Part shown: piece by piece, positions 1-64,000 of the stretch | Numbering within the stretch: the stretch's first letter is position 1 | How the letters are laid out: every line of letters starts with the position of its first letter | DNA from: an uncultured Verrucomicrobiae bacterium | GTDB taxonomy: Bacteria; Verrucomicrobiota; Verrucomicrobiia; Chthoniobacterales; UBA10450 | Assembly: GCA_963726745.1 (NCBI GenBank) | Contig: CAVSDR010000006.1 | Location: 864,001-928,000, forward strand | DNA length: 64,000 nucleotides | Direction: 5' to 3' | Made by a program: the position numbers and the translations under genes | Notes under the pieces: generated by a model | Seen by the model: the letters and a program-made list of their open reading frames with translations, nothing else | What the model was told of the DNA's origin: nothing | The model's database searches: none

Positions 1-262
1 GCTCGCGCTGAAGCACAACTTCACCGCGCGCATTAGCACGCAGCTGGCCGTGGCCTACCAGCACGATCAATACGACCAGACGATCAACAACGCGGCCTTC
101 GACGAAGATGCTTTCGATATCTCGCTCTCCGCGCGTTACGCGATCACCCGGAACTGGACCTTCGACCTGGGCTACACGCACAGCGAAGTCATCTCGCCGG
201 CGGCCCTTTTCCGCGATTACTCCCGCAATCAGTATTACGCGGGCGTGACCTTCCTCTGGTAG
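1..262 (+). CDS. Outer-membrane beta-barrel protein, C-terminal part (polysaccharide-export locus associated); runs off window start
   Basis: Alternating beta-strand pattern ending YYAGVTFLW (C-terminal aromatic BAM signal); directly upstream of wzc and wza. Confidence 0.65.
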   Translation, partial: LALKHNFTARISTQLAVAYQHDQYDQTINNAAFDEDAFDISLSARYAITRNWTFDLGYTHSEVISPAALFRDYSRNQYYAGVTFLW

Positions 263-335
263 GGAGTGTGGCGGCTGCGCCGCTTTGCTTCTGACGGTTT
301 TCAAGGTAGCATAGCTGCCCCCCACCTCATTTCTT

Positions 336-2492
336 ATGGCCCATTCCGAAGAAGCTAAACTGCACTTTCTCGACTACTGGAGAGTCATCCGCGTCCGTTG
401 GGTGCTCATCCTCCTGGCCTTCTTCCTGGTCCTCCTCACGGCTGCGGTGGTGACCTATTTTCAGCCGCGCGAGTATCAGTCTTCCGTCTTCATCGAGGTC
501 CGCTCGACCGCGCAGAATCCACGCATTTTCTCGACCGGCGACCCGAACATGCCGATCCACGATCCGCAGCTTGCTCCAACCGTTTTCCAGGTCATCCAGC
601 GGACGGGCGTGCTTTATCCGGTGATCGAAGACCTCCGCCTGCAGGACAAATGGGCCAAGGGCGGCTTCCGGCCCTCGCGCGAGCAGGCTTACCAGCGCCT
701 CCGCAGCAAGCTCAACGTCGATGAAGTGCGCAACACCGACCTTCTCCAAATCAGCGTCCTGAGCACCGATCCGCAGGAAGCCGCGGATATAGCCAACAAG
801 ATCGTGGCCGTCTACCAGGAGACGCGCGTTCAGGAAGAGAAGGAAATCCTTAATCGCGCCCTCGCGAGCATGAATGAGGAAGTCGGGAAGCAGCAGAAAA
901 AAGTCGACGACTCCGCTACGGAAGTCGCCCGTATCCGCGATCAGGAGGGCATCGTCGACCTGAACCCTGAAGGCACCGAGGACACGCAGACTCCGTTGAA
1001 TACCATCGTGCTCAAGCAAGGGGCGGAAGTGAACGACGCCGAGACCAAGGCCGCCAATCTGGTCAACCAACTCGAGCAAATCAAGAATGTCACCGGCGAC
1101 GACCTCATGCGGATGATGCCGACGTTGAATATCCAGGATCCGACGGTGCTCAAGATTCTCCCGGTCTACCAGGAAGCGGTCGCGCAGGAAGCACTGCTCT
1201 TGAACTCCGGGCTTGGGGAAAATCACCCGAAGGTCAAAGCCTTGCGCGCACAGAAAGACGTCTACACGAAGCAACTCGAAGGGCAGGTCGCGATCATCCG
1301 CAGCGCGCTCGAGAAGAACGTGCAGAGCGCGCAGTCTAATGTCGAAGAGCTTCGCAAGCGCCTGGAGGAAATCAATCAGAAGCAGCTGAGCAGCAAAAAC
1401 CTCAGCGCCACCTACACCCGCGCGAAGAACAATTACATCAAGGAGAAGCTCCTTCTCGATAGCGTCCGCGCCCGCGCACAGACCCAGACGATGGAACTCG
1501 CGATGCCGCGCATGGCCGTGAGCGTGAAGCAGGTCGCCGAGCCGGCGAGCTATCCTTCGCGGCCGCGGGTTTCGCTCAACCTCGCGCTCGGCGCGCTTGT
1601 TGGCCTCGTTGTCGGCCTCGGCCTCGCCTTCTTCATCGAGTATCTCGACACCAGCGTGAAGACGATGGAAGACGTCGAGAGCCTTCTCGGCGTGCCCGTG
1701 CTCGCGATCATTCCGAAGAACATCAAGCTCCTGCACAAAGAGGCGGGCGACACCCCGGATGCCGAGGCCTATCGCATCCTGCGCACGAACATTGAATTCA
1801 ACCGCAAGAACCCCGAGGCCAACGCCATCTCCATGGTCAGCGGCGGCCCGGGCGAAGGGAAATCCACCACGCTGGCTAATTTGGCTTTCACCTCCGCGCA
1901 GGGCGGCTACACCACTTTGATCGTCGACGCCGATCTTCGCCGTCCGGTGCAGCATTCCTTCTGGGATGTGAGCAACAAAGTTGGCCTAACGAACTATCTC
2001 ACCACCGACATCCCGCTGGAGGACGTGATCCTGCCGACGACGGTGGAGAATCTCTCCATCCTCCCCAGCGGCATCCTGCCGGCTGATGCTGTCGGCATCC
2101 TCAATTCTCAGCGCATGTCCGACATGATCGCGGAGTTGAAGACCCGTTACGACATCGTCTTCTTCGATTCCCCACCAATGCTCGGCGTGAGTGATGCCTC
2201 CGTGCTCGCGAGCGAAGTCGACCAGACGATCATGGTGGTGCAACATCGCCGCTTCCCGCGCGCTATGCTCAGCCGGGTGAAGCAAGCCGTGCTCGGCGTC
2301 GGTGGCACCGTTCTCGGTGTCGTCTTGAACAACGTCGACCTGAAGCACGACCAGAACTACTACTACTACACCAACTACTACGGCTACTACACGCCGCGCG
2401 AGGGCGAGAAGAAGGGCGGCCGCGAATCGCGCCGCACCGCTTCGACTACGACCACTGCGAGCAATGGTTACTCCGATGGAGAGGAATACTAA
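336..2492 (+). CDS. wzc: Polysaccharide co-polymerase / BY tyrosine kinase (Wzc family)
   Basis: Two TM segments flanking coiled coil; Walker A GPGEGKST; DADLRRP; DSPP; C-terminal Tyr cluster YYYYTNYYGYY. Confidence 0.92.
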   Translation: MAHSEEAKLHFLDYWRVIRVRWVLILLAFFLVLLTAAVVTYFQPREYQSSVFIEVRSTAQNPRIFSTGDPNMPIHDPQLAPTVFQVIQRTGVLYPVIEDLRLQDKWAKGGFRPSREQAYQRLRSKLNVDEVRNTDLLQISVLSTDPQEAADIANKIVAVYQETRVQEEKEILNRALASMNEEVGKQQKKVDDSATEVARIRDQEGIVDLNPEGTEDTQTPLNTIVLKQGAEVNDAETKAANLVNQLEQIKNVTGDDLMRMMPTLNIQDPTVLKILPVYQEAVAQEALLLNSGLGENHPKVKALRAQKDVYTKQLEGQVAIIRSALEKNVQSAQSNVEELRKRLEEINQKQLSSKNLSATYTRAKNNYIKEKLLLDSVRARAQTQTMELAMPRMAVSVKQVAEPASYPSRPRVSLNLALGALVGLVVGLGLAFFIEYLDTSVKTMEDVESLLGVPVLAIIPKNIKLLHKEAGDTPDAEAYRILRTNIEFNRKNPEANAISMVSGGPGEGKSTTLANLAFTSAQGGYTTLIVDADLRRPVQHSFWDVSNKVGLTNYLTTDIPLEDVILPTTVENLSILPSGILPADAVGILNSQRMSDMIAELKTRYDIVFFDSPPMLGVSDASVLASEVDQTIMVVQHRRFPRAMLSRVKQAVLGVGGTVLGVVLNNVDLKHDQNYYYYTNYYGYYTPREGEKKGGRESRRTASTTTTASNGYSDGEEY

Positions 2493-2493
2493 A

Positions 2494-3045
2494 ATGCGCC
2501 GCCTCGCTTCCGTCTTTTTCCTGCTGCTGGCTTTCGCCTTTACCGCGCGCGGTCAGGCGACTTTGCGCGTCGGCGATCCGATCGACTTGAAGGTGGCCGG
2601 CGTGCCCGCCGAGGAACAGGCCCAGCTAAACAACACCTACACCGTCGACAGCACCGGCTCGGTCAACTTGCCTTACATCAACAAAGTTCGCGCCGAAGGT
2701 CTCACGCCATCGCAGCTCGCCTCCGCGATCGAGCAGACCTATCGCTCGAATAAAATTTACACCAACCCCACGATCACCGCGGTCATGCAGCCAACCGCTC
2801 GTTTCGTGAATGTCGGTGGCGCTGTGCGCAATCCTTCCCGCGTTCCCTTCACCGAAGACATCACCCTTCTTGCCGCGATCAATGCCGCCGGCGGCTTCAA
2901 TGATTTCGCCGATCAGCGGAAAGTCCGCGTCCTGCGCGGGAGCAAAGTGCAGGTCTTCGACGTGCGCGAATCCCGTCGCGATCCGTCCAAGGATCTCAAG
3001 CTCCAGCCGGGCGATCGCGTGGAAGTCCCGCAGAGCTTCTTCTAA
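2494..3045 (+). CDS. Polysaccharide export protein (Poly_export + SLBB, Wza-like)
   Basis: Signal peptide; LRVGD...VDSTGSVNLPYI; GGAVRNP; AINAAGGF; LQPGD motifs. Confidence 0.88.
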   Translation: MRRLASVFFLLLAFAFTARGQATLRVGDPIDLKVAGVPAEEQAQLNNTYTVDSTGSVNLPYINKVRAEGLTPSQLASAIEQTYRSNKIYTNPTITAVMQPTARFVNVGGAVRNPSRVPFTEDITLLAAINAAGGFNDFADQRKVRVLRGSKVQVFDVRESRRDPSKDLKLQPGDRVEVPQSFF

Positions 3046-3058
3046 ACGAAGTCGCTGT

Positions 3059-3637
3059 CTATTCGTCGGTCGCAATGACCGCGCGGTGCCGCCAGGCGTA
3101 GCCCAGGCCCGAGTAGAGCGTCAGGATCACGGTCACCCACAGCAGCAGCGTGCCGCCGATGTTCCAGGCGCGGCGCCACCAGTCATTCCCGTGGCTGGCT
3201 AATCCCAGCTCGAGCGAGGCCAGGAGCACCAGGAAAAAAATCACCGTGATGATCTGCCAGGACGTCTTGTGTTTCCCCAGTCGCTCCGCGCCGAGCACCT
3301 GGCCCTTCGAGCTCGCGACCAAGCGCAGGCCGGTAATGAGGAACTCGCGCGAAACGATGATTGTCGCCGCCCAAGCCGGGATCGCCTTCAGCGGCACCAG
3401 CGAGATAAACGCCGCCGCGATCATGATCTTGTCGACTAACGGATCCATCAGCTTCCCGAAATTGGTCACGTAGGAATAACGCCGCGCGATCTCGCCATCG
3501 AAGTAATCCGTGATTCCGGCAATCGCGAAGAGCACCAGCGCGATCGTGTGTCCGTAGGGCCAGTCCGAGTTCAGCGCCGCCACGAAGAAAATCGTCAACC
3601 CCAGTCGGCTCAGGGTCAGTCGGTTTGCCCAATTCAT
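3059..3637 (-). CDS. pgsA: CDP-diacylglycerol--glycerol-3-phosphate 3-phosphatidyltransferase
   Basis: NRLTLSR; DYFDGEIARR...GKLMDPLVDK; REFLITGLR; GKHKT. Confidence 0.92.
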   Translation of the reverse strand: MNWANRLTLSRLGLTIFFVAALNSDWPYGHTIALVLFAIAGITDYFDGEIARRYSYVTNFGKLMDPLVDKIMIAAAFISLVPLKAIPAWAATIIVSREFLITGLRLVASSKGQVLGAERLGKHKTSWQIITVIFFLVLLASLELGLASHGNDWWRRAWNIGGTLLLWVTVILTLYSGLGYAWRHRAVIATDE

Positions 3638-4056
3638 GCCGCCGAAGAAATCTTCCCCTCAGCCGCGCAGGCCACCCGTGGGTGCTTCCAGATCGGCGCG
3701 CGTTTTTTTAATTCATCCACGATCCAAACGCTCCCGCGAAACGCGGCCGCGCGATGCCGGCTGCCCACCCGCACCAGGAGCGACGCTTCCTCCACCGGCA
3801 CGAAGCCCAGGCGGTGCTGCACCAGCACCAGGCTCAGGTCGAACTGCCGCGCTGCTTCCTCCGCCAAGGCCCGCAGTTGATGCTCCGCCATCGCGCGATG
3901 CGCCTCGTACTCGATTCCGCTCAGCTCCTCCTCGCCCTCGGTCTTGCGAACTACGCCCCAGAAATCCACCAGCGCGCCCGTTTCCGCGGCGAGCGCATTC
4001 TCCGGCAGCGCAAGCGGCTCCTCCGTCAACAAAACGTCGCAGACTTGCGCGGGCAT
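3634..4056 (-). CDS. moaE: Molybdopterin synthase catalytic subunit
   Basis: [34 protein letters not shown]. Confidence 0.9.
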
Positions 4057-4114
4057 GCGTGGTAGATACGGGCAGGATTTCCGGTCAAAGCTTGGCCATC
4101 AGGAGAAACGCAAA

Positions 4115-5593
<1,479 letters not shown>

Positions 5594-5597
5594 TCGC

Positions 5598-5822
5598 ATG
5601 ACCTACATCTACGAAACCACCGATCCCTCGAAGCCGATCCGCCGCTTCGAGGTCCAGCAAAGCATGAAGGACGAGCCGCTCCGCGTCGATCCGCAGACCG
5701 GCGAAGCGGTGCGCCGCGTCATTACCGGCGGCTCCGGCGTGCTCGTGCCCGGCGGCTCCGCGGGTCCCTCGGTCGGCTCCGTCGGGTCGCACGGTTGCGG
5801 CTCGGGCTGCGGCTGCGGCTAG
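5598..5822 (+). CDS. FmdB-family zinc-ribbon-like small protein, ribbon cysteines absent
   Basis: TYIYE...FEVQQSMKDEPL..DPQTGEAVRRVI follows the FmdB pattern; C-terminal HGCGSGCGCG. Confidence 0.65.
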   Translation: MTYIYETTDPSKPIRRFEVQQSMKDEPLRVDPQTGEAVRRVITGGSGVLVPGGSAGPSVGSVGSHGCGSGCGCG

Positions 5823-5828
5823 CACTCG

Positions 5829-8800
5829 TTAGTGGAAGTCGTGCGACTCGCTCCCGCGGAAGCTGGCCTGCGCCAGCGGCTCGATCGTGCGCGCCTTGAT
5901 CAGGATGACGTTGTCGTTGTTCTGCACCTCGCCGGTGATCCGCAGGAACGGCTCCTCCGTGATTAGCAGCCGCAGCTTCTCGAAGAGGTCGGGCGTCACG
6001 ATCGCATTCGAGACGCCGGTCTCGTCTTCCAGGCTGATGAAGACAAAACCTTTCGCCGTCCCGGGCCGCTGGCGGCAAATAACGTTGCCGGCGATCTCCA
6101 CCGTCGCTCCATGCCGGGCCTGGATCAGATCGCTGGCGCGCCAGGCGTTCGGCAGGTCTGCCCGGAGCAATTTCATCGGGTGCGGACCAGTCGTTAGGCT
6201 CATGGTTTCGTAATCCGCCTGCACCCGTTCCGGCATGGTCATGGGCAGGAGCGGCGATTCTTCCTTCTTTGCGCGGCCGCGCCGGCGCTGGGCGAAGAGC
6301 GGCGCCGGCGGTTGCTCCTCCACTTCCCAGAGCGCGTTCCGGCGATGGTCGCTAAAGCAGTTGAGCGCGCCGACGAGCGCGAGCGTGCGCAAGGTCTCCT
6401 GCGGCAGCGGAAGTCGCTGTCTAAAATCCTCCAGCGACTCAAAGGCCGCGGTTTCCCGTTGCCGCACGAGGGCGACCACGTGCTCCTCTCGCAGGCCGCG
6501 GACCACGCAAAAGCCCAGGCGAATCGTCTCGTGGTCGATCACCTGGCAGCCCCAGCCAGAATCGCGCACGGAAACAGGCAGCACTTTCAACCCGTGCCGG
6601 ACGGCGTCTTTCACGATCGTGGCCGGCGAGTAAAAACCCATCGGCTGGTTGTTGATCAGGCTGGCGTAAAACTCCGCCGCGCGATGCACCTTCAAGTAGG
6701 CGCTGCCGTAGGCGAGGATGGCGAAGCTGATCGCGTGCGACTCCGGGAAGCCGTAAAGCGCAAAGGAGGTGATCGATTGCAGGATGCGCTCGATCGCTTC
6801 CGGCGCGACCTGGTTCCGCTCCATCGCGCGCCGCAGCTTGACGCTGACTTTGTTCATCCGCTCCTGCGAACGGTGGAAGCTGAGCGCGCGCCGCAGCTCC
6901 TCTGCTTCCTCGCCGGAGAAGTTCGCCATGATCATCGCGATCTTAAGCAACTGCTCCTGGAAGAGCGGCACGCCGAGGGTGCGGCCGAGGATCGGCTTGA
7001 GGCGGTCGTCAAAATAAGTCACCGGCTCCTTGCCCGCGCGCCGCGCGAGATACGGATGGACCATGTCGCCCTGGATCGGGCCCGGTCGAATAATCGCGAC
7101 CTCGATCACGACATCGTAGAAACACTTCGGCTTCATCCGCGGGAGCGTGGCCATCTGCGCGCGGCTCTCGATCTGGAAAACGCCGATCGTGTCCGCCTGC
7201 TGCATGATCGCGAACGTCTGCGCGTCATCCTTCGGGATGTGCGCCAGGTCGAGCGGCCGCCCGCGTTCCCGGCAAAGCTCGAAGGCATCCTGCATCACCG
7301 CCATCATCCCCAGGCCTAACAAGTCCACCTTCACGATCCCGAGGTCCTCGCAGTCGTCCTTGTCCCACTGCGCGACCACGCGCCCGGGCATGGAGGCATT
7401 CTCCAGCGGGACGAACGAACTCAGCTTTCCCTGGCAGATGATCATCCCGCCGGAGTGCTGCCCGAGATGGCGCGGCAGGCCGTAGATCGATTCGTAGAGC
7501 CGGACGAACGCCGGCATCCGCGGATGCGCCTTCGGCAAACCGGCCTGCTCGATCTGCGCGGTCAGGTCGAGGGTGTGCGGGAAGTCGCCATTCGCGAAAA
7601 GGTGCGAGAAACGCTCGAGGATGCCGGGCGAAAAATTGAGCGCTTTCCCGATCTCGCGCGCTGCGCTCCGGCCGCGGTAGCTGATCACGTTCGCGGTCAT
7701 GGCCGCGCCGTGTTTCCCATAGCGCCGGTAAACTTCCTGGATCACGCGCTCGCGCCGGTCGCCACTCGGCAGATCGAGATCGATGTCCGGCCAGCCTTTG
7801 CGGCTCTCGTTCAGGAAACGCTCGAAGACGAGGTGATTCGAGACCGGATCGACCGGGGTAATCCCGAGGCAATAGCAGACCGCGCTGTTGGCCGCGCTCC
7901 CGCGCCCCTGGACCATGATCCCCTGCTCGCGACAGAAATTGACGATGTCCCAGACGATCAGGAAATAGCCGGAGAACCCGAGCTTCGCGATCAGCGCGAG
8001 CTCTTCGTTGATCTTCTCCTTCACCGCGCGGCTCATCGCCTCGTAACGCTGCTGCGCGCCGAAAAGCGTGATCGTGCGCAGGAAGGAATCCATGTCGTGC
8101 CCCGCCGGCACGGGGAACTGCGGGAACTCGTAGCCGATGTTCTCGAGCGAGAATTGCAGCCGGTCGGCTAAACGCTCGGTGTTCGTGATCGCCTCCGGCA
8201 AATCGCGAAAGAGCGCACGCATTTCCCGGTCGCTCTTCAGATGGCGCTCGGCATTTTGCGTGAGCAAGGTGCCGGCCGCGTCGAGGTGCGTATGCGCGCG
8301 CATGCAGGTGAAAACATCCAGCGCCTCGCGTCCGCGCGCGGTGGCGTATTGCACGCCATTGGTGGCGAGGAGCGGGAGGCGGAACTGCCCCGCGAGATCG
8401 CGGAGCGCGCGGTTTCTCCGCTCTTCGCCGCGCACGAAATGCCGCTGCAGCTCCACGTAGACATTCTCCTGGCCTAACGAGTCGATGAGCCGCTGGGCGT
8501 AGCCTGCCGAGCGCTTGGGGAGCGCAGGCTGCCAGCCTGCTGGCCGCGGCAGCTTGCCGCGACCGCGGAGTGGTAGCCCCCACCGAGAGCGCTGGTTTAT
8601 CTTCCCGTGTTTCCGGCAGGCTGCCGGAAACGGCAGGCTGGCAGCCTGCGCTCCCCGGATTCCCCAGCAAGGCCACCAATCCGTCGGCAAATTCCCGGAG
8701 CTCGCTCCAGCGCACCGCGCACTCGCCTTTCACCTCGCTCCGAAGATGCGCCTCGGTCAGGAGTGAACAGAGATTCCCGTAGCCGGCCTTGGATTTCACC

Positions 8801-9033
8801 AGCACCGGAAGCACGCTCCCGTCTTCCATGCTCAGCTCCGCGCCGACGATCGCGCGCGTCCCCTGCTCGCGCGCTGCGACCGCTGCGCGCTGCGAACCGT
8901 AAACGCCGTTGCGATCGAGCACGGCCAGCGCCGGCATCTCCAGCTGGGCAGCGGTCTCCGCGAGTTGCTCGGGAAAGGAAGCGCCGCGCAGGAAGCTGAA
9001 GGCGCTGCAGGCGTGGAGTTCGACGTAAGCCAT
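5829..9033 (-). CDS. dnaE2: Error-prone DNA polymerase DnaE2 (ImuC); contains palindromic insertion and one frameshift near 8500-8660
   Basis: YVELHACSAFSFLRGAS PHP start in one frame; GRGSAANS, PDIDLD, PRHLGQHSGG, GFPESHA, RQRPGTAKG and C-terminal SHDFH in another. Confidence 0.93.
8517..8656. repeat. REP/REPIN-like 140-bp palindromic element inside dnaE2
   Basis: Perfect 24-bp terminal inverted repeats GGGGAGCGCAGGCTGCCAGCCTGC (8517-8540, 8633-8656), each self-complementary; inner hairpins at 8546-8560 and 8610-8630. Confidence 0.85.
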
Positions 9034-9049
9034 GATCTCGCGCCGCTCG

Positions 9050-9970
9050 TTAGTCGTAGATCCCGTCGACTTGCCACTGCCCGGCTTCCTCGTGCACCCG
9101 TGCGAGCGCCCCGCTGGCCAGTTGCACATCCCACTCCGCGCGCGCCCAGGCAGCCGTGTCCCACCATTGACCGGAAGCGTGATATGGCCCCTTCCGCTCG
9201 ACCACTTCGCGCAATGCCGGCGCCGCGCCGTGACGAAAACGCCGGAGCACTGGGCCGCTCCCATCTTGCTGGCTAATTTCCCGCGCCTCCGGCAACTCCC
9301 AGCGAAACGCCTCCATCCGGAAAACATCCGGCCGATGCGTATCCTCCAGCACCGGCGTGCCGACGCGTTCCGCGCCGAGCAATCCGGCGAGCCGCGCGAG
9401 CGTCTCCGAAAGCTGCGCTGGGTCGCGCAGCGCGCTTTCGAAAAGGCTGAACTGCTGCCGCACCGGCCGCGTGGGCTGCGCTTCCAGCGCGACCGCGACG
9501 ATCGCCGACTCCGAGGTGAAACCCTCGAGGTGCGCCTGGAGCATGCGGAAGAGCGACTCCTCATCGTTGCTCGGCTGCGGGATTTTAAACAGCCGCTCGT
9601 AGCTCGTCCGATCGTCAAAAAGGAGCCGCAGTTTCAACTCCGCGACCACGAGATATTGCGCGCCCAGCCGCAGCGCGAATTGCTGCAGGAAACGCCGGAG
9701 CATGAAGAGCAGCGGCTCGCTCGTGGAGACCTCGTGCTCGAACTCGAAGCTCTCCGCGAAGACTTCCGGCGGCTCCACCAGGCGGAGCAAACGCGTCGCC
9801 TGGCCGCGGGCCCGTTCCCACATCCGCACCGCCTCCGCGCCCAGGCGTGCGCTCACCTCGGCCCGCGGCAGCCGGGCAAAATCGCCTAACGAATGGAGGC
9901 CCCACTGGTGCAGGAGCGCGATCACCCGGCGAATTTCCGCCGCCCGTTCCGCCTCCTGCTTCGCCGTCAT
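9050..9970 (-). CDS. imuB: ImuB / Y-family polymerase-like protein, C-terminal half (thumb, little finger, tail)
   Basis: LHQWGLHSLGDFARLPRAEVSARLG; HRPD; GPYHASGQWW; WQVDGIYD; immediately upstream of dnaE2. Confidence 0.85.
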   Translation of the reverse strand: MTAKQEAERAAEIRRVIALLHQWGLHSLGDFARLPRAEVSARLGAEAVRMWERARGQATRLLRLVEPPEVFAESFEFEHEVSTSEPLLFMLRRFLQQFALRLGAQYLVVAELKLRLLFDDRTSYERLFKIPQPSNDEESLFRMLQAHLEGFTSESAIVAVALEAQPTRPVRQQFSLFESALRDPAQLSETLARLAGLLGAERVGTPVLEDTHRPDVFRMEAFRWELPEAREISQQDGSGPVLRRFRHGAAPALREVVERKGPYHASGQWWDTAAWARAEWDVQLASGALARVHEEAGQWQVDGIYD

Positions 9971-11928
9971 TGCTTGCGCGCGGCCAGCAGGCGCGCCTTC
10001 GCTTCCGCGGAAAGCGAGGAGCTGTTGATCCAGGCCGCGGCCCGGTTGGCATCCGTGCGCATCCAGGCCGCGGCCAGCGATTCGATCTGGTTGTTGCGCG
10101 TCCCTTCATTACCGATCGTCTCGGCCCATTGCGTGGCGGTCGCGGGATCGGTCGAGACCACGCGCTGCGTGTAGGCCAGGACCGCAGCGTCGCGCGAGGC
10201 GCCGCCGGGCAGGGTCGCCAACCAGGCGCCGGCAGCGTAGGGATCGCTCTGGGCCCAGCGGCTCATCAAGCTTTCAAAGGCTTTGGTGCGCGCCTTCCCC
10301 TCGGCAAAAGTCGCCGCCCAGCGGCTGGCCGCCTGCGGATCGTCGCCGGCCCACTGCCAGGCGATGGTGCCGCTGGCCGCGGTCTGCGCCTCGGCGCTCA
10401 TTTGTGGGATCAATTTCGCGGCTTCGCGCGGATCGGTTTCGGCCACGGAAGCGATCAAGCTCGGAAGCACGGCTTCGCGCGCGGCGGGATCAGTGAGCGT
10501 GGTGGCCCAGCGCAGCGCGGCCTGCGAATCGCTCCGGGCCCACTGGCGGGCGACGTTTTCGAGCAGGCCGTTGCGGCCCTCGGTTTTGCTCGTGCGGAGC
10601 GCAAAATCCGCCGCCGCCTGCGGGTCGGCATCGCTCCATTGGCTGATGATATTAGACAGCGCATTCTGTCGCGCAGTGCCTGCGGGAAGTTTCTGCGCCC
10701 AGGCGACGGCGCTTTGGATATCGCTGTTGGCCAGTTGCCCGGCGACCGCGGCGGTGGCTTCGTCCTGCGTCTTGCCCGCAGGCAGGCTGGCGACATAATC
10801 CGCCGCCGCGGCCGGCTCCGCCTGCACCCAACTGGTGAGGGCAAAACGGAGCGCATTGCGCTGGCCATCGCCCGCAGGAAGCTGCTCGGCCCAGGCGAGC
10901 GCCGCGCGCGCATCGGTCAAGGCCCATTGACGCGCGATGTTGCCCACGGAGGCGTCGCGCACGCTGCCGCCTGGGAGCTCGTTGACCAGCGCGGCCGCGC
11001 GCTGCGGATCCTTGTTCGCCCAGCTCGAGAGAATATTTTGCAGCGCATTGTTCCGGCCTTGGCCTGGCGGAAGCGTGTTCGCCCAGGCGAAAGCGGCCTC
11101 GGCATCCTGGTTGGCCCAATTCGAACCGACCACCTGGATGGCAGCGTCACGGCTGGAACCGGCCGGCAATTGCGTGGCCCGTTCGGCCGCCACCACCGGA
11201 TCAAGCGAGGTCCACTTGCTGAAGATGGGCCAGTAAAGATTCTGCCGGGTGCGCCCGGCCGGGAGCGTCTGGAGGAAATTGAGCGCGCTTTGCGGATCCT
11301 TATCCGCCAGCGCGGAGACGATGGTTTGCATCGCCTGATCGCGCGCCGGGCCCGGCGGAAGTTGCTGCGCCCAAGTGGTCGCGGCCGCGGGATCGTGCTC
11401 CGACCAACCGGAGACGGCGCTTGTGATCGCCCAATTGCGCGAGGTCCCGGGCGTGAGCCCTTGCGCGTAAGCCACCGCAGCTGCGGGATCGAATTCCGCC
11501 CAGCGACCGATGACGAGCGAAACGAGCATGTTTTTATCCTGCGGTTTCTGGAGGCTTTCCACGAAGCCGAGCACTTCGCGCAAATTCTGCGGGCTGATGC
11601 TGTCGGCTAATTTGCTGAAGGTCGCGAAAGTGCGGCGGCTATTTGGCCGGCCAAGCGCGGTCTTCATGCGCGCGACGATGCTGGCCGCGGAAGGGGCGTC
11701 GCCGCTGGTTTCGGCTTCGGCCGCATCCGGGGTCTCCGGCGCGACTGTCGGCTGCGGCGGGGCCACGGGGTGCGGGGTGGAAGTTTTGCCAGCAGCCACG
11801 CTCGCCGTCTTCGGCCCGGCTGCGACCGAGGGCGAAGGCGCCGCGGTGTAACGGCCAAGGATCAAGCCGAGCACAAGCGCCGGAAGCGCAAAGAGACTCG
11901 GGAGAAGGAAACGCTTCACGTCATTCAT
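9967..11928 (-). CDS. Membrane-anchored or exported alpha-helical repeat protein (16 x 32-aa repeats)
   Basis: N-terminal hydrophobic segment; Pro/Ala linker; repeats W-x3-DP-x-AA-x2-W-x3-LP-x-G-x2-R; stop overlaps imuB_C start (ATGA). Confidence 0.8.
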   Translation of the reverse strand: MNDVKRFLLPSLFALPALVLGLILGRYTAAPSPSVAAGPKTASVAAGKTSTPHPVAPPQPTVAPETPDAAEAETSGDAPSAASIVARMKTALGRPNSRRTFATFSKLADSISPQNLREVLGFVESLQKPQDKNMLVSLVIGRWAEFDPAAAVAYAQGLTPGTSRNWAITSAVSGWSEHDPAAATTWAQQLPPGPARDQAMQTIVSALADKDPQSALNFLQTLPAGRTRQNLYWPIFSKWTSLDPVVAAERATQLPAGSSRDAAIQVVGSNWANQDAEAAFAWANTLPPGQGRNNALQNILSSWANKDPQRAAALVNELPGGSVRDASVGNIARQWALTDARAALAWAEQLPAGDGQRNALRFALTSWVQAEPAAAADYVASLPAGKTQDEATAAVAGQLANSDIQSAVAWAQKLPAGTARQNALSNIISQWSDADPQAAADFALRTSKTEGRNGLLENVARQWARSDSQAALRWATTLTDPAAREAVLPSLIASVAETDPREAAKLIPQMSAEAQTAASGTIAWQWAGDDPQAASRWAATFAEGKARTKAFESLMSRWAQSDPYAAGAWLATLPGGASRDAAVLAYTQRVVSTDPATATQWAETIGNEGTRNNQIESLAAAWMRTDANRAAAWINSSSLSAEAKARLLAARKQ

Positions 11929-11947
11929 ATAGGCAGGGGGTTGGATA

Positions 11948-11961
11948 TGTTCAAGTGATCG
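11948..11961 (-). promoter_or_regulatory. LexA (SOS) box variant upstream of repeat protein-imuB_C-dnaE2
   Basis: TGTTC-AAGT-GATCG; 14 bp (TCACTTGAACATAT on - strand) identical to the imuA box. Confidence 0.65.
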
Positions 11962-12030
11962 TATGCAAGTCCGACGATCAAAGGACGAAAGTAAGACACC
12001 CTTCCCAAGCCATCGGTTCAGCCGAGGCGC

Positions 12031-14013
12031 CTAGATCACCTTCACTGGACAAGCCGGGAGCGCTTTCAAGAACGCCCGGCCATACGGCTTGGTCACGATC
12101 CGGTTGTCTAAAATAACCACGATGCCCTTGTCGCTCCGCGTGCGAATGAGGCGTCCGACACCTTGCCGCAATTTTAGGATCGCCTCCGGGAGCGAGTATT
12201 CGCTAAAGGCGTCGCCGCCGCGTTCCTGGATCAACTCCAGCTTCGCTTCGATGAGCGGATGATCCGGAACCGCGAAGGGCAGGCGCGTGATGATCACATT
12301 CGAGAGCGCCTCGCCGGGCACATCCACGCCCATCCAAAAACTGTCCGTGCCGAAGAGCACGCTGCGCTCGGTGGTCTTGAAAAGCTCGAGCAATTTCCCC
12401 CGCGGCGCGCCCTGGCCCTGCACGAAAAGATTCATCTTCCGGCTGGCAAAGAAGGGCTGCATCTCGTCGGCTAATTGCTGCATCCCGCGGTAGCTGGTGA
12501 AGAGGACGAAGGCGCGGCCATCGGTTTCCTCGACGAAGCGGCCGACCCATTCCGCGAGCGCGCCGGTGTAAGCGGCGTCGCGCGGATCGGGCATCTTCTG
12601 CACGAGGAAGAGCTTCATCTGCTCCTCGAAATCGAACGGGCTTCCAAGCTGGAGCGCGGTCGCCTCCATCGCGCCCACGCGCCGGCGGAAATAGGCGAGA
12701 TCTTTCTGTCCCACGGCGAGGGTCGCGCTGGTCATGATCGTGCAACACCCATCGCGGAAAAGCATCCGCTGCAGGACTGGCGCGATGTCAATCGGCGCGG
12801 CATTCAGCGAGATGAACTGCGCCGCTTTCCCGGTGCGTTCGACCCAGTAGACGTGGCCGTATTCGCTCTGCTCGAGGAAGGCGGTGATGTCGAGGCGCGC
12901 GCCGCTCACGCGCCGGCCGAGTTCCTGGAGCTCGGCCTTGAGGAACTCGTCCTCGGTTCGCTTGACCACGTCCATGATCCGGACCTGGAGCGCGGCCAGG
13001 CGCGGGCTGATCGTATCCGGGACAAACTCTGGCGCGCGCACGCGCACTTCGCGGCCTTTCCGGAACTCCGCGCGCGTCCCCACGGCCTCGAAGAATTTCT
13101 CCAAGTCGTCGGCTAATTCCGCAGCCAGGGTCACGCCGGCGGCATCGCGCGTGACCGTGAAAAGGCCTTTGCGCGTGCGCGCATTGTAGAGCCGCTGCAC
13201 GGTCGAACGCAGGCCGTATTGCGACACCGAAAGCCCGATCTGGCGCGAGGCAATCTGCTCGACGGTGTGCGCTTCGTCGAAGATCAGGAAATCATTCGGG
13301 AAAAGGTAACCGCTCTCGCGCTCCTCCTGTTCCTCGAGGCTGCCGAGGAGCATGAAGAGGAGCGTGTGATTGACCACGATCACATCCGCGGTCTGGAGGC
13401 GTTTGCGCGCTTGCTGGAAGAAACAGTTCGAGTTGAGGCCGCAAGTTTTGGCGGTGCAGATGTGCGCCTCGCTGCAAACCTGCGCCCAGACTTTCGGGTC
13501 GGGCTCGATCGCGAGATCGCTCAGTGACCCATCGCTGGTGCGCGCGGCCCATTCCGCCAGGCGGACCAATTCCGTTTGCTCGCTCGTGGTGAAAAGCTCG
13601 CCGGCCTGCTGCAGCGCTCGCTCCAGCCGGCGCGGGCAAAGGTAATTTTGCCGGCCCTTCATCAGCGCGGCTTCAAACTCAATCGGCAGGATCTTCTTCA
13701 GGATTGGGATGTCCTTGTAGAGGAGCTGCTCCTGAAGATTGATCGTGTGCGTGGAGATGACGGCTTTCATCGTCTGCTCCTTCGCGTGCAGGATTGCCGG
13801 GACGAGGTAGGCCATCGATTTGCCGACACCGGTGCCGGCCTCGACCACCAGGTGCCGTTCTTCCTCGAGGGCGTGGGCGACGGCCACCGCCATGTCCTGT
13901 TGCTCGGCGCGATATTCGAAATTCTTCGCTTTCGCCAGGAGGCCATCGTGCGCAAAAATACCGCGCACGCGCTCAACGAAGTCGCTCCCGAGATGCTCCC
14001 GGAGGGCGATCAT
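12031..14013 (-). CDS. dinG: DinG/YoaA-family ATP-dependent helicase
   Basis: EAGTGVGKS; KGRQNYLC; Fe-S cysteines; DEAH; SATL; LFTSY; LRQGVGRLIR. Confidence 0.92.
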   Translation of the reverse strand: MIALREHLGSDFVERVRGIFAHDGLLAKAKNFEYRAEQQDMAVAVAHALEEERHLVVEAGTGVGKSMAYLVPAILHAKEQTMKAVISTHTINLQEQLLYKDIPILKKILPIEFEAALMKGRQNYLCPRRLERALQQAGELFTTSEQTELVRLAEWAARTSDGSLSDLAIEPDPKVWAQVCSEAHICTAKTCGLNSNCFFQQARKRLQTADVIVVNHTLLFMLLGSLEEQEERESGYLFPNDFLIFDEAHTVEQIASRQIGLSVSQYGLRSTVQRLYNARTRKGLFTVTRDAAGVTLAAELADDLEKFFEAVGTRAEFRKGREVRVRAPEFVPDTISPRLAALQVRIMDVVKRTEDEFLKAELQELGRRVSGARLDITAFLEQSEYGHVYWVERTGKAAQFISLNAAPIDIAPVLQRMLFRDGCCTIMTSATLAVGQKDLAYFRRRVGAMEATALQLGSPFDFEEQMKLFLVQKMPDPRDAAYTGALAEWVGRFVEETDGRAFVLFTSYRGMQQLADEMQPFFASRKMNLFVQGQGAPRGKLLELFKTTERSVLFGTDSFWMGVDVPGEALSNVIITRLPFAVPDHPLIEAKLELIQERGGDAFSEYSLPEAILKLRQGVGRLIRTRSDKGIVVILDNRIVTKPYGRAFLKALPACPVKVI

Positions 14014-14091
14014 GAGATTTGCACTTTGCGGTCGACCATGGAGCCGTGATCTTAAGCCGCTTATCGCCTTCCGACATTCGCAATTTCGCCT

Positions 14092-15237
14092 GTGAGACTG
14101 CTCGATTTTTATGTGCTGCGGAATTTTCTCCGGGCGTACTTTTATTGCATCGCAGCCTTTCTCGCGGTCTGGCTGGTCTTCGACATCAGCGACAAGATTT
14201 CCACCTTCCTGGACGAAAGTGTCTCGGTGATCTCGGTGGCGCACTACTACCTCACGCAGGCTCCGGAAATCATTGTCATTGTCCTGCCGATTGCGCTCCT
14301 GCTGGCGCTCCTTTTTTCCCTTAGCCGAATGTCGCGCTCGAATGAGATCGTCTCGATGCTCACCGCCGGGATCAGCATCCCGCGCTTGCTGGTGCCGCTG
14401 TTCGCGGCCGGCCTGGCCACGACTGCGCTCAGTGCCGCGCTAAATTTTGCCCTCTCGCCGCACGCCGAGCAGGCGCGCAAGGCCTACTTCGAGGAGATGC
14501 GCGACGAGTCGCGCGGCGCGATGGCGATGGGCCAGATTTTTCGCAATCGCTCGGGCAATCGCACCTGGTTTATCCAGCGCTTTAACGCGACCACCAACGA
14601 GTTTGTCACCCTGCAAGTCCTGCAGCAGGACGCCAACGACAACATCGTCACAAATTACCTCGCGACCTCGGCGACCTATGAACCGGCCGCCCGCGCCTGG
14701 CAGCTGCGCGGCGTGAAAGTGGTGCACTACGACGCGGAGGGAAACATCGCCGGCGAAGAGAATCGCGCCCAACTGCTGGTGCACGACTGGGACGAAACCC
14801 CTTTCCGGCTCGCCAGCTCGAACATGCGCGCAGAATACCTGAGCGTGCCCGAGCTGCGCGATTACCTGCGCTACAATGCCGACTTCCCGCGCACCCTGCT
14901 CGCGCCCTTCGCCACCCACCTGCACTATCGGCTGGCACTTCCGCTGACCTGTTTGATTGTGGTCCTGATCGCGTCGCCGCTCGCGATCGGCTTCTCACGC
15001 AAGGGCGTCCTCTCGAGCGTGGCTGCGGCCATCGGGCTGATTTTCTTCATGAACTTCCTCACGCATTTCTTTCTCGCGCTGGGCGAAGGCGCGCGTATCG
15101 CCCCGTGGGCCGCCGCTTGGACGCCGAACCTCCTGTTTGCGATCGTTGGCGTGATTTTGCTTTATCTACGCTCGAGTAATCGCGAAGCGCGGGAGCTCTT
15201 CTCCGTGCGCGCATCTCCGCATCCGGCACGCGCATGA
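14092..15237 (+). CDS. LptF/LptG family LPS export permease
   Basis: LLDFYVLR; SRSNEIVSMLTAGIS; 3+3 TM layout; AAWTPNLLF. Confidence 0.88.
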   Translation: MRLLDFYVLRNFLRAYFYCIAAFLAVWLVFDISDKISTFLDESVSVISVAHYYLTQAPEIIVIVLPIALLLALLFSLSRMSRSNEIVSMLTAGISIPRLLVPLFAAGLATTALSAALNFALSPHAEQARKAYFEEMRDESRGAMAMGQIFRNRSGNRTWFIQRFNATTNEFVTLQVLQQDANDNIVTNYLATSATYEPAARAWQLRGVKVVHYDAEGNIAGEENRAQLLVHDWDETPFRLASSNMRAEYLSVPELRDYLRYNADFPRTLLAPFATHLHYRLALPLTCLIVVLIASPLAIGFSRKGVLSSVAAAIGLIFFMNFLTHFFLALGEGARIAPWAAAWTPNLLFAIVGVILLYLRSSNREARELFSVRASPHPARA

Positions 15238-15734
15238 ATCCGCTGGCAAACGACTGGCCGATCAAACACCGCGCAGAAGTTTGCGCAGCCACCGGCCGCC
15301 CGTTCGAGCCGGGCGAACTATTTTACACGCTCCTTTTCCGCGAAGGTGCGGGCTATCGCCGCGAAGACTTGAGCGAGGAAGGCTGGGCCGCGCGCAACGA
15401 AAACATCCGCCCGTTTTCGTTTTGGAAAACCCGCTACGAGCCGCCACCCGCGGTCCCGCCGGAACCGCTGGCCAAAGAGAACGCCGAGGAGCTGCTCCGT
15501 CGCCTCCTGGGCGAGAGCGCGCAGCCGAATGCCTGCTACGTGCTCGCGGCCATGCTCGAGCGGAAACGCATCCTGAAGCCGATCAAGACCGAGCCGGCGG
15601 ACAACGGCCGCCGGGTGCTCATTTACGAACACGCCAAAACCGGCGAAGTCTTCCTGGTCCCGGATGTGGAGCTTAAGCTCGACGAGCTCGAAGCGGTCCA
15701 GAGCGAGGTCGCGCAACTCATGCAGGCGGTCTAA
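15234..15734 (+). CDS. Hypothetical protein
   Basis: Overlaps lptF/G stop (ATGA); coding-like composition; YVLAAMLERKRILK. Confidence 0.7.
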   Translation: MNPLANDWPIKHRAEVCAATGRPFEPGELFYTLLFREGAGYRREDLSEEGWAARNENIRPFSFWKTRYEPPPAVPPEPLAKENAEELLRRLLGESAQPNACYVLAAMLERKRILKPIKTEPADNGRRVLIYEHAKTGEVFLVPDVELKLDELEAVQSEVAQLMQAV

Positions 15735-15743
15735 CGAATCGAA

Positions 15744-16745
15744 ATGCACTCCTTGCTGCCATGGTTCGCCGGCGGGCACTTCCCGCTTTACCTCGCCCCC
15801 ATGGCCGGGATCTCGGATAAAATTTTCCGCCAGCTTTGCAAGGAATACGGCGCCGACGTTCTTGTGACCGAGTTTGTTTCTTCGGAAGGCGTCTTCCGGC
15901 GGAACGAGCGCACGCGCGAGTATCTCGACTTCGACGAGGTCGAGCGTCCGCTCGGCGTCCAGCTTTTCGGCGCCAATCCCGAGCACATGGCCGAAGCCGC
16001 GCGGCAGGTGATCGACTGGGTGCGGCCCGATTTCATCGACCTGAACTTTGGCTGCCCGGTTAACAAAGTGGTGTCTAAAAATGGCGGGAGCGCGCTGCTC
16101 AAGGATTGCCCCACGCTTGCCGCCGTGGCCAGCGCCGTCGTGCGCGCGGCGGCGCCCATGCCTGTGACCGCGAAGATCCGCATCGGCTGGGACGCGCAAT
16201 CGGTCAACGCCGCAGGCGTCGCGCGCATCCTGGAGGATCTCGGGATTGCCGCGATCGCGGTCCACGGCCGCACGCGCGCGCAGGGTTACTCCGGCGAGGC
16301 GGATTGGAAAGTCATCGGCGAAGTCGCCGAAGCCGTGCGCGTGCCGGTGATCGGCAACGGCGACATCACCTGCGCCGAGGATGTCCTGCGTCGACGCGCA
16401 GAGACGAAAGTAGCCGGCGTGATGATCGGCCGCGCGGCCATGTGTGCGCCGTGGATTTTCCAGCAGATCAAACGCGAATTCGCCGCTGGCGGTCCGCTGC
16501 CCGCGCCCGAGCTGACCGAGCGCTGGGAGGTGATCGCGCGCCATTGCCGTTTGGTGGTCGAGGATTGGCAAAACGAAGACGCCGCCATGCGCTCGATGCG
16601 CGCGCGCTTGATGGCTTATTCAAAGGGCTTTCCCGCGAGCAAAGCGCTGCGCGAGAAATTCCAGCACATCACTCGTCTCGCCGAGCTCGACGCGATCGCA
16701 CAGGAGCACATCGCGACGCACGCTGCGGTGGCCGTCTTGCCCTAG
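15744..16745 (+). CDS. dusB: tRNA-dihydrouridine synthase B
   Basis: LAPMAG; DLNFGCP; GGSALL; KIRIGW; VHGRTR; GNGDI; MIGRAA. Confidence 0.92.
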   Translation: MHSLLPWFAGGHFPLYLAPMAGISDKIFRQLCKEYGADVLVTEFVSSEGVFRRNERTREYLDFDEVERPLGVQLFGANPEHMAEAARQVIDWVRPDFIDLNFGCPVNKVVSKNGGSALLKDCPTLAAVASAVVRAAAPMPVTAKIRIGWDAQSVNAAGVARILEDLGIAAIAVHGRTRAQGYSGEADWKVIGEVAEAVRVPVIGNGDITCAEDVLRRRAETKVAGVMIGRAAMCAPWIFQQIKREFAAGGPLPAPELTERWEVIARHCRLVVEDWQNEDAAMRSMRARLMAYSKGFPASKALREKFQHITRLAELDAIAQEHIATHAAVAVLP

Positions 16746-16770
16746 GGGCGTGCGCCCGTTACCTTCCCCC

Positions 16771-17151
16771 GTGTCTGCGACTGCGACCCCGCCCACCGGC
16801 CTTAACTACAAGATCGGCAACGAACGCCTGATCAAGGTGACGGAAAACGCTGCCCGGAAACTCCTCGGCCTCCTGCAGAAACAAGGCCGCCCGCAGGGCG
16901 CCCTGCGCGTTGCCGTCATCGGCGGCGGCTGCTCCGGATTGCAATACAAGATGGACCTGGTCGATGGCCCGCTGAATCGCGACATCATGGTCCAATCCGC
17001 CGAGGTGCGCGTGGTGGTCGATCCGAAGAGCGCGCTTTTTGTCAGCGGCTCGCTGCTCGACTTTAGCGACGACCTGCAGAAGGGCGGCTTCAAAGTCACG
17101 AATCCGAACGCGGTCGCGCATTGCTCCTGCGGCGAAAGCTTCGCGGCATGA
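16771..17151 (+). CDS. iscA: A-type Fe-S cluster carrier (IscA/HesB family)
   Basis: GGGCSGLQY; GFKVTNPNA; CSCGESF; start chosen from TTGCCC-N17-TACCTT-N5-GTG. Confidence 0.9.
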   Translation: MSATATPPTGLNYKIGNERLIKVTENAARKLLGLLQKQGRPQGALRVAVIGGGCSGLQYKMDLVDGPLNRDIMVQSAEVRVVVDPKSALFVSGSLLDFSDDLQKGGFKVTNPNAVAHCSCGESFAA

Positions 17152-17700
17152 CCGATTACTTCGCGCTGCTCTCGCAGCCGCGCGGCCCGTGGCTCGATCC
17201 GGAGGAATTGAAGGAAGGCTTTCCATGCGCGTAGCCGGCAACTTCATCCCGACGTGAGTGGGAAGGCGGGCGAATTCGCGGAGGTGAACGAAGCCTACCA
17301 GGTGCTGCGCGAACCAAAGCGCCGCTTGCAGCATTTGCTTGCGCTCGAAGATGCCGAGCCGCCGCGCGCTGCCGCGGTCCCGAGGGAAATTGCCGACCTC
17401 TTCCCGCGCGTGGCCACGCTGATGCACGCCGCCGCAGCCGCGCTCGAGCAGCGCGCCCGCGCGGGCAACGCGCTTAACATCTCGCTGGCTAAAACGGCGG
17501 CGCTGCAGACCGGCGGCGAGATTGCCGCGCAACTCGAACAACTCCGCGCGCAGCAAGCCGCCGCGTTGGAGGAGTTGCGCCAGCGAAGCCATGGCTGGGA
17601 GGCACAGCTCCCGGCGTTGCAGCAGCTCTACCTTGCGCTCTCCTACCTCACACGCTGGATCGCGGAGCTGGAGGAAAAAGCGCTCCAACTCGCGAATTAG
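17148..17700 (+). CDS. hscB: HscB-like J-domain co-chaperone; one frameshift near 17218
   Basis: MTDYFALL...then HPDV, VNEAYQVLREP after removing one G; coupled to iscA (ATGA). Confidence 0.8.
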
Positions 17701-17706
17701 CCAGCA

Positions 17707-17747
17707 CGTTCATTTGAACTTGCAGCACTCGTTATTCTCCGCATAAT
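17707..17747 (+). promoter_or_regulatory. lexA promoter with degenerate LexA box
   Basis: CGTTC-ATTT-GAACT (17707-17720) abutting TTGCAG-N16-CATAAT; GTG start 6 nt after the -10. Confidence 0.65.
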
Positions 17748-17753
17748 TCCGCC

Positions 17754-18392
17754 GTGCTCACCGAACGCCAGCAAGACGTGCTCGGCTTCATCCAGTCCGA
17801 ACAACGCGAACGCGGTTTCACCCCCAGCACGCGCGAAATCCAGAAGCATTTCGGCTTCGCCAGCCAGACGTCGGTCATGCAATACCTCGACGTCCTGCAG
17901 CGGAAAGGCTTTCTCGATCGCCACGCGCGCAAGGCCCGCGCCTTGATCACGCCGGTCTCGAAGGTGCGCATCACGGACATCCCGATCTACGGCCAGATTC
18001 CCGCGGGCATGGCCACGGCCACGGAGGAGGCGATCGAGGGACACATCTCGCTCGATGCGCGCACGGCCAATACTTCGAAAAACAGCCGCACGTTCGCGCT
18101 CCGCGTGCGCGGCGATTCCATGATCGAGGCGCATATTTTAGACGGCGACTTGGTCATCCTCGAGGACCGGAAGGAAGTGCAGAATGGCGACATCGTGGCG
18201 GCCTTGATCGATGGGGAGACGACCTTGAAGCGCTACGTGGTCGATCACGGCCGCCCGTATTTGAAGGCGGAGAATCCGCTCTACCCGGACCTCGTGCCGG
18301 CGCGGGAGTTGCGCATCCAGGGCGTGATGGTCTCGCTGGTGCGCCAGCAGGCCGCGCCGCAGCGGGCCGCGCGGCGCAAAAGCGCTGGCTAA
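17754..18392 (+). CDS. lexA: SOS repressor LexA
   Basis: LTERQ; PSTREI HTH; Ala-Gly cleavage site IPAG; GDSM catalytic Ser; TTLKR catalytic Lys. Confidence 0.96.
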   Translation: MLTERQQDVLGFIQSEQRERGFTPSTREIQKHFGFASQTSVMQYLDVLQRKGFLDRHARKARALITPVSKVRITDIPIYGQIPAGMATATEEAIEGHISLDARTANTSKNSRTFALRVRGDSMIEAHILDGDLVILEDRKEVQNGDIVAALIDGETTLKRYVVDHGRPYLKAENPLYPDLVPARELRIQGVMVSLVRQQAAPQRAARRKSAG

Positions 18393-18485
18393 TTTTCGCG
18401 GGCCGGCCGTTGGACTGCTGGCGTGCATCCGTGGCGGTTCGCCGCGCTTAATCGAAACGCTTTTATACTCTCCAGCCAGGCGATG

Positions 18486-18499
18486 TGTTCACTTGAACA
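18486..18499 (+). promoter_or_regulatory. LexA (SOS) box upstream of imuA
   Basis: Perfect TGTTC-ACTT-GAACA, the motif described for Verrucomicrobia LexA. Confidence 0.88.
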
Positions 18500-18526
18500 T
18501 ATTCGCTCGCAATGCCACGCTGGTTC

Positions 18527-19168
18527 ATGCCGGCGAGCAGCAGCAAAATCATCGACCTGCGGAAGCTGCTCGCGGAGCGCTATCCGCAGACGCAGATCGC
18601 GCCGGCCGCGCGTTTGCTCACTGGCATTCCTCCGCTCGATGAAGCCGGCGGCTTGCCGAAGGGCGCGATTACGGAATTAACCAGCCCGCACGAGAGCGCC
18701 GGGAGCGCGCGTCTCCTGCACACCCTGCTTCGCCGCGCGCAGCGGGAACGCGAGTTCGTGGCCTTGATCGACGGGCGCGATTCCTTCGATCCGCAGCCGC
18801 TGGGAAATGAGTGTCTGCGCCACCTTCTCTGGGTCCGCTGCACCACTGCGCTCGCGGCCGTGAAAGCCGCCGACCTGCTCCTGCGCGACGGCAATTTCCC
18901 GCTCGTGATCCTCGACCTGGTGCTGAACAGCGCCGAGGAGCTGCGCAAGATTCCGCAGACCAGCTGGTATCGGCTGCAACGCCTGGCCGAGCCGCTCTCG
19001 CTCGCTTTTCTCGTGCTCACGCGCCGGAGCGTGATCAGCAGCGCGCAGGTGAAGTTGACCCTCGAGCATCGCTGGCAATTGGCGGACATCGATGAGCCAC
19101 GCGATTTCGCCCGCACAAAAATCGAGGTGCAACGCCTGCACCCGCATCGGCTGGAGGCTGTCGGCTAA
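18527..19168 (+). CDS. imuA: ImuA / RecA-like mutasome accessory protein
   Basis: TGIPPLD..GGLPKGAITEL; degenerate Walker A; ALIDGRDSFDP; LLWVRC; ADLLLRDGNFPLVILD. Confidence 0.85.
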   Translation: MPASSSKIIDLRKLLAERYPQTQIAPAARLLTGIPPLDEAGGLPKGAITELTSPHESAGSARLLHTLLRRAQREREFVALIDGRDSFDPQPLGNECLRHLLWVRCTTALAAVKAADLLLRDGNFPLVILDLVLNSAEELRKIPQTSWYRLQRLAEPLSLAFLVLTRRSVISSAQVKLTLEHRWQLADIDEPRDFARTKIEVQRLHPHRLEAVG

Positions 19169-19169
19169 A

Positions 19170-19694
19170 ATGCTTTTCGCCACCCTTTATCTCCCGAACT
19201 TTTTCCTCCAGGCCGCGCTCCGCCATCAGCCGGAGCTGGCTGGCCACGCCGTCGCCTTGATCGATGAGCGCGACGCGAAACCCACTTTCTTGCAGGTCAA
19301 CGCGGAGGCGGCCGCGGCCGAGGTGCGCTGCGGGATGACGCCCAGCCAGGGGCTCGCGCGCTACCTGCCGCTGGTGGTAAAAGGGCGCCTGCTCGAGCAG
19401 GAGAAAATGCTGGCTGATTTGCTCCTGCAGTTCGCCTTTACCCTCTCGCCTTTTGTGGAAGCGACTGCGCCCGGCATCTGCACGGTGCAGGCAAACGAGG
19501 GCGCGGCGCTGCGGGAGAAAGTCGAGCGCGTGCTCGCGCAATTGCAGGCCGCCGGGCTAACCGCGCAGGCCGGGATCGCGCCGACGCCCGACACCAGCTT
19601 TCTCGCGGCCCACCTCGCGAATCCACTCTTGCAGGTCGAGGACGTGACCGAATTCCTCGCGCCGCTTCCGATCGAGACCCTGGCCCAGGGCTGA
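19170..19694 (+). CDS. imuB: ImuB / Y-family polymerase-like protein, N-terminal half (palm and fingers), 174 aa
   Basis: FATLYLPNF; VNAEA...GMTPSQGLA; LSPFVE; AGIAPT; ends FLAPLPIETL; 1 nt after imuA stop. Confidence 0.85.
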   Translation: MLFATLYLPNFFLQAALRHQPELAGHAVALIDERDAKPTFLQVNAEAAAAEVRCGMTPSQGLARYLPLVVKGRLLEQEKMLADLLLQFAFTLSPFVEATAPGICTVQANEGAALREKVERVLAQLQAAGLTAQAGIAPTPDTSFLAAHLANPLLQVEDVTEFLAPLPIETLAQG

Positions 19695-19696
19695 AC

Positions 19697-22220
19697 TTAG
19701 CCAGCGAGATTCGGATATTTCGCGCGCAACTGCTGCGTGGCGCGAGCCGCTTCAGCCTGGTTGCCGGCTTTTTGATACGCGGCCGCGGCTCGCTGCAAGG
19801 CCCTCGGCGTGATCGCCGGGTCGTCGTAAAGCAAGGACACGCTCATGAAAGTTTTCGCCGCCTCCTCGAAAGCCCCGCGTTCAAACTGCACTTCGCCCGC
19901 GAGGAGGCGAGCTTCCGCGTTCACTTTCCCCTCCGGCTGCAGGCTCATGATTTCCTCGGCAATCCGCTGCGCTTCCTCCGGTTTGTGCGCTGCGATCTTG
20001 GCCGCGCCGAGCGCGATCAAGGTCTTGGCGCGCGCCGCCGGATCGCTCGTCGTTTGCAGGTAGCGTTCGTAAGAGCCTTCGGCATCGCTCACCTTGCCGG
20101 TCTTCATCTGCGCATCGGCCAGGTAGAACCAGAAATCCGCGTTCACATTCGAGCCTTCGTTCGCGCCCAGGGCGCTGAGGTATTTCTCGGCCGCGGCGTA
20201 GTTCTTCTCGTTGTAATAATCCAGCCCGAGCCACTGCAGGATTTCGCCAGGAATCGGCGCTTCGCGGCCGCTGGCGAGGTATTTGTCGACTTCGCTCGTG
20301 AGCGCGGCGCGGTTTTTTTGGTAAAAATAAGCAGAGATGATCCGGACCGTCGCGGGGGTGTAATACTGCTCCGCGTTCAATTTCCGCGCAGCCTCGAGCG
20401 CGGCGATCGCCGGCTTGTAGTCCTTCGCCTCGAAGGCCGCCTTCCCGATGTAATACTGCGCCTGTGCCGCGGCCTCGGTCTTCGGATATTCCTTCAGCAG
20501 CTGCGCAAAAGCGGCCGACATCGCCTTGTCGTTTTCCTGCTGGCCGAGGAGGAGCGCCTTTTGTTGCAGCGCGCCTTCGCGCTCGCGCGCTTTTGGGTAG
20601 CTCTTGATCAAGGTATCGAGGTCGGCGATCGCGGCGTCGAAGTTCTTCGTCTCCTGGTAGGCCAGCGCGCGCTGGGTGAGCGCGCTCGGAGCCTGCGGGT
20701 TGTCGGCAAAAGCCTTCAGGAAATAGCTAAAGGCATCGATAATCCGCAGCGGATTCTTGAGCTGCACGTAACACCAGCCAGCTTTGTAAGCCGACTCTGC
20801 GCGCAGCTTGGCCGAAAGCTGGGAAGCGCGCAGCGTCTCATAGAGCGGCGCGGCCTCGGCGAAATTTCCCTGGCGATAAAGCGCCTCGGCTTTCAAGAGC
20901 CGCGCCTGGTCGGCCCGTTCGCCGCTCGAGTTGCTGGCTAAATACTCGTCCACCTGCGCGACCACCGCCGCGGGATCGGCGTTGTAGACATTGATCAAGC
21001 GCTGGTAACGCGCGTCCTTCGCTTCTTCGCGCGCAGGGATATTTCTCGATGATCTGGGCGTAGAGTGCCTCCGCTTCCGGGCCGTGGCCGAGCTGGCGCT
21101 GGCTGTTCGCTGCGTAGAGCATCATCTCCGCGCGGGCGTCGTCTGGCAGGTCGTCGCCCGCGCGTTTCCATTCCGTGAGCACCTGCTGGAATTGCCCGCC
21201 GGAATAGAGCACCCGGAGGAGGCCGGTGGCCGCGAGCCCGCGCCATTTCCCGGCCTCGGCTAACGAGCGGCCTTTTTGCAAGAGCGCGACTGCTTTTTCC
21301 GAGAGCGCTTTGTTGCCCTTCTCGCCTTGCGCGAGGTCGGCCGCAATCAAGCCGGCGCGCACGGTCGCCTCGGCTTTCAAAGCGGCCTTGCCGGTTTCGT
21401 TTGCCAGCGCCTCGTATTGCTTCAGCGCCTCCGCTTTGCGCCCGCGATTGAAAAGGATCGAGGCCGCGGCGGAGCGCGAGTCTTCGCGGAAAGGATTCGG
21501 GTCCTTCGCCTCGATCACCTGCAGGTAAGCGGTCGCGGCTTCATCCTTGCGATCGAGATTTTCCAGCGAACGCGCCTCGAAATAGCGCGCCGACAAGGCC
21601 AGGCCGGGCTCCTTCGTCTTCGCTGCCGAGCGATGAAATTGCGCCAGCGCGCCGGCGTAATCTTTCTGGTTAAAAAGAATCTCGCCCACGCCATAGGCCG
21701 CCGGCCCGGCAAACTCACTCTCGGAAAAATCAGCCAGCACACTCTGGAAAGCAGTCCGCGCCGGCGCGGTGCGGTTCTGCGCGCGGTAGGCTTCGGCGAG
21801 GTAAAAGAACGCGCTCGCGCGGCCGGACGCATTCGGGAATTGGCCGAGGAACTTCTCGTATTCCGGAATTGCGAGATCGTAGAGCTTGCGATTGAAGAGC
21901 GCGTTCGCGTAATCGAGCTGGCGCTGGTCGGCCGCCTCCGGTTCCGGCCCTTCGCTCGCCGCGGGCTCGCTCCGCGGCGTAGCCGGCTCCTCGGGCGCGG
22001 GCACCGGAGTGGAGCGCGGAGTGGGCGCGGGCGTAGCCACCGGCAACGGGGTGGCCGCCTTGCGCGGGGTCGACTCCTCCACCGGAAGCGCGCGGCGCAC
22101 GGGCGGCTCGTTCACCGGCTGGGCCCGGCGAATTTCCGGGGCCGCCTGCGCCTGCCCCCAGGCACTCGTTAGGCAAAACGCCCACGCGAGCACGCCCAGG
22201 GCGCTCGTGCGCCAGTTCAT
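19697..22220 (-). CDS. Exported TPR protein; one frameshift near 21035
   Basis: Signal peptide; Pro-rich linker; continuous TPR helices across two frames; coupled to exbD. Confidence 0.8.
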
Positions 22221-22624
22221 TTTGCGGTCGCGAAAGCGACGTTGGTCACGCCCGCTTCGCTGCAAATGTTGAGCACGCCGACGACGTTTCGGTAGGCGCC
22301 GGTTTCGTCGCCGCGGATCACGACCGCCTGGTTTGGGTCGAGTTGAACGAGATTGCGCAGGAGTTCGGTCAGCTCGGGGGCGCTCAAGGTGCGCCGGTTT
22401 ACGACCACATTGCCATCCGCTTTCACGTTCACGATCACGTCGCCGATGGGCGCGCTTTTTTCCTTCGCCTCGGTCGCCTTGGGCACTTTTACGTCGAGCT
22501 CGTTCTCGTTCCGCGCCGCGTTCCAGGTGAGGAGAAAGAAAATAAGCAGCAACATGAGCACGTCGACCAGCGGGGCGAGCTGGATGCCGGGATGGTGCGG
22601 GACGGCGTGCTTGCGCAGGTTCAT
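22217..22624 (-). CDS. exbD: ExbD/TolR family protein
   Basis: PLVDVLMLLLIFF; VVIRGD. Confidence 0.9.
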   Translation of the reverse strand: MNLRKHAVPHHPGIQLAPLVDVLMLLLIFFLLTWNAARNENELDVKVPKATEAKEKSAPIGDVIVNVKADGNVVVNRRTLSAPELTELLRNLVQLDPNQAVVIRGDETGAYRNVVGVLNICSEAGVTNVAFATAK

Positions 22625-22663
22625 TCGAGGCAGGAGAGGATTGGGAGAAGCAGATCAGCGCTT

Positions 22664-23437
22664 CTAAAAATCATCCTCGATCAACGCGGGCGCGCGCTGC
22701 GACGGCTGTGACTTATTGTATTGCAGCGAAAGCAGCGCAAGCACGTGCGTGACCGCGGATTCGAGTTCCGAGATCAAGCGTTGCGCGCGGCCGCGAAAGA
22801 AGGCGTAAAAGATCATCGCCGGGATGCCAATCGCCAGGCCGCCGGCAGTATTGATCAGCGCCTCGCTGACGCCGCGCGAAAGTTGCAGATAACGCGCGGA
22901 ACCGACATCAGCCCCGAGCGCGCTGAAGGAACGAACGATGCCGATGACCGTGCCGAGCAGGCCGATAAGCGGCGCGATCATTCCGATATCCGCAAGGTAA
23001 ATCACGCGATTGTTCAAGCTGGAAGCCACGCGCGTGCCTTCGGTTTCGGCGATGTCGCGCACTTGCGCGAAGTCGGCGCCCGGATTCTTGGTCGTGAACT
23101 CCAGGACCTTCTGGACCACGCGCGCGATCGCTTCGCCATGGCGATTCGAAACCGCAAGCAGGCCGAGGTAATCGCGCTTCCGCAGGAGGGCATCGGCCGT
23201 GGCCATGTAGCCGCTCGAGACCACCGCGCCGCGGCGAATGCTCAGGAAGTAAACGATCACGAGCATAACCGAGAAAACGGACAAAATAACCAGCGGGATG
23301 ATGATGGGTCCCGCATGGATCATGGCGTCGAGAATGGAAGTGGTCTGCGGCAGGTCGGGGCCGGGCGGCACGGGAGTCTGCGCGAAGAGAGGAGTGGCGC
23401 CCGCGAATACGCCGAGGAGCGGAAGGAGGTGTTTCAT
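22664..23437 (-). CDS. exbB: MotA/TolQ/ExbB proton-channel protein
   Basis: APLIGLLGTVIG; GVSEALINTAGGLAIGIPA. Confidence 0.9.
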   Translation of the reverse strand: MKHLLPLLGVFAGATPLFAQTPVPPGPDLPQTTSILDAMIHAGPIIIPLVILSVFSVMLVIVYFLSIRRGAVVSSGYMATADALLRKRDYLGLLAVSNRHGEAIARVVQKVLEFTTKNPGADFAQVRDIAETEGTRVASSLNNRVIYLADIGMIAPLIGLLGTVIGIVRSFSALGADVGSARYLQLSRGVSEALINTAGGLAIGIPAMIFYAFFRGRAQRLISELESAVTHVLALLSLQYNKSQPSQRAPALIEDDF

Positions 23438-23525
23438 TCCGGAATTTGCAGCCATAGTAAGATGTCGCCGGGAGCGGCGCAACATTCCCAGCAGAGACAG
23501 CGCGCCCCGTGGGAACGTTCAACCA

Positions 23526-25514
23526 CTACGCGAAACGCCCGTCGCCTAACGAGCGCCGCACGCGGAAGACATGCGCCGGGCGCGTGTCTGGATGGAGCTC
23601 GACATAATTCCGGCTGCCCTGCCAGGTGAAGCGCTCATCGGTCAGGAGATCGTGCACCTGATACGGCTCAGTCTCGCTCAGGCCCATCTCCGCCAGCGGG
23701 ACGTGAATGTAGGAATGGTGCGCCATGAAGGCGTCGAGGTTCACGACCACGAGGATGAGGTTGTCTTTCGCCGGTGTCAGCTTGCCGTAAAAGAGGATGT
23801 TCCCATCGTCCGCCTGGTAGAACCGCAGGTTGTCGTAGAGATGCAGCGCGCGATTCTCGCGGCGGATTTGGTTCAGGCGTGCGAGGTAATTCTTGATGTT
23901 GCCGGGCGCATCCCAGTCGCGCTCCTTGAGCTGATATTTCTCGCTATCGAGATACTCTTCGCGTCCAGGAAGAGGGGCATTTTCGCAGAGCTCAAAGCCG
24001 CTGTAGATGCCGTAGACGCTCGAGAGGGTGGCCGCGAGGACGGCGCGAATCATGAAGGCGGGGCGGCCGCCTTCCTGCAGGTGCACCGGCAGAATATCCG
24101 GCGTGTTCGGCCAGAGATTGCCGCGAAAATACTCGCGCATCTCCGTCTGCGTGAGCTCGGTGAAATACTCGATGAACTCCGCCTTGGTGTTCCGCCAGGT
24201 GAAGTAGGTGTAGCTCTGTTGGAAGCCAGCCTTAGCCAGCGCTTTCATCATCTTCGGCTTGGTGAAAGCCTCAGAAAGGAAGATGACGTCGGGAAATTTC
24301 GCGCGCACCTGGCCGATCAGGTATTCCCAAAACGCCACCGGCTTGGTGTGTGGATTATCCACCCGGATGATGCGCACACCCTGCTCTGCCCAGAAGAGGA
24401 TGATGCTGGTCATCTCGTCCCAGAGCTCCTGCCAGTTCGAGCAACGGAAGTTCAGCGGGTAGATGTCCTCGTATTTCTTCGGCGGGTTCTCGGCGTATTT
24501 GATCGTGCCGTCGGGGCGCTTGTAGAACCACTCGGGATGCGCCTCGACATACGGGTGATCGGGCGAGCAATTGATCGCGAAATCGAGCGCCACTTCCATC
24601 CCGCGCGCGTGAATCTCGCGCTGCAGCCAGGCGAAATCCTCCAGCGTGCCTAACGAAGGCTCCACGTCCTTGTGCCCGCCGCCATTGGGCGCACCGACGA
24701 AGCGGTTCCCGATCGCGTAGGGCACGCCCGGTTCGCCCGGCTGGCTGGTCACGGAGTTGTTCGCGCCTTTGCGATTGGTCATCCCAATCGGGTGGATCGG
24801 CGGGAAATAAATCACGTCAAAGCCCAGGGCCTTTGCGTAATCGACCCGCGGGAGGCAATCGCGGAAGGTCGACCCGCGATCCGCGTGGCCCTCGGCCGAG
24901 CGCGGGAAAAATTCATACCAGGCCGCGGTGCGCGCGCGCACCCGGTCGACCGTGACCTGCGGATGCGGCGCGTATTGCGTCGAGGCCGAACGATCCGGGT
25001 AAGTTGCCATCAGGATCTCGAGCTCGCCGGAGTGAGCCAGCTCGTCGATCTGCGCGTTCTCGCTCGTGCGGATGATCTCCGAGAGCTCCCCGAGCCGCCG
25101 CCCATCGGCGGTCTCGCCGGCCCGGAGCGCGGCCGCTTCGATCAAGGCCGCGCCTTCCAGCGCCTCGCTCGTCAGGTTGGCGATGCCGGCCTTGAACTTG
25201 GCACCAAACTCGTGCTGCCAGCCCGCGAACGTGTCCGCCCAGGCTTCCACGGTGTATTCGTAGGTCGCGTTTTCGAAGAGGGAACAGACGCCGCGCCAGC
25301 GATCGTTCCCGAGATGGGTCATCGCGGTTTCGTGCCACTGCGGCTCGCCGAGCTGGCGCCATTTCAGCCGGGCCGCGACCACATCGTGGCCGTCCTTGAA
25401 GATGTCGGCCTCGACCTCGAGATCTTCGCCCACGACCCGCTTGACCGGGTAACGCCCGCCGTCGATCAACGGCTGCAGATTCTCGATAACGGCGGTGGGA
25501 AAGGCCCGGAGCAT
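23526..25514 (-). CDS. glgE: Alpha-1,4-glucan:maltose-1-phosphate maltosyltransferase
   Basis: FKDGHD; WYEFFPRS; YAENPPKKYEDIY; RVDNPHTKP; SEAFT; PNTPDIL; YLDSEKY. Confidence 0.96.
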   Translation of the reverse strand: MLRAFPTAVIENLQPLIDGGRYPVKRVVGEDLEVEADIFKDGHDVVAARLKWRQLGEPQWHETAMTHLGNDRWRGVCSLFENATYEYTVEAWADTFAGWQHEFGAKFKAGIANLTSEALEGAALIEAAALRAGETADGRRLGELSEIIRTSENAQIDELAHSGELEILMATYPDRSASTQYAPHPQVTVDRVRARTAAWYEFFPRSAEGHADRGSTFRDCLPRVDYAKALGFDVIYFPPIHPIGMTNRKGANNSVTSQPGEPGVPYAIGNRFVGAPNGGGHKDVEPSLGTLEDFAWLQREIHARGMEVALDFAINCSPDHPYVEAHPEWFYKRPDGTIKYAENPPKKYEDIYPLNFRCSNWQELWDEMTSIILFWAEQGVRIIRVDNPHTKPVAFWEYLIGQVRAKFPDVIFLSEAFTKPKMMKALAKAGFQQSYTYFTWRNTKAEFIEYFTELTQTEMREYFRGNLWPNTPDILPVHLQEGGRPAFMIRAVLAATLSSVYGIYSGFELCENAPLPGREEYLDSEKYQLKERDWDAPGNIKNYLARLNQIRRENRALHLYDNLRFYQADDGNILFYGKLTPAKDNLILVVVNLDAFMAHHSYIHVPLAEMGLSETEPYQVHDLLTDERFTWQGSRNYVELHPDTRPAHVFRVRRSLGDGRFA

Positions 25515-25571
25515 GGGCCACCAATCAAGCGAACTTGCTCCGATGCGCGAGCAAAAACTCCGCGCGCGCCG

Positions 25572-26213
25572 CTAGACCGCGAAATAGAAGGCGCACTCGT
25601 ATTGCCCCGAGCTGCGGGTCTCCTCGCGGCGCACGGCCGTGCCGAGAATCTTCTCGAACAGGTCCTGCTCCAGCCGCGCGACCAGCGGATACTGGTCGAG
25701 CAAATTCAGGATGGGCGAGTGGCATTCCAGGATCTGCGGGCCGCCCTCCTTCTCGTCGTCCATGAATTCGGCCATGTGGCCATCCTGGTCGCGCAGTTCC
25801 GCCAGGGAACGGGCGCGCTCGGCCACGGTCTCGCCCTTCACCTTCTCCGCGAACTCCCGGGTCTTCCGCTCGTAGACGTTGAAGAGAAGCTTCTCCGCCG
25901 CGTTCGGGCCGTAGATCTCGCTGGCTGCAGCCAGCAAATCCATCGTCATCCGGTTGCTGTCGCAGGGGAAGAGATCGTGCGTCCGCTTGGTCAGGCGATA
26001 GACCATCTCCGGCCGGCCCATTTTCTGGGGGCGACGCCAGGTGTCGAGGTAGCCGCCGCGCTCGAGCGTGAGGCAGTGCTGCTTGATGCCCATGTAGCTC
26101 ATCTTCATTTTGTCGACGAGCTCATTCACGGACATGCCGCGGGTGCGCTTGAGGGTATTGAGAATTTCGAGCCGCTGGGTGCGGCCGATTTCGGAGAGTA
26201 GTTGTTGGTTCAC
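25572..26213 (-). CDS. Winged-HTH transcriptional regulator (SufR-like)
   Basis: N-terminal HTH; GRPEMVYRLT; ILECHSPI; C-terminal CAFY. Confidence 0.75.
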   Translation of the reverse strand: MNQQLLSEIGRTQRLEILNTLKRTRGMSVNELVDKMKMSYMGIKQHCLTLERGGYLDTWRRPQKMGRPEMVYRLTKRTHDLFPCDSNRMTMDLLAAASEIYGPNAAEKLLFNVYERKTREFAEKVKGETVAERARSLAELRDQDGHMAEFMDDEKEGGPQILECHSPILNLLDQYPLVARLEQDLFEKILGTAVRREETRSSGQYECAFYFAV

Positions 26214-26324
26214 GGGCTGCGTCTAGGGGAAAGACTTAATCGAGGCGCCGACATTACCCGCAAAGCTCTTTGAAAAACAAGGGGAAACTCCGCCCGCAAG
26301 TTTCGCCGGCAAAACCAATTAGCC

Positions 26325-27452
26325 CTAGACAATGCGCAGGGTCGATTCCGGGTCGAAGAGGTGCGCCTTTGGGAGATTCATCTCGAACTGCATTCGGTGC
26401 CCGGCCTCGCGGTGGTCCAACGCTTTTTGGCTCCGGCAAACGATCGTGTGCGCCCCGGTTTGCAGGTAGAGATTCGTCTCCGCGCCCATCGGTTCCACCA
26501 GATCGATGATCGCCGGGAAGCTGCCGGCTGTTTCCTGGCCCCGGGCAAATTGCGCCACCTCGATGTCCTCCGGGCGGATCCCCAAAAGCATCGATTTGCC
26601 GACAAATTCACGCGCGCCCGGACGCTCGTTCGCGTCCAGCCGCACCTCGATCGTCCCACCTTCCATCTCGGAGAAAACCAGCGCGCCTTTCGTCTCCTTG
26701 AGCGTGCCGTGGATGAAATTCATCGGTGGGCTGCCCAGAAAGCCGGCCACGAAGAGATTCACCGGCTCGTGATAGAGCTTCAAAGGCGCGTCGTTTTGCT
26801 GCACCAGTCCTTTGTCCATAACCACGATCCGGTCGCCCATGGTCATCGCTTCCACTTGATCGTGGGTCACGTAGATCATCGTCGCCTGGAGGCGCTGGTG
26901 CAGCTTGGTAATCTCCGTCCGCATCTGCACCCGCATCTTGGCGTCTAAATTCGAGAGCGGCTCGTCGAAGAGAAAAACCTTCGGCTGGCGCACGATCGCC
27001 CGGCCCACGGCCACGCGTTGGCGTTGCCCGCCGGAGAGCGCCTTCGGTTTGCGCTCCAGCAAATCCTCGATGCCCAGAATCGCCGCTGCGTCCTGCACCC
27101 GCTTCTTGATCTCGGCCTTGGGAAACTTCCGCAGCTTCAAGCCGAAGGCCATGTTCTCGAAGACCGACATGTGCGGGTAGAGCGCGTAATTCTGGAAGAC
27201 CATCGCGATGTCGCGATCCTTCGGCGCGACGTCGTTTACCCGGCGCTCGCCGATGAAAATGTCGCCACGCGAAATCTCCTCCAAGCCGGCGATCATCCGC
27301 AGCGTGGTCGATTTCCCGCAGCCCGATGGCCCCACGAGGACAACAAACTCGCGGTCGGCGATCTCGAGGCTGACGTCGTTCACCGCCGTGACGTCCGCGC
27401 CTTTGTCGCCGGGGTAAATCTTGTAGACGTTCTGGACGGAAACCTTGGCCAT
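26325..27452 (-). CDS. Carbohydrate ABC transporter ATPase (MalK/UgpC/MsmX family)
   Basis: GPSGCGKST; VFQNYALYPHM; LSGGQRQR; DEPLSNLD; YVTHDQ; GIRPED. Confidence 0.95.
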   Translation of the reverse strand: MAKVSVQNVYKIYPGDKGADVTAVNDVSLEIADREFVVLVGPSGCGKSTTLRMIAGLEEISRGDIFIGERRVNDVAPKDRDIAMVFQNYALYPHMSVFENMAFGLKLRKFPKAEIKKRVQDAAAILGIEDLLERKPKALSGGQRQRVAVGRAIVRQPKVFLFDEPLSNLDAKMRVQMRTEITKLHQRLQATMIYVTHDQVEAMTMGDRIVVMDKGLVQQNDAPLKLYHEPVNLFVAGFLGSPPMNFIHGTLKETKGALVFSEMEGGTIEVRLDANERPGAREFVGKSMLLGIRPEDIEVAQFARGQETAGSFPAIIDLVEPMGAETNLYLQTGAHTIVCRSQKALDHREAGHRMQFEMNLPKAHLFDPESTLRIV

Positions 27453-27513
27453 AGAGAAAAACGCGCGCACGGTGGCGCAGCCGCGAGAGAGTAAGTCGAC
27501 CCGCGGGAAGCGG

Positions 27514-28395
27514 TCAATCGGCAACCGGCGGGAGCGGCACGATTTCCACCGTGGTCGCAGTCTCGCCGGCGCGCGCTTCCAATCGCGTCCCCGGCTCCCA
27601 GAAACCGCGCTTCACAAAACCGAGCGCACGCCGCTGTCCCGCGCTCGCGCTCGCCGCCACGCTTGTGAGCCATCCGGTTTCCCGCTCGCCGCTCCAGAGC
27701 TTCCAGCCCGCGCCTAACGAGTCCCCGGCCGCGGCCTGCAGGGCGCAGAGGCGCTTGTTCGTCTGGCCGGACATCTTGATCCGCGAGATCACTTCCTGCC
27801 CGATGTAGCAGCCCTTCGCGTAGTCGATCGTGCTCGCCTCGAGGTTCGCCTCGTTCGGGATGATCTCGTCGGTTAATTCCGCGCCCCAGCGCGGCCGCCC
27901 CCGCTCGATTCGCCATTCCTCGGCTGCAGCCTCATCCAAGAGCGGGAAAATGCTGGCTAATTTTTCCACCGCCGCCGCCCGCTCCGCGCGCGGCAGCCAA
28001 AGGTCCAAGCCCGTGGCGCCGAAACGATTTGCCTGCACTTTCAGCGCCGTCGACGGGAGCGTCTCCCCCGGATCGCCTAACAAGTGCAAAAGCGCATAAG
28101 CCTCAGTCACGTCCTCCACCTGCACGTCATCCGCGATGATGTAACGCTCCAGCCGCGCGCTCAGCGCCTCGGCCAGGCCCGGGTCGCTATCGAGCAGAAA
28201 CGATTCGCCCTCGGGCACGATGAAGACCTCCGCGTTGATCTTGCCCTTCGCCGTCAGCACGCAGGCATGGAGCGCGCGCGCGGCGCTCGCTTTGCGCAGG
28301 TCGTTGCTGATCTGGCCGTTTAAATAGCGCACACGATCCACGCCGGAGAGCCGCAGCTTCGTCCGCGCAGAAAGATCGAAGAGCGCCCGCTCCAC
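27514..28395 (-). CDS. ygfZ: Folate-binding YgfZ/GcvT-family protein
   Basis: KGCYIGQEV signature. Confidence 0.9.
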   Translation of the reverse strand: MERALFDLSARTKLRLSGVDRVRYLNGQISNDLRKASAARALHACVLTAKGKINAEVFIVPEGESFLLDSDPGLAEALSARLERYIIADDVQVEDVTEAYALLHLLGDPGETLPSTALKVQANRFGATGLDLWLPRAERAAAVEKLASIFPLLDEAAAEEWRIERGRPRWGAELTDEIIPNEANLEASTIDYAKGCYIGQEVISRIKMSGQTNKRLCALQAAAGDSLGAGWKLWSGERETGWLTSVAASASAGQRRALGFVKRGFWEPGTRLEARAGETATTVEIVPLPPVAD

Positions 28396-28398
28396 GGC

Positions 28399-29535
28399 CT
28401 AGTAATCCGCTCCGCGGCTGAAGATCCGGCTCAAGAACCCGCGCGGCTCGACTTCCTTTTTCTCTTCCGGTTTGGCTTCTGCAAGGGCGGGCGGCGCTTC
28501 CTCCGTGGCCGCTGCCGTCAGCATCGGCGACTCGTTAGGCAGCAACTCGATCTCCTCCACGTCCGGTTCAGCTTCGGGCTCCGGCGCCGCTTCCGGCTCG
28601 CTTTCCGGATCGGCTTCCACCGGTTCTTCCACCGGCTCGGGGTCCGCGGCTTCCTCTTCCATTAACGGCAGACTCGGCGCCGGTGCCTCGGGAAAATATT
28701 GCCGCATCACCGCGGAGTAATCGGCCTCGCCGCCGCCGTCGTTCAACTCATCGCGCAAGACATCGCGCGCCACCTCGGTCACGCCCAGGCGCAGGCCAAG
28801 ATCGCGCCCCATCCGCGCCGCGAGCGTCGCGTCTTTGAGCATGTGCTTGACCGAAAAATGCGTGTCGAATTCGCGGTCAATCATCTTCGGCAACTTCATC
28901 GTGAGCGTGCCGGAGTTGGACCCGTTCGAGCGCATCGCGGCGGCAAATTTATCCAGCGGCACCTGCGCGCGATCCACCAGCGCGAGCGCCTCCGCGGCCA
29001 CCTGCACCGTGGCCGCGGTGATCATATTCGTGGCCAGCTTGATCGTCGTCGCCTGCCCCACTTCCCCGATCTCGAGGATCTCCTTGCTGCTTGCTTCCAG
29101 CACCGGACGCGCGCGCCGGTAGGCCGCCTCATCGCCACCGATGTAGTAGACTAATTCCCCGCGACCGGCCGCTTCCTTGCTCCCGGTAAAGGGCGCGTCG
29201 AGCAGTTGTCCGCCGCGGCGCGCGACCAAATCGGCAGCCTCGCGCATCGTCTCCGGCGCGACTGTGCAATGCGCCATGACCACGTGGTGCGCGCTCAGCG
29301 AGGGCTTCATCGCGCCGATCATTTGCAGCAGCGCCTCGTCATTGGAAACGAAGATCTGCACGAAGTCGCAGAGCTCGGCCAGCTCCGCCGGCGAGCCGAC
29401 AAAATTTGGGAAAGGCCGCGGCGTGCGGTTCCAGACGAAGACGTGAAAACCGCGCCGGCGCAGGCAATCCGCCACCCGTTGACCGATGATTCCGAGACCG
29501 ATAACTCCGACGTTTTTTTGGGTGCGACGCGACAT
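28399..29535 (-). CDS. NAD(P)-dependent oxidoreductase (3-hydroxyisobutyrate dehydrogenase family) with acidic C-terminal tail
   Basis: IGLGIIG; VWNRT; DAPFTGS; KLATN; HMLKD. Confidence 0.85.
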   Translation of the reverse strand: MSRRTQKNVGVIGLGIIGQRVADCLRRRGFHVFVWNRTPRPFPNFVGSPAELAELCDFVQIFVSNDEALLQMIGAMKPSLSAHHVVMAHCTVAPETMREAADLVARRGGQLLDAPFTGSKEAAGRGELVYYIGGDEAAYRRARPVLEASSKEILEIGEVGQATTIKLATNMITAATVQVAAEALALVDRAQVPLDKFAAAMRSNGSNSGTLTMKLPKMIDREFDTHFSVKHMLKDATLAARMGRDLGLRLGVTEVARDVLRDELNDGGGEADYSAVMRQYFPEAPAPSLPLMEEEAADPEPVEEPVEADPESEPEAAPEPEAEPDVEEIELLPNESPMLTAAATEEAPPALAEAKPEEKKEVEPRGFLSRIFSRGADY

Positions 29536-29595
29536 TTTTTGCTTCTTCTCGCGAAAGTGCGGCCAACGCCTGTGCGGTGCAATCGTGAACTTGGG

Positions 29596-30384
29596 CTACT
29601 TCCGCTCGGGCCCGCGCGCCGCCAGCTCCGCCACCGCCGCGGCCCGTTTGGCATTCGCTAGCTCCGCCGCGAGCTCCGGCCGCGCCTCCGCGAAATCCAC
29701 CTCCCGCGCTGGGCGCACTTCCGCGAGCTGCACGATGTGAAAGCCGAGCGGCGAACGGAAAGGCGACGAGAATTCGCCCGGACGAAGCTTCACGATTTCC
29801 GCGAAAAACTCCGGCGGCAAACGCTCGTCACTGAGCCAGCCCAGATCCCCAGCGCGCGCTTTGCTGGCCGGGTCCTCGGAGTTTTCCGCGATCAATTTGC
29901 TCCAATCCTCGCCAGCCAAACGGCGCACCGAGAGTCCAAGGATTTTGTTCAACTGCGCCGTCACCACCTCCGGCTTCGTGCCAGTGGGGGCGGCCAGGAA
30001 TAGATGCGCCACGCGATATTCCGCCGGGCGCTGGAAACGCTCCCGTTGCGTTTCGTAGGCCGCGCGCAGCTCCGTCTCGTCGACCAGGAGCCGTGGCGCG
30101 ATCTTCTCCTCAATGGAAGCGCGCGCGCTCAAGTTGTCGGCTATTTCTCGTTCGAGCGCTTCCGGCGAAAGGTGCGAGGCCCGCCGCGCCGCCGCCAGGC
30201 CTTCCTCTCCGCCGAAAGCTCCGCGCAACAAATCGAGCTCGCGCTCCACCGCCGCGGGCGCAACCACTTCCGCCGGCCCGCTCCTGGCGTGTGCGCGCCA
30301 AGCTCTCACCAGCACCTCGCCGCTCCCCCAACCCAGCACCGCCGCGAGCACGAGCAGGACAAAAACTTTCCCGCCGCGCCTCAC
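29596..30384 (-). CDS. Parvulin/PpiC-type peptidyl-prolyl isomerase
   Basis: VAHLF; SEDPASKARAGDLGW; SPLGFHIV. Confidence 0.88.
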   Translation of the reverse strand: MRRGGKVFVLLVLAAVLGWGSGEVLVRAWRAHARSGPAEVVAPAAVERELDLLRGAFGGEEGLAAARRASHLSPEALEREIADNLSARASIEEKIAPRLLVDETELRAAYETQRERFQRPAEYRVAHLFLAAPTGTKPEVVTAQLNKILGLSVRRLAGEDWSKLIAENSEDPASKARAGDLGWLSDERLPPEFFAEIVKLRPGEFSSPFRSPLGFHIVQLAEVRPAREVDFAEARPELAAELANAKRAAAVAELAARGPERK

Positions 30385-31286
30385 CGGAAAGCGCTCTCGA
30401 CCAGGAAACGCGCCGCGACTTTGCCGACCGTGGCCAGGCTCTCCGCGCTCAACTTATCCATCGTGTCCGCGGGCGTGTGCCAGGGCGGATACTCAAAATC
30501 GATCAGGTCGATCGTCGGAATGCCGGCCTGGTTGAGCGGCGTGTGATCATCGAGAATGCCGCCGCGCGCATAGGTAAAATGCTGCCGCAAGCCGAGCGCC
30601 TCGGCCGCGTGAAAGATTCCCAGGGTGAGCTGGCTGGGGGAATCCGGTGGCAGCGTGATCCCGAGTGATGCATCGCCCACCATGTCGAAAAGGATGCCGC
30701 CGCGGAATTGTTTTGCCTGCCCCGTCTTCACCAAGTCGCTGGCAAAATACCGGCTGCCGTAGAGCCCATCGGTCTCGGTGAAACTAACGAACGCTTCCTC
30801 ACCATCGAAGAAGACCAATTGGATCTTCCGCGCCAGCTCCGGATGCGGCGCAAGCACCCGCGCCATTTCCAAGAGCACGCCGTTGCTCGAGCCGCCGTCG
30901 TTCGCTCCCACGAAGCGCTCGTGCGCGAAGAACTTCGTGTCGTAGTGCGAGCAAAGCAGAAAGGTGGGCGCGCTCTTCCCGCCGGGGAAGGTGGCGATGA
31001 GGTTGACGAAATTCCGCGGGCCTTGCGGGGTTTCGTCGGTGAACGCCTGCCGTTGCACTTCCCAGCCGGCGGCGACTAGTTGCTCCGTCAGGTAAACGCG
31101 GGCGGCTTCCAGTTCCGCGCTCCCGACCGGGCGCGGGCCGAGGTCGACCAGCCGTTGCACGTCCTGCAGGGCGCGTTCGCCGGAGAATTGTTCCCAGATC
31201 GCCGGCCCGACGGCCTCGGCGTTTTTGCCGTGGCGGTCGCAGGCGGCCAGCGCGAGGGTGAGCGCCAGGAGAACGCGCAGAGTCAT
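30381..31286 (-). CDS. M28-family lipoprotein, likely animal-type glutaminyl cyclase
   Basis: Lipobox LAAC; SHYDTK; GANDGGSS; FFDGEE; DMVG; DDHTP; WHTPAD. Confidence 0.78.
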   Translation of the reverse strand: MTLRVLLALTLALAACDRHGKNAEAVGPAIWEQFSGERALQDVQRLVDLGPRPVGSAELEAARVYLTEQLVAAGWEVQRQAFTDETPQGPRNFVNLIATFPGGKSAPTFLLCSHYDTKFFAHERFVGANDGGSSNGVLLEMARVLAPHPELARKIQLVFFDGEEAFVSFTETDGLYGSRYFASDLVKTGQAKQFRGGILFDMVGDASLGITLPPDSPSQLTLGIFHAAEALGLRQHFTYARGGILDDHTPLNQAGIPTIDLIDFEYPPWHTPADTMDKLSAESLATVGKVAARFLVESAFR

Positions 31287-31301
31287 CTCGTTGAGCGCCG
31301 G

Positions 31302-32218
31302 TTAGCTTTCGCTCTTCGGCAAGCCAATCGCATTCAAGACGCGCTCGAGATCGTCGTTTCCGTAGTATTCAATCTCGATCCGGCCGCGCTTCTCGCCATG
31401 CTGCACGACCACGCGGGTGCCGAGGTGAAGTTGCAGTCTATTTTGCAATTCCTCGATCGTCGCCGAGGTCACGCTCGCGGCCGCATGGTCCGCTTGCGCC
31501 GCCGAGTGGTCCCGAGCTGCCGCGCGACCATGCGCTCGGCATCGCGCACCGGACTGCTCCGGCGCAGGATCGTCTCCGCGATCGCCACCTGGTCCTCCTG
31601 CGACTTCAAACCCAGCAGCACTTTGGCGTGGCCCACGGAGAGCAAACCTTGCGTGAGCCACGTCTGCACTTGCAGGTGGAGATCGAGCAGGCGCATCGAG
31701 TTTGCCACCGCCGCGCGACTGCGCCCGACCTTTTGCGCGATGTCTTCCTGGCGCATCCCGAATTCCCCCGCGAGCCGCGCGTAGGCTTGCGCTTCCTCGA
31801 TCGGGTTCAGGTCGGCGCGCTGTAAATTTTCGATCAGCGCCAGCTCGAGCACTTCAAGGTCGGTCGCCTCGCGCACGATCACCGGCGCCTGCGTCAGCCC
31901 GGCCTGCTGCGCCGCGCGCCAGCGGCGCTCGCCCGCGATCAACTCGTGCAGGCCATTGACCAGGCGGACGATCAGCGGCTGGATGATGCCGCGTTGGCGG
32001 ATGGAATCGACCAGCTCCTGCAGCGCTTCGGCGGCAAATTCTTTGCGCGGTTGCAGCGGACTTGGGACGATTGAAGAAAGGTCGACCTGCAGGACGCGCT
32101 CGCCCGGTTCAAGCACTTGCTGAAGTTCCAGGTCCGGCGCCTGGACTGGGGCCGGCGCGGAGGTCGCGCGCGTTCCAATGAGCGCGCCGAGACCTTTGCC
32201 GAGAGCAGATTTCGCCAT
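31302..32218 (-). CDS. parB: Chromosome partitioning protein ParB; one frameshift near 31485
   Basis: ALGKGLGALI; QPRK; IAGERRWRA; IENLQRADLNPIEEA; C-terminal GRIEIEYY domain in second frame. Confidence 0.92.
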
Positions 32219-32302
32219 CGCTCCGAGGGTAACGGAAGCCTCCGCAGACGCAAACTCGAAGCCGTCGCGTTGCGTGCCGCGCGCCGCTCGATAGCATGGC
32301 GC

Positions 32303-33148
32303 ATGTCGCAGGATTCGCCCGTCTTTACGCTCGGCCATTCACCCGATCCGGATGACGCCTTCATGTTTTACGCGATGGCGGAAAACAAGATCGACCTGCG
32401 CGGCTACCGCTTCGAGCATCGGCTGGAAGACATCCAGACCTTGAACGAACGCGCCACTCGTGGGGAGCTCCACATCTCCGCGATCTCGATTCACGCCTAC
32501 GCCTACGTGAGCGATAAATATGCGCTCCTCCCGTGCGGCGCGAGCATGGGCGACGGCTACGGCCCGATGATCGTCGCGCCTAACGAGTGCTCGATCGAGG
32601 AGCTGCGCACCCGGCGGATTGCCGTGCCCGGCAAGATGACCAGCGCCTACCTCGCGCTCCAGCTTTTCCTGGGAGCGGAGTTCGAGCACATCGTAGTGCC
32701 CTTTGACGAAATCTTCACCGCGGTAAAGCAGGGCCGGGCCGACGCTGGGCTGATCATCCACGAGGGACAACTGACCTATGCCCGCAGTGGCTTCACCAAA
32801 ATCCTCGACCTCGGCGAATGGTGGAAGCGCGAGACGGGGTTGCCCTTGCCGCTGGGCGGAAACGTCCTGCGCAAGGACATCGCGCCCGAGGTGCGGCGCG
32901 ATCTTTCCGTGATCCTCCGCGAGAGCATCGAATACGGGCTCGCGCATCGCGAAGCGGCGGTGCGCCATTCGATGCCCTACGCGCGCGACATGGACACTGC
33001 ACTCGCCGGCGAGTTCATCGGCATGTACGTGAACGACTACACGCGGGATTACGGCGAGACCGGGCGCCGGGCGATCCGCGAGTTTCTCGGCGCGGCCGAG
33101 GCGCGGGGGTTGATCGACCGGAAAGTCGAACTCGAATTCGTCGAGTAA
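32303..33148 (+). CDS. mqnD: 1,4-dihydroxy-6-naphthoate synthase (futalosine menaquinone pathway)
   Basis: GHSPDPDDAFMF; MGDGYGP; IIHEGQLTY; PLPLGG; MYVN. Confidence 0.92.
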   Translation: MSQDSPVFTLGHSPDPDDAFMFYAMAENKIDLRGYRFEHRLEDIQTLNERATRGELHISAISIHAYAYVSDKYALLPCGASMGDGYGPMIVAPNECSIEELRTRRIAVPGKMTSAYLALQLFLGAEFEHIVVPFDEIFTAVKQGRADAGLIIHEGQLTYARSGFTKILDLGEWWKRETGLPLPLGGNVLRKDIAPEVRRDLSVILRESIEYGLAHREAAVRHSMPYARDMDTALAGEFIGMYVNDYTRDYGETGRRAIREFLGAAEARGLIDRKVELEFVE

Positions 33149-33161
33149 GCCAGCGCGCTGG

Positions 33162-33338
33162 CTATTTCTTATCCTTCTTCACCGGGCCCGCGAAGTCGGC
33201 CGCGTAATTCCGCGCCTTCTCCCACTCGATCATGAAGCCACGCTGGAAGTCGCTCGGGCCATGCTCGAACAGGACCACGAAGCAGAAGGCAAAAAAGACA
33301 AAGAGGCAGAACCAAAAAAGTCCGCGCAGAAGCGACAT
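33162..33338 (-). CDS. Small membrane protein
   Basis: One hydrophobic helix then VLFEHGP; preceded by TTGACC-N17-TAGCCT. Confidence 0.6.
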   Translation of the reverse strand: MSLLRGLFWFCLFVFFAFCFVVLFEHGPSDFQRGFMIEWEKARNYAADFAGPVKKDKK

Positions 33339-33439
33339 GCCACCGAGGCTATCGTAGGCGCTGGCGACGGTCAATCAGGCCGCGCCCGAGGGGAAACTTC
33401 GCGTTGAAGCGGGAATCGAAGCTGCCATGCTGAACCGCC

Positions 33440-34628
33440 ATGCGCGTCCCGCTGCTCGACCTCAGTCACGAATACCGCACGCTGGCCGAGCCGCTTCGCG
33501 CCGCAGTTGACCAGGTCTTCGCGACGCAGCAGTTCATCCTGGGCCCGAACGTGGCTGCGCTCGAGGCTGAACTCGCTGCTTATTCCGGCTCGCCTCACGG
33601 CATCGGCGTTTCCTCCGGGACGGACGCGCTGCTGGCTATCCTGATGGCGCTAGGCATCGGGCCGGGGGACGCCGTGCTCACGACCGCCTACACGTTTTTC
33701 GCGACTGCCGGCTGCATCGCCCGCGTCGGCGCAACCCCGCTCTTTGTCGACATCGATCCGGCGACCTACAATCTATCGCCGGCGGCGTTGGCGGCGTTCC
33801 TCGAGAAAAATTGCCAGCGAGATGCAGACGGCATTTTGCGCGACCGGGAAGGCCGGCGGCTCCGCGCGATCGTCCCGGTGCATCTCTTCGGGCTCTGCTG
33901 CGAGATGGACGAAATCGCCGAGATCGCGGAGCGCTGCGGGCTTCCGGTGATCGAGGACGCCGCCCAGGCGATCGGCGCGGAGTATCTCTTCCGCGGCGAG
34001 CCAAGGCGCGCCGGCGCGATGGGCGAAGCGGGCTACTTCAGCTTTTACCCCTCGAAGAATCTCGGCGCCGCCGGCGATGCCGGCTTCATCACCTGCCGCG
34101 ACCAGGCGCTCGCGCAGCGGCTGCGCATTTGCCGGCAACACGGGATGGAGCCGCGCTATTACCACCATTTCATCGGCGGGAATTTCCGGCTGGACGAGAT
34201 CCAGGCCGCCGTCCTGCGGGTGAAATTGCCGCACCTCGACGAGTGGTCCGCCCAGCGGCGCGCGGTTGCCGATTTCTACCGCGAGGAATTTAGCCGGCAA
34301 GATCTGAGCGCCCGTCTCCAGCTCCCGGCGGAGCCTTTCCGCGACCATGGCCTAACGAATCATCACATCTACCACCAATACGTCATCCGCGCGCCGCAGC
34401 GGGACCAGCTCCAGGCGCACCTGACCGCGCGCGGGATCGGGACGGCGATCTACTACCCGGTGGCGCTGCACCAGCAGGAATGCTTTGCCGGTCTCGGCTA
34501 CCGCGCGGGCGCGCTTCCGGAGACGGAACGCGCCTGCCGGGAGACGCTCGCGCTGCCGATCTTTCCCGCAGCTTTCGCGCGCGCAGCAAACCGAGGTGGT
34601 CGCGGCAATCGCGGAATTTTACGCCTGA
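33440..34628 (+). CDS. DegT/DnrJ/EryC1/StrS sugar aminotransferase; one frameshift near 34569
   Basis: SSGTDAL; PVHLFG; IEDAAQA; SFYPSKNLG; corrected end IFPELSRAQQTEVVAAIAEFYA*. Confidence 0.92.
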
Positions 34629-34685
34629 CCGAATCGCAACTTGCGACCGGCAGGGCGCCAGCCTATATCAACGCTCGCGCCGCAC

Positions 34686-34768
34686 GGGTAGGTACCGAAG
34701 TGGCCAAACGGGGCGGACTGTAAATCCGCTGGCTTACGCCTTCGCTGGTTCGAATCCAGCCCTGCCCA
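34686..34768 (+). tRNA. tRNA-Tyr (GTA), CCA not encoded
   Basis: Acceptor GGGTAGG/CCTGCCC; anticodon arm GCGGA-CTGTAAA-TCCGC; long variable arm; GGTTCGAATCC. Confidence 0.96.
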
Positions 34769-34781
34769 CGCGCGCGAAACT

Positions 34782-35255
34782 CTAGCGGCGGCCGCCCGAT
34801 TTCCGGCCGGTGGCTTTTTTAGCCGGCGCTTTCCTGGCTGTGGATTTCGCCTTGCTGCCGGTTTTCTTCGCGGCGCTCTTCACAGAGCTCTTCGCGCTGC
34901 TTTTCTTCGCCCCGCCGGTGGTGGAACCTTTCTTCGCGCTGCCCGTTTTCGCCGACGCGGCTTTGCTGCTCCCGGAGGATTTCTTCAAGCCGACCGACTT
35001 CCCTGCGCTCGAGACCTTCTTGACCGCGGTCTTGGCGAATTGTTTGAGGCTTCCCTTTTGGTTCATCCGCTTGCCCGCGACCGCGCCCAGGACACCGCCA
35101 ACGACGGCGCCAACCGGCCCGACGACGCTGCCGAGGACTGCGCCCGCGGCGGCTCCGGCGGCCTCTTTCGAGATCGACGGCATGGGAATGTTTTTACCCG
35201 ACTGCTTGTCGGGCGAGGAAGAAGAAGAGGCGTTGGATTTTTTTCGGGTAGCCAT
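34782..35255 (-). CDS. Lys/Ala/Ser-rich histone-H1-like protein with glycine zipper
   Basis: GAAAGAVLGSVVGPVGAVVGGVLGAVAG followed by AKK/SAK-rich tail. Confidence 0.65.
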   Translation of the reverse strand: MATRKKSNASSSSSPDKQSGKNIPMPSISKEAAGAAAGAVLGSVVGPVGAVVGGVLGAVAGKRMNQKGSLKQFAKTAVKKVSSAGKSVGLKKSSGSSKAASAKTGSAKKGSTTGGAKKSSAKSSVKSAAKKTGSKAKSTARKAPAKKATGRKSGGRR

Positions 35256-35329
35256 GATTGATTGGGTTGGTTGGTTGCTTCGTTAGGTTATCGAACGCCA
35301 CCCGCCAAGTGCGTTCGTCTGCGGGCAAC

Positions 35330-35361
35330 AAAAAAGCGCCTGACTTGCATCAGGCGCTTTT
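35330..35361 (-). terminator. Rho-independent terminator of the RRM gene (possibly bidirectional)
   Basis: AAAAGCGCCTGA-CTTGCA-TCAGGCGCTTTT. Confidence 0.85.
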
Positions 35362-35388
35362 CGCAAAAGTTAATGTTCGGGGTCTGGC

Positions 35389-35814
35389 CTAACGACCGCG
35401 GCGCTGTCCGCCACCGCCATCGCGACGTCCGCCGCCGCCACCACCGCCGCCGTAGCCGCCGCCACCACCGCCGTAGCCTCCACCGCCACCGCCGTAGCCG
35501 CCGCCACCACCTCCACGACCGCCACCGCCGCCGCCGTAGCCCCCACCGCCACCGGGCGGACGAGGTTCGCGCGGACGCGCTTCATTCACGGTCAAAGGCC
35601 GGCCTTCCACCGTCTTGCCATTGAACTGCGAGATCGCGTTCTGCGCGTCCGTCTCGCTGGTCATGGTGACGAAGGCGAAGCCGCGGGATTTACCGGTAAA
35701 CTTATCCTGCATGAGCGTCACTTCCTGCACGGGGCCCGCCTGCGCGAAGAGATCCTGCAGATCAGTCTCGGTCGTGTTGAAGGAAAGATTTCCTACGTAT
35801 AATTTAGTTCCCAT
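35389..35814 (-). CDS. RRM RNA-binding protein with Gly-rich tail
   Basis: RNP2 LYVGNL; RNP1 RGFAFV; VNEARPRE; GGGGGY repeats. Confidence 0.95.
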   Translation of the reverse strand: MGTKLYVGNLSFNTTETDLQDLFAQAGPVQEVTLMQDKFTGKSRGFAFVTMTSETDAQNAISQFNGKTVEGRPLTVNEARPREPRPPGGGGGYGGGGGGRGGGGGGYGGGGGGYGGGGGGYGGGGGGGGRRDGGGGQRRGR

Positions 35815-35994
35815 CTGAGTCTTTTCTCGAAAACGCTGCCAGGTCACTGTTCCCGCTCATCGGATTTCGAACCGCCACTGATCACTCAACTGACAATCCA
35901 CCAACGCCCCGGGCTACCGTCTTCTTCGGCGTGACAAGTAGGACTTTTCCCGGTGGAAAGCAAATGGAATCAGGGCGAGTAGCGGCGGGGTAAA

Positions 35995-37200
35995 ATGACT
36001 CACCAAATGCAACCTCCCGCCTCCCGCGTGGCCATCGTCGCCGCCGGGGTTATCAGCCCGCTCGGCTGCGGTCTCGGCGAGACCGCGGATGCCCTCCGCG
36101 CCAGTCGCGATTGCGTCACCCCAGTGGAGCGTTTCGCGGTCGCGCAATGCCGCTGCCAGTCAGCTGCGCAGGTCGAGGAGGCGCGACTGCGTCCCTTCGC
36201 CCACGGGCGCCGCGGCGGCCGGTTGCATCGCGCGGCCTTAATGATGATCGGCGCGCTCGAGGAAGTGCTCCAGCAAGCGCCCGGCTTCTCGCCGGAGCTC
36301 ATGGTCGTGGGCACGACCAGCGGCGGGATGACTTTCGGCGAGAGCTACTACCGTGCGCTTCACGCTGGCCAAAGTTCGCGCCGCACGCCGGCGTGGATCG
36401 CGAATTACCCGCCGCAAAAGCCCGCGGTCGATGCGCTGGAAGCTTTCGGCCTTTCCGCGCCCTGCCAGGTAATCGCGAACGCCTGCGCCTCCGGCACCAA
36501 CGCCATCGGCCACGCCTTCGAGTGCATCCGCTCGGGGCGTTACCAGCGCATTCTCACCGGCGGCTATGACGCGATCTCCGAGCTGGTTTTCGTCGGCTTT
36601 GATTCGCTCCAGGCGGCCACGCCGGAGAAATGCCGGCCGTTCGATCGCGAGCGCAGCGGCCTCGTGCTCGGCGAAGGGGCCGCGCTGCTCGCACTGGAAA
36701 ATTATGCAGCCGCCGAAGCCCGCGGCGCGGAAATCCTCGGTGAGGTCGTCGGCTACGGGATCTCGACCGACAACCATCACCTGACCCAGCCGCACCCCTC
36801 GGGCAGCGGTCCGCGGGAGGCGATGGCGCGCGCGCTCGCCAGCGCCGGCGTCGAGCCAGGCGCGGTCGATTACATCAATGCCCACGGCACCGCGACCCCG
36901 TTCAACGACGCCGCCGAGGGCGTGGCCATCGCGGAACTCTTCGGCCGCGTCCCGGTAAGCTCGAGCAAGAGCCAAATGGGCCACTCGTTAGGTGCGGCGG
37001 GCGCGATCGAGGCGGTCATCTGCCTGCTGGCGCTACGCGGGCAATTCCTCCCGCCAAACATCAACTTCCGCGCGCCCGAGCTCGACCTCGAGATCGTGGC
37101 CAACGAATCCCGCCCGGCCCGCCTCCAGAGAGTGCTGTCTAATTCCTTCGGCTTCGGCGGGACGAACGCCTCCATCCTTCTCCAGGCGGTGGCCGCGTGA
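35995..37200 (+). CDS. Beta-ketoacyl-ACP synthase (FabF/FabB-like), catalytic residues intact
   Basis: NACASG; INAHGTAT; GHSLGAAG; NSFGFGG; start may be 36007. Confidence 0.9.
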   Translation: MTHQMQPPASRVAIVAAGVISPLGCGLGETADALRASRDCVTPVERFAVAQCRCQSAAQVEEARLRPFAHGRRGGRLHRAALMMIGALEEVLQQAPGFSPELMVVGTTSGGMTFGESYYRALHAGQSSRRTPAWIANYPPQKPAVDALEAFGLSAPCQVIANACASGTNAIGHAFECIRSGRYQRILTGGYDAISELVFVGFDSLQAATPEKCRPFDRERSGLVLGEGAALLALENYAAAEARGAEILGEVVGYGISTDNHHLTQPHPSGSGPREAMARALASAGVEPGAVDYINAHGTATPFNDAAEGVAIAELFGRVPVSSSKSQMGHSLGAAGAIEAVICLLALRGQFLPPNINFRAPELDLEIVANESRPARLQRVLSNSFGFGGTNASILLQAVAA

Positions 37201-38258
37201 GCATTGCGCTCGGCGGCATGGGCTGGGTCACTCCGCTTGGCTCCGGTCTTGTGGAAGTCGCGCGTCTCGTCGCCGAGGGAACGCAGCCGGCCACCGCGAG
37301 CGTTTCCAGTCCGTTAAACGGCCGCACCTTTCCCGCGTTCCTCGTCCCGCCGGACGTCGCGAAGCAAGCGCCGGCCCATCCGCGCCTGCGGCGTTCGAGT
37401 GCGATTTCTCGTTACGCCGCCGTCGCCGGCCTGGCCGCGCTGGAGGATGCCGGGGTGAAAATAGACAGCGGCTCGGCCGAGCGGACTGCGCTCATCTTTG
37501 CGATCGCGAACGGCGGCGTGGTTTACACCAAACGCTTCTACCATGAGGTCGTCGCCTCCGGCGCGCAGGCCGCGAGCCCTCTGCTTTTTCCGGAAACGGT
37601 TTTCAATGCCCCGGCCAGTCACCTCGCCGCGATCCTCGGCCTGACCGGCGCGACTTACACGCTCGTGGGCGATGGCGCGGTCGGGCTGCTGGCGGTGAAA
37701 ATGGCCGAGGACCTTCTCGCGAGCGACGCGCTCGATCGTTGCCTGGTGGTCGGCGCGGAAGAGGCCGATTGGCTCCTGTGCGACGCCTATCGCCGGTGGC
37801 GTTTGCTCCGCCTTGCGCCGCCGGTCGAGCCCTTCGCCACGCCTGCGCGCGGGACCATCTTGAGCGAAGGCGCGGGCGCGGTCCTGCTCACTCGCGAGGG
37901 CCCCGTGCGCCTTGGGCAGGTCGAGGCGGGCGGGAATTTTAGCCGGCAAGCTGAAGCCGCCGCTTGCATGGAGAATGTCTTCGCCCGCCTGCAGGCAAAC
38001 GACCGCGACCTGGTGGTCGCGAGCGCGAATGGCACCTTCATCGACGCCGCCGAGCACAGCGCAATCCAGCGGCATTGCCCGGGCGCGACCGTGCTCGCGC
38101 CCAAGCGTTCGTTAGGCGAGAGCCCGGGCTCCGGCGCGCTCTGGCAGCTCATTGCCGGGGCGCTGGCGCTGCGCCGCGGCGAGGCCCGGCGCGCGCTCAT
38201 TTCCACCTGCGGAATGAACCAACAAACCGCCGGCCTGACGCTTCAGGTTGCCGACTAA
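37197..38258 (+). CDS. Ketosynthase-like protein lacking catalytic Cys/His (chain-length-factor-like)
   Basis: SPLLFPETVFNA; GDGAVG in place of ACxSG; SEGAGA; ASANGT; coupled to the upstream KS (GTGA). Confidence 0.8.
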   Translation: MSIALGGMGWVTPLGSGLVEVARLVAEGTQPATASVSSPLNGRTFPAFLVPPDVAKQAPAHPRLRRSSAISRYAAVAGLAALEDAGVKIDSGSAERTALIFAIANGGVVYTKRFYHEVVASGAQAASPLLFPETVFNAPASHLAAILGLTGATYTLVGDGAVGLLAVKMAEDLLASDALDRCLVVGAEEADWLLCDAYRRWRLLRLAPPVEPFATPARGTILSEGAGAVLLTREGPVRLGQVEAGGNFSRQAEAAACMENVFARLQANDRDLVVASANGTFIDAAEHSAIQRHCPGATVLAPKRSLGESPGSGALWQLIAGALALRRGEARRALISTCGMNQQTAGLTLQVAD

Positions 38259-38329
38259 TTCTCGGGCCGCTCCGCTGCCTGCTTTTGCCTTTGCAACCCC
38301 CAGCCGCGGCAGTAGCTTCGGCATCCTCG

Positions 38330-40595
38330 ATGCGCGGGCTTGTTTTTCTCTTTTTTGCTCTCGCGTCTGCCACGGCTTTTGGCCAGGCCGCGGCACCCTC
38401 GACGCTCAGCAAACAACCCATCGAAATTACCGCCACCGGCGGGACGAATTACGTCAATGGCCTCGCGACGGCGCAGGAAAACGTCGCCATCCACATCGAC
38501 GAGACCGATATCTACGCCGACCGCGCGACCTACAACCCGCAGACCCACGTGGTCCACGTCGAGGGTCACGTCCGGATCTATCGCGGGGTGGAGCTCTACG
38601 TCGGCGAGAGCGGCACCTACAACACCGAGACGAAGAAGGTCGAAACCGGCCCGCTGCGCACCTCGAATTACCCGTTTCTTCCTCGGCGGCGACAGCCTGA
38701 CGACCATCGCCGATGACGGCAAGCTCGTAAGCAAGGGAGCCTTTACCACGCACGATTCCGCGCAGCCGGATTTCCAGATTCGCTCGAGCTCGGTGCGGGT
38801 TTACGAAGGCGACCGCGTGGTCATGCGGAACTCCGTCTTCTACGTCGGGCGCGTGCCGATCTTCTACTGGCCCTATCTCTACCAGTCGTTAGACGACGCT
38901 TTCAGCTTTGTGATCTCGCCGGCTTACCTGAGCTCCTGGGGACCGTCGCTGCTCTCGCGGGTCACCTTTCCGATCACGGAAAACATCAAGGCCTCGGTGC
39001 GGCTGGATTACCGTTACAAGCGCGGTTTTGCCATCGGCTTCTCGCCCGACATTAAGTACGGCAAGCACAACGAAAGCCTCGCGCGCCTCCGCACTTATTT
39101 CGCCGACGACAACAACCCTACGCTTAATCGCACCTCGCTCCCGCGCGACCTGATTACTTCCGCGCGCTACCGCGTGGGCCTCGACGACCGGACGCAATTT
39201 ACCAAGGACTTCACCGGTTTCGCCACCTTCACCAAGCTGAGCGACCCGTTCATTCTCCAGGATTTTTTCCCGGCAGAATTCCGCTTAAATCCGGAGCCGG
39301 ATAACGTCGCCGCGCTCCATCTTTACCAGCCGTCTTACACCGTGACCGCCTTCACGCGGCTGCAGCTGAACAATTTCTACGAAGCCACCGAACGCCTGCC
39401 GGAAGTGGCGCTGGATGTGAAGCGGCAGCCGATCTTCGGCTCGCCCATTTTCTACGAGGGCGAGTCGAGCATCGCCGCGCTTCGCCGGAACTTCCCGCAC
39501 CAGTCCATCTTCGAGGATTACAACAGCCTGCGGCTCGACAGCTTTCACCAGTTCCTTTACCCGAAGACTTACTTCGGCTGGCTCTCGGTCATCCCGCGGG
39601 CCGGCTTTCGCGCGACCTACTACAGCAAAACGCGCGACATCAGCGGGCTCGTCATCCCAACGAATGAGAACGCGCTCATCCCGGATTTCCTCCTGCCCGA
39701 CCCGACGAAGACCGACCCGATCAAGCCCGGCGGCGACCGTTACCGCGTGCTCTTTAACACCGGCGTGGAAGCCTCCTTCAAGCTCTCGCGCACTTGGGAG
39801 CAGGTGCAAAACCGCGCCCTCGGCCTCGACGGCTTGCGCCACATCTTGCAGCCGTTTTTCAATTACTCCTACGTCAGCGGGAACAACGCCGACCCCGCGG
39901 AAATCCTGCAGTTCGATCGCTACCAGCCCTCGACTCGCCTGCGTCCGATCGACTTTCCGCAGTTCAACTCGATCGACTCGATCGCGAATTGGAACATCGC
40001 CCGCGTCGGCGTGCGCAACCGTCTGCAGACGCGCCGGGACGACAGCACGATCAACTGGCTCGAGCTCGAGAGTTACTTCGACGTGAACTTCGACAATCCC
40101 TACGACAAGCGCGACTTCTCGAACGTCTACAACAACCTGCGCTTTAATCCGCTCCCGTGGGTCTCGCTCGCGCTCAACTCGCAACTCCCGATCCTTTCCG
40201 GCGGCTTCACCGAGGTGAACACCGAACTCCGCTTCCAGCCGGCGGCCGCGCTTTCCTTCTCGTTAGGCCATCGTCTCCTCTCGGATAATCCGTTCTTCGT
40301 CGACAGCAGCCTCTACACCTACGGCGCCTACTATCGCGTGGGGGATAACTGGGCCATCGGCGCGGGCGGACGTTACGAAGCCAAGACCGGCGTGATGGAA
40401 GAGCAGCGCTACACCGTCTATCGCGATCTCACCAGCTGGATCGCCTCCGTCGGCGCGATCATCCGCGACAACGGCGGGGTGCACGAGTACGGCGTGCTCG
40501 TTTCTTTCACCCTGAAAGCGCTGCCTAAATTTAGCTTCGATCTCAATTTCGATCCCGGCTCGCAGGGTGGCGAGAACCACGGTCTCGTCCCTTGA
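38330..40595 (+). CDS. lptD: LPS-assembly protein LptD; one frameshift near 38675
   Basis: Signal peptide; OstA-like N-domain; VPIFYWPY; ERLPE; large beta-barrel. Confidence 0.82.
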
Positions 40596-40683
40596 TGCGA
40601 GGCAATTTGCCGTTGCATTCGCCCGCTTTTTCCGGTTCGTTCCGCCTACTGCCGTAGTCACGGCAGCCCACGTTTTCACGCTT

Positions 40684-42102
40684 ATGGATCTTTCAATTAT
40701 CGGCTCTGGATATGTCGGCCTCGTCACCGGCGCGTGCTTCGCGGACGTGGGCCACAACGTCGTCTGCGTGGATAACGACCCGCGCAAGATCGAGGCGCTC
40801 CGCGCCGGCAAAGTCCCGATCTACGAGCCCGGCCTCGAGGAAGTGATCCATCGCAACGTCGCCGCGCAGCGCCTGCGCTTCACCGGCAGCATCCAGGACG
40901 GCGTGGAGAATTCGCAGATCGTCTTCATCGCCGTGCCCACTCCGCAGGGGAACGACGGCCACGTCGACCTCAGCTTCATCGAGAAGGTCGCGCGCGAGAT
41001 CGCCCAGGTCCTGACCGACTACCGCGTGATCGTCGACAAGAGCACCGTCCCGGTGAAGACCGGCGAGAAAGTCGCGGAATCGATCAAACGCTACAACAAA
41101 CACGGCGCCGCTTTCGACGTCGTGAGCAACCCGGAGTTCCTCCGCGAAGGCTGCGCCGTGGCCGACCTGATGAAGCCCGACCGCATCGTCATCGGCGCGC
41201 AAAGCGAGCGCGCGATCGACCTGATGAAGAAGGTCTACGAGCCCTTCATGGCGCCGATCCTCGTGACCGATATCAACAGCGCCGAGTTGATCAAGCACGC
41301 CGCGAATTCCTTCCTCGCGCTCAAGATTTCCTACATCAACGCCGTCTCCGCGATCTGCGACGCCAGCGGCGCCGACGTGGAGAAAGTAGCCGACGGGATC
41401 GGGATGGATCGCCGCATCGGGCGCAATTTCCTCAACGCCGGCATCGGCTACGGCGGCTCCTGTTTCCCGAAAGACATCGCCGCCTTCATCAAGATCAGCG
41501 AGCAACTTGGCGTGCCCTTCACCCTCTTGAAGGAAGTGCAGCGGATCAACGCCTCGCAGAAGGATCGCTTCCTCGATTCCATCCGCGAAGCCCTCTGGGT
41601 CCTGCGCGAAAAGAAAATCGCCGTCTGGGGCCTCACCTTTAAGCCGGACACGGATGACATCCGTTCCTCAGTCGCGATCGATCTCGTCGCCGACATGCTC
41701 AAGGAAGGCGCGCATGTTTCCGTCTACGACCCGAAAGGGATGGAGAAAGCGCGTGAGCTCAAGGAACTGGCCGGCGCGCACTTTGTCGACGCGCCGATGG
41801 ACGCGGTCGAAGGCGCCGAGGCGCTCGTGATTGCGACGGAGTGGGGCGAATTTGCCAACGTCGATCTCGCGGCGGTGAAGGCGAAGATGGCCACGCCAAT
41901 GGTTTTCGACGGCCGGAATCTGTTCGATCCGCAGACCATGGCGACGCTCGGGTTCGACTACCATTCGATCGGGCGTCATCGCGTGCTGCCGCTCGTTAGG
42001 CCGTGGCCCGCCGGCTCGCACTCGCGGCGCTCGAGGAATGGCGCGGCGGGAAGCGTTTTGCCGACGCGATCCTGCAAGCTTTGCTTACCCGGAGCGCGTT
42101 AA
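40684..42102 (+). CDS. ugd: UDP-glucose 6-dehydrogenase; true stop probably TAG at 41997-41999 if one base is missing
   Basis: GSGYVGL; KSTVP; SNPEFLREG; GYGGSCFPKD; FKPDTDDIR; FDGRN. Confidence 0.93.
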   Translation: MDLSIIGSGYVGLVTGACFADVGHNVVCVDNDPRKIEALRAGKVPIYEPGLEEVIHRNVAAQRLRFTGSIQDGVENSQIVFIAVPTPQGNDGHVDLSFIEKVAREIAQVLTDYRVIVDKSTVPVKTGEKVAESIKRYNKHGAAFDVVSNPEFLREGCAVADLMKPDRIVIGAQSERAIDLMKKVYEPFMAPILVTDINSAELIKHAANSFLALKISYINAVSAICDASGADVEKVADGIGMDRRIGRNFLNAGIGYGGSCFPKDIAAFIKISEQLGVPFTLLKEVQRINASQKDRFLDSIREALWVLREKKIAVWGLTFKPDTDDIRSSVAIDLVADMLKEGAHVSVYDPKGMEKARELKELAGAHFVDAPMDAVEGAEALVIATEWGEFANVDLAAVKAKMATPMVFDGRNLFDPQTMATLGFDYHSIGRHRVLPLVRPWPAGSHSRRSRNGAAGSVLPTRSCKLCLPGAR

Positions 42103-43228
42103 GCTCCGCCGATCGTGCTTTCGCCACCGAGCTGTTTTACGGGGTTCTGCGCAATCTCGCGTTGCTCGACTTCTGGATCGCGCAGTTGCGGCCCGACAGA
42201 ATAGACGACGACTCGCGCGACCTCCTGCGTCTCGGCCTCTACCAGGTGCTCTTGATCGAGACCGCGGAGCACGCGGCCGTTTTCGAGACCGTGGAACTGG
42301 CCAAGCCGCGGGCGCGTGGCTTGGTCAACGCCATCCTTCGCCGCGCCCTGCGCGAGAAAGCCGCGCTCGATCTCGTCGGCTAACGACCAGCCGCTCGCGA
42401 CCCGTTGTTCCGAGCCGCTCTTCCTGGTCGCGAAATGGCAGCGCCAATTCGGGGACGAAGCCACCACTGCGCTCTGCCGCTGGAATAACCAGCCGCCTCC
42501 GGTCTACGCGCGGATAAATCAGCTCCAGGTTTCCCTCGAAGAATTCCTCGCGCGCTATCCGGAGGCTTCGCCGGTCGAGGGCCAGGAAAATTTCGTCGCC
42601 CTGCCGCACCCGCTCGCGGCGCTCGAGCGCGGGCGACTGCTACGTGCAGGACCCGAGCACCGCGCTCGCCTGTGAGTTGCTTGCGCCGCAACCAGGCGAC
42701 CGCGTGCTCGATGCCTGCGCCGCCCCCGGTGGGAAGACCGCCTACCTTGCGGAACTGATGCAGGACCAAGGCGCCATCCTCGCGGTCGACCGCGATGAGC
42801 AACGCGTGCAGCGCCTCGAGGAAAACCTCACGCGCCTCGGCATCTCGTCGGCAAAAACGCAGGTGCACGACTGGAGCGGAACGCCGCCTACCGAGCATTT
42901 CGACCGCATCCTGGTCGACGCGCCCTGCAGCAACACCGGGGTAATGCGCCGCCGGGTAGACGTGCGCTGGCGTTTGCAGCCGGCGGATTTCACGCGCATG
43001 CCGCGCGAGCAGCTCGCCATCGTGCGCGCGGTGCTGCCGTTGCTGAAACCGGGCGGCACCCTCGTCTACAGCACCTGCAGCCTGGAGCCGGAGGAAAACG
43101 GGCAACTCGTTAGGCAATTGCTCGAGGAATTTCCCGCGCTCCAGCTCGAGGAGGAGCGGGCGATCCTGCCTTGGCGCGACGGCCTGGACGGCGCCTTCGC
43201 GGCGCGCCTCGTCCACTGCGGGAATTAG
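42003..43228 (+). CDS. rsmB: 16S rRNA m5C967 methyltransferase RsmB/Sun; frameshifts near 42375 and 42632
   Basis: NusB-like N-domain (GLVNAILR); [27 protein letters not shown], spread over three frames. Confidence 0.9.
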
Positions 43229-43271
43229 CCAGCAAGCTTGCGGTCCAGCCGGAGGCAAATCATGCTCTTCC

Positions 43272-44393
43272 ATGCACGATCCCCGCTTCGATAAATTGGC
43301 GCAGCTTCTTGTCGGCTATTCCACCCAGCTCCAGCGGGGCGAGAAGGTCTTGATCGAGTCCTTCGATATCCCGGACGCGATGACGATCGCGCTCATCCGC
43401 GCGGCGCGAAAAGCGGGCGCGATCCCATTTTCCCAAGTTCAGCGCGGCCGGATCACCCGCGAACTCGCGCTCGGCGCGAACGATGCGCAAATGGACCTGG
43501 CGGCGAAACACGAACTCGCGCGGATGAAGCAGATGGATGCTTACATCGGCCTGCGCGGCAGCGACAACATCACCGAGATGTCCGATGTGCCGGCGGAGCA
43601 GATGAAGCTGGTCATGCGCAAAATGCGCCCGGTGCAGGACCAGCGCGTGAAGAAGACCAAGTGGGTCGTGCTCCGCTGGCCGAGCCCGTCGATGGCGCAG
43701 CTCGCGGGCATGAGCACCGAGGCCTTCGAGGACTTCTATTTTGACGTCTGCACGCTCGACTATCGCAAACTCCAGCCCGGGATGAAGGCGCTGAAGGCCT
43801 TGATGGAAAAGACGGATCGCGTGGAGCTGAAGGGACCCGGGACCGACCTGCGTTTCAGCATCAAGGGCATCAATGCGATCATCTGCGGCGGCGACCGGAA
43901 CATCCCCGATGGCGAAGTTTTCAGCTGCCCGATCAAGAACTCCGTCGAAGGCCACGTGACCTTCAACGCCCCGAGCATCTACCAGGGAACCGGGTTCGAT
44001 AACGTGCGCTTCGAATTCCGCGAAGGGAAGATCGTCAAGGCGACGAGCAACGAGACCGCGAAGCTGAACAAGATCCTCGATTCCGATCCGGGCGCGCGCT
44101 ACATCGGCGAGTTCTCGTTAGGCTTCAATCCGTATATCCTGAAGCCGATGCGCGACATTCTCTTTGACGAGAAAATTGCCGGCTCGTTCCACTTCACCCC
44201 CGGCCAGGCTTACGAAGAGGCGGATAACGGCAACCGCAGCCAGGTCCATTGGGACCTGGTCAACATTCAACGGAAGGACTACGGCGGCGGCGAAGTCTGG
44301 TTTGACGGCGAGCTCATTCGCAAGGACGGCGACTTCCTCCCGAAGAACTTGCGTTCGCTCAACCGGAGCGCGTTTGCCAAGCGGCAAGGTTAG
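43272..44393 (+). CDS. Aminopeptidase (M29 family)
   Basis: [36 protein letters not shown]. Confidence 0.93.
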
Positions 44394-44432
44394 CCGACAA
44401 ATCGCTCGTTAGGCGACGGGGCTAGATAGCGG

Positions 44433-44465
44433 AAACAAAATGGCCCGCGCCGAAGCGCGGGCCAT
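44433..44465 (-). terminator. Rho-independent terminator
   Basis: On - strand ATGGCCCGCGC-TTCG-GCGCGGGCCAT followed by TTTGTTT. Confidence 0.85.
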
Positions 44466-44488
44466 CAAGATGAGTTGCTACGGAACGC

Positions 44489-47400
44489 TTAGCCGGCTTT
44501 CGGGCCGCCGTGCTGCGGGTTCAGCTGGAGCATGCCGATCTCGCCGGCACCACCGAGCTGGACGCTCGAGACTTCCATCACCGGGGCGCTCTCGGCGGAA
44601 CTGCCGGCGGCACCCGGGAGCTGCACGGTCACGTTCTTGGACGTGGAGTTCAGCACGATCGAGGCGATTTCAAATGAGGGCGAGAATTCCACCGTGGCGA
44701 TCTGGAAAGCACCGGTCACGTGCACGGAAGCCTGCGCCTGATGCGAAGGGGTCAGCTGCACCGGCGCCGCGTCCGACCCAGAGACGATCGACAAGCCGGC
44801 GATGTTAAACGTCGGCGAGCTGCTCACGCCAGGACGCTGCTGCTGCGATGGAGTCAGGCGGACAGTGCCGATGGCGTTGCCATTCAACTGCACATTCGCG
44901 ATCTCGAAGGTGACCTGCAGATTCATCGGCGCCGGGTTCTGCGACGGGGCCAACCGCATGGTGACGATGCGCGAAGTCGGCTTCAGCTGCAGCGCGCCCA
45001 TCTTGAAGCTCGGGGTGAGCTGGAGAGAGGCAATCTCGGTCGAGAAGGTCAACTGCACCGCGGTGTGCATGCCGCCACCCGTCTGCGGGCCGGTCGATTG
45101 CTGCTGCGCGCCTCCTTGCTGTGGCGCGGCTGCACCGCTCGTGGGCGCGTTGCTGCCAGTGCGAATAACGGGAGTGGGCGTGGGTTGGGTCGGTGTGGGC
45201 ATGGTTGGTTGGGTTGATTGCTGGGCCGGCGATTCGTCCGCGGCGGCCGGAATTGGTTCGACAGAATGGCGCACGGCATCCATCCCTGCAAGTCCGGTGG
45301 CGGCCACGGCGGCCAGGATCGGTTCCTCGGAGGTTTCGTTGGCGGCCGGAACGGTTTCCTCGGCGAAGACTTCGGCCGGAATTTCCGAAGCAACCGACTC
45401 AAGATGGGGAACCGGCTGGCCCTGGCCGAACGGTTCGCCCACAGGGGCGGGAGTTTCGACAAATTCGGCGGCTTCCGGCGCCTCGACTTTCGACTCGAAA
45501 ACCGTCGCATGCTCTCGTCATCGCCGGGGTCACCATTTGGGGGGCGGTGAACTCCTGCACTGAGGCAGAAGCCGGGATACTTTCCGCGATCGGAGCAAAC
45601 TCGCGCTCGGCCATCGCCGGCGCGGATTCCTCGGCGGCAATGCTGGCGAGAACGGGCGAGATTTCGACCGGCTGCGGTTCGCCGACGCCTTCGCTGAATT
45701 CCTGCGCCGGGACAGCTTCGATCGCCGCCGGGGCCGTCGCGGTCACGGTCGCTTCGCTCTGGCCGTATCCGTTGCCGTGGCCATTTCCATAGCCGTGGCC
45801 ATTCGCGTGTCCATTTGCATGGCCGTTGCCATTGCCAAATGGTCGGCTGTTTTTGCCCAGGGGCATGGTCGCCCGGCGCAAGGCTGGCTCGGAGGCGCGC
45901 AGCTGCAGGGAAACCTGCGGCGGACCGCCCGAGAGATGCGACGGACTAACGAGTTCTTCCGCCTCGGGCTCAGCGCCGATTTCATCGAGCGAAGGACCGC
46001 CCGCCGTTGCGAGCGAACGCGGCAGGGGCGCCGTCTGCGAGCGACGGCGCAGGATCGGGATGAGAACCCACGCGAGAATCACGAGCGCGGCGAGAAGCAG
46101 GCCCGCCATGATCATGGTGTTGCCTTGGAGATTGCCGGCTTTTTCTAGCCAAGTCGGCTCGGACCACTCCCGCACTTTCGCCGGAGCGAGCACGGTCGCC
46201 GGACTGGCGGCAGCCAAGGCGGTCGACTGCTCGGGCTCGGAAGGCTTCGCGACCACTGCGCGGGCCGCGGCGGGCGAAGCGGTTGAAGCCACCGGCGTTT
46301 CGACGCTCGGGGAAGCAGCCGCAAGAACCGTCGAAGCGGCAGGCGACTGCGCGGCGTGCGAGGTGGTCGCTTCCATGCCGGAGATTGCGGAGTCCGACTG
46401 CGCTGCGAGCGTGAGCGGATCGGCCGGCTTTTCGTTTTTAGCCAGCGAGATCGCAGGCAACGGTGTCGGCTCGAAGACCGGGGCGGCTGTCTCCGCGGGG
46501 CTGGCCTCGGCGACCGCAGTCGCAGGCGCCGCGGCGAGCTCGCTGCTCTGGAGCCAGCCGAGGTCGAAGAAGGCGTCGGCAAAAAGGCCATTGAGCGCAG
46601 CGGGATAGATCTTCCGCGCAGAGGTCACCCAGTCGTTCGCCTTGGTGGCGTTATCGTGTTTGAACTCCCAGGCGGCTTGCGCGTAGTAGAGCGCCGGCGT
46701 GTCGCCGGTGAATTGGAATTGCTCCATCATCTTCTGCGCGCGGGCGTCTTTGCCCTCGAGCAGGTAGGTCAGGTAGACCTTGTATTTGATCAGCTGCGCG
46801 GCGCGATCCTTGTCGGCACCCGTGGTCGAGGAAAAGAGCGTTTCGAAACGCGTGCGCGCCTTCTCGTATTCACCCTTCTTAAACGGCACCTGCGCGAGAT
46901 TGTATTGCGCGTCGCGCAGCTTTGGATCGAGCTTCGCGGCTTTGTGGAACTCGCTCTCGGCCTGCTCGAACTCCTTCTGCTCGAGCAAAATTTCCCCGCG
47001 CAGATTCGAGATCGCCGCCTGGTTGGGATCAGCCGCATCCGCGTCGTCGATCAACTTCCGGGCCGCGGTGAAATCCCGCTGCGCCAGCGCCTGTTCGGCT
47101 TCGTCATACTTCGACTTCGCATACGCCTTGGTCTTGGCCGCGCGCTCAGCCACCGAGTTCAATTCCAAAGCCGCGCGCGTCTGGCCGGCCGGCTTTTCGA
47201 GCCAGCCGACTTCGTAGAGCGACTCCGCGAAAAGCTTGTTCAGCTGCGGCGAGAAAGCTTTCTCAGCGGTGGTGAGCGCTTCCTTCGCGGCCGCTTCGTT
47301 CTTCGCGTGCAAGGCGATGGCCGCGTTCGCGTATTGCACCGCCGGAGTTTCCGGCGCGAGCTCGAACTTCGCGATCATCGACTGCACCATCTCCCCGTTC

Positions 47401-47852
47401 CCCTCCATCAGGTAGGTGATGAGAATCTTGTATTGGATCAGCTGCGTGGCCTCGCCCTGGAGCTCGGAGGCGTTGCCGTTCAGGAGTTCCTGGAAACGCT
47501 TCCGCGCTTCCGGCCAGTTCTTCTGCAGGAACGGGATCTCCGCGAGGTTGAAGCGCGCATTCCAGAATTTCGGGTCGGCCGCGAGCGCCTTTTGCAGCGC
47601 TTTCTCGGCGTTCGGGTAATCCTTCTGCCGCATGAGGATGACGCCACGGAGATTCTGCGACTCCGCGAGGTCCGGCTGGCGGGCATCAATCGCGTCGAGA
47701 TCCTTCAGGGCGCCGTCGTAGTTATTGGCGTCGAACTCACGGAAAGCTTTGTCGTACATCGCCTCCAATTCGCTCTTGGAAGGGGCGACATTGCTCGCGG
47801 CAAACGAGCTTAGCACCAGGAGGGCAATGGTGGCGTATTTACGGATCTTCAT
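44489..47852 (-). CDS. Large bitopic protein: exported TPR domain, TM helix, acidic Pro/Ala linker, duplicated beta-rich C-domain; one frameshift near 45515
   Basis: ORFs 45399-47852 and 44489-45442 join by one indel; TM MIMAGLLLAALVILAWVLIPIL followed by RRR. Confidence 0.72.
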
Positions 47853-47982
47853 GCGTGGATCGATGAAACTCGCGGCCCGTCAGCAAGACAAGTTCTTTTT
47901 GCCCGGGAGACGCTTCGCTGGGGCCAATTAAGCAGGAAACAAGCCCGCGCGGTCCGACATCGGTCGATCGCGTGCAGCTTTA

Positions 47983-48735
47983 CTACGCGTTTCGGTTCCC
48001 GATGATGCGCAGTCCTTCCAGGGTCAAACCGGGATGCACCGCGGCGATTTCCGGCATTTTTCTGGCCAGGAGGCCGGCGTAGCCGCCGGTCGCGACCACG
48101 TGCACCCGGCCGCGCGGGAACGCCTTCGCGCGAATCTGCGCGAGGATCTCGCGCACCAGCCCACGATAGCCGTAGATCGCGCCCGCGAGCATCGCTTCGC
48201 GGGTGGTTTTGCCGACTGGGCTGGGCGGCTCCCGCAAGGTCAGGCGCGGGAGCAACGCAGTGCGTTGATAGAGGAAATTAGTCATCGCCTCGAGCCCAGG
48301 GGCGATCACGCCGCCGATGTAATCCTTCTCGCGCGAGACCACGTCAAAGGTCACCGCCGTCCCAAAGTCGACCACGATCGCGGGTGCGCCGTAAAGTTCG
48401 GCCACGGCCGCGGCATTAGCCAGCCGGTCGGCGCCGATCGTCTCCGGTTCCGGGTAGTCAACGCCCACGCCGAGGTCGCAGCGTGCGTTGATGAAAAGGA
48501 GAGGCGTGCGACCGGCGGCTTTGCGGATGGCTTCGTTCCGCGCTGGGACGACGGAGGAGACGATGATCGCCCGCACTGCCTGCCGGCGCAGGATCTGGCG
48601 AAGCGCGGTCTGCGTCAGCTCGCGTGTGGGGATCTGTTCCGCTCGCCCTACGCGGCCGCTCGAGGCGCTGGCAAATTTCGTGAAGGAATTGCTCACGTCG
48701 ATGAGCAGGTAATCGCGCTTCCCGGCTGCGGGCAT
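47983..48735 (-). CDS. coaX: Type III pantothenate kinase
   Basis: IDVSNS; SSVVP; GADR; VDFGTAVT; GGVIAPG; ATGG. Confidence 0.93.
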   Translation of the reverse strand: MPAAGKRDYLLIDVSNSFTKFASASSGRVGRAEQIPTRELTQTALRQILRRQAVRAIIVSSVVPARNEAIRKAAGRTPLLFINARCDLGVGVDYPEPETIGADRLANAAAVAELYGAPAIVVDFGTAVTFDVVSREKDYIGGVIAPGLEAMTNFLYQRTALLPRLTLREPPSPVGKTTREAMLAGAIYGYRGLVREILAQIRAKAFPRGRVHVVATGGYAGLLARKMPEIAAVHPGLTLEGLRIIGNRNA

Positions 48736-48817
48736 CCCTGCGGCTACGCGGCCGGCGCGGCACCGTCAAGCACGTGGTGCGCTTGCGACCCTCTGGACGC
48801 GCGCTTAGCCTCGGCCG

Positions 48818-49804
48818 GTGAGAAAACTGGTCCATCGTCCGCGGCGTCTGCGGCGCTCCCCGGCGGTGCGCAATCTCGTCCGCGAGACCCGCCTGAGCGC
48901 GCACGATTTCATCCTGCCGCTCTTCATCAGCGAGAAGATCGAGGGCCGCCGCGAGATCGGGAGCATGCCGGGTGTCTTCCAGCACTCGTTAGCCGACGCG
49001 GTCGAGGAAGCGCGCCGGGCGGAAGCGCTCGGGCTCCAGGCGGTGTTGCTCTTCGGCATTCCCGCGGAGAAAGACGAGCAGGCCAGCGGCGCTTACGCGG
49101 AGAACGGCGTCGTGCAGCAGGCCGTGCGCGCGATCAAAGCGCAATGCCCGGAGCTCGTTGTGATCACCGACGTTTGCCTGTGCGAATACATGAGCCACGG
49201 GCATTGCGGCGTGACCCGGCAGGATGGCGCGCACTTTCACGTTTTGAATGACGAGAGCGTCGAGTTGCTGGCTAAAACCGCGCTCTCGCACGCGCAAGCC
49301 GGAGCGGATTTCGTCGCGCCGAGCGACATGATGGATGGCCGCATCGGCGCGGTGCGCGAGATGCTCGACGCGCACGGTTTCACCGAGACCGGGATCATCA
49401 GTTACGCGGTGAAATTTGCCAGCGCCTTCTACGGCCCGTTCCGGGAAGCGGCAGAGAGTCCGCCGCAATTCGGCGACCGCCGCAGTTACCAGATGGACCC
49501 GGCCAACGGGGCGGAAGCCTTGCGCGAAGCCGCGCTCGACGTGGAGGAAGGAGCCGACATTTTGATGGTGAAGCCGGCGCTGCCTTATCTCGACATTCTC
49601 TGGCGCGTGCGCGAGCGCTTTGCCCAGCCGACCGCGGTCTATCACGTGAGCGGCGAATTCTCGATGGTGAAAGCAGGCGCGGCCGCGGGTTACTTCGACG
49701 AACGCGCCGCCGTGCTCGAGATCATGACTTCGCTCAAGCGCGCCGGCGCGGACCTGATCGTGACCTATTGGGCGAAGGAGCTCGCGGAATGGACGCGAGC
49801 CTAA
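48818..49804 (+). CDS. hemB: Porphobilinogen synthase
   Basis: RPRRLR; DVCLCEYMSHGHCG; APSDMMDGR; FYGPFREA; MVKPA. Confidence 0.97.
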   Translation: MRKLVHRPRRLRRSPAVRNLVRETRLSAHDFILPLFISEKIEGRREIGSMPGVFQHSLADAVEEARRAEALGLQAVLLFGIPAEKDEQASGAYAENGVVQQAVRAIKAQCPELVVITDVCLCEYMSHGHCGVTRQDGAHFHVLNDESVELLAKTALSHAQAGADFVAPSDMMDGRIGAVREMLDAHGFTETGIISYAVKFASAFYGPFREAAESPPQFGDRRSYQMDPANGAEALREAALDVEEGADILMVKPALPYLDILWRVRERFAQPTAVYHVSGEFSMVKAGAAAGYFDERAAVLEIMTSLKRAGADLIVTYWAKELAEWTRA

Positions 49805-50520
49805 CGAGTCGTCGCGGCGAGACCGAGGCGCACCGGCGCTTGAAGAAGCGCGCGGTTCTCTGGGCCCAGGCGCAGGGCTTCACCGCCTGCGCCGTCGAGG
49901 TAAGCCTGCCGCAATGCCGTTACCGCGCTGATGTCGCCGGCTACCGGGCGCGCGGGAGCGAACCGGCCGCGACTGCGATCTTCGAATGCAAGCAGGTGCT
50001 CTCGGATCTCCGCCGCGACAATTGCCAAACGCAGGCGGCGCGTGCGCGGCTCGAAACGGTCCACCGCCGGCGCGAAGTGCTGGAGCGCAACCTGCGGGTG
50101 CACTACCCCACCTTGCGCGCGGGCGAGACGCTTTTCCCGGAGTTCGACGCGCACGATTTCAATGCCATCCGGCATGCGAGCTACACGCGGGTGATGCGGG
50201 AGCTGGGCGCGCTCCAGAAGAAGCTGCGCGGCGGGACGAAGTTCGAGTGCCTCACGCGCTACCGGAGCGCGAATCTTTTCTTTCTGGTCCTGCCTAACGA
50301 GTTGTATCGCGCGGCGGAAGTGCCGCCCGGCTGGGGCGTCCTCCTGGAAATAGACAGCAACCTCGCGCTCCGCCAAAAGCCGCTCTGGCACGAGAGCGGG
50401 CCGGAAATTCAGCTCCGGGTGCTGCAACGAATCGCGGTCGCAGGCACGCGGCACCTCAACCGCCAGCTCGAGCTGAGCTTCGACGAAGTCCTCGCAGAGC
50501 GCGCGCGTCGGTCCTCTTGA
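49789..50520 (+). CDS. PD-(D/E)XK-like protein resembling the MmcB family, with internal helical insertion
   Basis: EV...RADV...IFECKQ..SDLRRD and NLFFLVLP...EVPPGWGVL. Confidence 0.6.
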   Translation: MDASLTSRRGETEAHRRLKKRAVLWAQAQGFTACAVEVSLPQCRYRADVAGYRARGSEPAATAIFECKQVLSDLRRDNCQTQAARARLETVHRRREVLERNLRVHYPTLRAGETLFPEFDAHDFNAIRHASYTRVMRELGALQKKLRGGTKFECLTRYRSANLFFLVLPNELYRAAEVPPGWGVLLEIDSNLALRQKPLWHESGPEIQLRVLQRIAVAGTRHLNRQLELSFDEVLAERARRSS

Positions 50521-50564
50521 GCGGAGCGCAGCGGTGGCTCCACTTCGCTTCGGTCGGGATGACG

Positions 50565-52100
50565 TTAGGCGATTTTAGACAGCAGATTGTGCCCGGTCAT
50601 TTCCGCGGGCTGCGGCAGGCCGAGGAGGAACAGCAGCGTGGGCGCGACATCGGCAAGGATGCCATCCTCAACTCGGAAACTGGCGGCGTCCTGGGCCACG
50701 TAGAGCAAGTGCACCAGGTTGGTGGTGTGCGCAGTATTCGGCGAGCCGTCGGCATTCCGCATCTGCTCGCAATTCCCATGATCGGCGGTGAGCAAGGCCT
50801 TGCCGCCTAACGAGAGCAAGCGCTCCACGATCCGGCCGACGCAGGCGTCGATCGTCTCGACCGCGCGCACACCCGCTTCGACCACGCCGGTGTGGCCGAC
50901 CATGTCGGGGTTGGCAAAGTTGAGGATGATCAGATCGAATTGATCCAGGTTCGCGAGCACGGTCTCGGTGACTTCCAAGGCGCTCATTTGCGGCCGGAGA
51001 TCGTAGGTCGCGACTTTAGGCGACGGGATGATCTTGCGCTCTTCGCCGGGGAACGAGCGCTCCACCCCGCCGTTAAAGAAGTAGGTTACGTGCGGGTATT
51101 TCTCGGTCTCGGCGATGCGCAACTGCGTCCGGCCTGCGGCACTAACGACTTCGCCAAGGATGTGCTCGAGGACTGCGGGGGCGAAGACGTAAGGCGCCCC
51201 GTATTTCACATCGTACTGCGTGAGGGTGACGTAATGCACCCGCGGATGGACCTCGCGGTCAAAGCCGTCGAAGTCGTCGTCGAGGAAGGCATTCGAAAGC
51301 TGGCGCGCGCGATCCGCACGGAAGTTAAAGAAGAGGACGACATCGCCATCGCGCACACGTTGTTCGTTAGGCCGCTCGAAGAGGAGCGCGGGCAGGAATT
51401 CATCGGTCTGGCCGCGCTCGTATTCCGCGCTGACTGCGGCCGAGGGCGAGAGCTCGGTGAATTCTCCGCGCCCGAGCACGATCGCATCCCAGGCGAGCTT
51501 GGTGCGTTCCCAGCGGCGGTCGCGATCCATCGCAAAGTAACGCCCGACCACCGTCGCGATGCGCGCGCCGCTGTCCTTTAACTCCGCGCTGCAACTTGCG
51601 AGAAACCCAGCCCCGCCGGTGGGCGAGGTGTCGCGGCCGTCAGTAAAAGCGTGCACCATGATGTCGGCTACGCCGGCAGCTTGCGCGACCTTGGCCAACG
51701 CCACGAGATGCGCGTAGTGGCTGTGGACGCCACCATCGGAAACGAGCCCGAGCAGATGGAGTCGCGCGCCGCGCGCCTGCGCGAAGGCCTCGCGCAGGAC
51801 GGTGTTTTGCGCGAGCTCGCCGTCCGCGATCGCCTGGTTGATCCGCGTGAGGTCTTGATAAACGATTCGCCCCGCGCCGAGATTCAGGTGGCCGACTTCC
51901 GAGTTACCCATCTGTCCGGGAGGCAGGCCGACATCAAGCCCGCTGGCGCTCAAACGGCCGGCCGGATAGCGCTGGTAAAGCGCGTCGTGCACCGGGGTGC
52001 GCGCGAGCAGGGTGGCGTCGCCATTGGCTTCGCATTGCGCGCGGCCGCCGGGGTTGATCCCCCAGCCATCGCGGATGATCAACAAGACGGGTGCGGGCAT
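50565..52100 (-). CDS. gpmI: 2,3-bisphosphoglycerate-independent phosphoglycerate mutase
   Basis: DGWG; MGNSEVGH; DGRD; GRYFAMDRD; AETEKYPHVT; NPDMVGHTG; TADHGN. Confidence 0.97.
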   Translation of the reverse strand: MPAPVLLIIRDGWGINPGGRAQCEANGDATLLARTPVHDALYQRYPAGRLSASGLDVGLPPGQMGNSEVGHLNLGAGRIVYQDLTRINQAIADGELAQNTVLREAFAQARGARLHLLGLVSDGGVHSHYAHLVALAKVAQAAGVADIMVHAFTDGRDTSPTGGAGFLASCSAELKDSGARIATVVGRYFAMDRDRRWERTKLAWDAIVLGRGEFTELSPSAAVSAEYERGQTDEFLPALLFERPNEQRVRDGDVVLFFNFRADRARQLSNAFLDDDFDGFDREVHPRVHYVTLTQYDVKYGAPYVFAPAVLEHILGEVVSAAGRTQLRIAETEKYPHVTYFFNGGVERSFPGEERKIIPSPKVATYDLRPQMSALEVTETVLANLDQFDLIILNFANPDMVGHTGVVEAGVRAVETIDACVGRIVERLLSLGGKALLTADHGNCEQMRNADGSPNTAHTTNLVHLLYVAQDAASFRVEDGILADVAPTLLFLLGLPQPAEMTGHNLLSKIA

Positions 52101-52185
52101 GTCCTGCGACTCTGCCGACAAGCTTGCCGGGCTCAAGCGGGTTCTTTCGTTGACAGAGCCGCGCCGGCGCACCTAGATCGCGCAG

Positions 52186-53484
52186 ATGAAGTGGCGGAAC
52201 CAGTTGATCGCGCTTTTCTGCCTGCTGCTCTTCGTCGCGCTGGGCGTGGTTTACTTTAAAAACTGGGTGGTGCAGAAGCCGTTTGGGATCATTCTCTTCA
52301 TCGGCGAAGGGCTTGACCCGACCCGCCTGGCGGTCGCGCGGATCTACGCTTCCGGAGCGCAGCGCCCGCTCCATCTCGATGCGCTCAATTACAGCGCGCT
52401 GCTAAAAACGTATGGGAGCGATGCCGCAACCCCGGACCAGGCCGCGGCCGCAAGCGCGCTGGCCACCGGCGCGAAGGTCCCCAACGGATCCCTGGGCGTG
52501 GACGCAACTGGCAAAGCGCTGGCTAATCTGATGGAGCTGGCTCACCAAAGTGGGCGCATGACCGGCCTGGTGACCGACGTGCGCCTGACCGAGCCAACTG
52601 CGGCCAGCTTCTACGCGCATACCACCGAGAAAGACGACCGGCAGAAGATCGCGCAGGAGCTGGCCGAGAGCGGACAGATCGACATTCTCCTGGGCGGCGG
52701 CGGCGCAGATTTTCTCCCGCCAGCCAAGGGCGGCACGCGCACGGACGAGCGCGATCTTCTCCAGGAAATGGCCGACGCCGGTTACGACATGGTGCAGAAC
52801 CTCGACGATCTCGAGGACCTGCCGCGCTGGCGCCGGGCAAAAGCCGTGGGCATTTTTGCCGCAGGGGAAATGGCGTTTGCCGATGACGACGAGGCGCGAC
52901 CGGTGCAACCGACGTTGCCTGACATGGTCCGGCGCGCGATCGAGCTGCTGCAGTTTAATCGCGAAGGCTATTTCCTGGTGGTCGACGCCGGGCTAATGCG
53001 ACGCGCGGCGCAGCGGAATGATGCCGAGCGCACGCTCGGGCAGCTGCTCGAACTCGACCGCGCCGTGGGCGTGGCCTTGGAATACACTGGCAGCAAGTCG
53101 GCAATTTTTGTCACTGGCGACGTGGGACTCGGCGGGATGAGCTTGAATGGTTTCCCGCCGCGCGACCGCAGCGGGGCCGTTTGGCTCGGCTCTGGAGGCG
53201 ACGCCTCGCTCACCTGGGCCACGGGCCCCAACGGTCCCCCACTCGTCCGCCTGGTGCCGGAAGCGATCGTCGCGCCCTCGCCGGAGGCGACGGACGAATC
53301 CTCCGCCCTTCAGCTGGGCCCGAACCCGCCGAAACTGCGCAGCCAGCCAGCAGCGATTTTCCAGGAGCTGGCGGCGCCTACCGCGACCGACGTGCTCGTT
53401 TTAGGCAACGGCTTAGGCGCGGAGGACCTCCACGGGATCATGGAAAACACCCACCTGTTCGAGATCATCCAGGACGACCTTTAG
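52186..53484 (+). CDS. Alkaline-phosphatase-fold membrane-anchored protein with degenerate active site
   Basis: ILFIGEG; PDQAAAASALATG; GLVT; DILLGGG; QPTLPDMV; GYFLVVD; MENTHLF align to the PhoA scaffold. Confidence 0.8.
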   Translation: MKWRNQLIALFCLLLFVALGVVYFKNWVVQKPFGIILFIGEGLDPTRLAVARIYASGAQRPLHLDALNYSALLKTYGSDAATPDQAAAASALATGAKVPNGSLGVDATGKALANLMELAHQSGRMTGLVTDVRLTEPTAASFYAHTTEKDDRQKIAQELAESGQIDILLGGGGADFLPPAKGGTRTDERDLLQEMADAGYDMVQNLDDLEDLPRWRRAKAVGIFAAGEMAFADDDEARPVQPTLPDMVRRAIELLQFNREGYFLVVDAGLMRRAAQRNDAERTLGQLLELDRAVGVALEYTGSKSAIFVTGDVGLGGMSLNGFPPRDRSGAVWLGSGGDASLTWATGPNGPPLVRLVPEAIVAPSPEATDESSALQLGPNPPKLRSQPAAIFQELAAPTATDVLVLGNGLGAEDLHGIMENTHLFEIIQDDL

Positions 53485-53502
53485 CCAGCAGCATCCGCCC
53501 GG

Positions 53503-53551
53503 AAAAAAAACAAATCCCGCCAGCCGGCCGGGGAGCCGATTGGCGGGATTG
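53503..53551 (-). terminator. Rho-independent terminator of 53576-54928
   Basis: AATCCCGCCA...TGGCGGGATT stem next to A8 (U8 on - strand). Confidence 0.75.
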
Positions 53552-53575
53552 TGGGGAATGGAACTCTCGGAAAAA

Positions 53576-54928
53576 CTACGGACTGCTCGGGCCAAGCACG
53601 GGCACGAAAGTAAACGGCGGGGCCTGCGGAAGATTCGGCACCGGACCCTCCGCGGGCGACTCGGGCAGGGCAGTCTCGTCCGTCGCATCCTTCGGTTCGA
53701 GCATCGTCTTCCCGTCGAGCATGGTCTTGCCATCGATCATGGTTTTGCCGTCAGTCATCTGCGATTCCTGCGCCATGGAAATCGAGCTATTCGCGGCCAG
53801 GAGCAAGCCATTGCTGCCAAAGGCGGCCACTTCCGCGAGTGCGAAAGGCGTGCTCGCATTGTCCGCCGGCGTCCAGCGAACCATGACGTAGCGTCCGGTC
53901 ACTGCGGGAAAGTCGACCGCGGCGCGACCGCGAGTGCCGTCATCAGTCACCGCGCCCACTGCTTTCATTCCGGCCAGCGTGGCCTCGTCCAGGCGAATAT
54001 CTTGCGGCATCCCCTGCACCTCATCGTTTGCGCCGGGAAGCGTCTGCAGGACGAAAAATTCCATCCGGCCAGCGCGAGGGGTGTAAACCGAAGAGAGCCG
54101 GCGCAGGCTCGAAACTTTCCCAAGATCGATCACGGCAGAAGGCGTGGCGTCCTCAGCTGCGAAGTCGTAAGCCGTGGCCACTTGGTCGTCGATCAAATTG
54201 TTCGCTTTGCCCGGCTCGCTGCCGGAGCTGACGTAAAGGGCGCGGGCCTTCGCGTGGAGATCATTCAAGCTATAGGAAATGAGGGCGAAGCTGTCGCTCT
54301 TGTCCTGGACGGCCGATTGGCTGGCCCGCGGCGCGGTGAAATCCGAAACCTGCGGGCTAGCGTAAACGCCGAACCCAGCGATGCGGCCGGCCTGCTTGAG
54401 GTTGAAAGTGAGTTTGACGTATTTCGCTTCCGTCGGACCGACATTGGCGTGGAGGTCGCGGGCCAGTTCCTGCTGAACGAGCGTGCGCCACTGGGGGCTA
54501 TTAGCCGGCAACTTGGCGCTCGAGGAAGCGACCGTCACTTCGCCTTGCGCGCCCTCGCTCAGGAAAGAAACACTGTTGATGTTCTCGACCTTCGGCAGGG
54601 AAACCAACAGGGTCGTCTCTCCGGCCGGGAGAGCGTAGCCGACCGTGGGATCGTTGCAGAGGAGCGCGGCTTCCGCGGCATTCTTGTCGTCCCCGTTCAC
54701 GCTCAACTGCAGGCTGGCAACCGGCTGACTGCGCGGAGCGGCTTCGACATTCGCGCCGAGATGGTAGCGGGCGACGTTTTGCGGGTAAGAGGGGGACTGA
54801 GCGACGGTGAGCGCCGGCACTTTGTGCAGGACAATTTCACCTGCGGAGAGGCAGGGCGCGTGCGAAAGCGAGAGCGTGACGAGCACGGCGGCGGGAGCGA
54901 GGCGAAGGGACGTCTTCATAATTTCCAT
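53576..54928 (-). CDS. Exported beta-rich hypothetical protein with C-terminal DGKTM repeats
   Basis: Signal peptide; two discoidin-like-looking halves (KYVKLTF, RYVMVRW); own promoter and terminator. Confidence 0.72.
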   Translation of the reverse strand: MEIMKTSLRLAPAAVLVTLSLSHAPCLSAGEIVLHKVPALTVAQSPSYPQNVARYHLGANVEAAPRSQPVASLQLSVNGDDKNAAEAALLCNDPTVGYALPAGETTLLVSLPKVENINSVSFLSEGAQGEVTVASSSAKLPANSPQWRTLVQQELARDLHANVGPTEAKYVKLTFNLKQAGRIAGFGVYASPQVSDFTAPRASQSAVQDKSDSFALISYSLNDLHAKARALYVSSGSEPGKANNLIDDQVATAYDFAAEDATPSAVIDLGKVSSLRRLSSVYTPRAGRMEFFVLQTLPGANDEVQGMPQDIRLDEATLAGMKAVGAVTDDGTRGRAAVDFPAVTGRYVMVRWTPADNASTPFALAEVAAFGSNGLLLAANSSISMAQESQMTDGKTMIDGKTMLDGKTMLEPKDATDETALPESPAEGPVPNLPQAPPFTFVPVLGPSSP

Positions 54929-54940
54929 AACAACGGTGGC

Positions 54941-54969
54941 AGAGTAATTAATTCCGGTCGAAGTGGCAA
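54941..54969 (-). promoter_or_regulatory. Sigma70-type promoter
   Basis: TTGCCA-N17-TACTCT on - strand, 12 nt upstream of the ATG at 54928. Confidence 0.6.
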
Positions 54970-55368
54970 TATGAATCTTCGTTTTCCTTGCGTGCGCAAG
55001 AGTTTCCCTGCGGGGCTCACGGGCCGCCGGGAGGTTTTAGACAGCACCTGTCTCCTGGTGGCGGCTCGGTCATACAGCCGGGCATGGTTTACCAGACTCG
55101 TTCCGCACTCTACCGCCAGTCTAACGGCCTCCTCGCCGAGAATGAGGCAATTCATTGTGCGGTTTTTGACCGGCTCTTCGCGGCATGGCTCTACGAGAGC
55201 GCTGGCTAGTCTAACTAGTCGGCTAATTGGTCAGCGTTTTAGCTTTGAGTCCCTGAGCGTGCCCTACTTTCGGCAGGAGGCTTGCCAGATGTCCTGGCTT
55301 CACCTCGAAGTCTGGTCCGCTTAGTCCAGGGCAGTGCGCTGAAAGACTCTGAACGCGAGGAGCGTGTT

Positions 55369-55947
55369 CTAGTTGTTCGCGAAGAGCGGGGCGCTGGCAG
55401 CCCGAAATTTCCGCGTTCCTGAATAAGCATAGAGTGGGACGTAGGAGCGGTCGCCGAGGCTTTCAGAGCGGGTCGCCATCCAATGAAACGTCGGGTCGAG
55501 CACGTAACGACCGGCGCTGGTTTCCCACTGCAGCCAGGCATGGGTCGAACGGCTGTTCGAGGCCCGTTTGCCGATGACCAGACGGACGTTGGTAGCTCCC
55601 TGCTCGAGCATGCGACGGTAGAGCGCAACCGCTTTGCCTTTGCAATCAGCCGGCTGCCCCGATTCGACTTCGGCCGGTGTGCGCCATTCCATGTGGTAGC
55701 CATAAGGGATTTCGCGCAGGCTGCCCATCCATTGATTCACCACGGCCATGGAAATCTCGGAACGATGCGTCGCTGCTCTCGCGGCGAGAACCGGGCGAAT
55801 CCGGCTCATCTGGCGATCGTAAGGGGTCGATTCCACCGGCAGGAGGAGCGCGCCGGCGAAGGCCGAGGCGTTGGCAAAGCAGAACAGGGAGACGAGGAGC
55901 GACAGGATCTTCCGCGCGACAAAGGGCTGGATGCTTATAAGTATCAT
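55369..55947 (-). CDS. Exported transglutaminase-like cysteine peptidase (BTLCP/LapG-like)
   Basis: Signal peptide; WRTPAEV; ADCKGKA; HAWL; VLDPT give a Cys-His-Asp triad. Confidence 0.75.
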   Translation of the reverse strand: MILISIQPFVARKILSLLVSLFCFANASAFAGALLLPVESTPYDRQMSRIRPVLAARAATHRSEISMAVVNQWMGSLREIPYGYHMEWRTPAEVESGQPADCKGKAVALYRRMLEQGATNVRLVIGKRASNSRSTHAWLQWETSAGRYVLDPTFHWMATRSESLGDRSYVPLYAYSGTRKFRAASAPLFANN

Positions 55948-55967
55948 AGCGAGTATTCCCTACAGTA

Positions 55968-55983
55968 AGCACCGCCTGTGCCA
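55968..55983 (-). promoter_or_regulatory. Sigma54 (-24/-12) promoter
   Basis: TGGCAC-AGGCG-GTGCT (GG-N10-GC) 20 nt upstream of the ATG at 55947. Confidence 0.6.
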
Positions 55984-56095
55984 TCGACTCTCTGCTTGTC
56001 CCTGGGAACTCTTCGGTCAGGGTATTTCGGCACCGGCTGGCTTCTCTTCTCCCAATAGAAGGTTCCGTGCCGCCCGAAGTGCGGGCCGGAAAACT

Positions 56096-56540
56096 AGGGG
56101 TGACGACGCGATAGCTCTCAGCGCGCGCCACCACGCTCCGAAAGCGCAGTCTGAGACCGGCCGTAGCGCGGAGGAACCCGACGGTCCCCCGACTTAACGG
56201 TGCGACAGTGGCCGGTCTCGAAGGGCTGACGGCCGCGTTATCAACGCCGCGCAGCGAGAGGGACCAGCGTCGTTGCTCTTCAAGCCGTTGATGCCTGTCC
56301 CATCCAGGTCTCGCGGGATCGGAGCCAGGGGCAGTCACAGCCCGATTTTGCCGACAACCTCGCAGTGAGCCTAGAGCGGTGCGTAAGCGGTGAAAGACCG
56401 AAGGATTTCGCCTGCCGGAGGAGTCACCTCCTTCAGCCTCTTCGATACCCAATCCTGCGAAACCCGGCCGGATTTCACATTCTCGCGAGTCCGCGCAGGC
56501 CCAGTCTAGTGGCGAGATCTCAAACGCGAGGGGGCGGTCA
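56096..56540 (+). ncRNA. Candidate large structured RNA, family not recognised
   Basis: Nested 14-, 12- and 9-bp helices containing G-U pairs that form only on + strand; no credible ORF. Confidence 0.35.
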
Positions 56541-56556
56541 CGCCCTCAATATGCAC

Positions 56557-56587
56557 AAAGGGCGGGCAGCTTTCGCCGCCCGCCCTT
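56557..56587 (-). terminator. Terminator of the TonB-dependent receptor gene
   Basis: On - strand AAGGGCGGGCGGC-GAAA-GCTGCCCGCCCTTT. Confidence 0.75.
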
Positions 56588-56609
56588 CGGAATTTGGAAT
56601 ACTAGGCTC

Positions 56610-59600
56610 TTAGAACTTCTTGTTCAGAGCGACGTAGTAGTAACGATTGCGGATGGAATACAGCGACGTGTCGTAGTTGTCGTTGAACGCACCCAGCACG
56701 GTTGGCGGGTAGCGATCGAAGACGTTGTTCACGCCCACGGTCACCTTGGTGCCCCACAGCATGCGCTGGAAGAAGGAACCGTTGTTTTCCACGCCAGCGA
56801 CGGCGCTCATCGCGCTCTTCGCGTCCTTGGCATCCTTGGAGTAGCCAGCGGCCGCTTCCATCTGAGGCTTGATGAACTCGTAGCTCAGCTGCAAGTCGAG
56901 GGTCTCGTAAGAGGACACGCGATGGTGCAGGATGAAGTTCGGGTTCGCCATCGTGCCGCCACCAGCGCCCACAGGGCCGGCGAGGTCGTTGCCGAAGATG
57001 AACTGAGGATCATCCTCGTAGTCGCCGATGTAGTTAACCGTGGCCACGAAGTCGAGGCCCTTCCAATTCCACTCGCCGCGGAGGAAGCCCTTGTTGAAGG
57101 GGATGCCACCAGGGGCCAACGGGAAGGTGCCGTTGTTGTAGTCACCGAGGAAGTTGTGCAGCTCGAATCCGGGGATACCGAGACCGGCCTTCCAGGTGAA
57201 GAAGTGGTTCCAACCAGCGGAGAAGGTGAACGTGCCGAGCTTTTGGGTCGGGATTTCATACACCGCGGTAACGTCGAGACCGTTGACCAAGCGCGCACCG
57301 GCATTACCGACTGCGGAGTCGATCGTGCGGAGGGTGCCATCTGGGTTACGGGTAATACCAAGGCCAGGACCGCCGCCGGGCTCGAGGACGGGACCGTCTG
57401 GATCGAGGGTGCCCGTCGAGAGGAGGACCTGCGCGAAGTCAGCCGCACCAAGAATCAGGTTCGTGGTGTAGATCTGATAAATGTCCGCCGTGATCGTGAA
57501 ACCAGGCAGCCACTTCGGCGTGTAGACGAGACCGGCCGAGTAAGCGTCGGAGAGTTCCGGCGTGGTCGCGAGATTGCCGCTCTGCGAGACGCCGTCTGGC
57601 GGCTGCAGGGTGACGCGGACAGCCGGGTCAAACAGCTGTGGGAAGTTCTGCGTCACAGGATCGAACAGGTTCGCCGGCGACGGTGAGCGGAACGACTGGT
57701 TCCAGTTAGCACGGAGCGTCAAGTCGGCGATCGGCTGGTAGCGGATCGAGATACGAGGCGTGCCACCGAAGTCTTCGTTCGGGTTCGAGTTGTCGAACGA
57801 GGCGGTGTTGTGCGTGTACTGGTCTTTGTCGTTAAACTTCTCGTAGCGATAGGCAATCGAGAGCTCCAGGGAGCGAACGAACGGGACGTTCATCGTCGAG
57901 GTGACGATCGGGAGGTTCAACTCGGCGAAAACCGAGTCAACTTCCTGGAGCGTCTTCGTGCGAGGAGCCTGGTTGAAACCGAGCTGATCGTTCCCCGCCT
58001 GCACTGGATCAGGAGTCGAGCTCTGAGCGATCTGGCGATGCTCGTAGCCAACCGCCATGTCGATGCCGCCATTCCAGAGATTCGGGAAGAGGTGGGCATT
58101 CACTTTCGCGTCATAGAGCCAGTCGCGCTCGAAGAAGAGCGAGTTGGCAATGTAGGACGCGCCGCCTTCGGTCACGAGGGCGCTGGCCGAGAGGTTGTTG
58201 TAAGGTGCCATCAATCCGGTCGGCAAACCATTCACGTAAGTCGGCGCAGTGCCAACCGGAAGAGCGTTTTGTCCGATGAATGGGTTGAAGGTATTCGAGG
58301 CGATGAGGCCACGAATGGCGCTCCTGGTGGCATCACCGCTATCGGTGCGGCGCTCGTCGAAACGTTCGTAGACCAAGCCAGTGTCGTAGCCAAAGCGGCT
58401 GATGAACCCGTTACCCTGGAAGTTGAAGTCGCCATTCAGGCCGACCACGTAGCGGTAGTAATCGTGATTGTAGAACGAGCGGCGGTTGCCGAGTTCCTGC
58501 ACCAGACGATAACGGACCGAGCCGAGGCGGTTGCCGAACGGATTGAAGGTCGATGCCCGCGCTTCGTTCAGACCGTTGCCCGCGTTGGTAATCGAGAACG
58601 GAGCCGGGGCAAGACCGTTGTCTTGCTTGGTCTTCGAATACATCAGGTCGCCGTAGATCTGGAGGCCATCGCCGAAGATCTTGTAGCGGCCCGTCACGTA
58701 ATACATCGCCTTCTCGATCGCAGGGATCGCGGGCGTGTAGTCACGGAAGTTAAAACGCGCCGGATCGGTGCCAGCCGGAACGTCAAACGGGCGATAGCTC
58801 GCGGGCGTAACGTTCGTGGTCGACAGATTGCTGAGAACCAACTGGCCTGTCGTTGGGAACGGCGTCGCGCCCGGACGGGGAGCACCCGTGAGGACAGACA
58901 CGCGGCCAGCGAAAGTCGGGCTGTTGTTGTTCAAACCACCACGGCCGAGGCCAGGAGGGATGTTGGTGAGGTTACCGGAACCAGCCAGCTGCGCGCGGTC
59001 ACGCGAGAAGAGGTTGGCGCGGGAGTAATATTCACCAGAAGCCGCGACTGAGACTTTGTCGGTCTTGACACCACCACGGATCCAAACCTGACGGACATGG
59101 GAGTCGGTCTCGGTTGTGTTTCCGTAGAGCATGTTCACTTCAGCGCCTTCGTACGGAGCTTCACCTGGGCCGTTGAGCATGATGAAGTTGACCACGCCGG
59201 CGACGGCGTCAGAGCCGTAAATAGCGGAGGCACCGTCTTTCAGCACTTCCGTGCGACGGAGGCCGCCGATTGGGATCGCGTTGACGTCGGCGAATTCGAA
59301 AGCACGACGACCGTTGATAAGGGTGAGGACGTTCTCCTGGCCGATAGCGCGCAGGTTGATGAAGGCCTGGCCGTTACCGCCGTTCGAGTCGTTTTCCGTG
59401 GACGCGTTACCCACGAAGGAGGGCAACTGGCGCAGACCTTCCACCGGGGTATTGGCGCCCTGCTTCTGCAGGACTTCCGCGGTGTACACGGTCACGGGGA
59501 GAGCGGATTCCGTCTCGGCCGTCGGGATGTAGGAACCGGTCACGATAACGCGCTCGGTGGTAGCAGCGCCGCTGGTAGCGGCCGCAGGCACGATGGCCTG

Positions 59601-59720
59601 GTTTTCGATCGGGGCTGGTTCCTGCGCAAAAGCGCTGGCCCCCGTGAGGATAGGAATTCCGACGCCAACCGCGAGGGCGGAGCGCAGGAAGCCTAACTTA
59701 TTAGACACGTGTCTGATCAT
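56610..59720 (-). CDS. TonB-dependent receptor
   Basis: Signal peptide; ERVIVTGS TonB box; INGRR; EVLKDGASAIYGSDAVAGVVN plug; C-terminal YYYVALNKKF; GGAG RBS before 59720. Confidence 0.95.
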   Translation of the reverse strand: MIRHVSNKLGFLRSALAVGVGIPILTGASAFAQEPAPIENQAIVPAAATSGAATTERVIVTGSYIPTAETESALPVTVYTAEVLQKQGANTPVEGLRQLPSFVGNASTENDSNGGNGQAFINLRAIGQENVLTLINGRRAFEFADVNAIPIGGLRRTEVLKDGASAIYGSDAVAGVVNFIMLNGPGEAPYEGAEVNMLYGNTTETDSHVRQVWIRGGVKTDKVSVAASGEYYSRANLFSRDRAQLAGSGNLTNIPPGLGRGGLNNNSPTFAGRVSVLTGAPRPGATPFPTTGQLVLSNLSTTNVTPASYRPFDVPAGTDPARFNFRDYTPAIPAIEKAMYYVTGRYKIFGDGLQIYGDLMYSKTKQDNGLAPAPFSITNAGNGLNEARASTFNPFGNRLGSVRYRLVQELGNRRSFYNHDYYRYVVGLNGDFNFQGNGFISRFGYDTGLVYERFDERRTDSGDATRSAIRGLIASNTFNPFIGQNALPVGTAPTYVNGLPTGLMAPYNNLSASALVTEGGASYIANSLFFERDWLYDAKVNAHLFPNLWNGGIDMAVGYEHRQIAQSSTPDPVQAGNDQLGFNQAPRTKTLQEVDSVFAELNLPIVTSTMNVPFVRSLELSIAYRYEKFNDKDQYTHNTASFDNSNPNEDFGGTPRISIRYQPIADLTLRANWNQSFRSPSPANLFDPVTQNFPQLFDPAVRVTLQPPDGVSQSGNLATTPELSDAYSAGLVYTPKWLPGFTITADIYQIYTTNLILGAADFAQVLLSTGTLDPDGPVLEPGGGPGLGITRNPDGTLRTIDSAVGNAGARLVNGLDVTAVYEIPTQKLGTFTFSAGWNHFFTWKAGLGIPGFELHNFLGDYNNGTFPLAPGGIPFNKGFLRGEWNWKGLDFVATVNYIGDYEDDPQFIFGNDLAGPVGAGGGTMANPNFILHHRVSSYETLDLQLSYEFIKPQMEAAAGYSKDAKDAKSAMSAVAGVENNGSFFQRMLWGTKVTVGVNNVFDRYPPTVLGAFNDNYDTSLYSIRNRYYYVALNKKF

Positions 59721-60037
59721 TAGTTTCTCCATTGGTTTGGTTAGGTTTGGGCGTGAGGAATACGGAAGTAAGCGAAACGTGACAAGGCTTTTTTTTACTT
59801 TTTTCAAAAATCTTTGAACGCCCGGACGGGGCGCGCTGTCTCCGAAAAGCCGCCGTCGCTCCCGATTGCCGGGTTTCCTCGGTGCGCCCCACCCCGCATG
59901 GGAACGGTCTAACGAGCCCTGCGGCCGCGGCGCGACGCTGTCCCGACGGACGATGTTGCTGGCTAATTTGCCTCCGCCCTCGGCCACTGCGCGGTGCGCC
60001 GAATTGCGGTTTCTCCGGAGCAGATATAAATGCGGGG

Positions 60038-60643
60038 ATGTTTACCGGCCTGGTCGAGGAAGTGGGACGCGTGCTCTGGATTCGCGCGACGGACCGCGGC
60101 ACGCAGCTGCAGCTGACGGCGCCCGCGATTTCCCAAACCGTGCGCAAGGGCGACAGCATCTCGGTGAACGGCTGCTGCCTCACAGTCAAGGCGCATCGCG
60201 GGGAAGAGCTCACCTTCGATTTGCTCGAGGAAACGCTGGAGCGAACGAACCTTCGCGCGCTCCGCCGCGAAAGCGGGGTTAATCTCGAGCGTGCCCTTGC
60301 GGCCGGCGCGCCTCTGGGCGGCCACTTCGTCCAGGGGCACATCGATTGCGCGGCCCGCGTCGTCGCCTTCGAGGAAATCGGCACCGACCACCGCCTCGAG
60401 GTCGAGCTGCCGGACGACTTCGCACACTACGTCGCCTTCAAGGGCTCGATTGCGATCAACGGCGTGAGCCTGACCGTGGCCGAGGTGCTCTCCCAAAGCC
60501 TGGCCGTCTGGATCATTCCGCACACCCGCCGGGCGACGAATTTTTCCTCGTTAGGCGCGGGCGACCAGGTGAACCTGGAGTTCGACTTGCTGGCAAAATA
60601 CGTCGAGCGCATGCTCGCGCGGCAGACGCCGCAGATGCCCTAA
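60038..60643 (+). CDS. ribE: Riboflavin synthase (alpha chain)
   Basis: MFTGLVEE; GDSISVNGCCLT; VNLERAL; GGHFVQGHID; IIPHT. Confidence 0.96.
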   Translation: MFTGLVEEVGRVLWIRATDRGTQLQLTAPAISQTVRKGDSISVNGCCLTVKAHRGEELTFDLLEETLERTNLRALRRESGVNLERALAAGAPLGGHFVQGHIDCAARVVAFEEIGTDHRLEVELPDDFAHYVAFKGSIAINGVSLTVAEVLSQSLAVWIIPHTRRATNFSSLGAGDQVNLEFDLLAKYVERMLARQTPQMP

Positions 60644-60648
60644 CGACA

Positions 60649-62040
60649 CTACTTCGCGCCCAGCCCGAAGACGACCGTCGGGACAGTGCGCGCAAGAATC
60701 TTGAAGTCGAGCCCTAACGACCACTGGTCGATGTACTCGAGGTCGAGCTTCACCCAATCGCGAAAATCGCGCACCTCATTCCGGCCGCGCACCTGCCAGA
60801 GACAGGTCAGACCGGGCTTCACGCTCAGGCGACGGCGTTGCGCGGTGTTCTCGAATTTCTCCACCTCGTAGAGCGGGAGCGGCCGGGGCCCGACGAGGCT
60901 CATGTCGCCCAGGAGCACGTTGAGCAATTGCGGCGTTTCATCGAAGCTCGTGCGCCGCAGCCAGCGGCCAAAGGGCGTCACGCGGGGGTCGTTCTCCACT
61001 TTAAAAACCGGGCCGCTCATCTGATTAAACGGCAGGAGATCGGCCCGACGCTGCTCGGCATCGTCCGACATCGAGCGGAATTTATACATCGTAAACGGCT
61101 TCCCATGCTTGCCCGCGCGCTGTTGGCGGAAAATAGCCGACCCGCTGGAGGTGAGGCGCACGATCAAGGCCACCACCAGCATCGGCAACGCCAGCACCAG
61201 CAGCGCGGTCAATGCGCCCAGCCAATCGATCACGCGCTTGAGCAAGAGCGCCCACGAGACCTCCGGGGTCGACCGAAAGACGAGCATCGGCCGCCCGGCA
61301 AAAGCGTCGAAGTCCGGCTTCGCGATCGAGGTTTGAATGAAGTCCGCCACCAGCCAGGCGGGCACGCCTTCGACTTCGCAAGCGCCGATCGCCTGCTCCA
61401 CGCGATTGAGCTGGCTGTGGCCGGCGGCAAAGATCACCCGCGTGACCGAGTGACGATGGAGCGCCTCCACCAGATCGGAGAGCGGCTGCTGCTCGATGTC
61501 GATCCGGTCGACGATGTGGAGCAACATCCGCTGCTCGTCAGTGAAGGTCCGCTCGAGCGCGGCGATGTCCTGCGGCACCCCGGCCAGGAGAATGCGCTCC
61601 CGCATTTCCCCGCGCCGCGCGCGACGGCGGACGACCGCGATGATGATCCGTTCCTTGACCATCAGGACGACCGTCGAGAGCGCGATGAAGAGCAGCGGCA
61701 GGGTGCGATTGATCAAGGGCAGGCGCAGGAAAATCACGCAGGCGCTGGCTACAATGCTCAGGTAAAGCATCGCCTGCATGATCTGCATGAACGAACGCCA
61801 GCGACTCTTCGTTAGGGGCGTTTGGTAGAAACCCTGGAGATCGAGCAGGATCGGTCCGAAGGCCATCACCACCACGATGAGCCAGTGGTAGTTTTTGAAT
61901 TGGTCGATCGTCTGCTCCAGCCCGAACCATTGGGTCGCGTAAAGCCGGAGCACGTAGGAGACGTACAGCGTCAGCGCGAGCAGGAACGAATCCATGATCT
62001 GCTGGAGCTGGGTATTTATTTCCTGTCGACGGGGAAGCAT
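60649..62040 (-). CDS. Priming polyprenyl-phosphate sugar-1-phosphate transferase (WcaJ/WbaP family)
   Basis: KRVID; YKFRSM; DPRVT; DETPQLLNVLLGDMSLVGPRP; KPGLT; DLEYI. Confidence 0.93.
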   Translation of the reverse strand: MLPRRQEINTQLQQIMDSFLLALTLYVSYVLRLYATQWFGLEQTIDQFKNYHWLIVVVMAFGPILLDLQGFYQTPLTKSRWRSFMQIMQAMLYLSIVASACVIFLRLPLINRTLPLLFIALSTVVLMVKERIIIAVVRRRARRGEMRERILLAGVPQDIAALERTFTDEQRMLLHIVDRIDIEQQPLSDLVEALHRHSVTRVIFAAGHSQLNRVEQAIGACEVEGVPAWLVADFIQTSIAKPDFDAFAGRPMLVFRSTPEVSWALLLKRVIDWLGALTALLVLALPMLVVALIVRLTSSGSAIFRQQRAGKHGKPFTMYKFRSMSDDAEQRRADLLPFNQMSGPVFKVENDPRVTPFGRWLRRTSFDETPQLLNVLLGDMSLVGPRPLPLYEVEKFENTAQRRRLSVKPGLTCLWQVRGRNEVRDFRDWVKLDLEYIDQWSLGLDFKILARTVPTVVFGLGAK

Positions 62041-62058
62041 GCTATCGGGCGAGGCGGA

Positions 62059-62802
62059 ATGGTTGCCGGGAATAATAAGACACCGCGCTCGTGGAGCAAA
62101 GCCCTCACTGCGCGACCGCGCCTGGTCGCGGTCATCACCGACGCGGCGGAGCTCGCGCGGGCCGGGCGGCTTCGGCGTCTACCGGACTTTTTCGAGGTGC
62201 GGCTGGACGCGCTCCATCCCTTGAATTCAGCCACACTCGCTGCGATCGAGCGCCTGCCGGCGCCGCGCATCCTGACGGCGCGGCACCCGGAGGAAGGCGG
62301 ACTTCACCAGATGAGCCCAGCGCAGCGGCGAGCGCTCTTGGAGGCATACCTTCCGCGGGCCGGGTTGATCGATGTGGAACTGCGAGCGGCCGAGAAATTA
62401 GCCGACATTTTGGAAACGGCCCGCCGCGCCGGCGTGGGACGCATTCTCTCGGTGCACGACTTCCACCGCGCGCCCACGCTGGAACGGCTCGAGGGCTGGC
62501 TTCGCGCAGCCGCGCTTTTCCGGCCGGAGGTCTTCAAGGTCGCCGTCCGCACCGACGACGCCGAGGAATTCGCCTGCCTGCTCGAGTTCTTCCAGAAACA
62601 TCGCCGCCGCACTGCGCTCGCGGCCATGGGGGTGGGCGCCTGGGGTCGCCGCGCTCGCCTGGAGCTCGCCCGCCGCGGCTCTGTTTTGAACTACGCCCAC
62701 CTCGGCCAGGCGCGCGTCCCCGGCCAGCTCGCGCTCGCGGAACTGCGGCGCACCGGGCACTTCGGCCCATCTCCCAAGGGCAGCGCGGCGTATATATACT
62801 AG
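62059..62802 (+). CDS. aroD: Type I 3-dehydroquinate dehydratase
   Basis: EVRLD; LTARHPEEGG; IDVEL; SVHDF; KVAV; AMG; PGQ. Confidence 0.85.
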   Translation: MVAGNNKTPRSWSKALTARPRLVAVITDAAELARAGRLRRLPDFFEVRLDALHPLNSATLAAIERLPAPRILTARHPEEGGLHQMSPAQRRALLEAYLPRAGLIDVELRAAEKLADILETARRAGVGRILSVHDFHRAPTLERLEGWLRAAALFRPEVFKVAVRTDDAEEFACLLEFFQKHRRRTALAAMGVGAWGRRARLELARRGSVLNYAHLGQARVPGQLALAELRRTGHFGPSPKGSAAYIY

Positions 62803-62804
62803 AA

Positions 62805-63452
62805 GTGGCTGCCAACGAGAAAACCGAGACCATCACCCTGCCGGAAACCGTGCCCGTGATGCCTCTCCCCGGCGCCCTCCTTTTCCCGCACGCCCTCCTG
62901 CCGCTCTACATCTTCGAGCAGCGCTACCGCGAGATGCTGGAATACGCCCTCGCCGCCGACCGGATGTTTTGCGTCGCCCTCATTTCTCCGAAGCGCGCGG
63001 AATGGCGCTCCACCGGCGACTTCCATCAGATCGCAACCGTCGGTCTCATCCGCGCCTGTGTCGGCCGGCCCGACGGCACCTCAAATCTCATCCTCCAAGG
63101 CCTGCAACGCGTCCGCTTCACCGGCTTCCCACAGTCGAAACCCTTCCCCATTGCCGAGATCGAGCCGCTCCCGTCCGTCCCGGCCGATCCGCTGGTCGAG
63201 GGCCAGGCGCTGGCGGCGCAGGTGCTCGATTTTTATGAGAAATTCAAGGGCGACGGCCGGCAGTTTCCCGAGAAGGTCGATTCCTACCTCTCGGACCTGG
63301 GCGATCCCGAGATGCTGGCCGACCTCATGGCCGCCACCTTTGTGGGCGATCCCCGGCGCCGGCAGCAACTCCTCGAGGAGCTCGATGTCAAGGAACGCCT
63401 CCGCCTGGTCATCCGTTTCCTGCGCGACGAGACCGGCAGCGCTGCGGCCTAA
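62805..63452 (+). CDS. Stand-alone Lon N-terminal substrate-binding domain protein
   Basis: PVMPL...LFP...PLYIFEQRYREM; DGTSNLILQG; QQLLEE...ERL; no AAA or protease domain. Confidence 0.88.
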   Translation: MAANEKTETITLPETVPVMPLPGALLFPHALLPLYIFEQRYREMLEYALAADRMFCVALISPKRAEWRSTGDFHQIATVGLIRACVGRPDGTSNLILQGLQRVRFTGFPQSKPFPIAEIEPLPSVPADPLVEGQALAAQVLDFYEKFKGDGRQFPEKVDSYLSDLGDPEMLADLMAATFVGDPRRRQQLLEELDVKERLRLVIRFLRDETGSAAA

Positions 63453-64000
63453 CGAGTCGTGGGCGCCGGCGCGATCCGGGCGTATTCCTCCATCAGGTAG
63501 CGATCGGTCATGCCCGCGATGTAATCGCACACCGTGCGATGAAAGCCCTCGCCCTCGATCCGTCGAATCGCGCCCTCGCCTAACGAGTCTGGCGATTCGA
63601 GGTAGGCGGCAAAAACCGCGCGTAACATCTCGCAGGCCTGCTGATTCACCTCGGCCACGCGCGGATGGTAGTAAACGTTCTTGTACAGGAAACGCCGGAG
63701 CTCGCGGTTCGCCTGGAGCAATCCCTCGCTGTAGCGAATCAGCGGCCGCTCGCGTTGCCGCACCTCATCCGCGCTCTGCACCCCGGCAGCGGCGATGCCT
63801 TCCGCGCTCGAGCCGATCACATCCCGCACCTGCACGTCGATGATGTCGCGAATGATCAGCTTGTGCAGCTCCGGCTCGCGCACCGAGGGATAACGGCTCA
63901 GGACAGGCTCCCGGCTTTGCCGCCAGACGGCCACTTCTTCGAGCTGGTCGGAAGAAAGAATCGCGAAGTCGACCGCATCGTCGAGGTCGTGACTGTAGTA
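63449..64000 (-). CDS. dgt: dGTP triphosphohydrolase, C-terminal part; runs off window end
   Basis: YYSHDLDDA; FLYKNVY; CDYIAGMTDRY. Confidence 0.9.
   Translation of the reverse strand, partial: YYSHDLDDAVDFAILSSDQLEEVAVWRQSREPVLSRYPSVREPELHKLIIRDIIDVQVRDVIGSSAEGIAAAGVQSADEVRQRERPLIRYSEGLLQANRELRRFLYKNVYYHPRVAEVNQQACEMLRAVFAAYLESPDSLGEGAIRRIEGEGFHRTVCDYIAGMTDRYLMEEYARIAPAPTTR

What the first reader, a model, noticed from the sequence alone, without database searches (positions are those of the whole stretch)
1984..63586. Highly iterated non-palindromic motif A, (G)CCTAACGA, embedded throughout coding DNA
Seen: CTAACGA at about 1986, 8474, 9886, 15731, 21260, 23546, 24650, 27714, 32580, 34352, 35389, 42380, 45946, 49801, 50294, 50807, 51142, 59909, 60640, 60714, 63449 and 63580. 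Its complement TCGTTAG is at about 5826, 6191, 9047, 22166, 28532, 35280, 36985, 38109, 38886, 40260, 41993, 43107, 44115, 44406, 48986, 51364, 60548 and 61809. That is about 40 copies (22 + / 18 -), about 30 of them extending to CCTAACGA. A simple base-composition estimate at about 65% GC gives roughly 4 for the 7-mer and 1-2 for the 8-mer. Inside genes it is carried by otherwise rare Leu codons (GGC CTA ACG in wzc; TCG TTA GGC in dnaE2, imuB_C, KS, lptD, aminopeptidase, ribE) and occurs in several frames, so it is not a peptide motif. Established: this pattern is shown by DNA uptake sequences (Neisseria DUS, Pasteurellaceae USS) and cyanobacterial HIP1, whereas Chi and KOPS are strand-polarised. 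Inference: an uncharacterised chromosome-wide DNA signal (uptake tag, nucleoid-protein site, or methylation/repair-driven motif). I do not recognise it as a described motif.
Basis: partly seen in the sequence, partly recalled or inferred. Interest (0 to 1): 0.9.

Follow-up and report, generated by a model that had tools for sequence, protein, structure and literature searches.

The report
Uptake-signal-like DNA word in soil Verrucomicrobia
A 9-11 base DNA word, GCCTAACGA(GT), is written about 1,300 times through the genes of this uncultured soil bacterium and its whole family, much like the self-recognition DNA uptake tags of Neisseria and Haemophilus, but what reads it has not been tested.

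Summary
CTAACGA occurs 41 times in the window against 3.2 expected, and CCTAACGA 30 times against 0.87.

Genome-wide the full form is G-C-CTAAC-G-A-G-t. The 9-mer occurs 1,312 times in 3.41 Mb against about 20 expected. It is on all 7 contigs, equally on both strands, without replichore polarity.

The excess survives a protein-preserving codon shuffle: 928 copies in ORFs against about 22. It uses all four stop-free frames and raises the frequency of its own tripeptides. Copies arise by point mutation with turnover, avoid close neighbours and are missing from accessory islands.

The word is enriched in most of 80 genomes from 30 genera of one Chthoniobacterales family. It is not enriched in the 250 sampled Verrucomicrobiota genomes other than G000, 249 of them outside the family.

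Two further unrelated words behave the same way: B in G000 and one relative, C in a subclade.

Best reading: a DNA-uptake-signal analogue, confidence about 0.5. Earlier notes of this scan reported the same word in other genomes of this lineage. My literature searches found no description.

The parts
1986..1992 (+). motif A copy, full 9-mer form; inside Wzc-like ORF 336-2492 (+), sense
5826..5832 (-). motif A copy, 7-mer only; its TAA is the stop codon of the DNA pol III alpha (dnaE2-like) ORF 5829-8690 (-)
6191..6197 (-). motif A copy, 9-mer form; inside dnaE2-like ORF, sense
8474..8480 (+). motif A copy, 9-mer form; inside dnaE2-like ORF, antisense
9047..9053 (-). motif A copy, 7-mer only; its TAA is the stop codon of ORF 9050-9970 (-)
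9886..9892 (+). motif A copy, 9-mer form; ORF 9050-9970 (-), antisense
15731..15737 (+). motif A copy, 7-mer only; its TAA is the stop codon of ORF 15234-15734 (+)
21260..21266 (+). motif A copy, 7-mer only; outside my ORF calls
22166..22172 (-). motif A copy, 9-mer form; outside my ORF calls
23546..23552 (+). motif A copy, 9-mer form; GlgE-like ORF 23526-25514 (-), antisense
24650..24656 (+). motif A copy, 9-mer form; GlgE-like ORF, antisense
27714..27720 (+). motif A copy, 9-mer form; ORF 27514-28395 (-), antisense
28532..28538 (-). motif A copy, 9-mer form; ORF 28399-29535 (-), sense
32580..32586 (+). motif A copy, 9-mer form; ORF 32117-33148 (+), sense
34352..34358 (+). motif A copy, 9-mer form; DegT-type aminotransferase ORF 33440-34723 (+), sense; exact in G062, absent in G013 at the orthologous place
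35280..35286 (-). motif A copy, 8-mer form; its complement supplies the TAG stop of ORF 34810-35286 (+)
35389..35395 (+). motif A copy, 9-mer form; outside my ORF calls
36985..36991 (-). motif A copy, 8-mer form; ketosynthase ORF 35995-37200 (+), antisense; exact in G013, G062 and G081
38109..38115 (-). motif A copy, 9-mer form; ORF 37197-38258 (+), antisense; exact in G013 and G081
38886..38892 (-). motif A copy, 7-mer only; ORF 38340-40595 (+), antisense
40260..40266 (-). motif A copy, 9-mer form; ORF 38340-40595 (+), antisense; absent in four relatives at the orthologous place
41993..41999 (-). motif A copy, 9-mer form; UDP-glucose dehydrogenase ORF 40567-42102 (+), antisense
42380..42386 (+). 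motif A copy, 7-mer only; ORF 42099-42467 (-), antisense
43107..43113 (-). motif A copy, 9-mer form; RsmB/F-like ORF 42644-43228 (+), antisense
44115..44121 (-). motif A copy, 9-mer form; M29 aminopeptidase ORF 43272-44393 (+), antisense; 7-mer exact in four relatives
44406..44412 (-). motif A copy, 9-mer form; outside my ORF calls
45946..45952 (+). motif A copy, 7-mer only; TPR ORF 45399-47852 (-), antisense
48986..48992 (-). motif A copy, 7-mer only; HemB ORF 48818-49804 (+), antisense
49801..49807 (+). motif A copy, 9-mer form; its TAA is the stop codon of the HemB ORF 48818-49804 (+)
50294..50300 (+). motif A copy, 9-mer form; ORF 49768-50520 (+), sense; exact in four relatives
50807..50813 (+). 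motif A copy, 9-mer form; iPGM ORF 50565-52172 (-), antisense; exact in three relatives
51142..51148 (+). motif A copy, 7-mer only; iPGM ORF, antisense
51364..51370 (-). motif A copy, 9-mer form; iPGM ORF, sense; 7-mer exact in three relatives
59909..59915 (+). motif A copy, 7-mer only; TonB-dependent receptor ORF 56610-59987 (-), antisense
60548..60554 (-). motif A copy, 9-mer form; outside my ORF calls
60640..60646 (+). motif A copy, 8-mer form; outside my ORF calls
60714..60720 (+). motif A copy, 8-mer form; sugar transferase ORF 60649-62040 (-), antisense
61809..61815 (-). motif A copy, 8-mer form; sugar transferase ORF, sense
63449..63455 (+). motif A copy, 9-mer form; outside my ORF calls
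63580..63586 (+). motif A copy, 9-mer form; outside my ORF calls

Best explanation
GCCTAACGA(G)(t) is a lineage-specific genomic word kept at high copy number by a force acting on the DNA itself, not on RNA or protein. Copies arise in place by point mutation. Once perfect they are kept longer than neighbouring sequence. They accumulate in all native DNA but not in recently acquired islands. The mechanism I think most likely is a transfer-biased molecular drive of the uptake-sequence type. On this view the cell's type IV pilus and competence machinery takes up DNA carrying the word preferentially. ComEC and DprA then bring it in for recombination, so alleles that gain the word spread and near-matches are pulled into perfect matches. 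Shown here: the abundance, the DNA-level nature, strand symmetry, origin by point mutation, excess conservation, the spacing deficit, absence from accessory islands, the family-wide distribution, and the presence of competence and pilus genes.
For: (1) Abundance. The 9-mer occurs 1,312 times against about 20 expected, the 10-mer 820 against 6 (order-3 Markov).
(2) DNA level. In ORFs there are 928 copies against about 22 in 30 protein-preserving codon shuffles. All four frames without a stop are used (418, 217, 200 and 89 copies); the two frames that would read TAA or TAG have none.
(3) Proteome effect of the size reported for uptake sequences. SLG occurs 714 times against about 440 expected, PNE 227 against about 94, PND 135 against 73-86. 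The abstract of PMC2817400 reports roughly doubled tripeptide frequencies for USS and DUS.
(4) Strand symmetry in every genome and no GC-skew polarity.
(5) Point-mutation origin with turnover and excess conservation. Exact conservation at orthologous places is 27 of 72 and 34 of 73, against 16% and 15% for other 7-mers. Flanks of the conserved copies are of ordinary identity. Most aligned orthologues have no gap at the site.
(6) Near-matches at core positions total 571 against 932 expected in the codon-shuffle null, while tolerated positions are enriched 4-8 fold.
(7) Only 108 gaps are shorter than 200 bp, against 235.5 +/- 13 in a simulation. This fits diminishing returns per DNA fragment.
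(8) The largest motif-free stretches (10-25 kb, G+C 0.58-0.65 against a genome of 0.64) hold an O-antigen-type polysaccharide cluster, exosortase genes, hypothetical genes and giant secreted proteins. The same abstract reports that genes without homologues in relatives lack uptake sequences.
(9) Family-level conservation, as for USS in Pasteurellaceae and DUS in Neisseriaceae. By my hand tally of the table, 62 of 80 genomes from 30 genera have at least 3 times the reversed-word control. Among the other 250 genomes sampled across the phylum (249 of them outside the family) all but the one family member have 0-18 copies, below the control in nearly all.
(10) The machinery is present: ComEC, DprA, a small ComEA-like HHH protein, 3 secretins, 19 prepilin-type N-terminal domains and 10 PilB/PilT-family ATPase hits.
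Against: No uptake, binding or transformation data exist, and no member of the family is cultured as far as the record titles show.

The competence genes do not discriminate. ComEC is found in 78 of 81 family genomes, including those with no excess of the word (G035, G049, G058, G063), and in 10 of 14 control genomes.

No protein reaches the Pfam threshold for the ComP DUS-receptor domain. The best hits are 21.9 and 19.1 bits against a cut-off of 27.3.

The abstract of a 2025 preprint reports about half of DUS/USS copies in terminators. Here there are almost no inverted pairs: 10 opposite-strand pairs within 60 bp among 2,018 gaps.

DUS and USS systems are described with one word per genome and closely related dialects. 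This family has at least three unrelated words, and two can be abundant in the same genome: A with B in G000, and A with C in genus g35. That needs several readers, or a mechanism other than one receptor.

Intergenic DNA is not enriched: 253 of 1,312 copies (19%) lie in about 19% non-ORF DNA by my crude ORF calls, and a further 135 straddle ORF ends.
Confidence: 0.5

Rival explanations
1. The word is the binding site of an abundant sequence-specific chromosomal protein (nucleoid organisation, repair or replication-linked marking). Weak selection on each site, acting in cis, keeps it.
For: The word is asymmetric and 9-11 bp long with a sharply defined core. Copies avoid each other at short range and are conserved beyond background. 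These bacteria may have very large populations, which would make weak per-site selection effective (inference).
Against: Density ranges from none to one copy per 740 bp among genera of one family. Whole genera have lost the word or replaced it with an unrelated one, which is hard to square with a conserved housekeeping role. Accessory islands of 10-25 kb do without it. Turnover is high: 70 of 97 and 82 of 116 relative-specific sites are not in G000. No candidate protein was identified.
Confidence: 0.2
2. This is a HIP1-like signature tied to DNA methylation or sequence-specific repair. A methyltransferase or a mismatch-processing enzyme recognises the word, and biased repair or methylation-dependent selection enriches it. 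It may still serve DNA exchange, as is now proposed for HIP1.
For: Several unrelated words in lineage-specific combinations resemble the patchy distribution of methyltransferase specificities. Near-matches are depleted, as expected if they are converted. G000 encodes one N4/N6 methyltransferase, one C5 methyltransferase and about three type I-like N6 methyltransferase matches. The abstract and section 14 of PMC13756078 link HIP1 to the methylases DmtA and DmtC and to methylation-dependent transformation.
Against: A contiguous asymmetric specificity of 9-11 bp is longer than that of the methyltransferase classes I know (recalled, not tested). Simple mutation or repair bias can only convert existing near-matches, roughly 930 expected one-off sites in ORFs, so it cannot by itself give a 28-130 fold excess. 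Dam-family genes were found in 16 of 81 family genomes and do not track word C, which contains GATC: the richest genomes (G052, G074, G034, G104) have none. G000 itself has no Dam-family match.
Confidence: 0.15
3. The drive acts on the donor side. A DNA-packaging, secretion or conjugation-like translocase (gene-transfer-agent terminase, or an FtsK/TraB-type motor) starts preferentially at the word. Alleles carrying it are therefore exported and spread more often.
For: It predicts the same population-genetic signature as an uptake bias: all the drive evidence. Several words per genome are easier to explain with several mobile translocases. This is inference; no direct evidence.
Against: No such machinery was looked for or linked to the word. 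The known translocase words (KOPS, SRS) are strand-polarised, and this one is not.
Confidence: 0.07
4. It is a Chi-like or KOPS-like polar signal for RecBCD/AddAB or FtsK.
For: It is a short asymmetric over-represented word that is depleted in islands.
Against: No polarity. In regions of constant negative GC skew the two strands carry 616 and 551 copies of the 8-mer by my tally (53% against 47%). Correlations between motif skew and GC skew across contigs range from -0.52 to +0.23. The enrichment (67-134 fold) and length exceed those of known Chi sites (recalled).
Confidence: 0.03
5. It is part of a dispersed repeat or mobile element (REP, MITE), or an assembly or sequencing artefact.
For: High copy number.
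Against: Flanks return to background composition within about 3-5 bases. 70% of copies lie inside ORFs in several frames. Most orthologous places aligned have no insertion or deletion at the site. The same word is in 80 independently assembled genomes and in public MAG records from several studies.
Confidence: 0.01

Closest known systems
Uptake signal sequence (USS) of Pasteurellaceae (9-base core with flanking preferences; receptor predicted to be the minor pilin ComN/PpdA, abstract of PMC12616744)
   Same: An asymmetric 9-11 base word with graded flanks. The copy number is similar: 1,312 in 3.4 Mb here, against 1,471 and 765 in the table headings of PMC2817400. Most copies are inside genes: 70% here, against 65% and 49% there. 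The encoded tripeptides are raised about 1.6-2.4 fold. Genes without relatives lack it. It is conserved across a whole family. Both strands carry equal numbers. Copies arise by point mutation.
   Different: A different phylum and an unrelated sequence. No demonstrated competence or uptake. No inverted pairs in terminators. Other unrelated words (B, C) coexist with it or replace it, rather than one-to-few-base dialects.
DNA uptake sequence (DUS) of Neisseriaceae and its dialects, read by the minor pilin ComP (abstracts of PMC3630211 and PMC3868556)
   Same: A family-wide self tag with a strict short core (CTG there, CTAAC-A here) and tolerant outer positions. Lineage-specific variants follow the phylogeny. 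Type IV pilus genes are present.
   Different: No protein passes the ComP_DUS Pfam threshold. DUS copies are mostly intergenic (34.5% in ORFs) and often paired in terminators; here they are mostly genic and unpaired. The variants here are unrelated words, not dialects.
HIP1 (GCGATCGC) of cyanobacteria (abstract and section 14 of PMC13756078)
   Same: A hyper-abundant word inside genes in any frame, conserved at the DNA level across a large clade with exceptions. Its function was long unknown, and it is now proposed to be a DNA-uptake recognition sequence.
   Different: HIP1 is a palindrome and a known methylase site (DmtA, DmtC). Motif A is asymmetric, no methylase is linked to it, and it spans a family rather than a phylum.
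Chi and KOPS/AIMS polar words (recalled knowledge)
   Same: Short asymmetric over-represented words that are rarer in islands.
   Different: Those are strongly biased to one replication strand and only a few fold enriched. Motif A shows no polarity and a 67-134 fold excess.

Membership tests
DNA uptake sequences (DUS/USS, 'DUES') | Short asymmetric word present in hundreds to thousands of copies, far above composition-based expectation | tested here: met
   1,312 copies of the 9-mer against about 20 expected; 41 against 3.2 in the window
DNA uptake sequences (DUS/USS, 'DUES') | Excess exists at the DNA level: all usable frames, both orientations, and it survives protein-preserving shuffles | tested here: met
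DNA uptake sequences (DUS/USS, 'DUES') | Raises the frequency of the tripeptides it encodes (about 2 fold, abstract of PMC2817400) | tested here: met
   SLG 714 against about 440, PNE 227 against about 94, PND 135 against 73-86
DNA uptake sequences (DUS/USS, 'DUES') | Lacking from recently acquired or accessory genes | tested here: met
   The 7 largest motif-free stretches examined (14-25 kb) hold polysaccharide, exosortase, giant secreted-protein and hypothetical genes; G+C is below the genome mean in most. Only the deserts were examined, not all accessory genes.
DNA uptake sequences (DUS/USS, 'DUES') | Conserved across a bacterial family, with lineage-specific variants | tested here: met
   Enriched in most of 80 genomes from 30 genera and not outside the family. 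The variants B and C are unrelated words rather than dialects.
DNA uptake sequences (DUS/USS, 'DUES') | Many copies form inverted pairs in transcription terminators (about half, abstract of preprint 10.1101/2025.10.24.684340) | tested here: not met
   10 opposite-strand pairs within 60 bp among 2,018 gaps
DNA uptake sequences (DUS/USS, 'DUES') | DNA carrying the word is taken up or transforms preferentially | not testable with these tools
   No culture and no assay; needs bench work
DNA uptake sequences (DUS/USS, 'DUES') | A specific receptor (ComP in Neisseriaceae; ComN/PpdA predicted in Pasteurellaceae) | tested here: inconclusive
   19 prepilin-type N-terminal domains. ComP_DUS Pfam domain only sub-threshold, 21.9 and 19.1 bits against 27.3. 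No ComN test was run.
DNA uptake sequences (DUS/USS, 'DUES') | Competence machinery encoded (ComEC, ComEA, DprA, type IV pilus, secretin) | tested here: met
   Not discriminating, because these genes are also present in genomes poor in the word and in most control genomes.
HIP1-type highly iterated palindromes | Palindromic word | tested here: not met
   The word and its complement differ
HIP1-type highly iterated palindromes | Cognate DNA methyltransferases recognise the word | not testable with these tools
   Methyltransferase genes exist but their specificities are unknown. Dam-family genes do not track word C.
Chi / KOPS polar words | Strong bias to one replication strand | tested here: not met
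   the strands are near equal within regions of constant GC skew
REP / MITE dispersed repeats | Longer conserved unit, mainly intergenic, inserted as a block | tested here: not met
   Flanks at background within 3-5 bases; 70% inside ORFs; most orthologous places aligned have no gap at the site

The most novel reading that the evidence does not exclude
A whole family of uncultured, abundant soil Verrucomicrobiota runs a self-DNA tagging system of the uptake-sequence kind. It would be the first outside Proteobacteria apart from the disputed HIP1. It also uses several unrelated tags at once. Word A is older and family-wide. Word C arose in one subclade, where A is mostly thinner. Word B arose recently in two species. 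This implies either several co-existing or succeeding sequence-specific DNA readers in one cell, or a new transfer-bias mechanism on the donor side.
Probability: 0.4. Interest if true: 0.9.

Novelty: new variant of a known kind. Interest (0 to 1): 0.8.

Why it matters
Sequence-specific DNA uptake is established only in two proteobacterial families of animal-associated bacteria. A word with the same genomic signature in a dominant, uncultured soil lineage would mean that self-biased gene exchange is part of soil bacterial population biology.

It also gives a handle on natural transformation in a phylum where my searches found none described.

Word B, present in only 2 of the 34 genus genomes searched, is the sharpest marker. 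The words may also be useful in practice as markers for binning and for tracing DNA of this family in metagenomes, and as elements to add to DNA in attempts at genetic manipulation.

Tried and rejected
Replichore or strand polarity: none.

Inverted-repeat or terminator pairing: essentially none.

Spatial coupling of words A and B: the distance histogram is flat.

Correlation of ComEC presence with density of the word: none. ComEC was found in 78 of 81 genomes, including the poor ones.

Correlation of Dam-family methyltransferase with word C (which contains GATC): none. Found in 16 of 81 genomes and lacking in the richest.

A replacement word in G002 (same genus, motif A near control): the enriched words in a 254-kb sample have long conserved flanks and strand bias (30 against 4), so they belong to longer repeats. 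G049 (331-kb sample): no dominant word.

ComP_DUS Pfam domain in G000: sub-threshold only. The two ORFs are ordinary prepilin-type proteins, and I did not pursue them by structure.

Simple mutation bias as the sole cause: rejected, because the pool of one-off precursors is far too small.

The protein used for the public-genome scan was one I had taken for dnaE2. Pfam shows it is a TonB-dependent receptor.

The single-gene iPGM tree is weakly resolved: 14 of 25 inner branches are below 80 and only 4 are starred. No outgroup matched, so it is rooted at the midpoint only.

Literature: 6 searches found no paper treating this word, or any uptake sequence, in Verrucomicrobiota. Papers outside the held library were not searched.

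Full report
**1. Observation.** CTAACGA and its complement occur 41 times in the 64-kb window (23 on +, 18 on -). A hundred dinucleotide-preserving shuffles give 3.21 on average and 8 at most. CCTAACGA occurs 30 times against 0.87 expected. The window is G000:C6:864001-928000 of a 3.41-Mb, 7-contig, 64% G+C assembly.

**2. The word itself.** Genome-wide there are 2,025 copies of the 7-mer, 1,034 on + and 991 on -, at 0.45-0.70 per kb on every contig.
- Aligned flanks show G (86%) and C (74%) before the core, and G (63%) then T or A after it. Composition is back at background 3-5 bases out.
- An unbiased k-mer scan puts this word first at every k from 7 to 11. CCTAACGA: 1,514 against 54. GCCTAACGA: 1,312 against 20. 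GCCTAACGAG: 820 against 6. GCCTAACGAGT: 321 against 0.6 (order-3 Markov).
- Single-base variants define a strict core, C-T-A-A-C-x-A. Variants there are at or below expectation. Tolerant positions are the first G (C next best), the second base, G8 (A is 39-fold enriched) and the last G (A and C about 50-fold).
- With a codon-preserving null inside ORFs, the 8-mer is seen 1,064 times against 37. Tolerated variants are enriched 3.7-8.2 fold. The 20 core one-off variants together are seen 571 times against 932 expected; several are at 0.1-0.25 of expectation.

**3. A DNA-level signal.** I called 2,575 ORFs crudely by length and third-position G+C; they cover 81% of the genome.
- Of the 1,312 9-mers, 924 lie wholly inside an ORF. 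They sit in all four frames that do not create a stop: antisense TCG-TTA-GGC 418, two sense frames 217 and 200, and a second antisense frame 89. The two frames that would read TAA or TAG hold none.
- 253 copies are intergenic and 135 straddle an ORF end.
- Thirty shuffles that permute synonymous codons within each gene give 14.7 sense and 6.9 antisense copies, against 420 and 508 observed. This null is conservative, because the word itself inflates the rare codons being shuffled.
- The word reshapes the proteome. Ser-Leu-Gly occurs 714 times against about 440 expected, and 419 of those are written with the word's codons. Pro-Asn-Glu occurs 227 times against about 94. The abstract of Findlay and Redfield (PMC2817400) reports about a doubling of the tripeptides specified by USS and DUS.
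- 262 of the 2,575 ORFs end in a stop codon that lies inside a copy of the word (157 TAA, 105 TAG). Five of these are in the window.

**4. Distribution along the chromosome.**
- There is no polarity. In 50-kb bins the two strands carry similar numbers whatever the GC skew. Correlations between motif skew and GC skew lie between -0.52 and +0.23.
- Spacing is close to exponential (mean 1,665 bp, median 1,120), but close neighbours are avoided. There are 108 gaps under 200 bp, against 235.5 +/- 13 (minimum 198) in 200 simulations that keep the count in each 20-kb bin.
- Opposite-strand pairs within 60 bp number only 10, so there is no terminator-hairpin arrangement.
- The 15 longest motif-free stretches are 10-25 kb, with G+C of 0.58-0.65. 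The seven I annotated hold an O-antigen-type polysaccharide cluster, exosortase and hypothetical genes, giant secreted proteins, and a mixed set including MetH and a sigma-54 regulator.

**5. Relatives.** Titles of public records related to a window protein name uncultured Chthoniobacterales, Verrucomicrobiota or 'Spartobacteria' MAGs from several studies, and many of those loci carry the word.
- All 18 sampled genomes of the genus have more copies of the 10-mer than of its reversed control: 51-1,404 against 11-57. Twelve genomes from 12 other families of the order have 0-14, below or at control.
- In 80 further genomes from 30 genera of the family, by my hand tally of the table, the 9-mer is at least 3 times the control in 62 and at least 10 times in 24. 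The maximum is 4,336 copies in 3.2 Mb (G073).
- G035, G049, G058 and G063 are at or below control.
- The phylum-wide scan covered 250 genomes other than G000. Apart from the family member G058 (60 copies), the other 249 have 0-18 copies, below the control in nearly all. The word is therefore naturally rare, and the ratios above understate the excess.
- Both strands are near equal in every genome.
- Rows for G001, G008, G035 and G113 come from unpublished genomes. No conclusion depends on them.

**6. Origin and turnover.** I aligned syntenic DNA of two species of the genus, about 73% identical: 107 kb from G013 and 155 kb from G062.
- G000's 7-mers are exactly conserved at 27 of 72 and 34 of 73 orthologous places. 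Other 7-mers in the same alignments are conserved at 16.0% and 14.9%.
- The flanks of conserved copies have ordinary identity (0.73). Sites overall sit in slightly less conserved surroundings: 0.705 against 0.72-0.73, with p = 0.16 and 0.03.
- Turnover is high. 70 of 97 and 82 of 116 sites in the relatives are not in G000.
- Where the word is missing, the orthologue usually differs at two or more positions, and most of the places aligned show no insertion or deletion.
- So copies arise by point mutation in place, and are either perfect or unrecognisable. This matches the depletion of near-matches.

**7. More than one word.**
- Word B. After masking A, G000 shows a second unrelated family, G-Y-Y-GGCTAA-W with a longer upstream preference. 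It has 958 copies, is also mostly genic, occurs in both orientations, and is not spatially coupled to A. Its commonest form is enriched only in G000 (427 copies) and G015 (106) among 34 genomes of the genus. It is absent from G013 and G062.
- Word C. G058 lacks A but carries a third short dispersed word, AAGATCGACA, on both strands with flanks at background. Across the family, C reaches 4,653 copies in 2.9 Mb (G052). It is abundant in genera g17, g20, g22, g24, g26, g31, g35, g38, g39, g41 and g42. It is at baseline (9-60) in g1, g15, g16, g25, g27, g28, g34 and others.
- Phylogeny. On a single-protein (iPGM) tree of 28 genomes, all genera rich in C fall in one 15-row clade (support 95/87). 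That clade also holds three C-poor genera (g21, g29, g36). Except in g35, A is thinner there: 19-178 per Mb, against 96-1,355 per Mb outside. The two genera lacking both words sit at the midpoint root. The tree is weakly resolved, so this is a sketch.
- In g35, A (354-1,803 copies) and C (2,673-4,653 copies) are both abundant in the same genomes.

**8. Mechanism.**
- Simple mutation or repair bias cannot make the word, because the precursor pool is too small.
- RNA or protein function is excluded by orientation and frame use.
- Chi-like and KOPS-like roles are excluded by the lack of polarity.
- Mobile repeats are excluded by the short unit and the in-place origin.
- What remains is a force favouring alleles that carry the word. 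This could be weak selection on thousands of sites in cis, or a transmission bias.
- The only described process I know that gives this full signature is biased DNA uptake followed by recombination. The signature is: thousands of symmetric genic copies, doubled tripeptides, absence from new genes, family-wide conservation, and depleted near-matches with tolerated outer positions.
- The genome has the parts needed: ComEC (849-aa open frame), DprA next to topA, a small ComEA-like protein, three secretins, 19 prepilin-type proteins and 10 PilB/PilT-family ATPase hits.
- That evidence is only permissive. ComEC is equally present in genomes poor in the word.
- Against a simple one-receptor model: the three unrelated and partly coexisting words, the lack of terminator pairs, and the absence of a ComP-type domain above threshold.
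- A methylation-linked mechanism like that discussed for HIP1 (PMC13756078) remains open, and so does a donor-side bias. Dam-family genes do not track word C.

**9. Comparison and novelty.** The closest systems are USS of Pasteurellaceae and DUS of Neisseriaceae, then HIP1.
- I read abstracts and outlines of PMC2817400, PMC3630211, PMC12616744 and preprint 10.1101/2025.10.24.684340. For PMC13756078 I read the abstract and section 14. PMC3868556 I saw only in a search listing.
- Six full-text searches found no paper on this word as a genomic signal, nor on uptake sequences in Verrucomicrobiota. Papers outside the held library, and supplements, were not examined.
- Earlier AI notes of this scan report the same 9-mer in several other genomes of soil Chthoniobacterales, with the same uptake-like reading. 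So the scan has found this before on other DNA. I reached the same reading before seeing them and tested it independently here.

**10. Verdict.** This is a real, strong, DNA-level signal. It is most likely an analogue of DNA uptake sequences in a new phylum (confidence 0.5), with features that do not fit the one-word, one-receptor model. The function is untested.

Noticed in passing
window, 28 sites: 1871, 3194, 4762, 5434, 8163, 9268, 11602, 12466, 13108, 17484, 17696, 18384, 19160, 20933, 27952, 34289, 34818, 37938, 43224, 46437, 48415, 49267, 52518, 53480, 54500, 55218, 59958, 62397: A second, unrelated hyper-abundant word (B), G-Y-Y-GGCTAA-W with an upstream A-rich preference. It has 958 copies genome-wide, is mostly genic, occurs in both orientations, and is not coupled to motif A. 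Its commonest form is enriched only in G000 and G015 among 34 genomes of the genus.
   Followed up: partly
other genomes of the family (for example G052, G034, G058; loci L156-L175): A third unrelated word (C), AAGATCGACA, reaches 4,653 copies in 2.9 Mb. It is confined to one subclade of the family and coexists with motif A in genus g35.
   Followed up: partly
window 5829-5831, 9050-9052, 15732-15734, 35284-35286, 49802-49804; genome-wide: About 10% of crude ORFs (262 of 2,575) end in a stop codon embedded in motif A: 157 of 786 TAA stops and 105 of 927 TAG stops.
   Followed up: partly
G034:C9:459447-460251: The ComEC gene of G034 (99% complete, rich in word C) matches in two pieces with a TGA between them. 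It may be broken or frameshifted.
   Followed up: no
G000:C3:432284-432952 (L223:1360-2028) and G000:C4:322993-324165 (L224:1234-2406): Two prepilin-type ORFs have weak, sub-threshold similarity to the ComP DUS-receptor domain (21.9 and 19.1 bits, cut-off 27.3). This is probably general pilin likeness. The second ORF's C-terminal half looks out of frame.
   Followed up: partly
G000:C6:623292-626130 (L155:7292-10130): Two large ORFs with weak prepilin N-terminal matches, one carrying DUF7305, lie about 2-3 kb from the dprA-topA pair.
   Followed up: no
window 5832-19165: A mutagenesis-type cassette: DNA pol III alpha (dnaE2-like) at 5832-8690, two upstream ORFs without Pfam hits (9053-11928), a DinG-like helicase (12034-14244) and a LexA (17754-18389).
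   Followed up: no
L026-L038 (G002): G002 (same genus, almost no motif A) has two moderately enriched words with long conserved flanks. One is strongly strand-biased (30 against 4 in 254 kb). They are parts of longer repeat elements, not short words.
   Followed up: partly
G021, G026 (other families of the order); G045:C2:862010-863599: The cofactor-independent phosphoglycerate mutase of the window found no match at E<=1e-30 in the two outgroup genomes searched. G045 has a second copy with a TAG inside.
   Followed up: no

What the first reader, a model, noticed from the sequence alone, without database searches (positions are those of the whole stretch)
1871..62406. Second iterated motif B, GYYGGCTAA(W), sharing the CTAA core
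Seen: GCTGGCTAA, GTCGGCTAA or GCCGGCTAA at about 1871, 3194, 5434, 8163, 9268, 11602, 12466, 13108, 17484, 18384, 19160, 20933, 27952, 42375, 49267, 52518, 55218 and 59958. The complement TTAGCCRRC is at about 4763, 17697, 19697, 24232, 34290, 34819, 37939, 43225, 44390, 44489, 46438, 48416, 48989, 53481, 54501 and 62398. That is about 34 copies against roughly 2 expected from base composition, usually followed by ATT or AAA. Hybrids with motif A exist (GTCGGCTAACGA at 42375, TCGTTAGCCGAC at 48986), and A and B sit side by side at 44390-44414. Inference: either two dialects read by two paralogous DNA-binding proteins, or two halves of one recognition system. Combined density is more than one site per kb.
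Basis: partly seen in the sequence, partly recalled or inferred. Interest (0 to 1): 0.82.

Follow-up and report, generated by a model that had tools for sequence, protein, structure and literature searches.

The report
Second, species-private genome-wide DNA word
This soil bacterium's genome carries about 2,000 copies of a second 16-18-letter DNA word, found in full only in this species among those sampled and written through genes and spacers alike; it likely serves as a recognition tag for the cell's own DNA, as uptake signals do in Neisseria and Haemophilus, though uptake is untested.

Summary

The real motif is wider: 5'-SAWNKYGYYGNCTAAWTT-3'.
- The core GYYGNCTAA occurs 2,035 times in the 3.4 Mb genome and 51 times in the window.
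- The 16-letter form occurs 703 times, against 3 for the reversed control.

It is a DNA-level word, not a codon or peptide effect.
- A synonymous-codon shuffle gives 81 copies against 880 observed. Intergenic DNA shows the same roughly 12-fold excess.
- The same flanks appear in three reading frames and between genes.
- Orientation does not follow GC skew.
- Copies of the same word avoid each other within about 200 bp. A and B copies do not avoid each other and have no preferred spacing.
- Density falls to control level in low-GC DNA.

Motif A is enriched across the genus. The extended B is found only in this genome among the five tested. Two relatives carry a shorter variant, TGTCGGCTAA.

My best reading, at 0.4, is a second uptake-signal-like self tag read independently of A. 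No reader protein was found and the function is untested. Earlier scan notes treated motif A elsewhere in this genome as USS-like; none shown to me covered B.

The parts
1871..1879 (+). B word GCTGGCTAA
   Evidence: inside predicted CDS 336-2492(+), read YYG-NCT-AAn
3194..3202 (+). B word GCTGGCTAA
   Evidence: CDS 3059-3637(-), read TTA-GNC-RRC on the gene strand
3431..3439 (+).
   Evidence: CDS 3059-3637(-), TTA-GNC-RRC frame
4763..4771 (-). B word GCCGGCTAA
   Evidence: CDS 3944-5593(+) (6PGD), TTA-GNC-RRC frame
5434..5442 (+). B word GCCGGCTAA
   Evidence: CDS 3944-5593(+), YYG-NCT-AAn frame
6416..6424 (+). B word GCTGTCTAA, full extended form
   Evidence: CDS 5829-8690(-), nTT-AGN-CRR frame
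8163..8171 (+). B word GTCGGCTAA
   Evidence: CDS 5829-8690(-); orthologous sites in 3 relatives lack it
9268..9276 (+). B word GCTGGCTAA, full extended form
   Evidence: CDS 9050-9970(-), nTT-AGN-CRR frame
10652..10660 (-). B word GCTGTCTAA, full extended form
   Evidence: CDS 9967-11928(-)
11602..11610 (+). B word GTCGGCTAA
   Evidence: CDS 9967-11928(-); 3 relatives lack it at the orthologous site
12103..12111 (+). B word GTTGTCTAA
   Evidence: CDS 12031-14244(-)
12466..12474 (+). B word GTCGGCTAA, full extended form
   Evidence: CDS 12031-14244(-) (helicase); 5 relatives read CTG/CTC-GCx-GAG/GGC there
13108..13116 (+). B word GTCGGCTAA, full extended form
   Evidence: CDS 12031-14244(-); G015 has GTCGACTAA at the orthologous site, 4 other relatives do not
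17484..17492 (+). B word GCTGGCTAA, full extended form
   Evidence: CDS 17254-17700(+)
17697..17705 (-). B word GCTGGCTAA, full extended form; its complement supplies the TAG stop of 17254-17700(+)
18138..18146 (-). B word GCCGTCTAA, full extended form
   Evidence: CDS 17754-18392(+) (LexA-like)
18384..18392 (+). B word GCTGGCTAA; its TAA is the stop of 17754-18392(+)
19160..19168 (+). B word GTCGGCTAA
   Evidence: CDS 19092-19694(+)
19697..19705 (-). B word GCTGGCTAA; its TAA is the stop of 19697-20998(-)
20933..20941 (+). B word GCTGGCTAA
   Evidence: CDS 19697-20998(-)
23541..23549 (+). B/A hybrid GTCGCCTAA+CGA
   Evidence: CDS 23526-25514(-)
24232..24240 (-). B word GCTGGCTAA
   Evidence: CDS 23526-25514(-)
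27952..27960 (+). B word GCTGGCTAA
   Evidence: CDS 27514-28395(-)
28535..28543 (-). B/A hybrid GCTGCCTAA+CGA
   Evidence: CDS 28399-29535(-)
34290..34298 (-). B word GCCGGCTAA, full extended form
   Evidence: CDS 33440-34723(+)
34819..34827 (-). B word GCCGGCTAA, full extended form
   Evidence: CDS 34782-35255(-)
37134..37142 (+). B word GCTGTCTAA
   Evidence: CDS 35995-37200(+)
37939..37947 (-). B word GCCGGCTAA
   Evidence: CDS 37197-38258(+)
38250..38258 (+). B word GCCGACTAA; its TAA is the stop of 37197-38258(+)
38889..38897 (-). B/A hybrid GTCGTCTAA+CGA
   Evidence: CDS 38340-40595(+)
40520..40528 (+). B word GCTGCCTAA, full extended form
   Evidence: CDS 38340-40595(+)
42375..42383 (+). 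B/A hybrid GTCGGCTAA+CGA
   Evidence: CDS 42099-42467(-)
43225..43233 (-). B word GCTGGCTAA; its complement supplies the TAG stop of 42644-43228(+)
44390..44398 (-). B word GTCGGCTAA; its complement supplies the TAG stop of 43272-44393(+)
44409..44417 (-). B/A hybrid GTCGCCTAA+CGA, intergenic
44489..44497 (-). B word GCCGGCTAA; its TAA is the stop of 44489-45442(-)
46438..46446 (-). B word GCTGGCTAA, full extended form
   Evidence: CDS 45399-47852(-)
48416..48424 (-). B word GCTGGCTAA
   Evidence: CDS 47983-48735(-)
48989..48997 (-). B/A hybrid GTCGGCTAA+CGA
   Evidence: CDS 48818-49804(+) (HemB)
49267..49275 (+). B word GCTGGCTAA
   Evidence: CDS 48818-49804(+)
50575..50583 (-). B word GCTGTCTAA
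   Evidence: CDS 50565-52172(-)
50802..50810 (+). B/A hybrid GCCGCCTAA+CGA
   Evidence: CDS 50565-52172(-)
51016..51024 (-). B word GTCGCCTAA
   Evidence: CDS 50565-52172(-)
52518..52526 (+). B word GCTGGCTAA, full extended form
   Evidence: CDS 52186-53484(+)
53401..53409 (-). B word GTTGCCTAA
   Evidence: CDS 52186-53484(+)
53481..53489 (-). B word GCTGGCTAA; its complement supplies the TAG stop of 52186-53484(+)
54501..54509 (-). B word GCCGGCTAA, full extended form
   Evidence: CDS 53576-54928(-)
55037..55045 (-). B word GCTGTCTAA, intergenic
55218..55226 (+). B word GTCGGCTAA, intergenic
59958..59966 (+). B word GCTGGCTAA, full extended form; overlaps the stop of the weak ORF call 59963-60523(-)
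62398..62406 (-). B word GTCGGCTAA; its TAA is the stop of 62398-62760(-)

Best explanation
Motif B is a DNA-level, non-palindromic 16-18 bp word (5'-SAWNKYGYYGNCTAAWTT-3') spread evenly through this genome's native DNA, and it is likely a recognition tag for a sequence-specific DNA reader, most probably a second, species-private self-DNA uptake or recombination signal of the USS/DUS kind. Shown: the word's abundance, its indifference to reading frame, gene strand and GC skew, its short-range self-avoidance, its scarcity in low-GC DNA, its positional independence from motif A, and its restriction to this genome, with a shorter variant (TGTCGGCTAA) in two relatives. Partly shown, from 5 alignable sites: that copies arose by point changes in conserved genes. 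Inferred: that a protein reads it; that DNA fragments carrying it are favoured during uptake or recombination, so that near-matches are converted to matches over time (a molecular drive); and that A and B have separate readers sharing a preference for the core G-N-CTAA.
For: Abundance: 34 v 1.41 in the window. Genome-wide, 1,139 v 190 for the reversed control, 1,450 v 235 for GYYGNCTAAW, and 703 v 3 for the 16-letter form. DNA level: the synonymous-codon shuffle gives 81 v 880 observed, and intergenic DNA holds 201 v 16.6 simulated, the same roughly 12-fold excess. Copies lie in every stop-free frame plus intergenic DNA, which holds 18% of copies, and the extended flanks are the same in each class. 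Rare codons are used to spell it: 1,232 of 2,876 TTA codons (42.8%) lie in A or B. Point-change origin: at 5 alignable window sites, 17 of 18 site-by-relative comparisons show ordinary synonymous or similar codons instead of the word. No orientation to replication: 959 + v 956 -, Spearman rho with GC skew -0.01, and a +/- split that fits a binomial (chi2 67.6, df 64). Same-type sites avoid each other at short range, but A and B do not. Density rises with window GC and approaches control level below 58% GC, in 8 windows of 5 kb, like the USS-free genes without homologues described in the abstract of PMC2817400. Relatives carry variants that share a core, like the DUS dialects that share CTG (abstract of PMC3630211). 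ComEC, DprA, a small ComEA-like HHH ORF and three secretins are present.
Against: No uptake, binding or methylation data exist, and the organism is known only from an assembly. The competence genes are uninformative: ComEC is in 33 of 34 genus genomes whatever their motif density and in 10 of 14 control genomes. No known uptake-sequence species carries two unrelated-flank words at once. B-bearing genomes (G000, G011, G015) do not form one clade in a poorly resolved single-gene tree, whereas DUS dialects follow phylogeny (abstract of PMC3630211). B's specificity is graded and long, while A's is sharp, so the two may not be the same kind of thing. B does not form the inverted-pair terminators typical of Neisseria DUS (a feature recalled, not read in the papers): only 12 head-to-head pairs exist, 8 of them inside genes. 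No candidate reader was identified.
Confidence: 0.4

Rival explanations
1. B is an array of binding sites for a lineage-specific chromosomal DNA-binding protein whose role is not uptake. The role could be nucleoid organisation, repair or recombination targeting, or a methylation-linked role like that proposed for the cyanobacterial HIP1. The sites would be kept by selection rather than by uptake drive.
For: The long, graded, PWM-like specificity with two AT-rich patches about one helical turn apart looks like a protein footprint. Short-range self-avoidance would also suit spaced binding sites. Several DNA methyltransferase genes are present. HIP1 shows that hyper-abundant words exist without a known uptake role (abstracts of PMC4390886 and PMC5861425 as listed).
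Against: B is not palindromic. Its spacing is near-Poisson beyond 300 bp (gap CV 0.99), with no periodicity. It has no orientation to GC skew and none significant to gene strand. The only C5-methyltransferase lies in a site-free contig end and so looks like acquired DNA. No Vsr endonuclease was found in a 94.7% complete genome. A structural site that only one species needs is hard to motivate.
Confidence: 0.3
2. B is a function-less by-product of a sequence-biased repair or gene-conversion process that turns near-matches into matches, with no benefit to the cell.
For: Enrichment is equal in coding and non-coding DNA. Sites build on pre-existing TAA or TAG: 203 B copies embed a stop codon of a predicted gene. 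For motif A, core one-mismatch neighbours are at or below expectation. Density differs widely between sister genomes.
Against: A bias specifying about 21 bits over 16 positions still needs a sequence-specific reader. No Vsr was found. For B, one-mismatch neighbours are mostly enriched, not depleted. This reading does not explain why same-type sites avoid each other within 200 bp.
Confidence: 0.15
3. A and B are two halves of one bipartite recognition system.
For: They share the core G-N-CTAA. There are 393 sites where both flanks sit on one CTAA, about 8 times the chance rate.
Against: There is no preferred A-B distance or orientation: the most frequent single A-B distance occurs 5 times against 0.49 expected, and the 50-bp bins are flat. 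A-B pairs show no coupling. A occurs without B in 31 of 34 genus genomes.
Confidence: 0.03
4. B is a Chi- or KOPS-like polar signal for recombination or chromosome segregation.
For: It starts with GCTGG, as E. coli Chi does (recalled). It is an over-represented word of 8-9 core bases.
Against: Both classes are defined by strand skew with replication, and here there is none (959 v 956; rho -0.01).
Confidence: 0.03
5. B is an artefact of Leu-Ala-x peptides and codon use, or a remnant of REP/MITE-type mobile repeats.
For: The two commonest frames both spell Leu-Ala. REP-like hairpin repeats do exist in relative G002.
Against: The codon shuffle gives 81 v 880, and the intergenic excess equals the coding excess. 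Conservation ends within 18 bp and there is no hairpin. The codons used (TTA 3% of Leu, GCT 8% of Ala) are rare.
Confidence: 0.02

Closest known systems
USS of Pasteurellaceae (uptake signal sequence; H. influenzae 9-base core with AT-rich flanks)
   Same: It is a non-palindromic word at about one per 1.5-2 kb, found in genes in several frames and in spacers and written by point change. It distorts peptide and codon frequencies, and it is missing from genes without homologues in relatives (abstract and table headings of PMC2817400: 1,471 copies, 65% in ORFs). B likewise has a GC-rich core flanked by AT-rich patches.
   Different: The sequences are unrelated and the phylum differs. Uptake bias is not shown for B. 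B coexists with a second word, A, in one genome. About 82% of B copies overlap predicted genes, roughly the coding share of the genome.
DUS of Neisseriaceae and its dialects
   Same: Related species carry variants that keep a short shared core: CTG there (abstract of PMC3630211), and CTAA here across A, B and the TGTCGGCTAA variant.
   Different: DUS dialects are one per genome and follow the phylogeny. Here two words coexist, and B-type words are patchy on a single-gene tree. B forms no inverted-pair terminators. No ComP-like receptor was identified.
Motif A, GCCTAACGAG, of the same genome and genus (earlier scan notes e1-8163157 and e1-8163093)
   Same: It shares the core G-N-CTAA, has a similar copy number (2,025 CTAACGA v 2,035 GYYGNCTAA), is frame-independent, avoids its own kind at short range and is scarce in low-GC DNA.
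   Different: A is enriched genus-wide, has sharp specificity over 7 invariant bases and has its information 3' of CTAA. B is private to this genome in its full form, is graded, and has its information 5' of CTAA. A and B positions are independent.
HIP1 (GCGATCGC) of cyanobacteria
   Same: It is a hyper-abundant word inside genes whose function is unresolved (abstracts of PMC4390886 and PMC5861425 as listed).
   Different: HIP1 is a palindrome recognised by orphan methyltransferases. B is asymmetric, and no methyltransferase link was found.

Membership tests
DNA uptake sequences (USS/DUS) | Short non-palindromic word hundreds to thousands of times over chance, genome-wide | tested here: met
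   1,139 v 190; 703 v 3 for the 16-letter form; present on all 7 contigs
DNA uptake sequences (USS/DUS) | Present in coding DNA in several frames and in intergenic DNA; not explained by peptides or codons | tested here: met
DNA uptake sequences (USS/DUS) | Scarce in recently acquired DNA | tested here: met
   Density falls to about control level in windows below 58% GC (8 windows of 5 kb). The largest site-free gaps are mostly low-GC. That this DNA is acquired is inferred from composition only.
DNA uptake sequences (USS/DUS) | Relatives carry the same word or a dialect sharing a core, following phylogeny | tested here: inconclusive
   Variants sharing CTAA exist in G011 and G015. However, the three B-bearing genomes are not one clade in a poorly resolved 6PGD tree of 26 rows.
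DNA uptake sequences (USS/DUS) | Competence machinery present (ComEC, DprA, ComEA, type IV pilus secretin) | tested here: met
   This is weak evidence, because the same genes are in most control genomes and in 33 of 34 genus genomes.
DNA uptake sequences (USS/DUS) | Preferential binding and uptake of DNA carrying the word, by a dedicated receptor | not testable with these tools
   No culture, assay or receptor candidate
HIP1-type iterated palindromes | Palindromic word | tested here: not met
   The position frequencies are asymmetric
HIP1-type iterated palindromes | Recognised by cognate methyltransferases | not testable with these tools
   Methyltransferase genes exist but their targets are unknown
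Chi / KOPS polar sequences | Strand skew co-oriented with replication | tested here: not met
REP / MITE dispersed repeats | Extended similarity or a hairpin beyond the core | tested here: not met
   Information ends within 18 bp and there are no inverted arms
   B (GNCTAAW) lacks the AAC/GTT end in non-hybrid copies. No hit to TIGR02249 reached the cut-off in G000: best 80 bits v 265.

The most novel reading that the evidence does not exclude
This genome is caught carrying two independent self-recognition words at once: the genus-wide tag A and a newly arisen, species-private tag B with its own reader. That would be a natural snapshot of how a new DNA-uptake dialect, and with it a barrier to gene exchange between sister species, is born. 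It would also be the first uptake-signal system outside the Proteobacteria.
Probability: 0.25. Interest if true: 0.85.

Novelty: new variant of a known kind. Interest (0 to 1): 0.68.

Why it matters
Hyper-abundant self words are established as uptake signals only in two proteobacterial families. The listings and abstracts name no others, and searches found no paper on such words in Verrucomicrobia.

A widespread uncultured soil lineage that carries a genus-wide word plus a species-private second word would extend kin-biased gene exchange to soil communities. It would also offer a case where dialect turnover can be timed by comparative genomics.

Whatever the function, the words have visibly reshaped this genome:
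- 43% of all TTA leucine codons lie in A or B.
- 472 of 2,606 predicted stop codons lie in A or B.

Codon-usage, gene-finding and HGT-detection methods applied to these genomes should take this into account.

Tried and rejected
- **Codon or peptide artefact:** rejected.
- **Replication-polar signal:** rejected.
- **Fixed A-B architecture:** rejected.
- **Terminator-like inverted pairs:** only 12 head-to-head pairs exist, 8 of them in genes. Intergenic density is alike in convergent, divergent and tandem spacers, at 5.3-6.2 per 10 kb.
- **Excess at gene ends:** the last decile holds 184 copies against about 83 in the others. This comes from copies whose TAA or TAG is the stop codon. I judged it roughly in line with the scarcity of TAA elsewhere, but that is an estimate, not a computation.
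- **Vsr-type repair:** no Vsr found. The single C5-methyltransferase lies in a site-free contig end.
- **Integron link:** no integron integrase above the cut-off.
- **Competence genes against motif density:** ComEC is in 33 of 34 genus genomes, so it does not discriminate.
- **Other dialects in a motif-poor relative:** a 400 kb sample of G002 showed only REP-like hairpin repeats, a tandem repeat and weak A.
- **Population variation at B sites:** three soil-metagenome runs from one study held only 6-9% of the sampled words. When laid, they gave short, low-depth contigs from mixed relatives, with 452 differences not shown, so no statement on gain or loss of B sites is possible.
- **Sharing of A sites with relatives:** only 4 A sites fell in the aligned 12 kb, too few to judge.
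- **Second look-up of earlier notes by words:** returned nothing.

Full report
**1. Observation**

The DNA search found GYYGGCTAA 34 times in the window, at exactly the listed coordinates. One hundred dinucleotide-preserving shuffles gave a mean of 1.41 and a maximum of 6. The window is G000:C6:864001-928000, in a 3.41 Mb, 7-contig, 63.7% GC assembly that is 94.7% complete. Genome-wide the pattern occurs 1,139 times (564 + / 575 -), against 190 for the same pattern read backwards. GTCGGCTA, GCTGGCTA and GCCGGCTA are among the most over-represented 8-mers in the genome, together with words of motif A.

**2. The true shape of the word**

- Six bases upstream read S-A-W-N-K-Y. A is 82% at -5, and A or T is almost absent at -6.
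- Downstream reads W-T-T.
- The base before CTAA is free: GCTG[A/C/G/T]CTAA is 15-33 times over an order-3 Markov expectation for each base.
- The last A may be T.

The consensus is therefore 5'-SAWNKYGYYGNCTAAWTT-3'. GYYGNCTAA occurs 2,035 times. The 16-letter degenerate form SAWNKYGYYGNCTAAW occurs 703 times, against 3 for its reversed control. The upstream module falls mainly into ATCT, AAAG and AAGT at -5..-2, with mutual information between neighbouring positions. This looks like a protein-type position-weight specificity, not a fixed repeat. Of these, 15 match the strict 16-letter form and 7 are hybrids with motif A.

**3. It is not a coding artefact**

I called genes crudely by scoring ORFs on codon usage, which gave 2,606 genes covering about 84% of the genome. 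All frame statements depend on these calls.

Copies of the 9-mer fall as follows:

| Reading context | Copies |
|---|---|
| TTA-GCC-RRC on the gene strand | 365 |
| YYG-GCT-AAn | 327 |
| nTT-AGC-CRR | 117 |
| Intergenic DNA (18% of copies, about the non-coding share) | 205 |
| Other frames | minor numbers |

The extended flanks are the same in each class, including intergenic DNA.

Shuffling synonymous codons within each gene, which keeps the protein and the gene's codon usage, gave 81.25 copies (sd 10, max 104, 20 shuffles) against 880 observed in CDS. A second-order Markov simulation of intergenic DNA gave 16.6 (max 25, 10 runs) against 201 observed. The excess is thus about 11-12-fold in both compartments.

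The word is spelled with rare codons: TTA is 3% of Leu and GCT is 8% of Ala. As a result, 1,232 of all 2,876 TTA codons (42.8%) lie inside A or B words.

**4. How copies arose**

Ten B copies lie in window 8000-20000. Five had alignable orthologous sequence in at least one of five same-genus genomes (about 75% nucleotide identity). In 17 of those 18 site-by-genome comparisons the relative has ordinary codons where G000 has the word. At 12466, for example, G000 reads CAA-TTA-GCC-GAC on the gene strand while relatives read CAG-CTG-GCG-GAG or CAA-CTC-GCC-GGC. One comparison (G015 at 13108) shows a B-type word. At these sites, copies look like point substitutions, some synonymous and some not, inside conserved housekeeping genes. 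Pfam identifies the window's genes as 6PGD, DnaE2-like polymerase, helicase, LexA, HemB, iPGM and the like.

**5. Distribution along the chromosome**

- Density is even across all contigs, about 17 per 50 kb for the 9-mer.
- Orientation is 959 + to 956 - over 64 bins of 50 kb. It is uncorrelated with GC skew (rho -0.01), and the split is no more variable than a binomial (chi2 67.6, df 64). This excludes Chi- and KOPS-type polar signals.
- Gaps are near-exponential overall (CV 0.99), but same-type sites avoid each other at short range. B-B pairs are 0.63-0.73 of expectation at 20-200 bp. A-A pairs are 0.32-0.72 below 300 bp.
- A-B pairs are not depleted (1.30, 0.99 and 1.18 at 20-300 bp) and show no preferred distance or orientation.
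- The one recurrent arrangement is a head-to-head pair, GYYGNCTAA-N-TTAGNCRRC. There are 12 cases, 8 of them inside genes, so they are not terminators.
- Density of both words rises with local GC although the words are AT-richer than the genome, while the reversed controls do not rise. In the 8 windows of 5 kb below 58% GC, B is 3.0 per 10 kb against 2.0 for the control, and A is 1.25 against 1.75.
- The largest site-free gaps are mostly low-GC.
- About 10% of B copies (203) and 13% of A copies (269) contain the stop codon of a predicted gene, on either strand. Intergenic density does not differ between convergent, divergent and tandem spacers. I read this as the word building on pre-existing TAA or TAG, not as a gene-end function.

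**6. Relation to motif A**

Motif A is GCCTAACGAG(T): 2,025 copies of CTAACGA and 820 of the 10-mer, against 33 for the control.

The 6,288 CTAA tetramers divide as follows:

| Class | Copies |
|---|---|
| B flank only | 1,642 |
| A flank only | 1,632 |
| Both flanks (hybrid) | 393 |
| Neither | 2,621 |

Hybrids are about 8 times the chance rate. They are still half as frequent on A sites (19%) as on other CTAAs (38.5%). A's specificity is sharp: one-mismatch variants of CTAACGA are at or below expectation, except G-to-A at the CpG. B's specificity is graded. A carries its information 3' of CTAA and B carries it 5'. Taken with the independence of their positions, this argues for two separate readers that share a taste for G-N-CTAA. 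It argues against a bipartite site.

**7. Phylogenetic spread**

The A 10-mer exceeds its control in all 34 genomes of the genus. It barely does so in G002 (51 v 40) and reaches 1,749 v 40 in G043.

B behaves differently.
- GYYGGCTAA exceeds its control only in G000, G011 (485 v 170) and G015 (354 v 211), among 31 genomes of the genus and order. One small genome ties at 16 v 16, and the others are below control.
- GYYGNCTAAW gives G000 1,450 v 235, G011 507 v 297 and G015 413 v 334. The other 31 genus genomes sit at 0.1-0.55 of control.
- The 16-letter form is essentially private to G000: 703 v 3, against G011 16 v 3, G015 25 v 5, G009 4 v 0 and G002 5 v 6.
- Sampled DNA shows that G011 has its own variant, TGTCGGCTAA (20 v 0.1 in 157 kb). 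G015 has a weak version of the same (TGTCGGCTA 18 v 0.7 in 400 kb), without the S-A-W flank (A at -5 is 31% v 82%).
- G002 has no such word, only REP-like hairpin repeats and weak A.

I built a 6PGD tree of 26 rows. I dropped G016, whose recovered segment was 352 aa. I left out G003, G005 and G032, which had split or partial matches. G006, G008, G039 and G040 had no match. The tree places G015 with G002 and G038 (100/99 support) and leaves G000 and G011 unresolved elsewhere. B-type words are therefore patchy, but one gene cannot settle this.

**8. Candidate machinery**

- Present in G000: ComEC (849-aa ORF), DprA, a 103-aa ComEA-like HHH ORF and three secretins.
- ComEC is in 33 of 34 genus genomes regardless of motif density and in most control genomes, so it is only permissive evidence.
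- No Vsr was found.
- One C5-methyltransferase lies in a site-free 7.7 kb contig end.
- One N4/N6 methyltransferase hit and several N6-methyltransferase hits exist, with unknown targets.
- No integron integrase reaches the family cut-off.

**9. Interpretation**

What is shown: a long, asymmetric, degenerate word, kept at about one per 1.7 kb in native DNA regardless of coding. It is written by point change at the sites I could align, spaced away from its own kind, unoriented, and nearly species-private.

The known systems with this profile are the uptake sequences of Pasteurellaceae and Neisseriaceae.
- They occur in several reading frames, distort peptide frequencies and are absent from genes without homologues (abstract of PMC2817400).
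- Their dialects share a short core (abstract of PMC3630211).

I therefore rank a USS/DUS-like self tag first, at 0.4. The steps 'a protein reads it', 'uptake or recombination is biased' and 'A and B have separate readers' are all inferred.

The rivals:

| Rival | Confidence |
|---|---|
| Site array for a chromosomal DNA-binding or methylation-linked protein, HIP1-like in spirit | 0.3 |
| Function-less conversion bias | 0.15 |
| Bipartite A+B system | 0.03 |
| Polar signal (Chi/KOPS) | 0.03 |
| Coding or mobile-repeat artefact | 0.02 |

**10. Literature and earlier scan notes**

Full-text searches found no paper on uptake sequences or iterated words in Verrucomicrobia. I saw the search listings, and read only the abstracts of PMC2817400 and PMC3630211. 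A 2025 preprint in the listing (10.1101/2025.10.24.684340, abstract start only) still treats such sequences as a feature of those two families.

Earlier notes of this scan describe motif A in other windows of this genome as uptake-signal-like (e1-8163157) and as matching an integron core (e1-8163093). I confirmed A's genus-wide enrichment and found no integron integrase in G000. None of the notes shown to me covered motif B.

**11. Verdict**

The peptide explanation is refuted. 'Two halves' is rejected, and 'two dialects with two readers' is plausible but unproven. The finding is a new variant of a known kind: a second, species-private genome word layered on a genus-wide one, in a phylum where none is described.

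Noticed in passing
whole genome G000 (predicted genes): Stop-codon use is nearly even for a 64% GC genome: TAG 919, TGA 877, TAA 810 of 2,606 crude gene calls. In 472 of these, the stop codon lies inside an A or B word.
   Followed up: partly
G000:C1, about 34,290-34,400 (outside the window): A long tandem array of the hexamer GTTGGC. It explains the over-represented GTTGGCGTTGG words (153 overlapping hits genome-wide). It is a simple tandem repeat, not a dispersed word.
   Followed up: partly
window 5829-8690(-), 17754-18392(+), 18512-19168(+), 19092-19694(+): Pfam hits suggest an SOS mutagenesis set: a DnaE2-like polymerase, LexA, a weak RecA-fold ORF (ImuA-like) and an IMS/ImuB-like ORF.
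   Followed up: no
G000:C7:30,000-100,000 (outside the window): A low-GC (57.6-61.6%) stretch of about 70 kb holds few A words (7) and fewer B words than usual (20). One 9 kb site-free gap there overlaps an ORF of 1,871 aa. It is probably acquired DNA.
   Followed up: no
L031-L050 (G002:C10:1-400000): Relative G002 carries a dispersed REP-like element of about 40 bp (GTCATCCCGAGCC...GGCCGAGGGATCTCT, often in inverted pairs) and GTAGGA-type tandem repeats, instead of A/B-type words.
   Followed up: partly
G005:C12:409293-409950 (relative): The ComEC match in G005 is split over two adjacent ORFs (427 aa and 141 aa). G005 has one of the lowest motif A counts in the genus (60 v 32 control). This is a single case, not a correlation.
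   Followed up: no
G000, 12 places listed (e.g. C2:133112, C6:9053; none in the window): Perfect head-to-head B pairs of the form GYYGNCTAA-N-TTAGNCRRC, 19 bp palindromes. Eight are inside genes in the only stop-free frame.
   Followed up: partly
window 8518-8660 (query positions 518-660): A stretch of about 140 bp matches many places in G013 on both strands (up to 95% over 40-58 bp). This suggests a dispersed repeat shared within the genus.
   Followed up: no

Follow-up and report, generated by a model that had tools for sequence, protein, structure and literature searches.

Does an ImuB that is encoded in two pieces still work as one protein? The question is raised by a stretch of 64,000 nt (the window; its source genome is called G000 here), in which a first-pass annotation had found two half-genes of imuB on opposite strands, each in its own SOS unit, and had proposed a two-subunit ImuB.

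The division into a palm/fingers ORF, imuB-N, and a thumb-onward ORF, imuB-C (Table 1), is confirmed by Pfam matches and by alignment to Pol IV. The imuB-N product matches Pfam IMS (PF00817) over residues 7–146 (E 1.7e-7, exceeding the curated cut-off), and its predicted structure (pLDDT 92.5) resembles Pol IV, Dbh, and Dpo4 in Foldseek comparisons (TM 0.77–0.86). EATAPG is found where the alignment leads EPLSLDE to be expected, so the catalytic acids are lost; structure model, Foldseek, and alignment together place a Y-family fold without catalytic acids in the split ImuB. The match of imuB-C to IMS_C is weak (E 0.0016, slightly below the cut-off), and it matches Pol IV profile positions ~195–357. 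Its clamp motif is QQFSLF at residues 172–177, with Q173 and F177 present in 60/60 sequences. A conserved helix at residues 184–199 and a terminal beta-rich domain in the model are labeled RecA-NT-like helix and barrel by motif and position (after PMC12926913 and PMC11791113), without a profile match.

That the halves are complementary is borne out by the Pol IV alignment, but the cut lies inside the thumb helix-hairpin-helix (HhH) rather than before it, because imuB-N, which ends in FLAPLPIETLAQG and a stop, also retains the first thumb helix (LPIETL). The intact ImuB of relative L167 aligns with E. coli Pol IV through LPLAK-IPGVG-KVSAAKL, and the split point falls at that hairpin. A full-length imuB elsewhere in the genome, which the first-pass annotation held to be incompatible with its reading, was not found in G000 by tblastn, the sole match being a distant DinB-like sequence on C2.

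The tight coupling of both halves to their neighbors holds in G000, where the imuB-N ATG is 1 nt past the imuA stop, the imuB-C ATG overlaps the orf653 stop (ATGA), and dnaE2 starts 16 nt past the imuB-C stop, but the orf653 coupling is not kept (the gap ranges from -13 to about 1100 nt). With no family over cut-off in profile searches, orf653 falls in hypothetical clusters of the Verrucomicrobiota; it is missing from the position ahead of imuB-C in many relatives and is probably a passenger. The gene for ImuA, a RecA-like and N-terminally short protein whose start is perhaps the second Met (18527), is orthologous to imuA of intact cassettes in relatives. Between the units is a housekeeping block whose gene order is conserved in relatives. 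Its helicase was named by profile matches; the other named genes are presumably lptG-, dusB-, iscA-, and hscB-like, from motif reading without tool matches.

Table 1. Features of the split imuB locus; positions are those of the window.
Feature	Position	Strand	Description
dnaE2	5829..9033	-	NF004225 error-prone DNA polymerase, exceeding cut-off; PHP domain; in two frames in the G000 assembly
Palindromic repeat	8517..8656		140 bp, inverted repeat, inserted into PHP-domain loop of dnaE2
imuB-C	9050..9970	-	306 aa; extended thumb helix, thumb remainder, little finger, clamp motif, RecA-NT-like helix, C-terminal barrel
orf653	9967..11928	-	653 aa helical-repeat protein with N-terminal hydrophobic segment; heads imuB-C-dnaE2 unit in G000
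Box	11948..11961		LexA-type, 2 mismatches, 20 nt before orf653; heads imuB-C-dnaE2 unit
Housekeeping block between halves	12031..17700		dinG/yoaA-like helicase (-), then lptG-like, orf166, dusB-like, iscA-like, hscB-like (+); -like names on (+) presumptive
Box	17707..17720		LexA-type, 2 mismatches, before lexA
lexA	17754..18392	+	TIGR00498, exceeding cut-off
Box	18486..18499		Perfect TGTTC-N4-GAACA ahead of imuA-imuB-N; G000 has 2 such perfect sites
imuA	18512..19168	+	RecA PF00154; NCBIfam ImuA E 4.7e-10, under equivalog cut-off
imuB-N	19170..19694	+	174 aa; Y-family palm and fingers, catalytic acids absent, plus first thumb helix (LPIETL)
TPR-protein gene	19697..22090	-	Convergent with imuB-N; approximate 5' end; frame broken near 21035 in the G000 assembly

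Comparison of genomes shows that the split is genuine, of long standing, and present throughout the family. The same split point, which the first-pass annotation had suggested looking for in relatives, recurs in 137 of 150 genomes of this Chthoniobacterales family: these carry imuB-C, in open frames of at most 421 aa and across 29 of 30 genera, and none of the 137 has a joined imuB in a single frame. The N-half was found in 135 of 140 family genomes, in frames of up to 377 aa. Three genomes (G019, G021, and G085) have neither half, nor imuA or dnaE2, and also lack dinG and lexA, so the entire block is missing there. Among matching genomes from the rest of the order, 57 of 61 have a frame reaching 460 aa or more, and where sequences were read directly the N and C parts are in one frame (24/24). 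Sister families have the canonical cassette with a whole imuB, and in other orders of the class all ten matching genomes have frames of 496–751 aa. Each half forms one clade (95/98 and 99 in the trees, that of imuB-C made with FastTree). Judged from these sequences, the split form is derived from intact ImuB.

Instead of the neutral evolution that would have told against a functional pair, both halves show purifying selection. Median dN/dS is 0.21 for imuB-N (79 pairs) and 0.20 for imuB-C (28 pairs), with 0.22 for imuA (55 pairs) and 0.12 for dnaE2 (50 pairs); dS is saturated in most genome pairs, so these values are from pairs with dS <1, which are non-independent. The ImuB core is selected as strongly as ImuA and so must have a role. 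The terminal thumb helix of imuB-N is strongly conserved, with F162, L163, and L166 in 77/77 sequences and a large hydrophobic residue at both 168 and 171 throughout. This helix has no core for packing within its own chain.

The two separate SOS units of the first-pass annotation both have LexA-type boxes and remain putative units. The box before imuA-imuB-N has at most one mismatch in 47 of 49 family genomes, and that before lexA at most two in 46/46. Ahead of the imuB-C unit a box is found in 47–48 of 49, directly before imuB-C with at most one mismatch in 25 and before orf653 with at most two in 22 more. No box with at most one mismatch was found before six control genes (32–43 genomes each). 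Within the window, boxes with two mismatches are rarer than chance (10 observed vs 15.7), so the case for the site at 11948 is its conservation in relatives. A sigma-70 promoter scan gave nothing exceeding chance. The conserved palindromic motif is reportedly the Verrucomicrobia LexA box, said to have been described by Erill et al. in 2016, and LexA control of lexA, imuA, and the imuB-C unit is predicted from it.

The proposal of two subunits gains support from a predicted complex. In a three-chain model imuB-N docks on ImuB-C and not on ImuA (ipSAE 0.71, vs 0.00 for the best control), with at least 98% of contacts agreeing between runs and partner pLDDT of at least 89. The mark set for this score is reached by 116 of 157 solved pairs and 2 of 215 mismatched pairs, in a set-up that differs from the imuB job (three chains, custom alignments), and split-gene halves can pass the test through likeness to solved Y-family structures. 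Every contact listed is to ImuB-C, including those of the extended imuB-C helix with imuB-N (residues 10, 13, and 14). The score is 0.00 when ImuB-C is swapped out, leaving imuB-N with ImuA and an unrelated chain. Conservation of the predicted interface columns is like that of the remainder of each half (0.62 vs 0.63; 0.66 vs 0.66), indicating neither relaxation nor enrichment, and in a mirror-tree analysis the N–C co-variation (partial r 0.46) is close to that of N–ImuA (0.45).

A two-subunit ImuB is the preferred explanation of this pattern, at a probability of roughly 0.7. The main rival, which appears unlikely, treats the C-half as a reduced ImuB that suffices by itself, its lengthened first helix standing in for the thumb helix that was lost; the N-half would then have a separate SOS-linked job and be no stable subunit. 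The most reduced natural ImuBs still have thumb, little finger, and ImuB-C (PMC12926913), so that the N-half is perhaps dispensable. All known partner sites are on the C-half, to which a helix of about 15 residues has been added, with position 13 newly hydrophobic; imuB-N is predicted from the gene arrangement to be co-transcribed with imuA, not with imuB-C; and a few fragmented genomes have imuB-N without imuB-C. The last of these fit assembly gaps, however, with dnaE2 pieces in 4 of 5 checked and at least two at contig ends. The N-half thumb helix is nearly unchanged, and in the model the N-half sits on the C-half and touches the gained helix, as opposed to the 0.00 with ImuA and the unrelated chain. 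Somewhat doubtful, and in any case compatible with two subunits, is that the system functions in the family but is dead in this strain, the palindromic insert having broken dnaE2. On its side stand the real frame break within or beside the 140-bp insert, a repeat with further copies in G000, and the break in G070 at the same loop. Against it, 37 of 39 family loci have an unbroken dnaE2 with its catalytic aspartates in PDIDLDL (G000 and G070 being the frameshifted ones), while relatives have in-frame inserts of variable length at this loop. In G000 the TPR gene and the hscB-like gene, neither of them related to dnaE2 and both no more than 13 kb from it, are frameshifted as well; this points to assembly indels, and the G000 dnaE2 frameshift, which the first-pass annotation does not mention, is probably such an error.

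The same three frameshifts might suggest that the split itself is a misassembly or a recent pseudogenization of the cassette, and public reads offer little to set against this: one weak DNA run match (share 0.14), no RNA run, and short contigs, none of those listed bridging either breakpoint or the dnaE2 break. For the split, this explanation is refuted by the comparative data, as identical junctions and neighbors occur in many independent assemblies, dN/dS is low in both halves, and the boxes are conserved. Close to refuted too is the idea that a reversible DNA inversion, or splicing of RNA or protein, reunites the halves before they act. Its appeal is that most family genomes carry the two halves on opposite strands with about 7–20 kb between them, and that one inversion gives the canonical order. 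But some relatives have them on a single strand or separated by 55 kb to 1.3 Mb, which agrees with the first-pass view of an old fixed event rather than a switch. As that annotation also stated, there are no inverted repeats at the two breakpoints (nor other repeats; the longest common word is 9 nt), and no second orientation or joined form was seen among the family genomes. The ends are ragged: in 49 directly read family genomes, including G000, imuB-N stops 0–25 aa beyond the aligned end (except in one frameshifted copy), while imuB-C leaders are about 11–50 aa, and neither ORF contains an intein-like segment.

How the split arose is a separate matter. An inversion of ~9971–19694 would restore the canonical order, and the geometry is correct. 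In five outgroup genomes homologs of TPR, dinG, and lexA are present, as is an iscA-like gene in four of them; most lie far from imuB, the nearest being dinG at about 16 kb in G296. The predicted pre-inversion adjacency is absent in these five, and none of the flanking housekeeping genes occurs at 20 outgroup cassette loci. A single inversion is a possible origin that these outgroups neither support nor contradict.

For the two-subunit ImuB, the following history and mechanism may be proposed. One fission in the ancestor of the family would have cut imuB at the thumb HhH hairpin, selection retaining both genes since. DNA damage would lift LexA repression from lexA/imuA-imuB-N and from (orf653)-imuB-C-dnaE2. 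By analogy with published systems, ImuB-C would be the hub, its clamp motif binding the beta clamp, RecA-NT binding ImuA, and thumb and barrel binding DnaE2. ImuB-N, the dead palm and fingers, would bind ImuB-C in trans, as modeled, with its LPIETL helix filling out the core of the thumb and its palm crossed by the thumb-to-little-finger linker. The rejoined halves would rebuild a Y-family-shaped scaffold holding DNA, for error-prone synthesis by DnaE2. A more speculative extension, improbable as it stands, is a four-chain mutasome (ImuA, ImuB-N, ImuB-C, and DnaE2) in which the separately dosed palm/fingers subunit gates mutagenesis: the C-half would sit on the clamp with DnaE2, synthesis would need ImuB-N and ImuA from the second LexA-controlled operon, and the two boxes would form an AND gate. 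If so, they would adjust how fast mutations arise in a bacterial group that is among the commonest in soil.

Across an entire family of common soil bacteria, the scaffold of the damage-induced mutation machinery, usually one gene, is thus divided between two genes that are predicted to be controlled separately. Candidatus Udaeobacter, which is reported to be abundant in soils worldwide, seems to belong to this lineage. Every mapped partner site is in the C-terminal part of ImuB, and the role of the catalytically dead core is the question that this family addresses: it is a natural dissection, with the core on its own gene, removable or restorable separately. The small halves may also purify more readily than whole ImuB; that of M. 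xanthus is reported as insoluble (PMC11002988). Surveys that discard Y-family fragments <200 aa, as PMC12926913 does, would drop the 174-aa half, so that a working mutasome could be mis-scored in this lineage.

Among known systems, the closest is the canonical (lexA-)imuA-imuB-dnaE2 mutasome of DnaE2A type (Caulobacter, Pseudomonas, Myxococcus; mycobacterial imuA'-imuB/dnaE2), whose three components the family system has in common. It has the same dead Y-family ImuB with clamp motif, RecA-NT-like helix, and C-terminal barrel, an active-site DnaE2, and LexA-type boxes, but here ImuB is encoded by a pair of genes in separate units instead of being one polypeptide from the imuA operon. The mycobacterial "split cassette" separates whole genes (PMC10421592), whereas this cut falls within imuB itself. 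Reduced ImuBs "in various stages of decay" are known (PMC12926913, including the Fig. S22 legend), and the family C-half has the minimum they retain, thumb, little finger, and ImuB-C; in contrast to them, the palm/fingers part persists as a conserved SOS-linked gene. In B. subtilis YqjW-YqjX and UvrX-YolD, a Y-family protein is likewise completed by a second gene product (PMC12926913), but this pairs an active polymerase with a small UmuD-like subunit, with no fission of the polymerase fold. The literature search found no description of an imuB split at the thumb hairpin. The DnaE2X-iPolY-ImuB-C-RecA systems, termed "split ImuB" and proposed to be ancestral (PMC12926913), also spread ImuB function over two polypeptides. 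There, however, a whole inactive PolY is combined with a standalone ImuB-C barrel and a RecA partner, while in this family the cut is in the thumb HhH, the barrel is on the 306-aa C-half, ImuA is present, and the arrangement is derived.

The fission of imuB in this genome is real, ancient and family-wide, with both halves under selection. The first-pass annotation had proposed two complementary half-ORFs, a proposal confirmed by the profile matches listed below, and no whole imuB was found in the genome (seven contigs, 94.7% complete). The halves lie in two units, one with lexA, imuA and imuB-N and one with orf653 (a 653-aa ORF), imuB-C and dnaE2.

Features of the two imuB units, in window coordinates
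Feature	Position	Strand	Remarks
imuB-N	19170-19694	+	174 aa; Pfam IMS, residues 7-146; C-terminus LPIETLAQG
imuB-C	9050-9970	-	306 aa; matches C-terminal part of Pol IV profiles
lexA	17754-18392		upstream of imuB-N
imuA	18512-19168		upstream of imuB-N
dnaE2	from 9033		downstream of imuB-C
Palindrome in dnaE2	8517-8656		140 bp, within PHP loop
orf653	9967-11928	-	no match to any known family
LexA-type box, second unit	11948-11961		2 mismatches; by itself not above chance

An intact sister-family ImuB (L167) aligns with E. coli Pol IV over LPLAK-IPGVG-KVSAAKL, which we take to be the thumb helix-hairpin-helix. The N-half ends on one side of this hairpin and the C-half begins on the other, so that the N-half comprises palm, fingers and the initial short helix of the thumb. 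Its predicted fold (pLDDT 92.5) has Pol IV, Dbh and Dpo4 among its top matches (TM 0.77-0.86), and the catalytic acids are absent, with EATAPG where EPLSLDE would stand. The C-half model (pLDDT 85) starts with a long helix and goes on with thumb, little finger and a terminal beta domain. A RecA-NT-like motif at imuB-C residues 185-187 reads N-R-F in outgroups (F in 24/24) and variable-Q-L in the family (L in 60/60), and to judge by these sequences was altered on the family stem.

The split is shared by relatives, as had been suggested for checking, and the halves never occur in one frame within the family. A first search matched the C-half in 19 of 24 genomes of the genus; across the family it was matched in 137/150 genomes and 29 of 30 genera (longest open frame 421 aa), and the N-half in 78/80 and 57/60 family genomes outside those of an initial search, in frames of at most 377 aa. 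Up to three of the genomes counted are marked as unpublished (G001, G045, G155); leaving these out gives 134/147 (C) and 133/138 (N), and nothing else reported here depends on them. Direct reading of 49 family genomes puts the N-half stop 0-25 aa beyond the aligned end (the G059 copy is frameshifted) and, in nearly all, a C-half start codon ~11-50 aa ahead of LHKWG. In the rest of the order, 61 of 143 genomes were matched, 57 of them with frames of 460 aa or more; of the other four matches, three are at contig ends and one (G266) keeps N and C parts within a single frame, followed by a frameshift. Across 150 genomes searched in other orders within the class, ten matched, all with frames of 496-751 aa. 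In trees with 24 intact outgroup sequences each half forms one clade (supports 95/98 and 99), and a single origin is the simplest reading. Relatives with the split are annotated as Chthoniobacterales, Spartobacteria and once Candidatus Udaeobacter (L152, a locus containing the C-half unit only). Two family genomes carry imuA-imuB-N twice (G016, L046/L057; G023, L044/L058), which may reflect contamination (4-5%). Among outgroups with whole imuB, imuA is ~7 kb from imuB in G220 (L180), and dnaE2 is not within ~9 kb in G224 (L171) and G219 (L181).

Neutral evolution, for which a dN/dS check had been proposed, does not fit either half. Median dN/dS (NG86, only pairs with dS <1, sequences with stops or <75% coverage removed beforehand) is 0.21 for N (79 of 2926 pairs) and 0.20 for C (28 of 1770), next to 0.22 for imuA, 0.11 for lexA and 0.12 for dnaE2. 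Family-wide median amino-acid identity is 62% (N) and 60% (C), with synonymous sites near saturation. Values near 0.2 in both halves argue against decaying genes. In G059 (L192) the N-half is frameshifted, with C-half and dnaE2 intact; this could be a sequencing error or a genuine N-half loss.

In the present genome, dnaE2 changes frame in or beside the palindrome, an insert with at least four other long copies in the genome. Family dnaE2 is intact and in frame at 37 of 39 loci despite variable inserts at this loop, which are palindromic, of several repeat types, with a gap of 3-162 nt (L092-L125, L128, L130, L185-L203); in most outgroups this place is taken by a conserved GDEEG-helix segment. 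A TPR gene (near 21035) and, on inspection of the sequence, an hscB-like gene (near 17230) are also frameshifted, which suggests indel errors of assembly and makes these likelier than decay for dnaE2.

TGTTC-N4-GAACA is reportedly the LexA box of Verrucomicrobia. With up to two mismatches it precedes lexA in 46/46 and imuA in 49/49 family genomes. In the second unit a box (at most one mismatch) stands directly before imuB-C in 25/49 and, with at most two, before orf653 in another 22; of the last two, G060 has a two-mismatch site before imuB-C and the G064 locus is cut short. Six control genes had no box at up to one mismatch, and 5-15% had one at up to two. The two positions rarely occur together, and about six changes between them fall on the tree, so the box tracks imuB-C-dnaE2 and not orf653, a repeat protein from Verrucomicrobiota (DNA repeats ~190 nt apart). 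In about half of the genomes orf653 is behind a LexA-type box; in the others it is missing or not behind the box. The two units are probably SOS co-regulated.

The gene order of the window, with the same intervening genes, is kept in most family genomes. The reading of the arrangement as a fixed event rather than a switch stands: no repeats were found at the two breakpoints, and in hand-picked genomes the halves are up to 1.3 Mb apart, four of these having both on the same strand. In three genomes of genus g18 a second inversion places lexA before imuB-C-dnaE2 and orf653 before imuA-imuB-N, with the split and both boxes still in place. This inversion, from orf653 to lexA (L115, L116 and L117, in G104, G071 and G115), exchanges the genes next to imuB-C and imuA; at one end it comes within ~25 nt of the box before imuA, as might follow from recombination between the two palindromic boxes. 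In G019 (L206, 93% complete), gnd and a small zinc-ribbon gene are followed by unrelated genes, and the whole dnaE2-to-imuB-N block, lexA and dinG included, was not found.

A two-subunit ImuB is the best candidate mechanism (probability about 0.7), as supported by a structure model. A three-chain prediction (ImuA and ImuB-C, with ImuB-N as partner) scored 0.71 against 0.00 for the best control; contacts agreed to at least 98%, and the partner had a pLDDT of 89 or more. Of solved pairs, 116 of 157 came up to the score mark, and of mismatched pairs 2 of 215, a calibration only roughly valid for this three-chain job. Every listed ImuB-N contact is with ImuB-C: N 163-172 packs against thumb residues C 10-32 and 50-60, and the linker at C 62-75 crosses the palm (N 76-107). 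Resemblance to solved structures can be enough for split-gene halves to score, so the model shows fit, not binding. Independent of it, the last N-half helix is among the best-conserved segments of that half, though it has no packing partner in its own chain. Two results speak against the two-subunit reading: conservation in the interface columns does not exceed that elsewhere in the halves, and N-C co-variation equals that between N and ImuA. A self-sufficient C-half, with the N-half doing a separate job, is the main rival, though less likely; the reduced ImuBs described in PMC12926913 retain thumb, little finger and ImuB-C.

The two-gene ImuB appears to be a variant of the known ImuA-ImuB-DnaE2 system without a published description that we found; in freely accessible papers, searches for Udaeobacter imuB and for split, fission or truncated imuB returned none of this kind. 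Other mutasome papers considered were PMC6511836, PMC11002988, PMC10421592, PMC8565304, PMC7739468 and PMC11791113. PMC12926913 distinguishes 11 module types, and the part of its supplement that was searched does not mention Udaeobacter, Chthoniobacter or Spartobacteria. The "split ImuB" named there is a different one, in which a whole iPolY stands beside a lone ImuB-C, whereas in this family both parts come from a cut within imuB itself.
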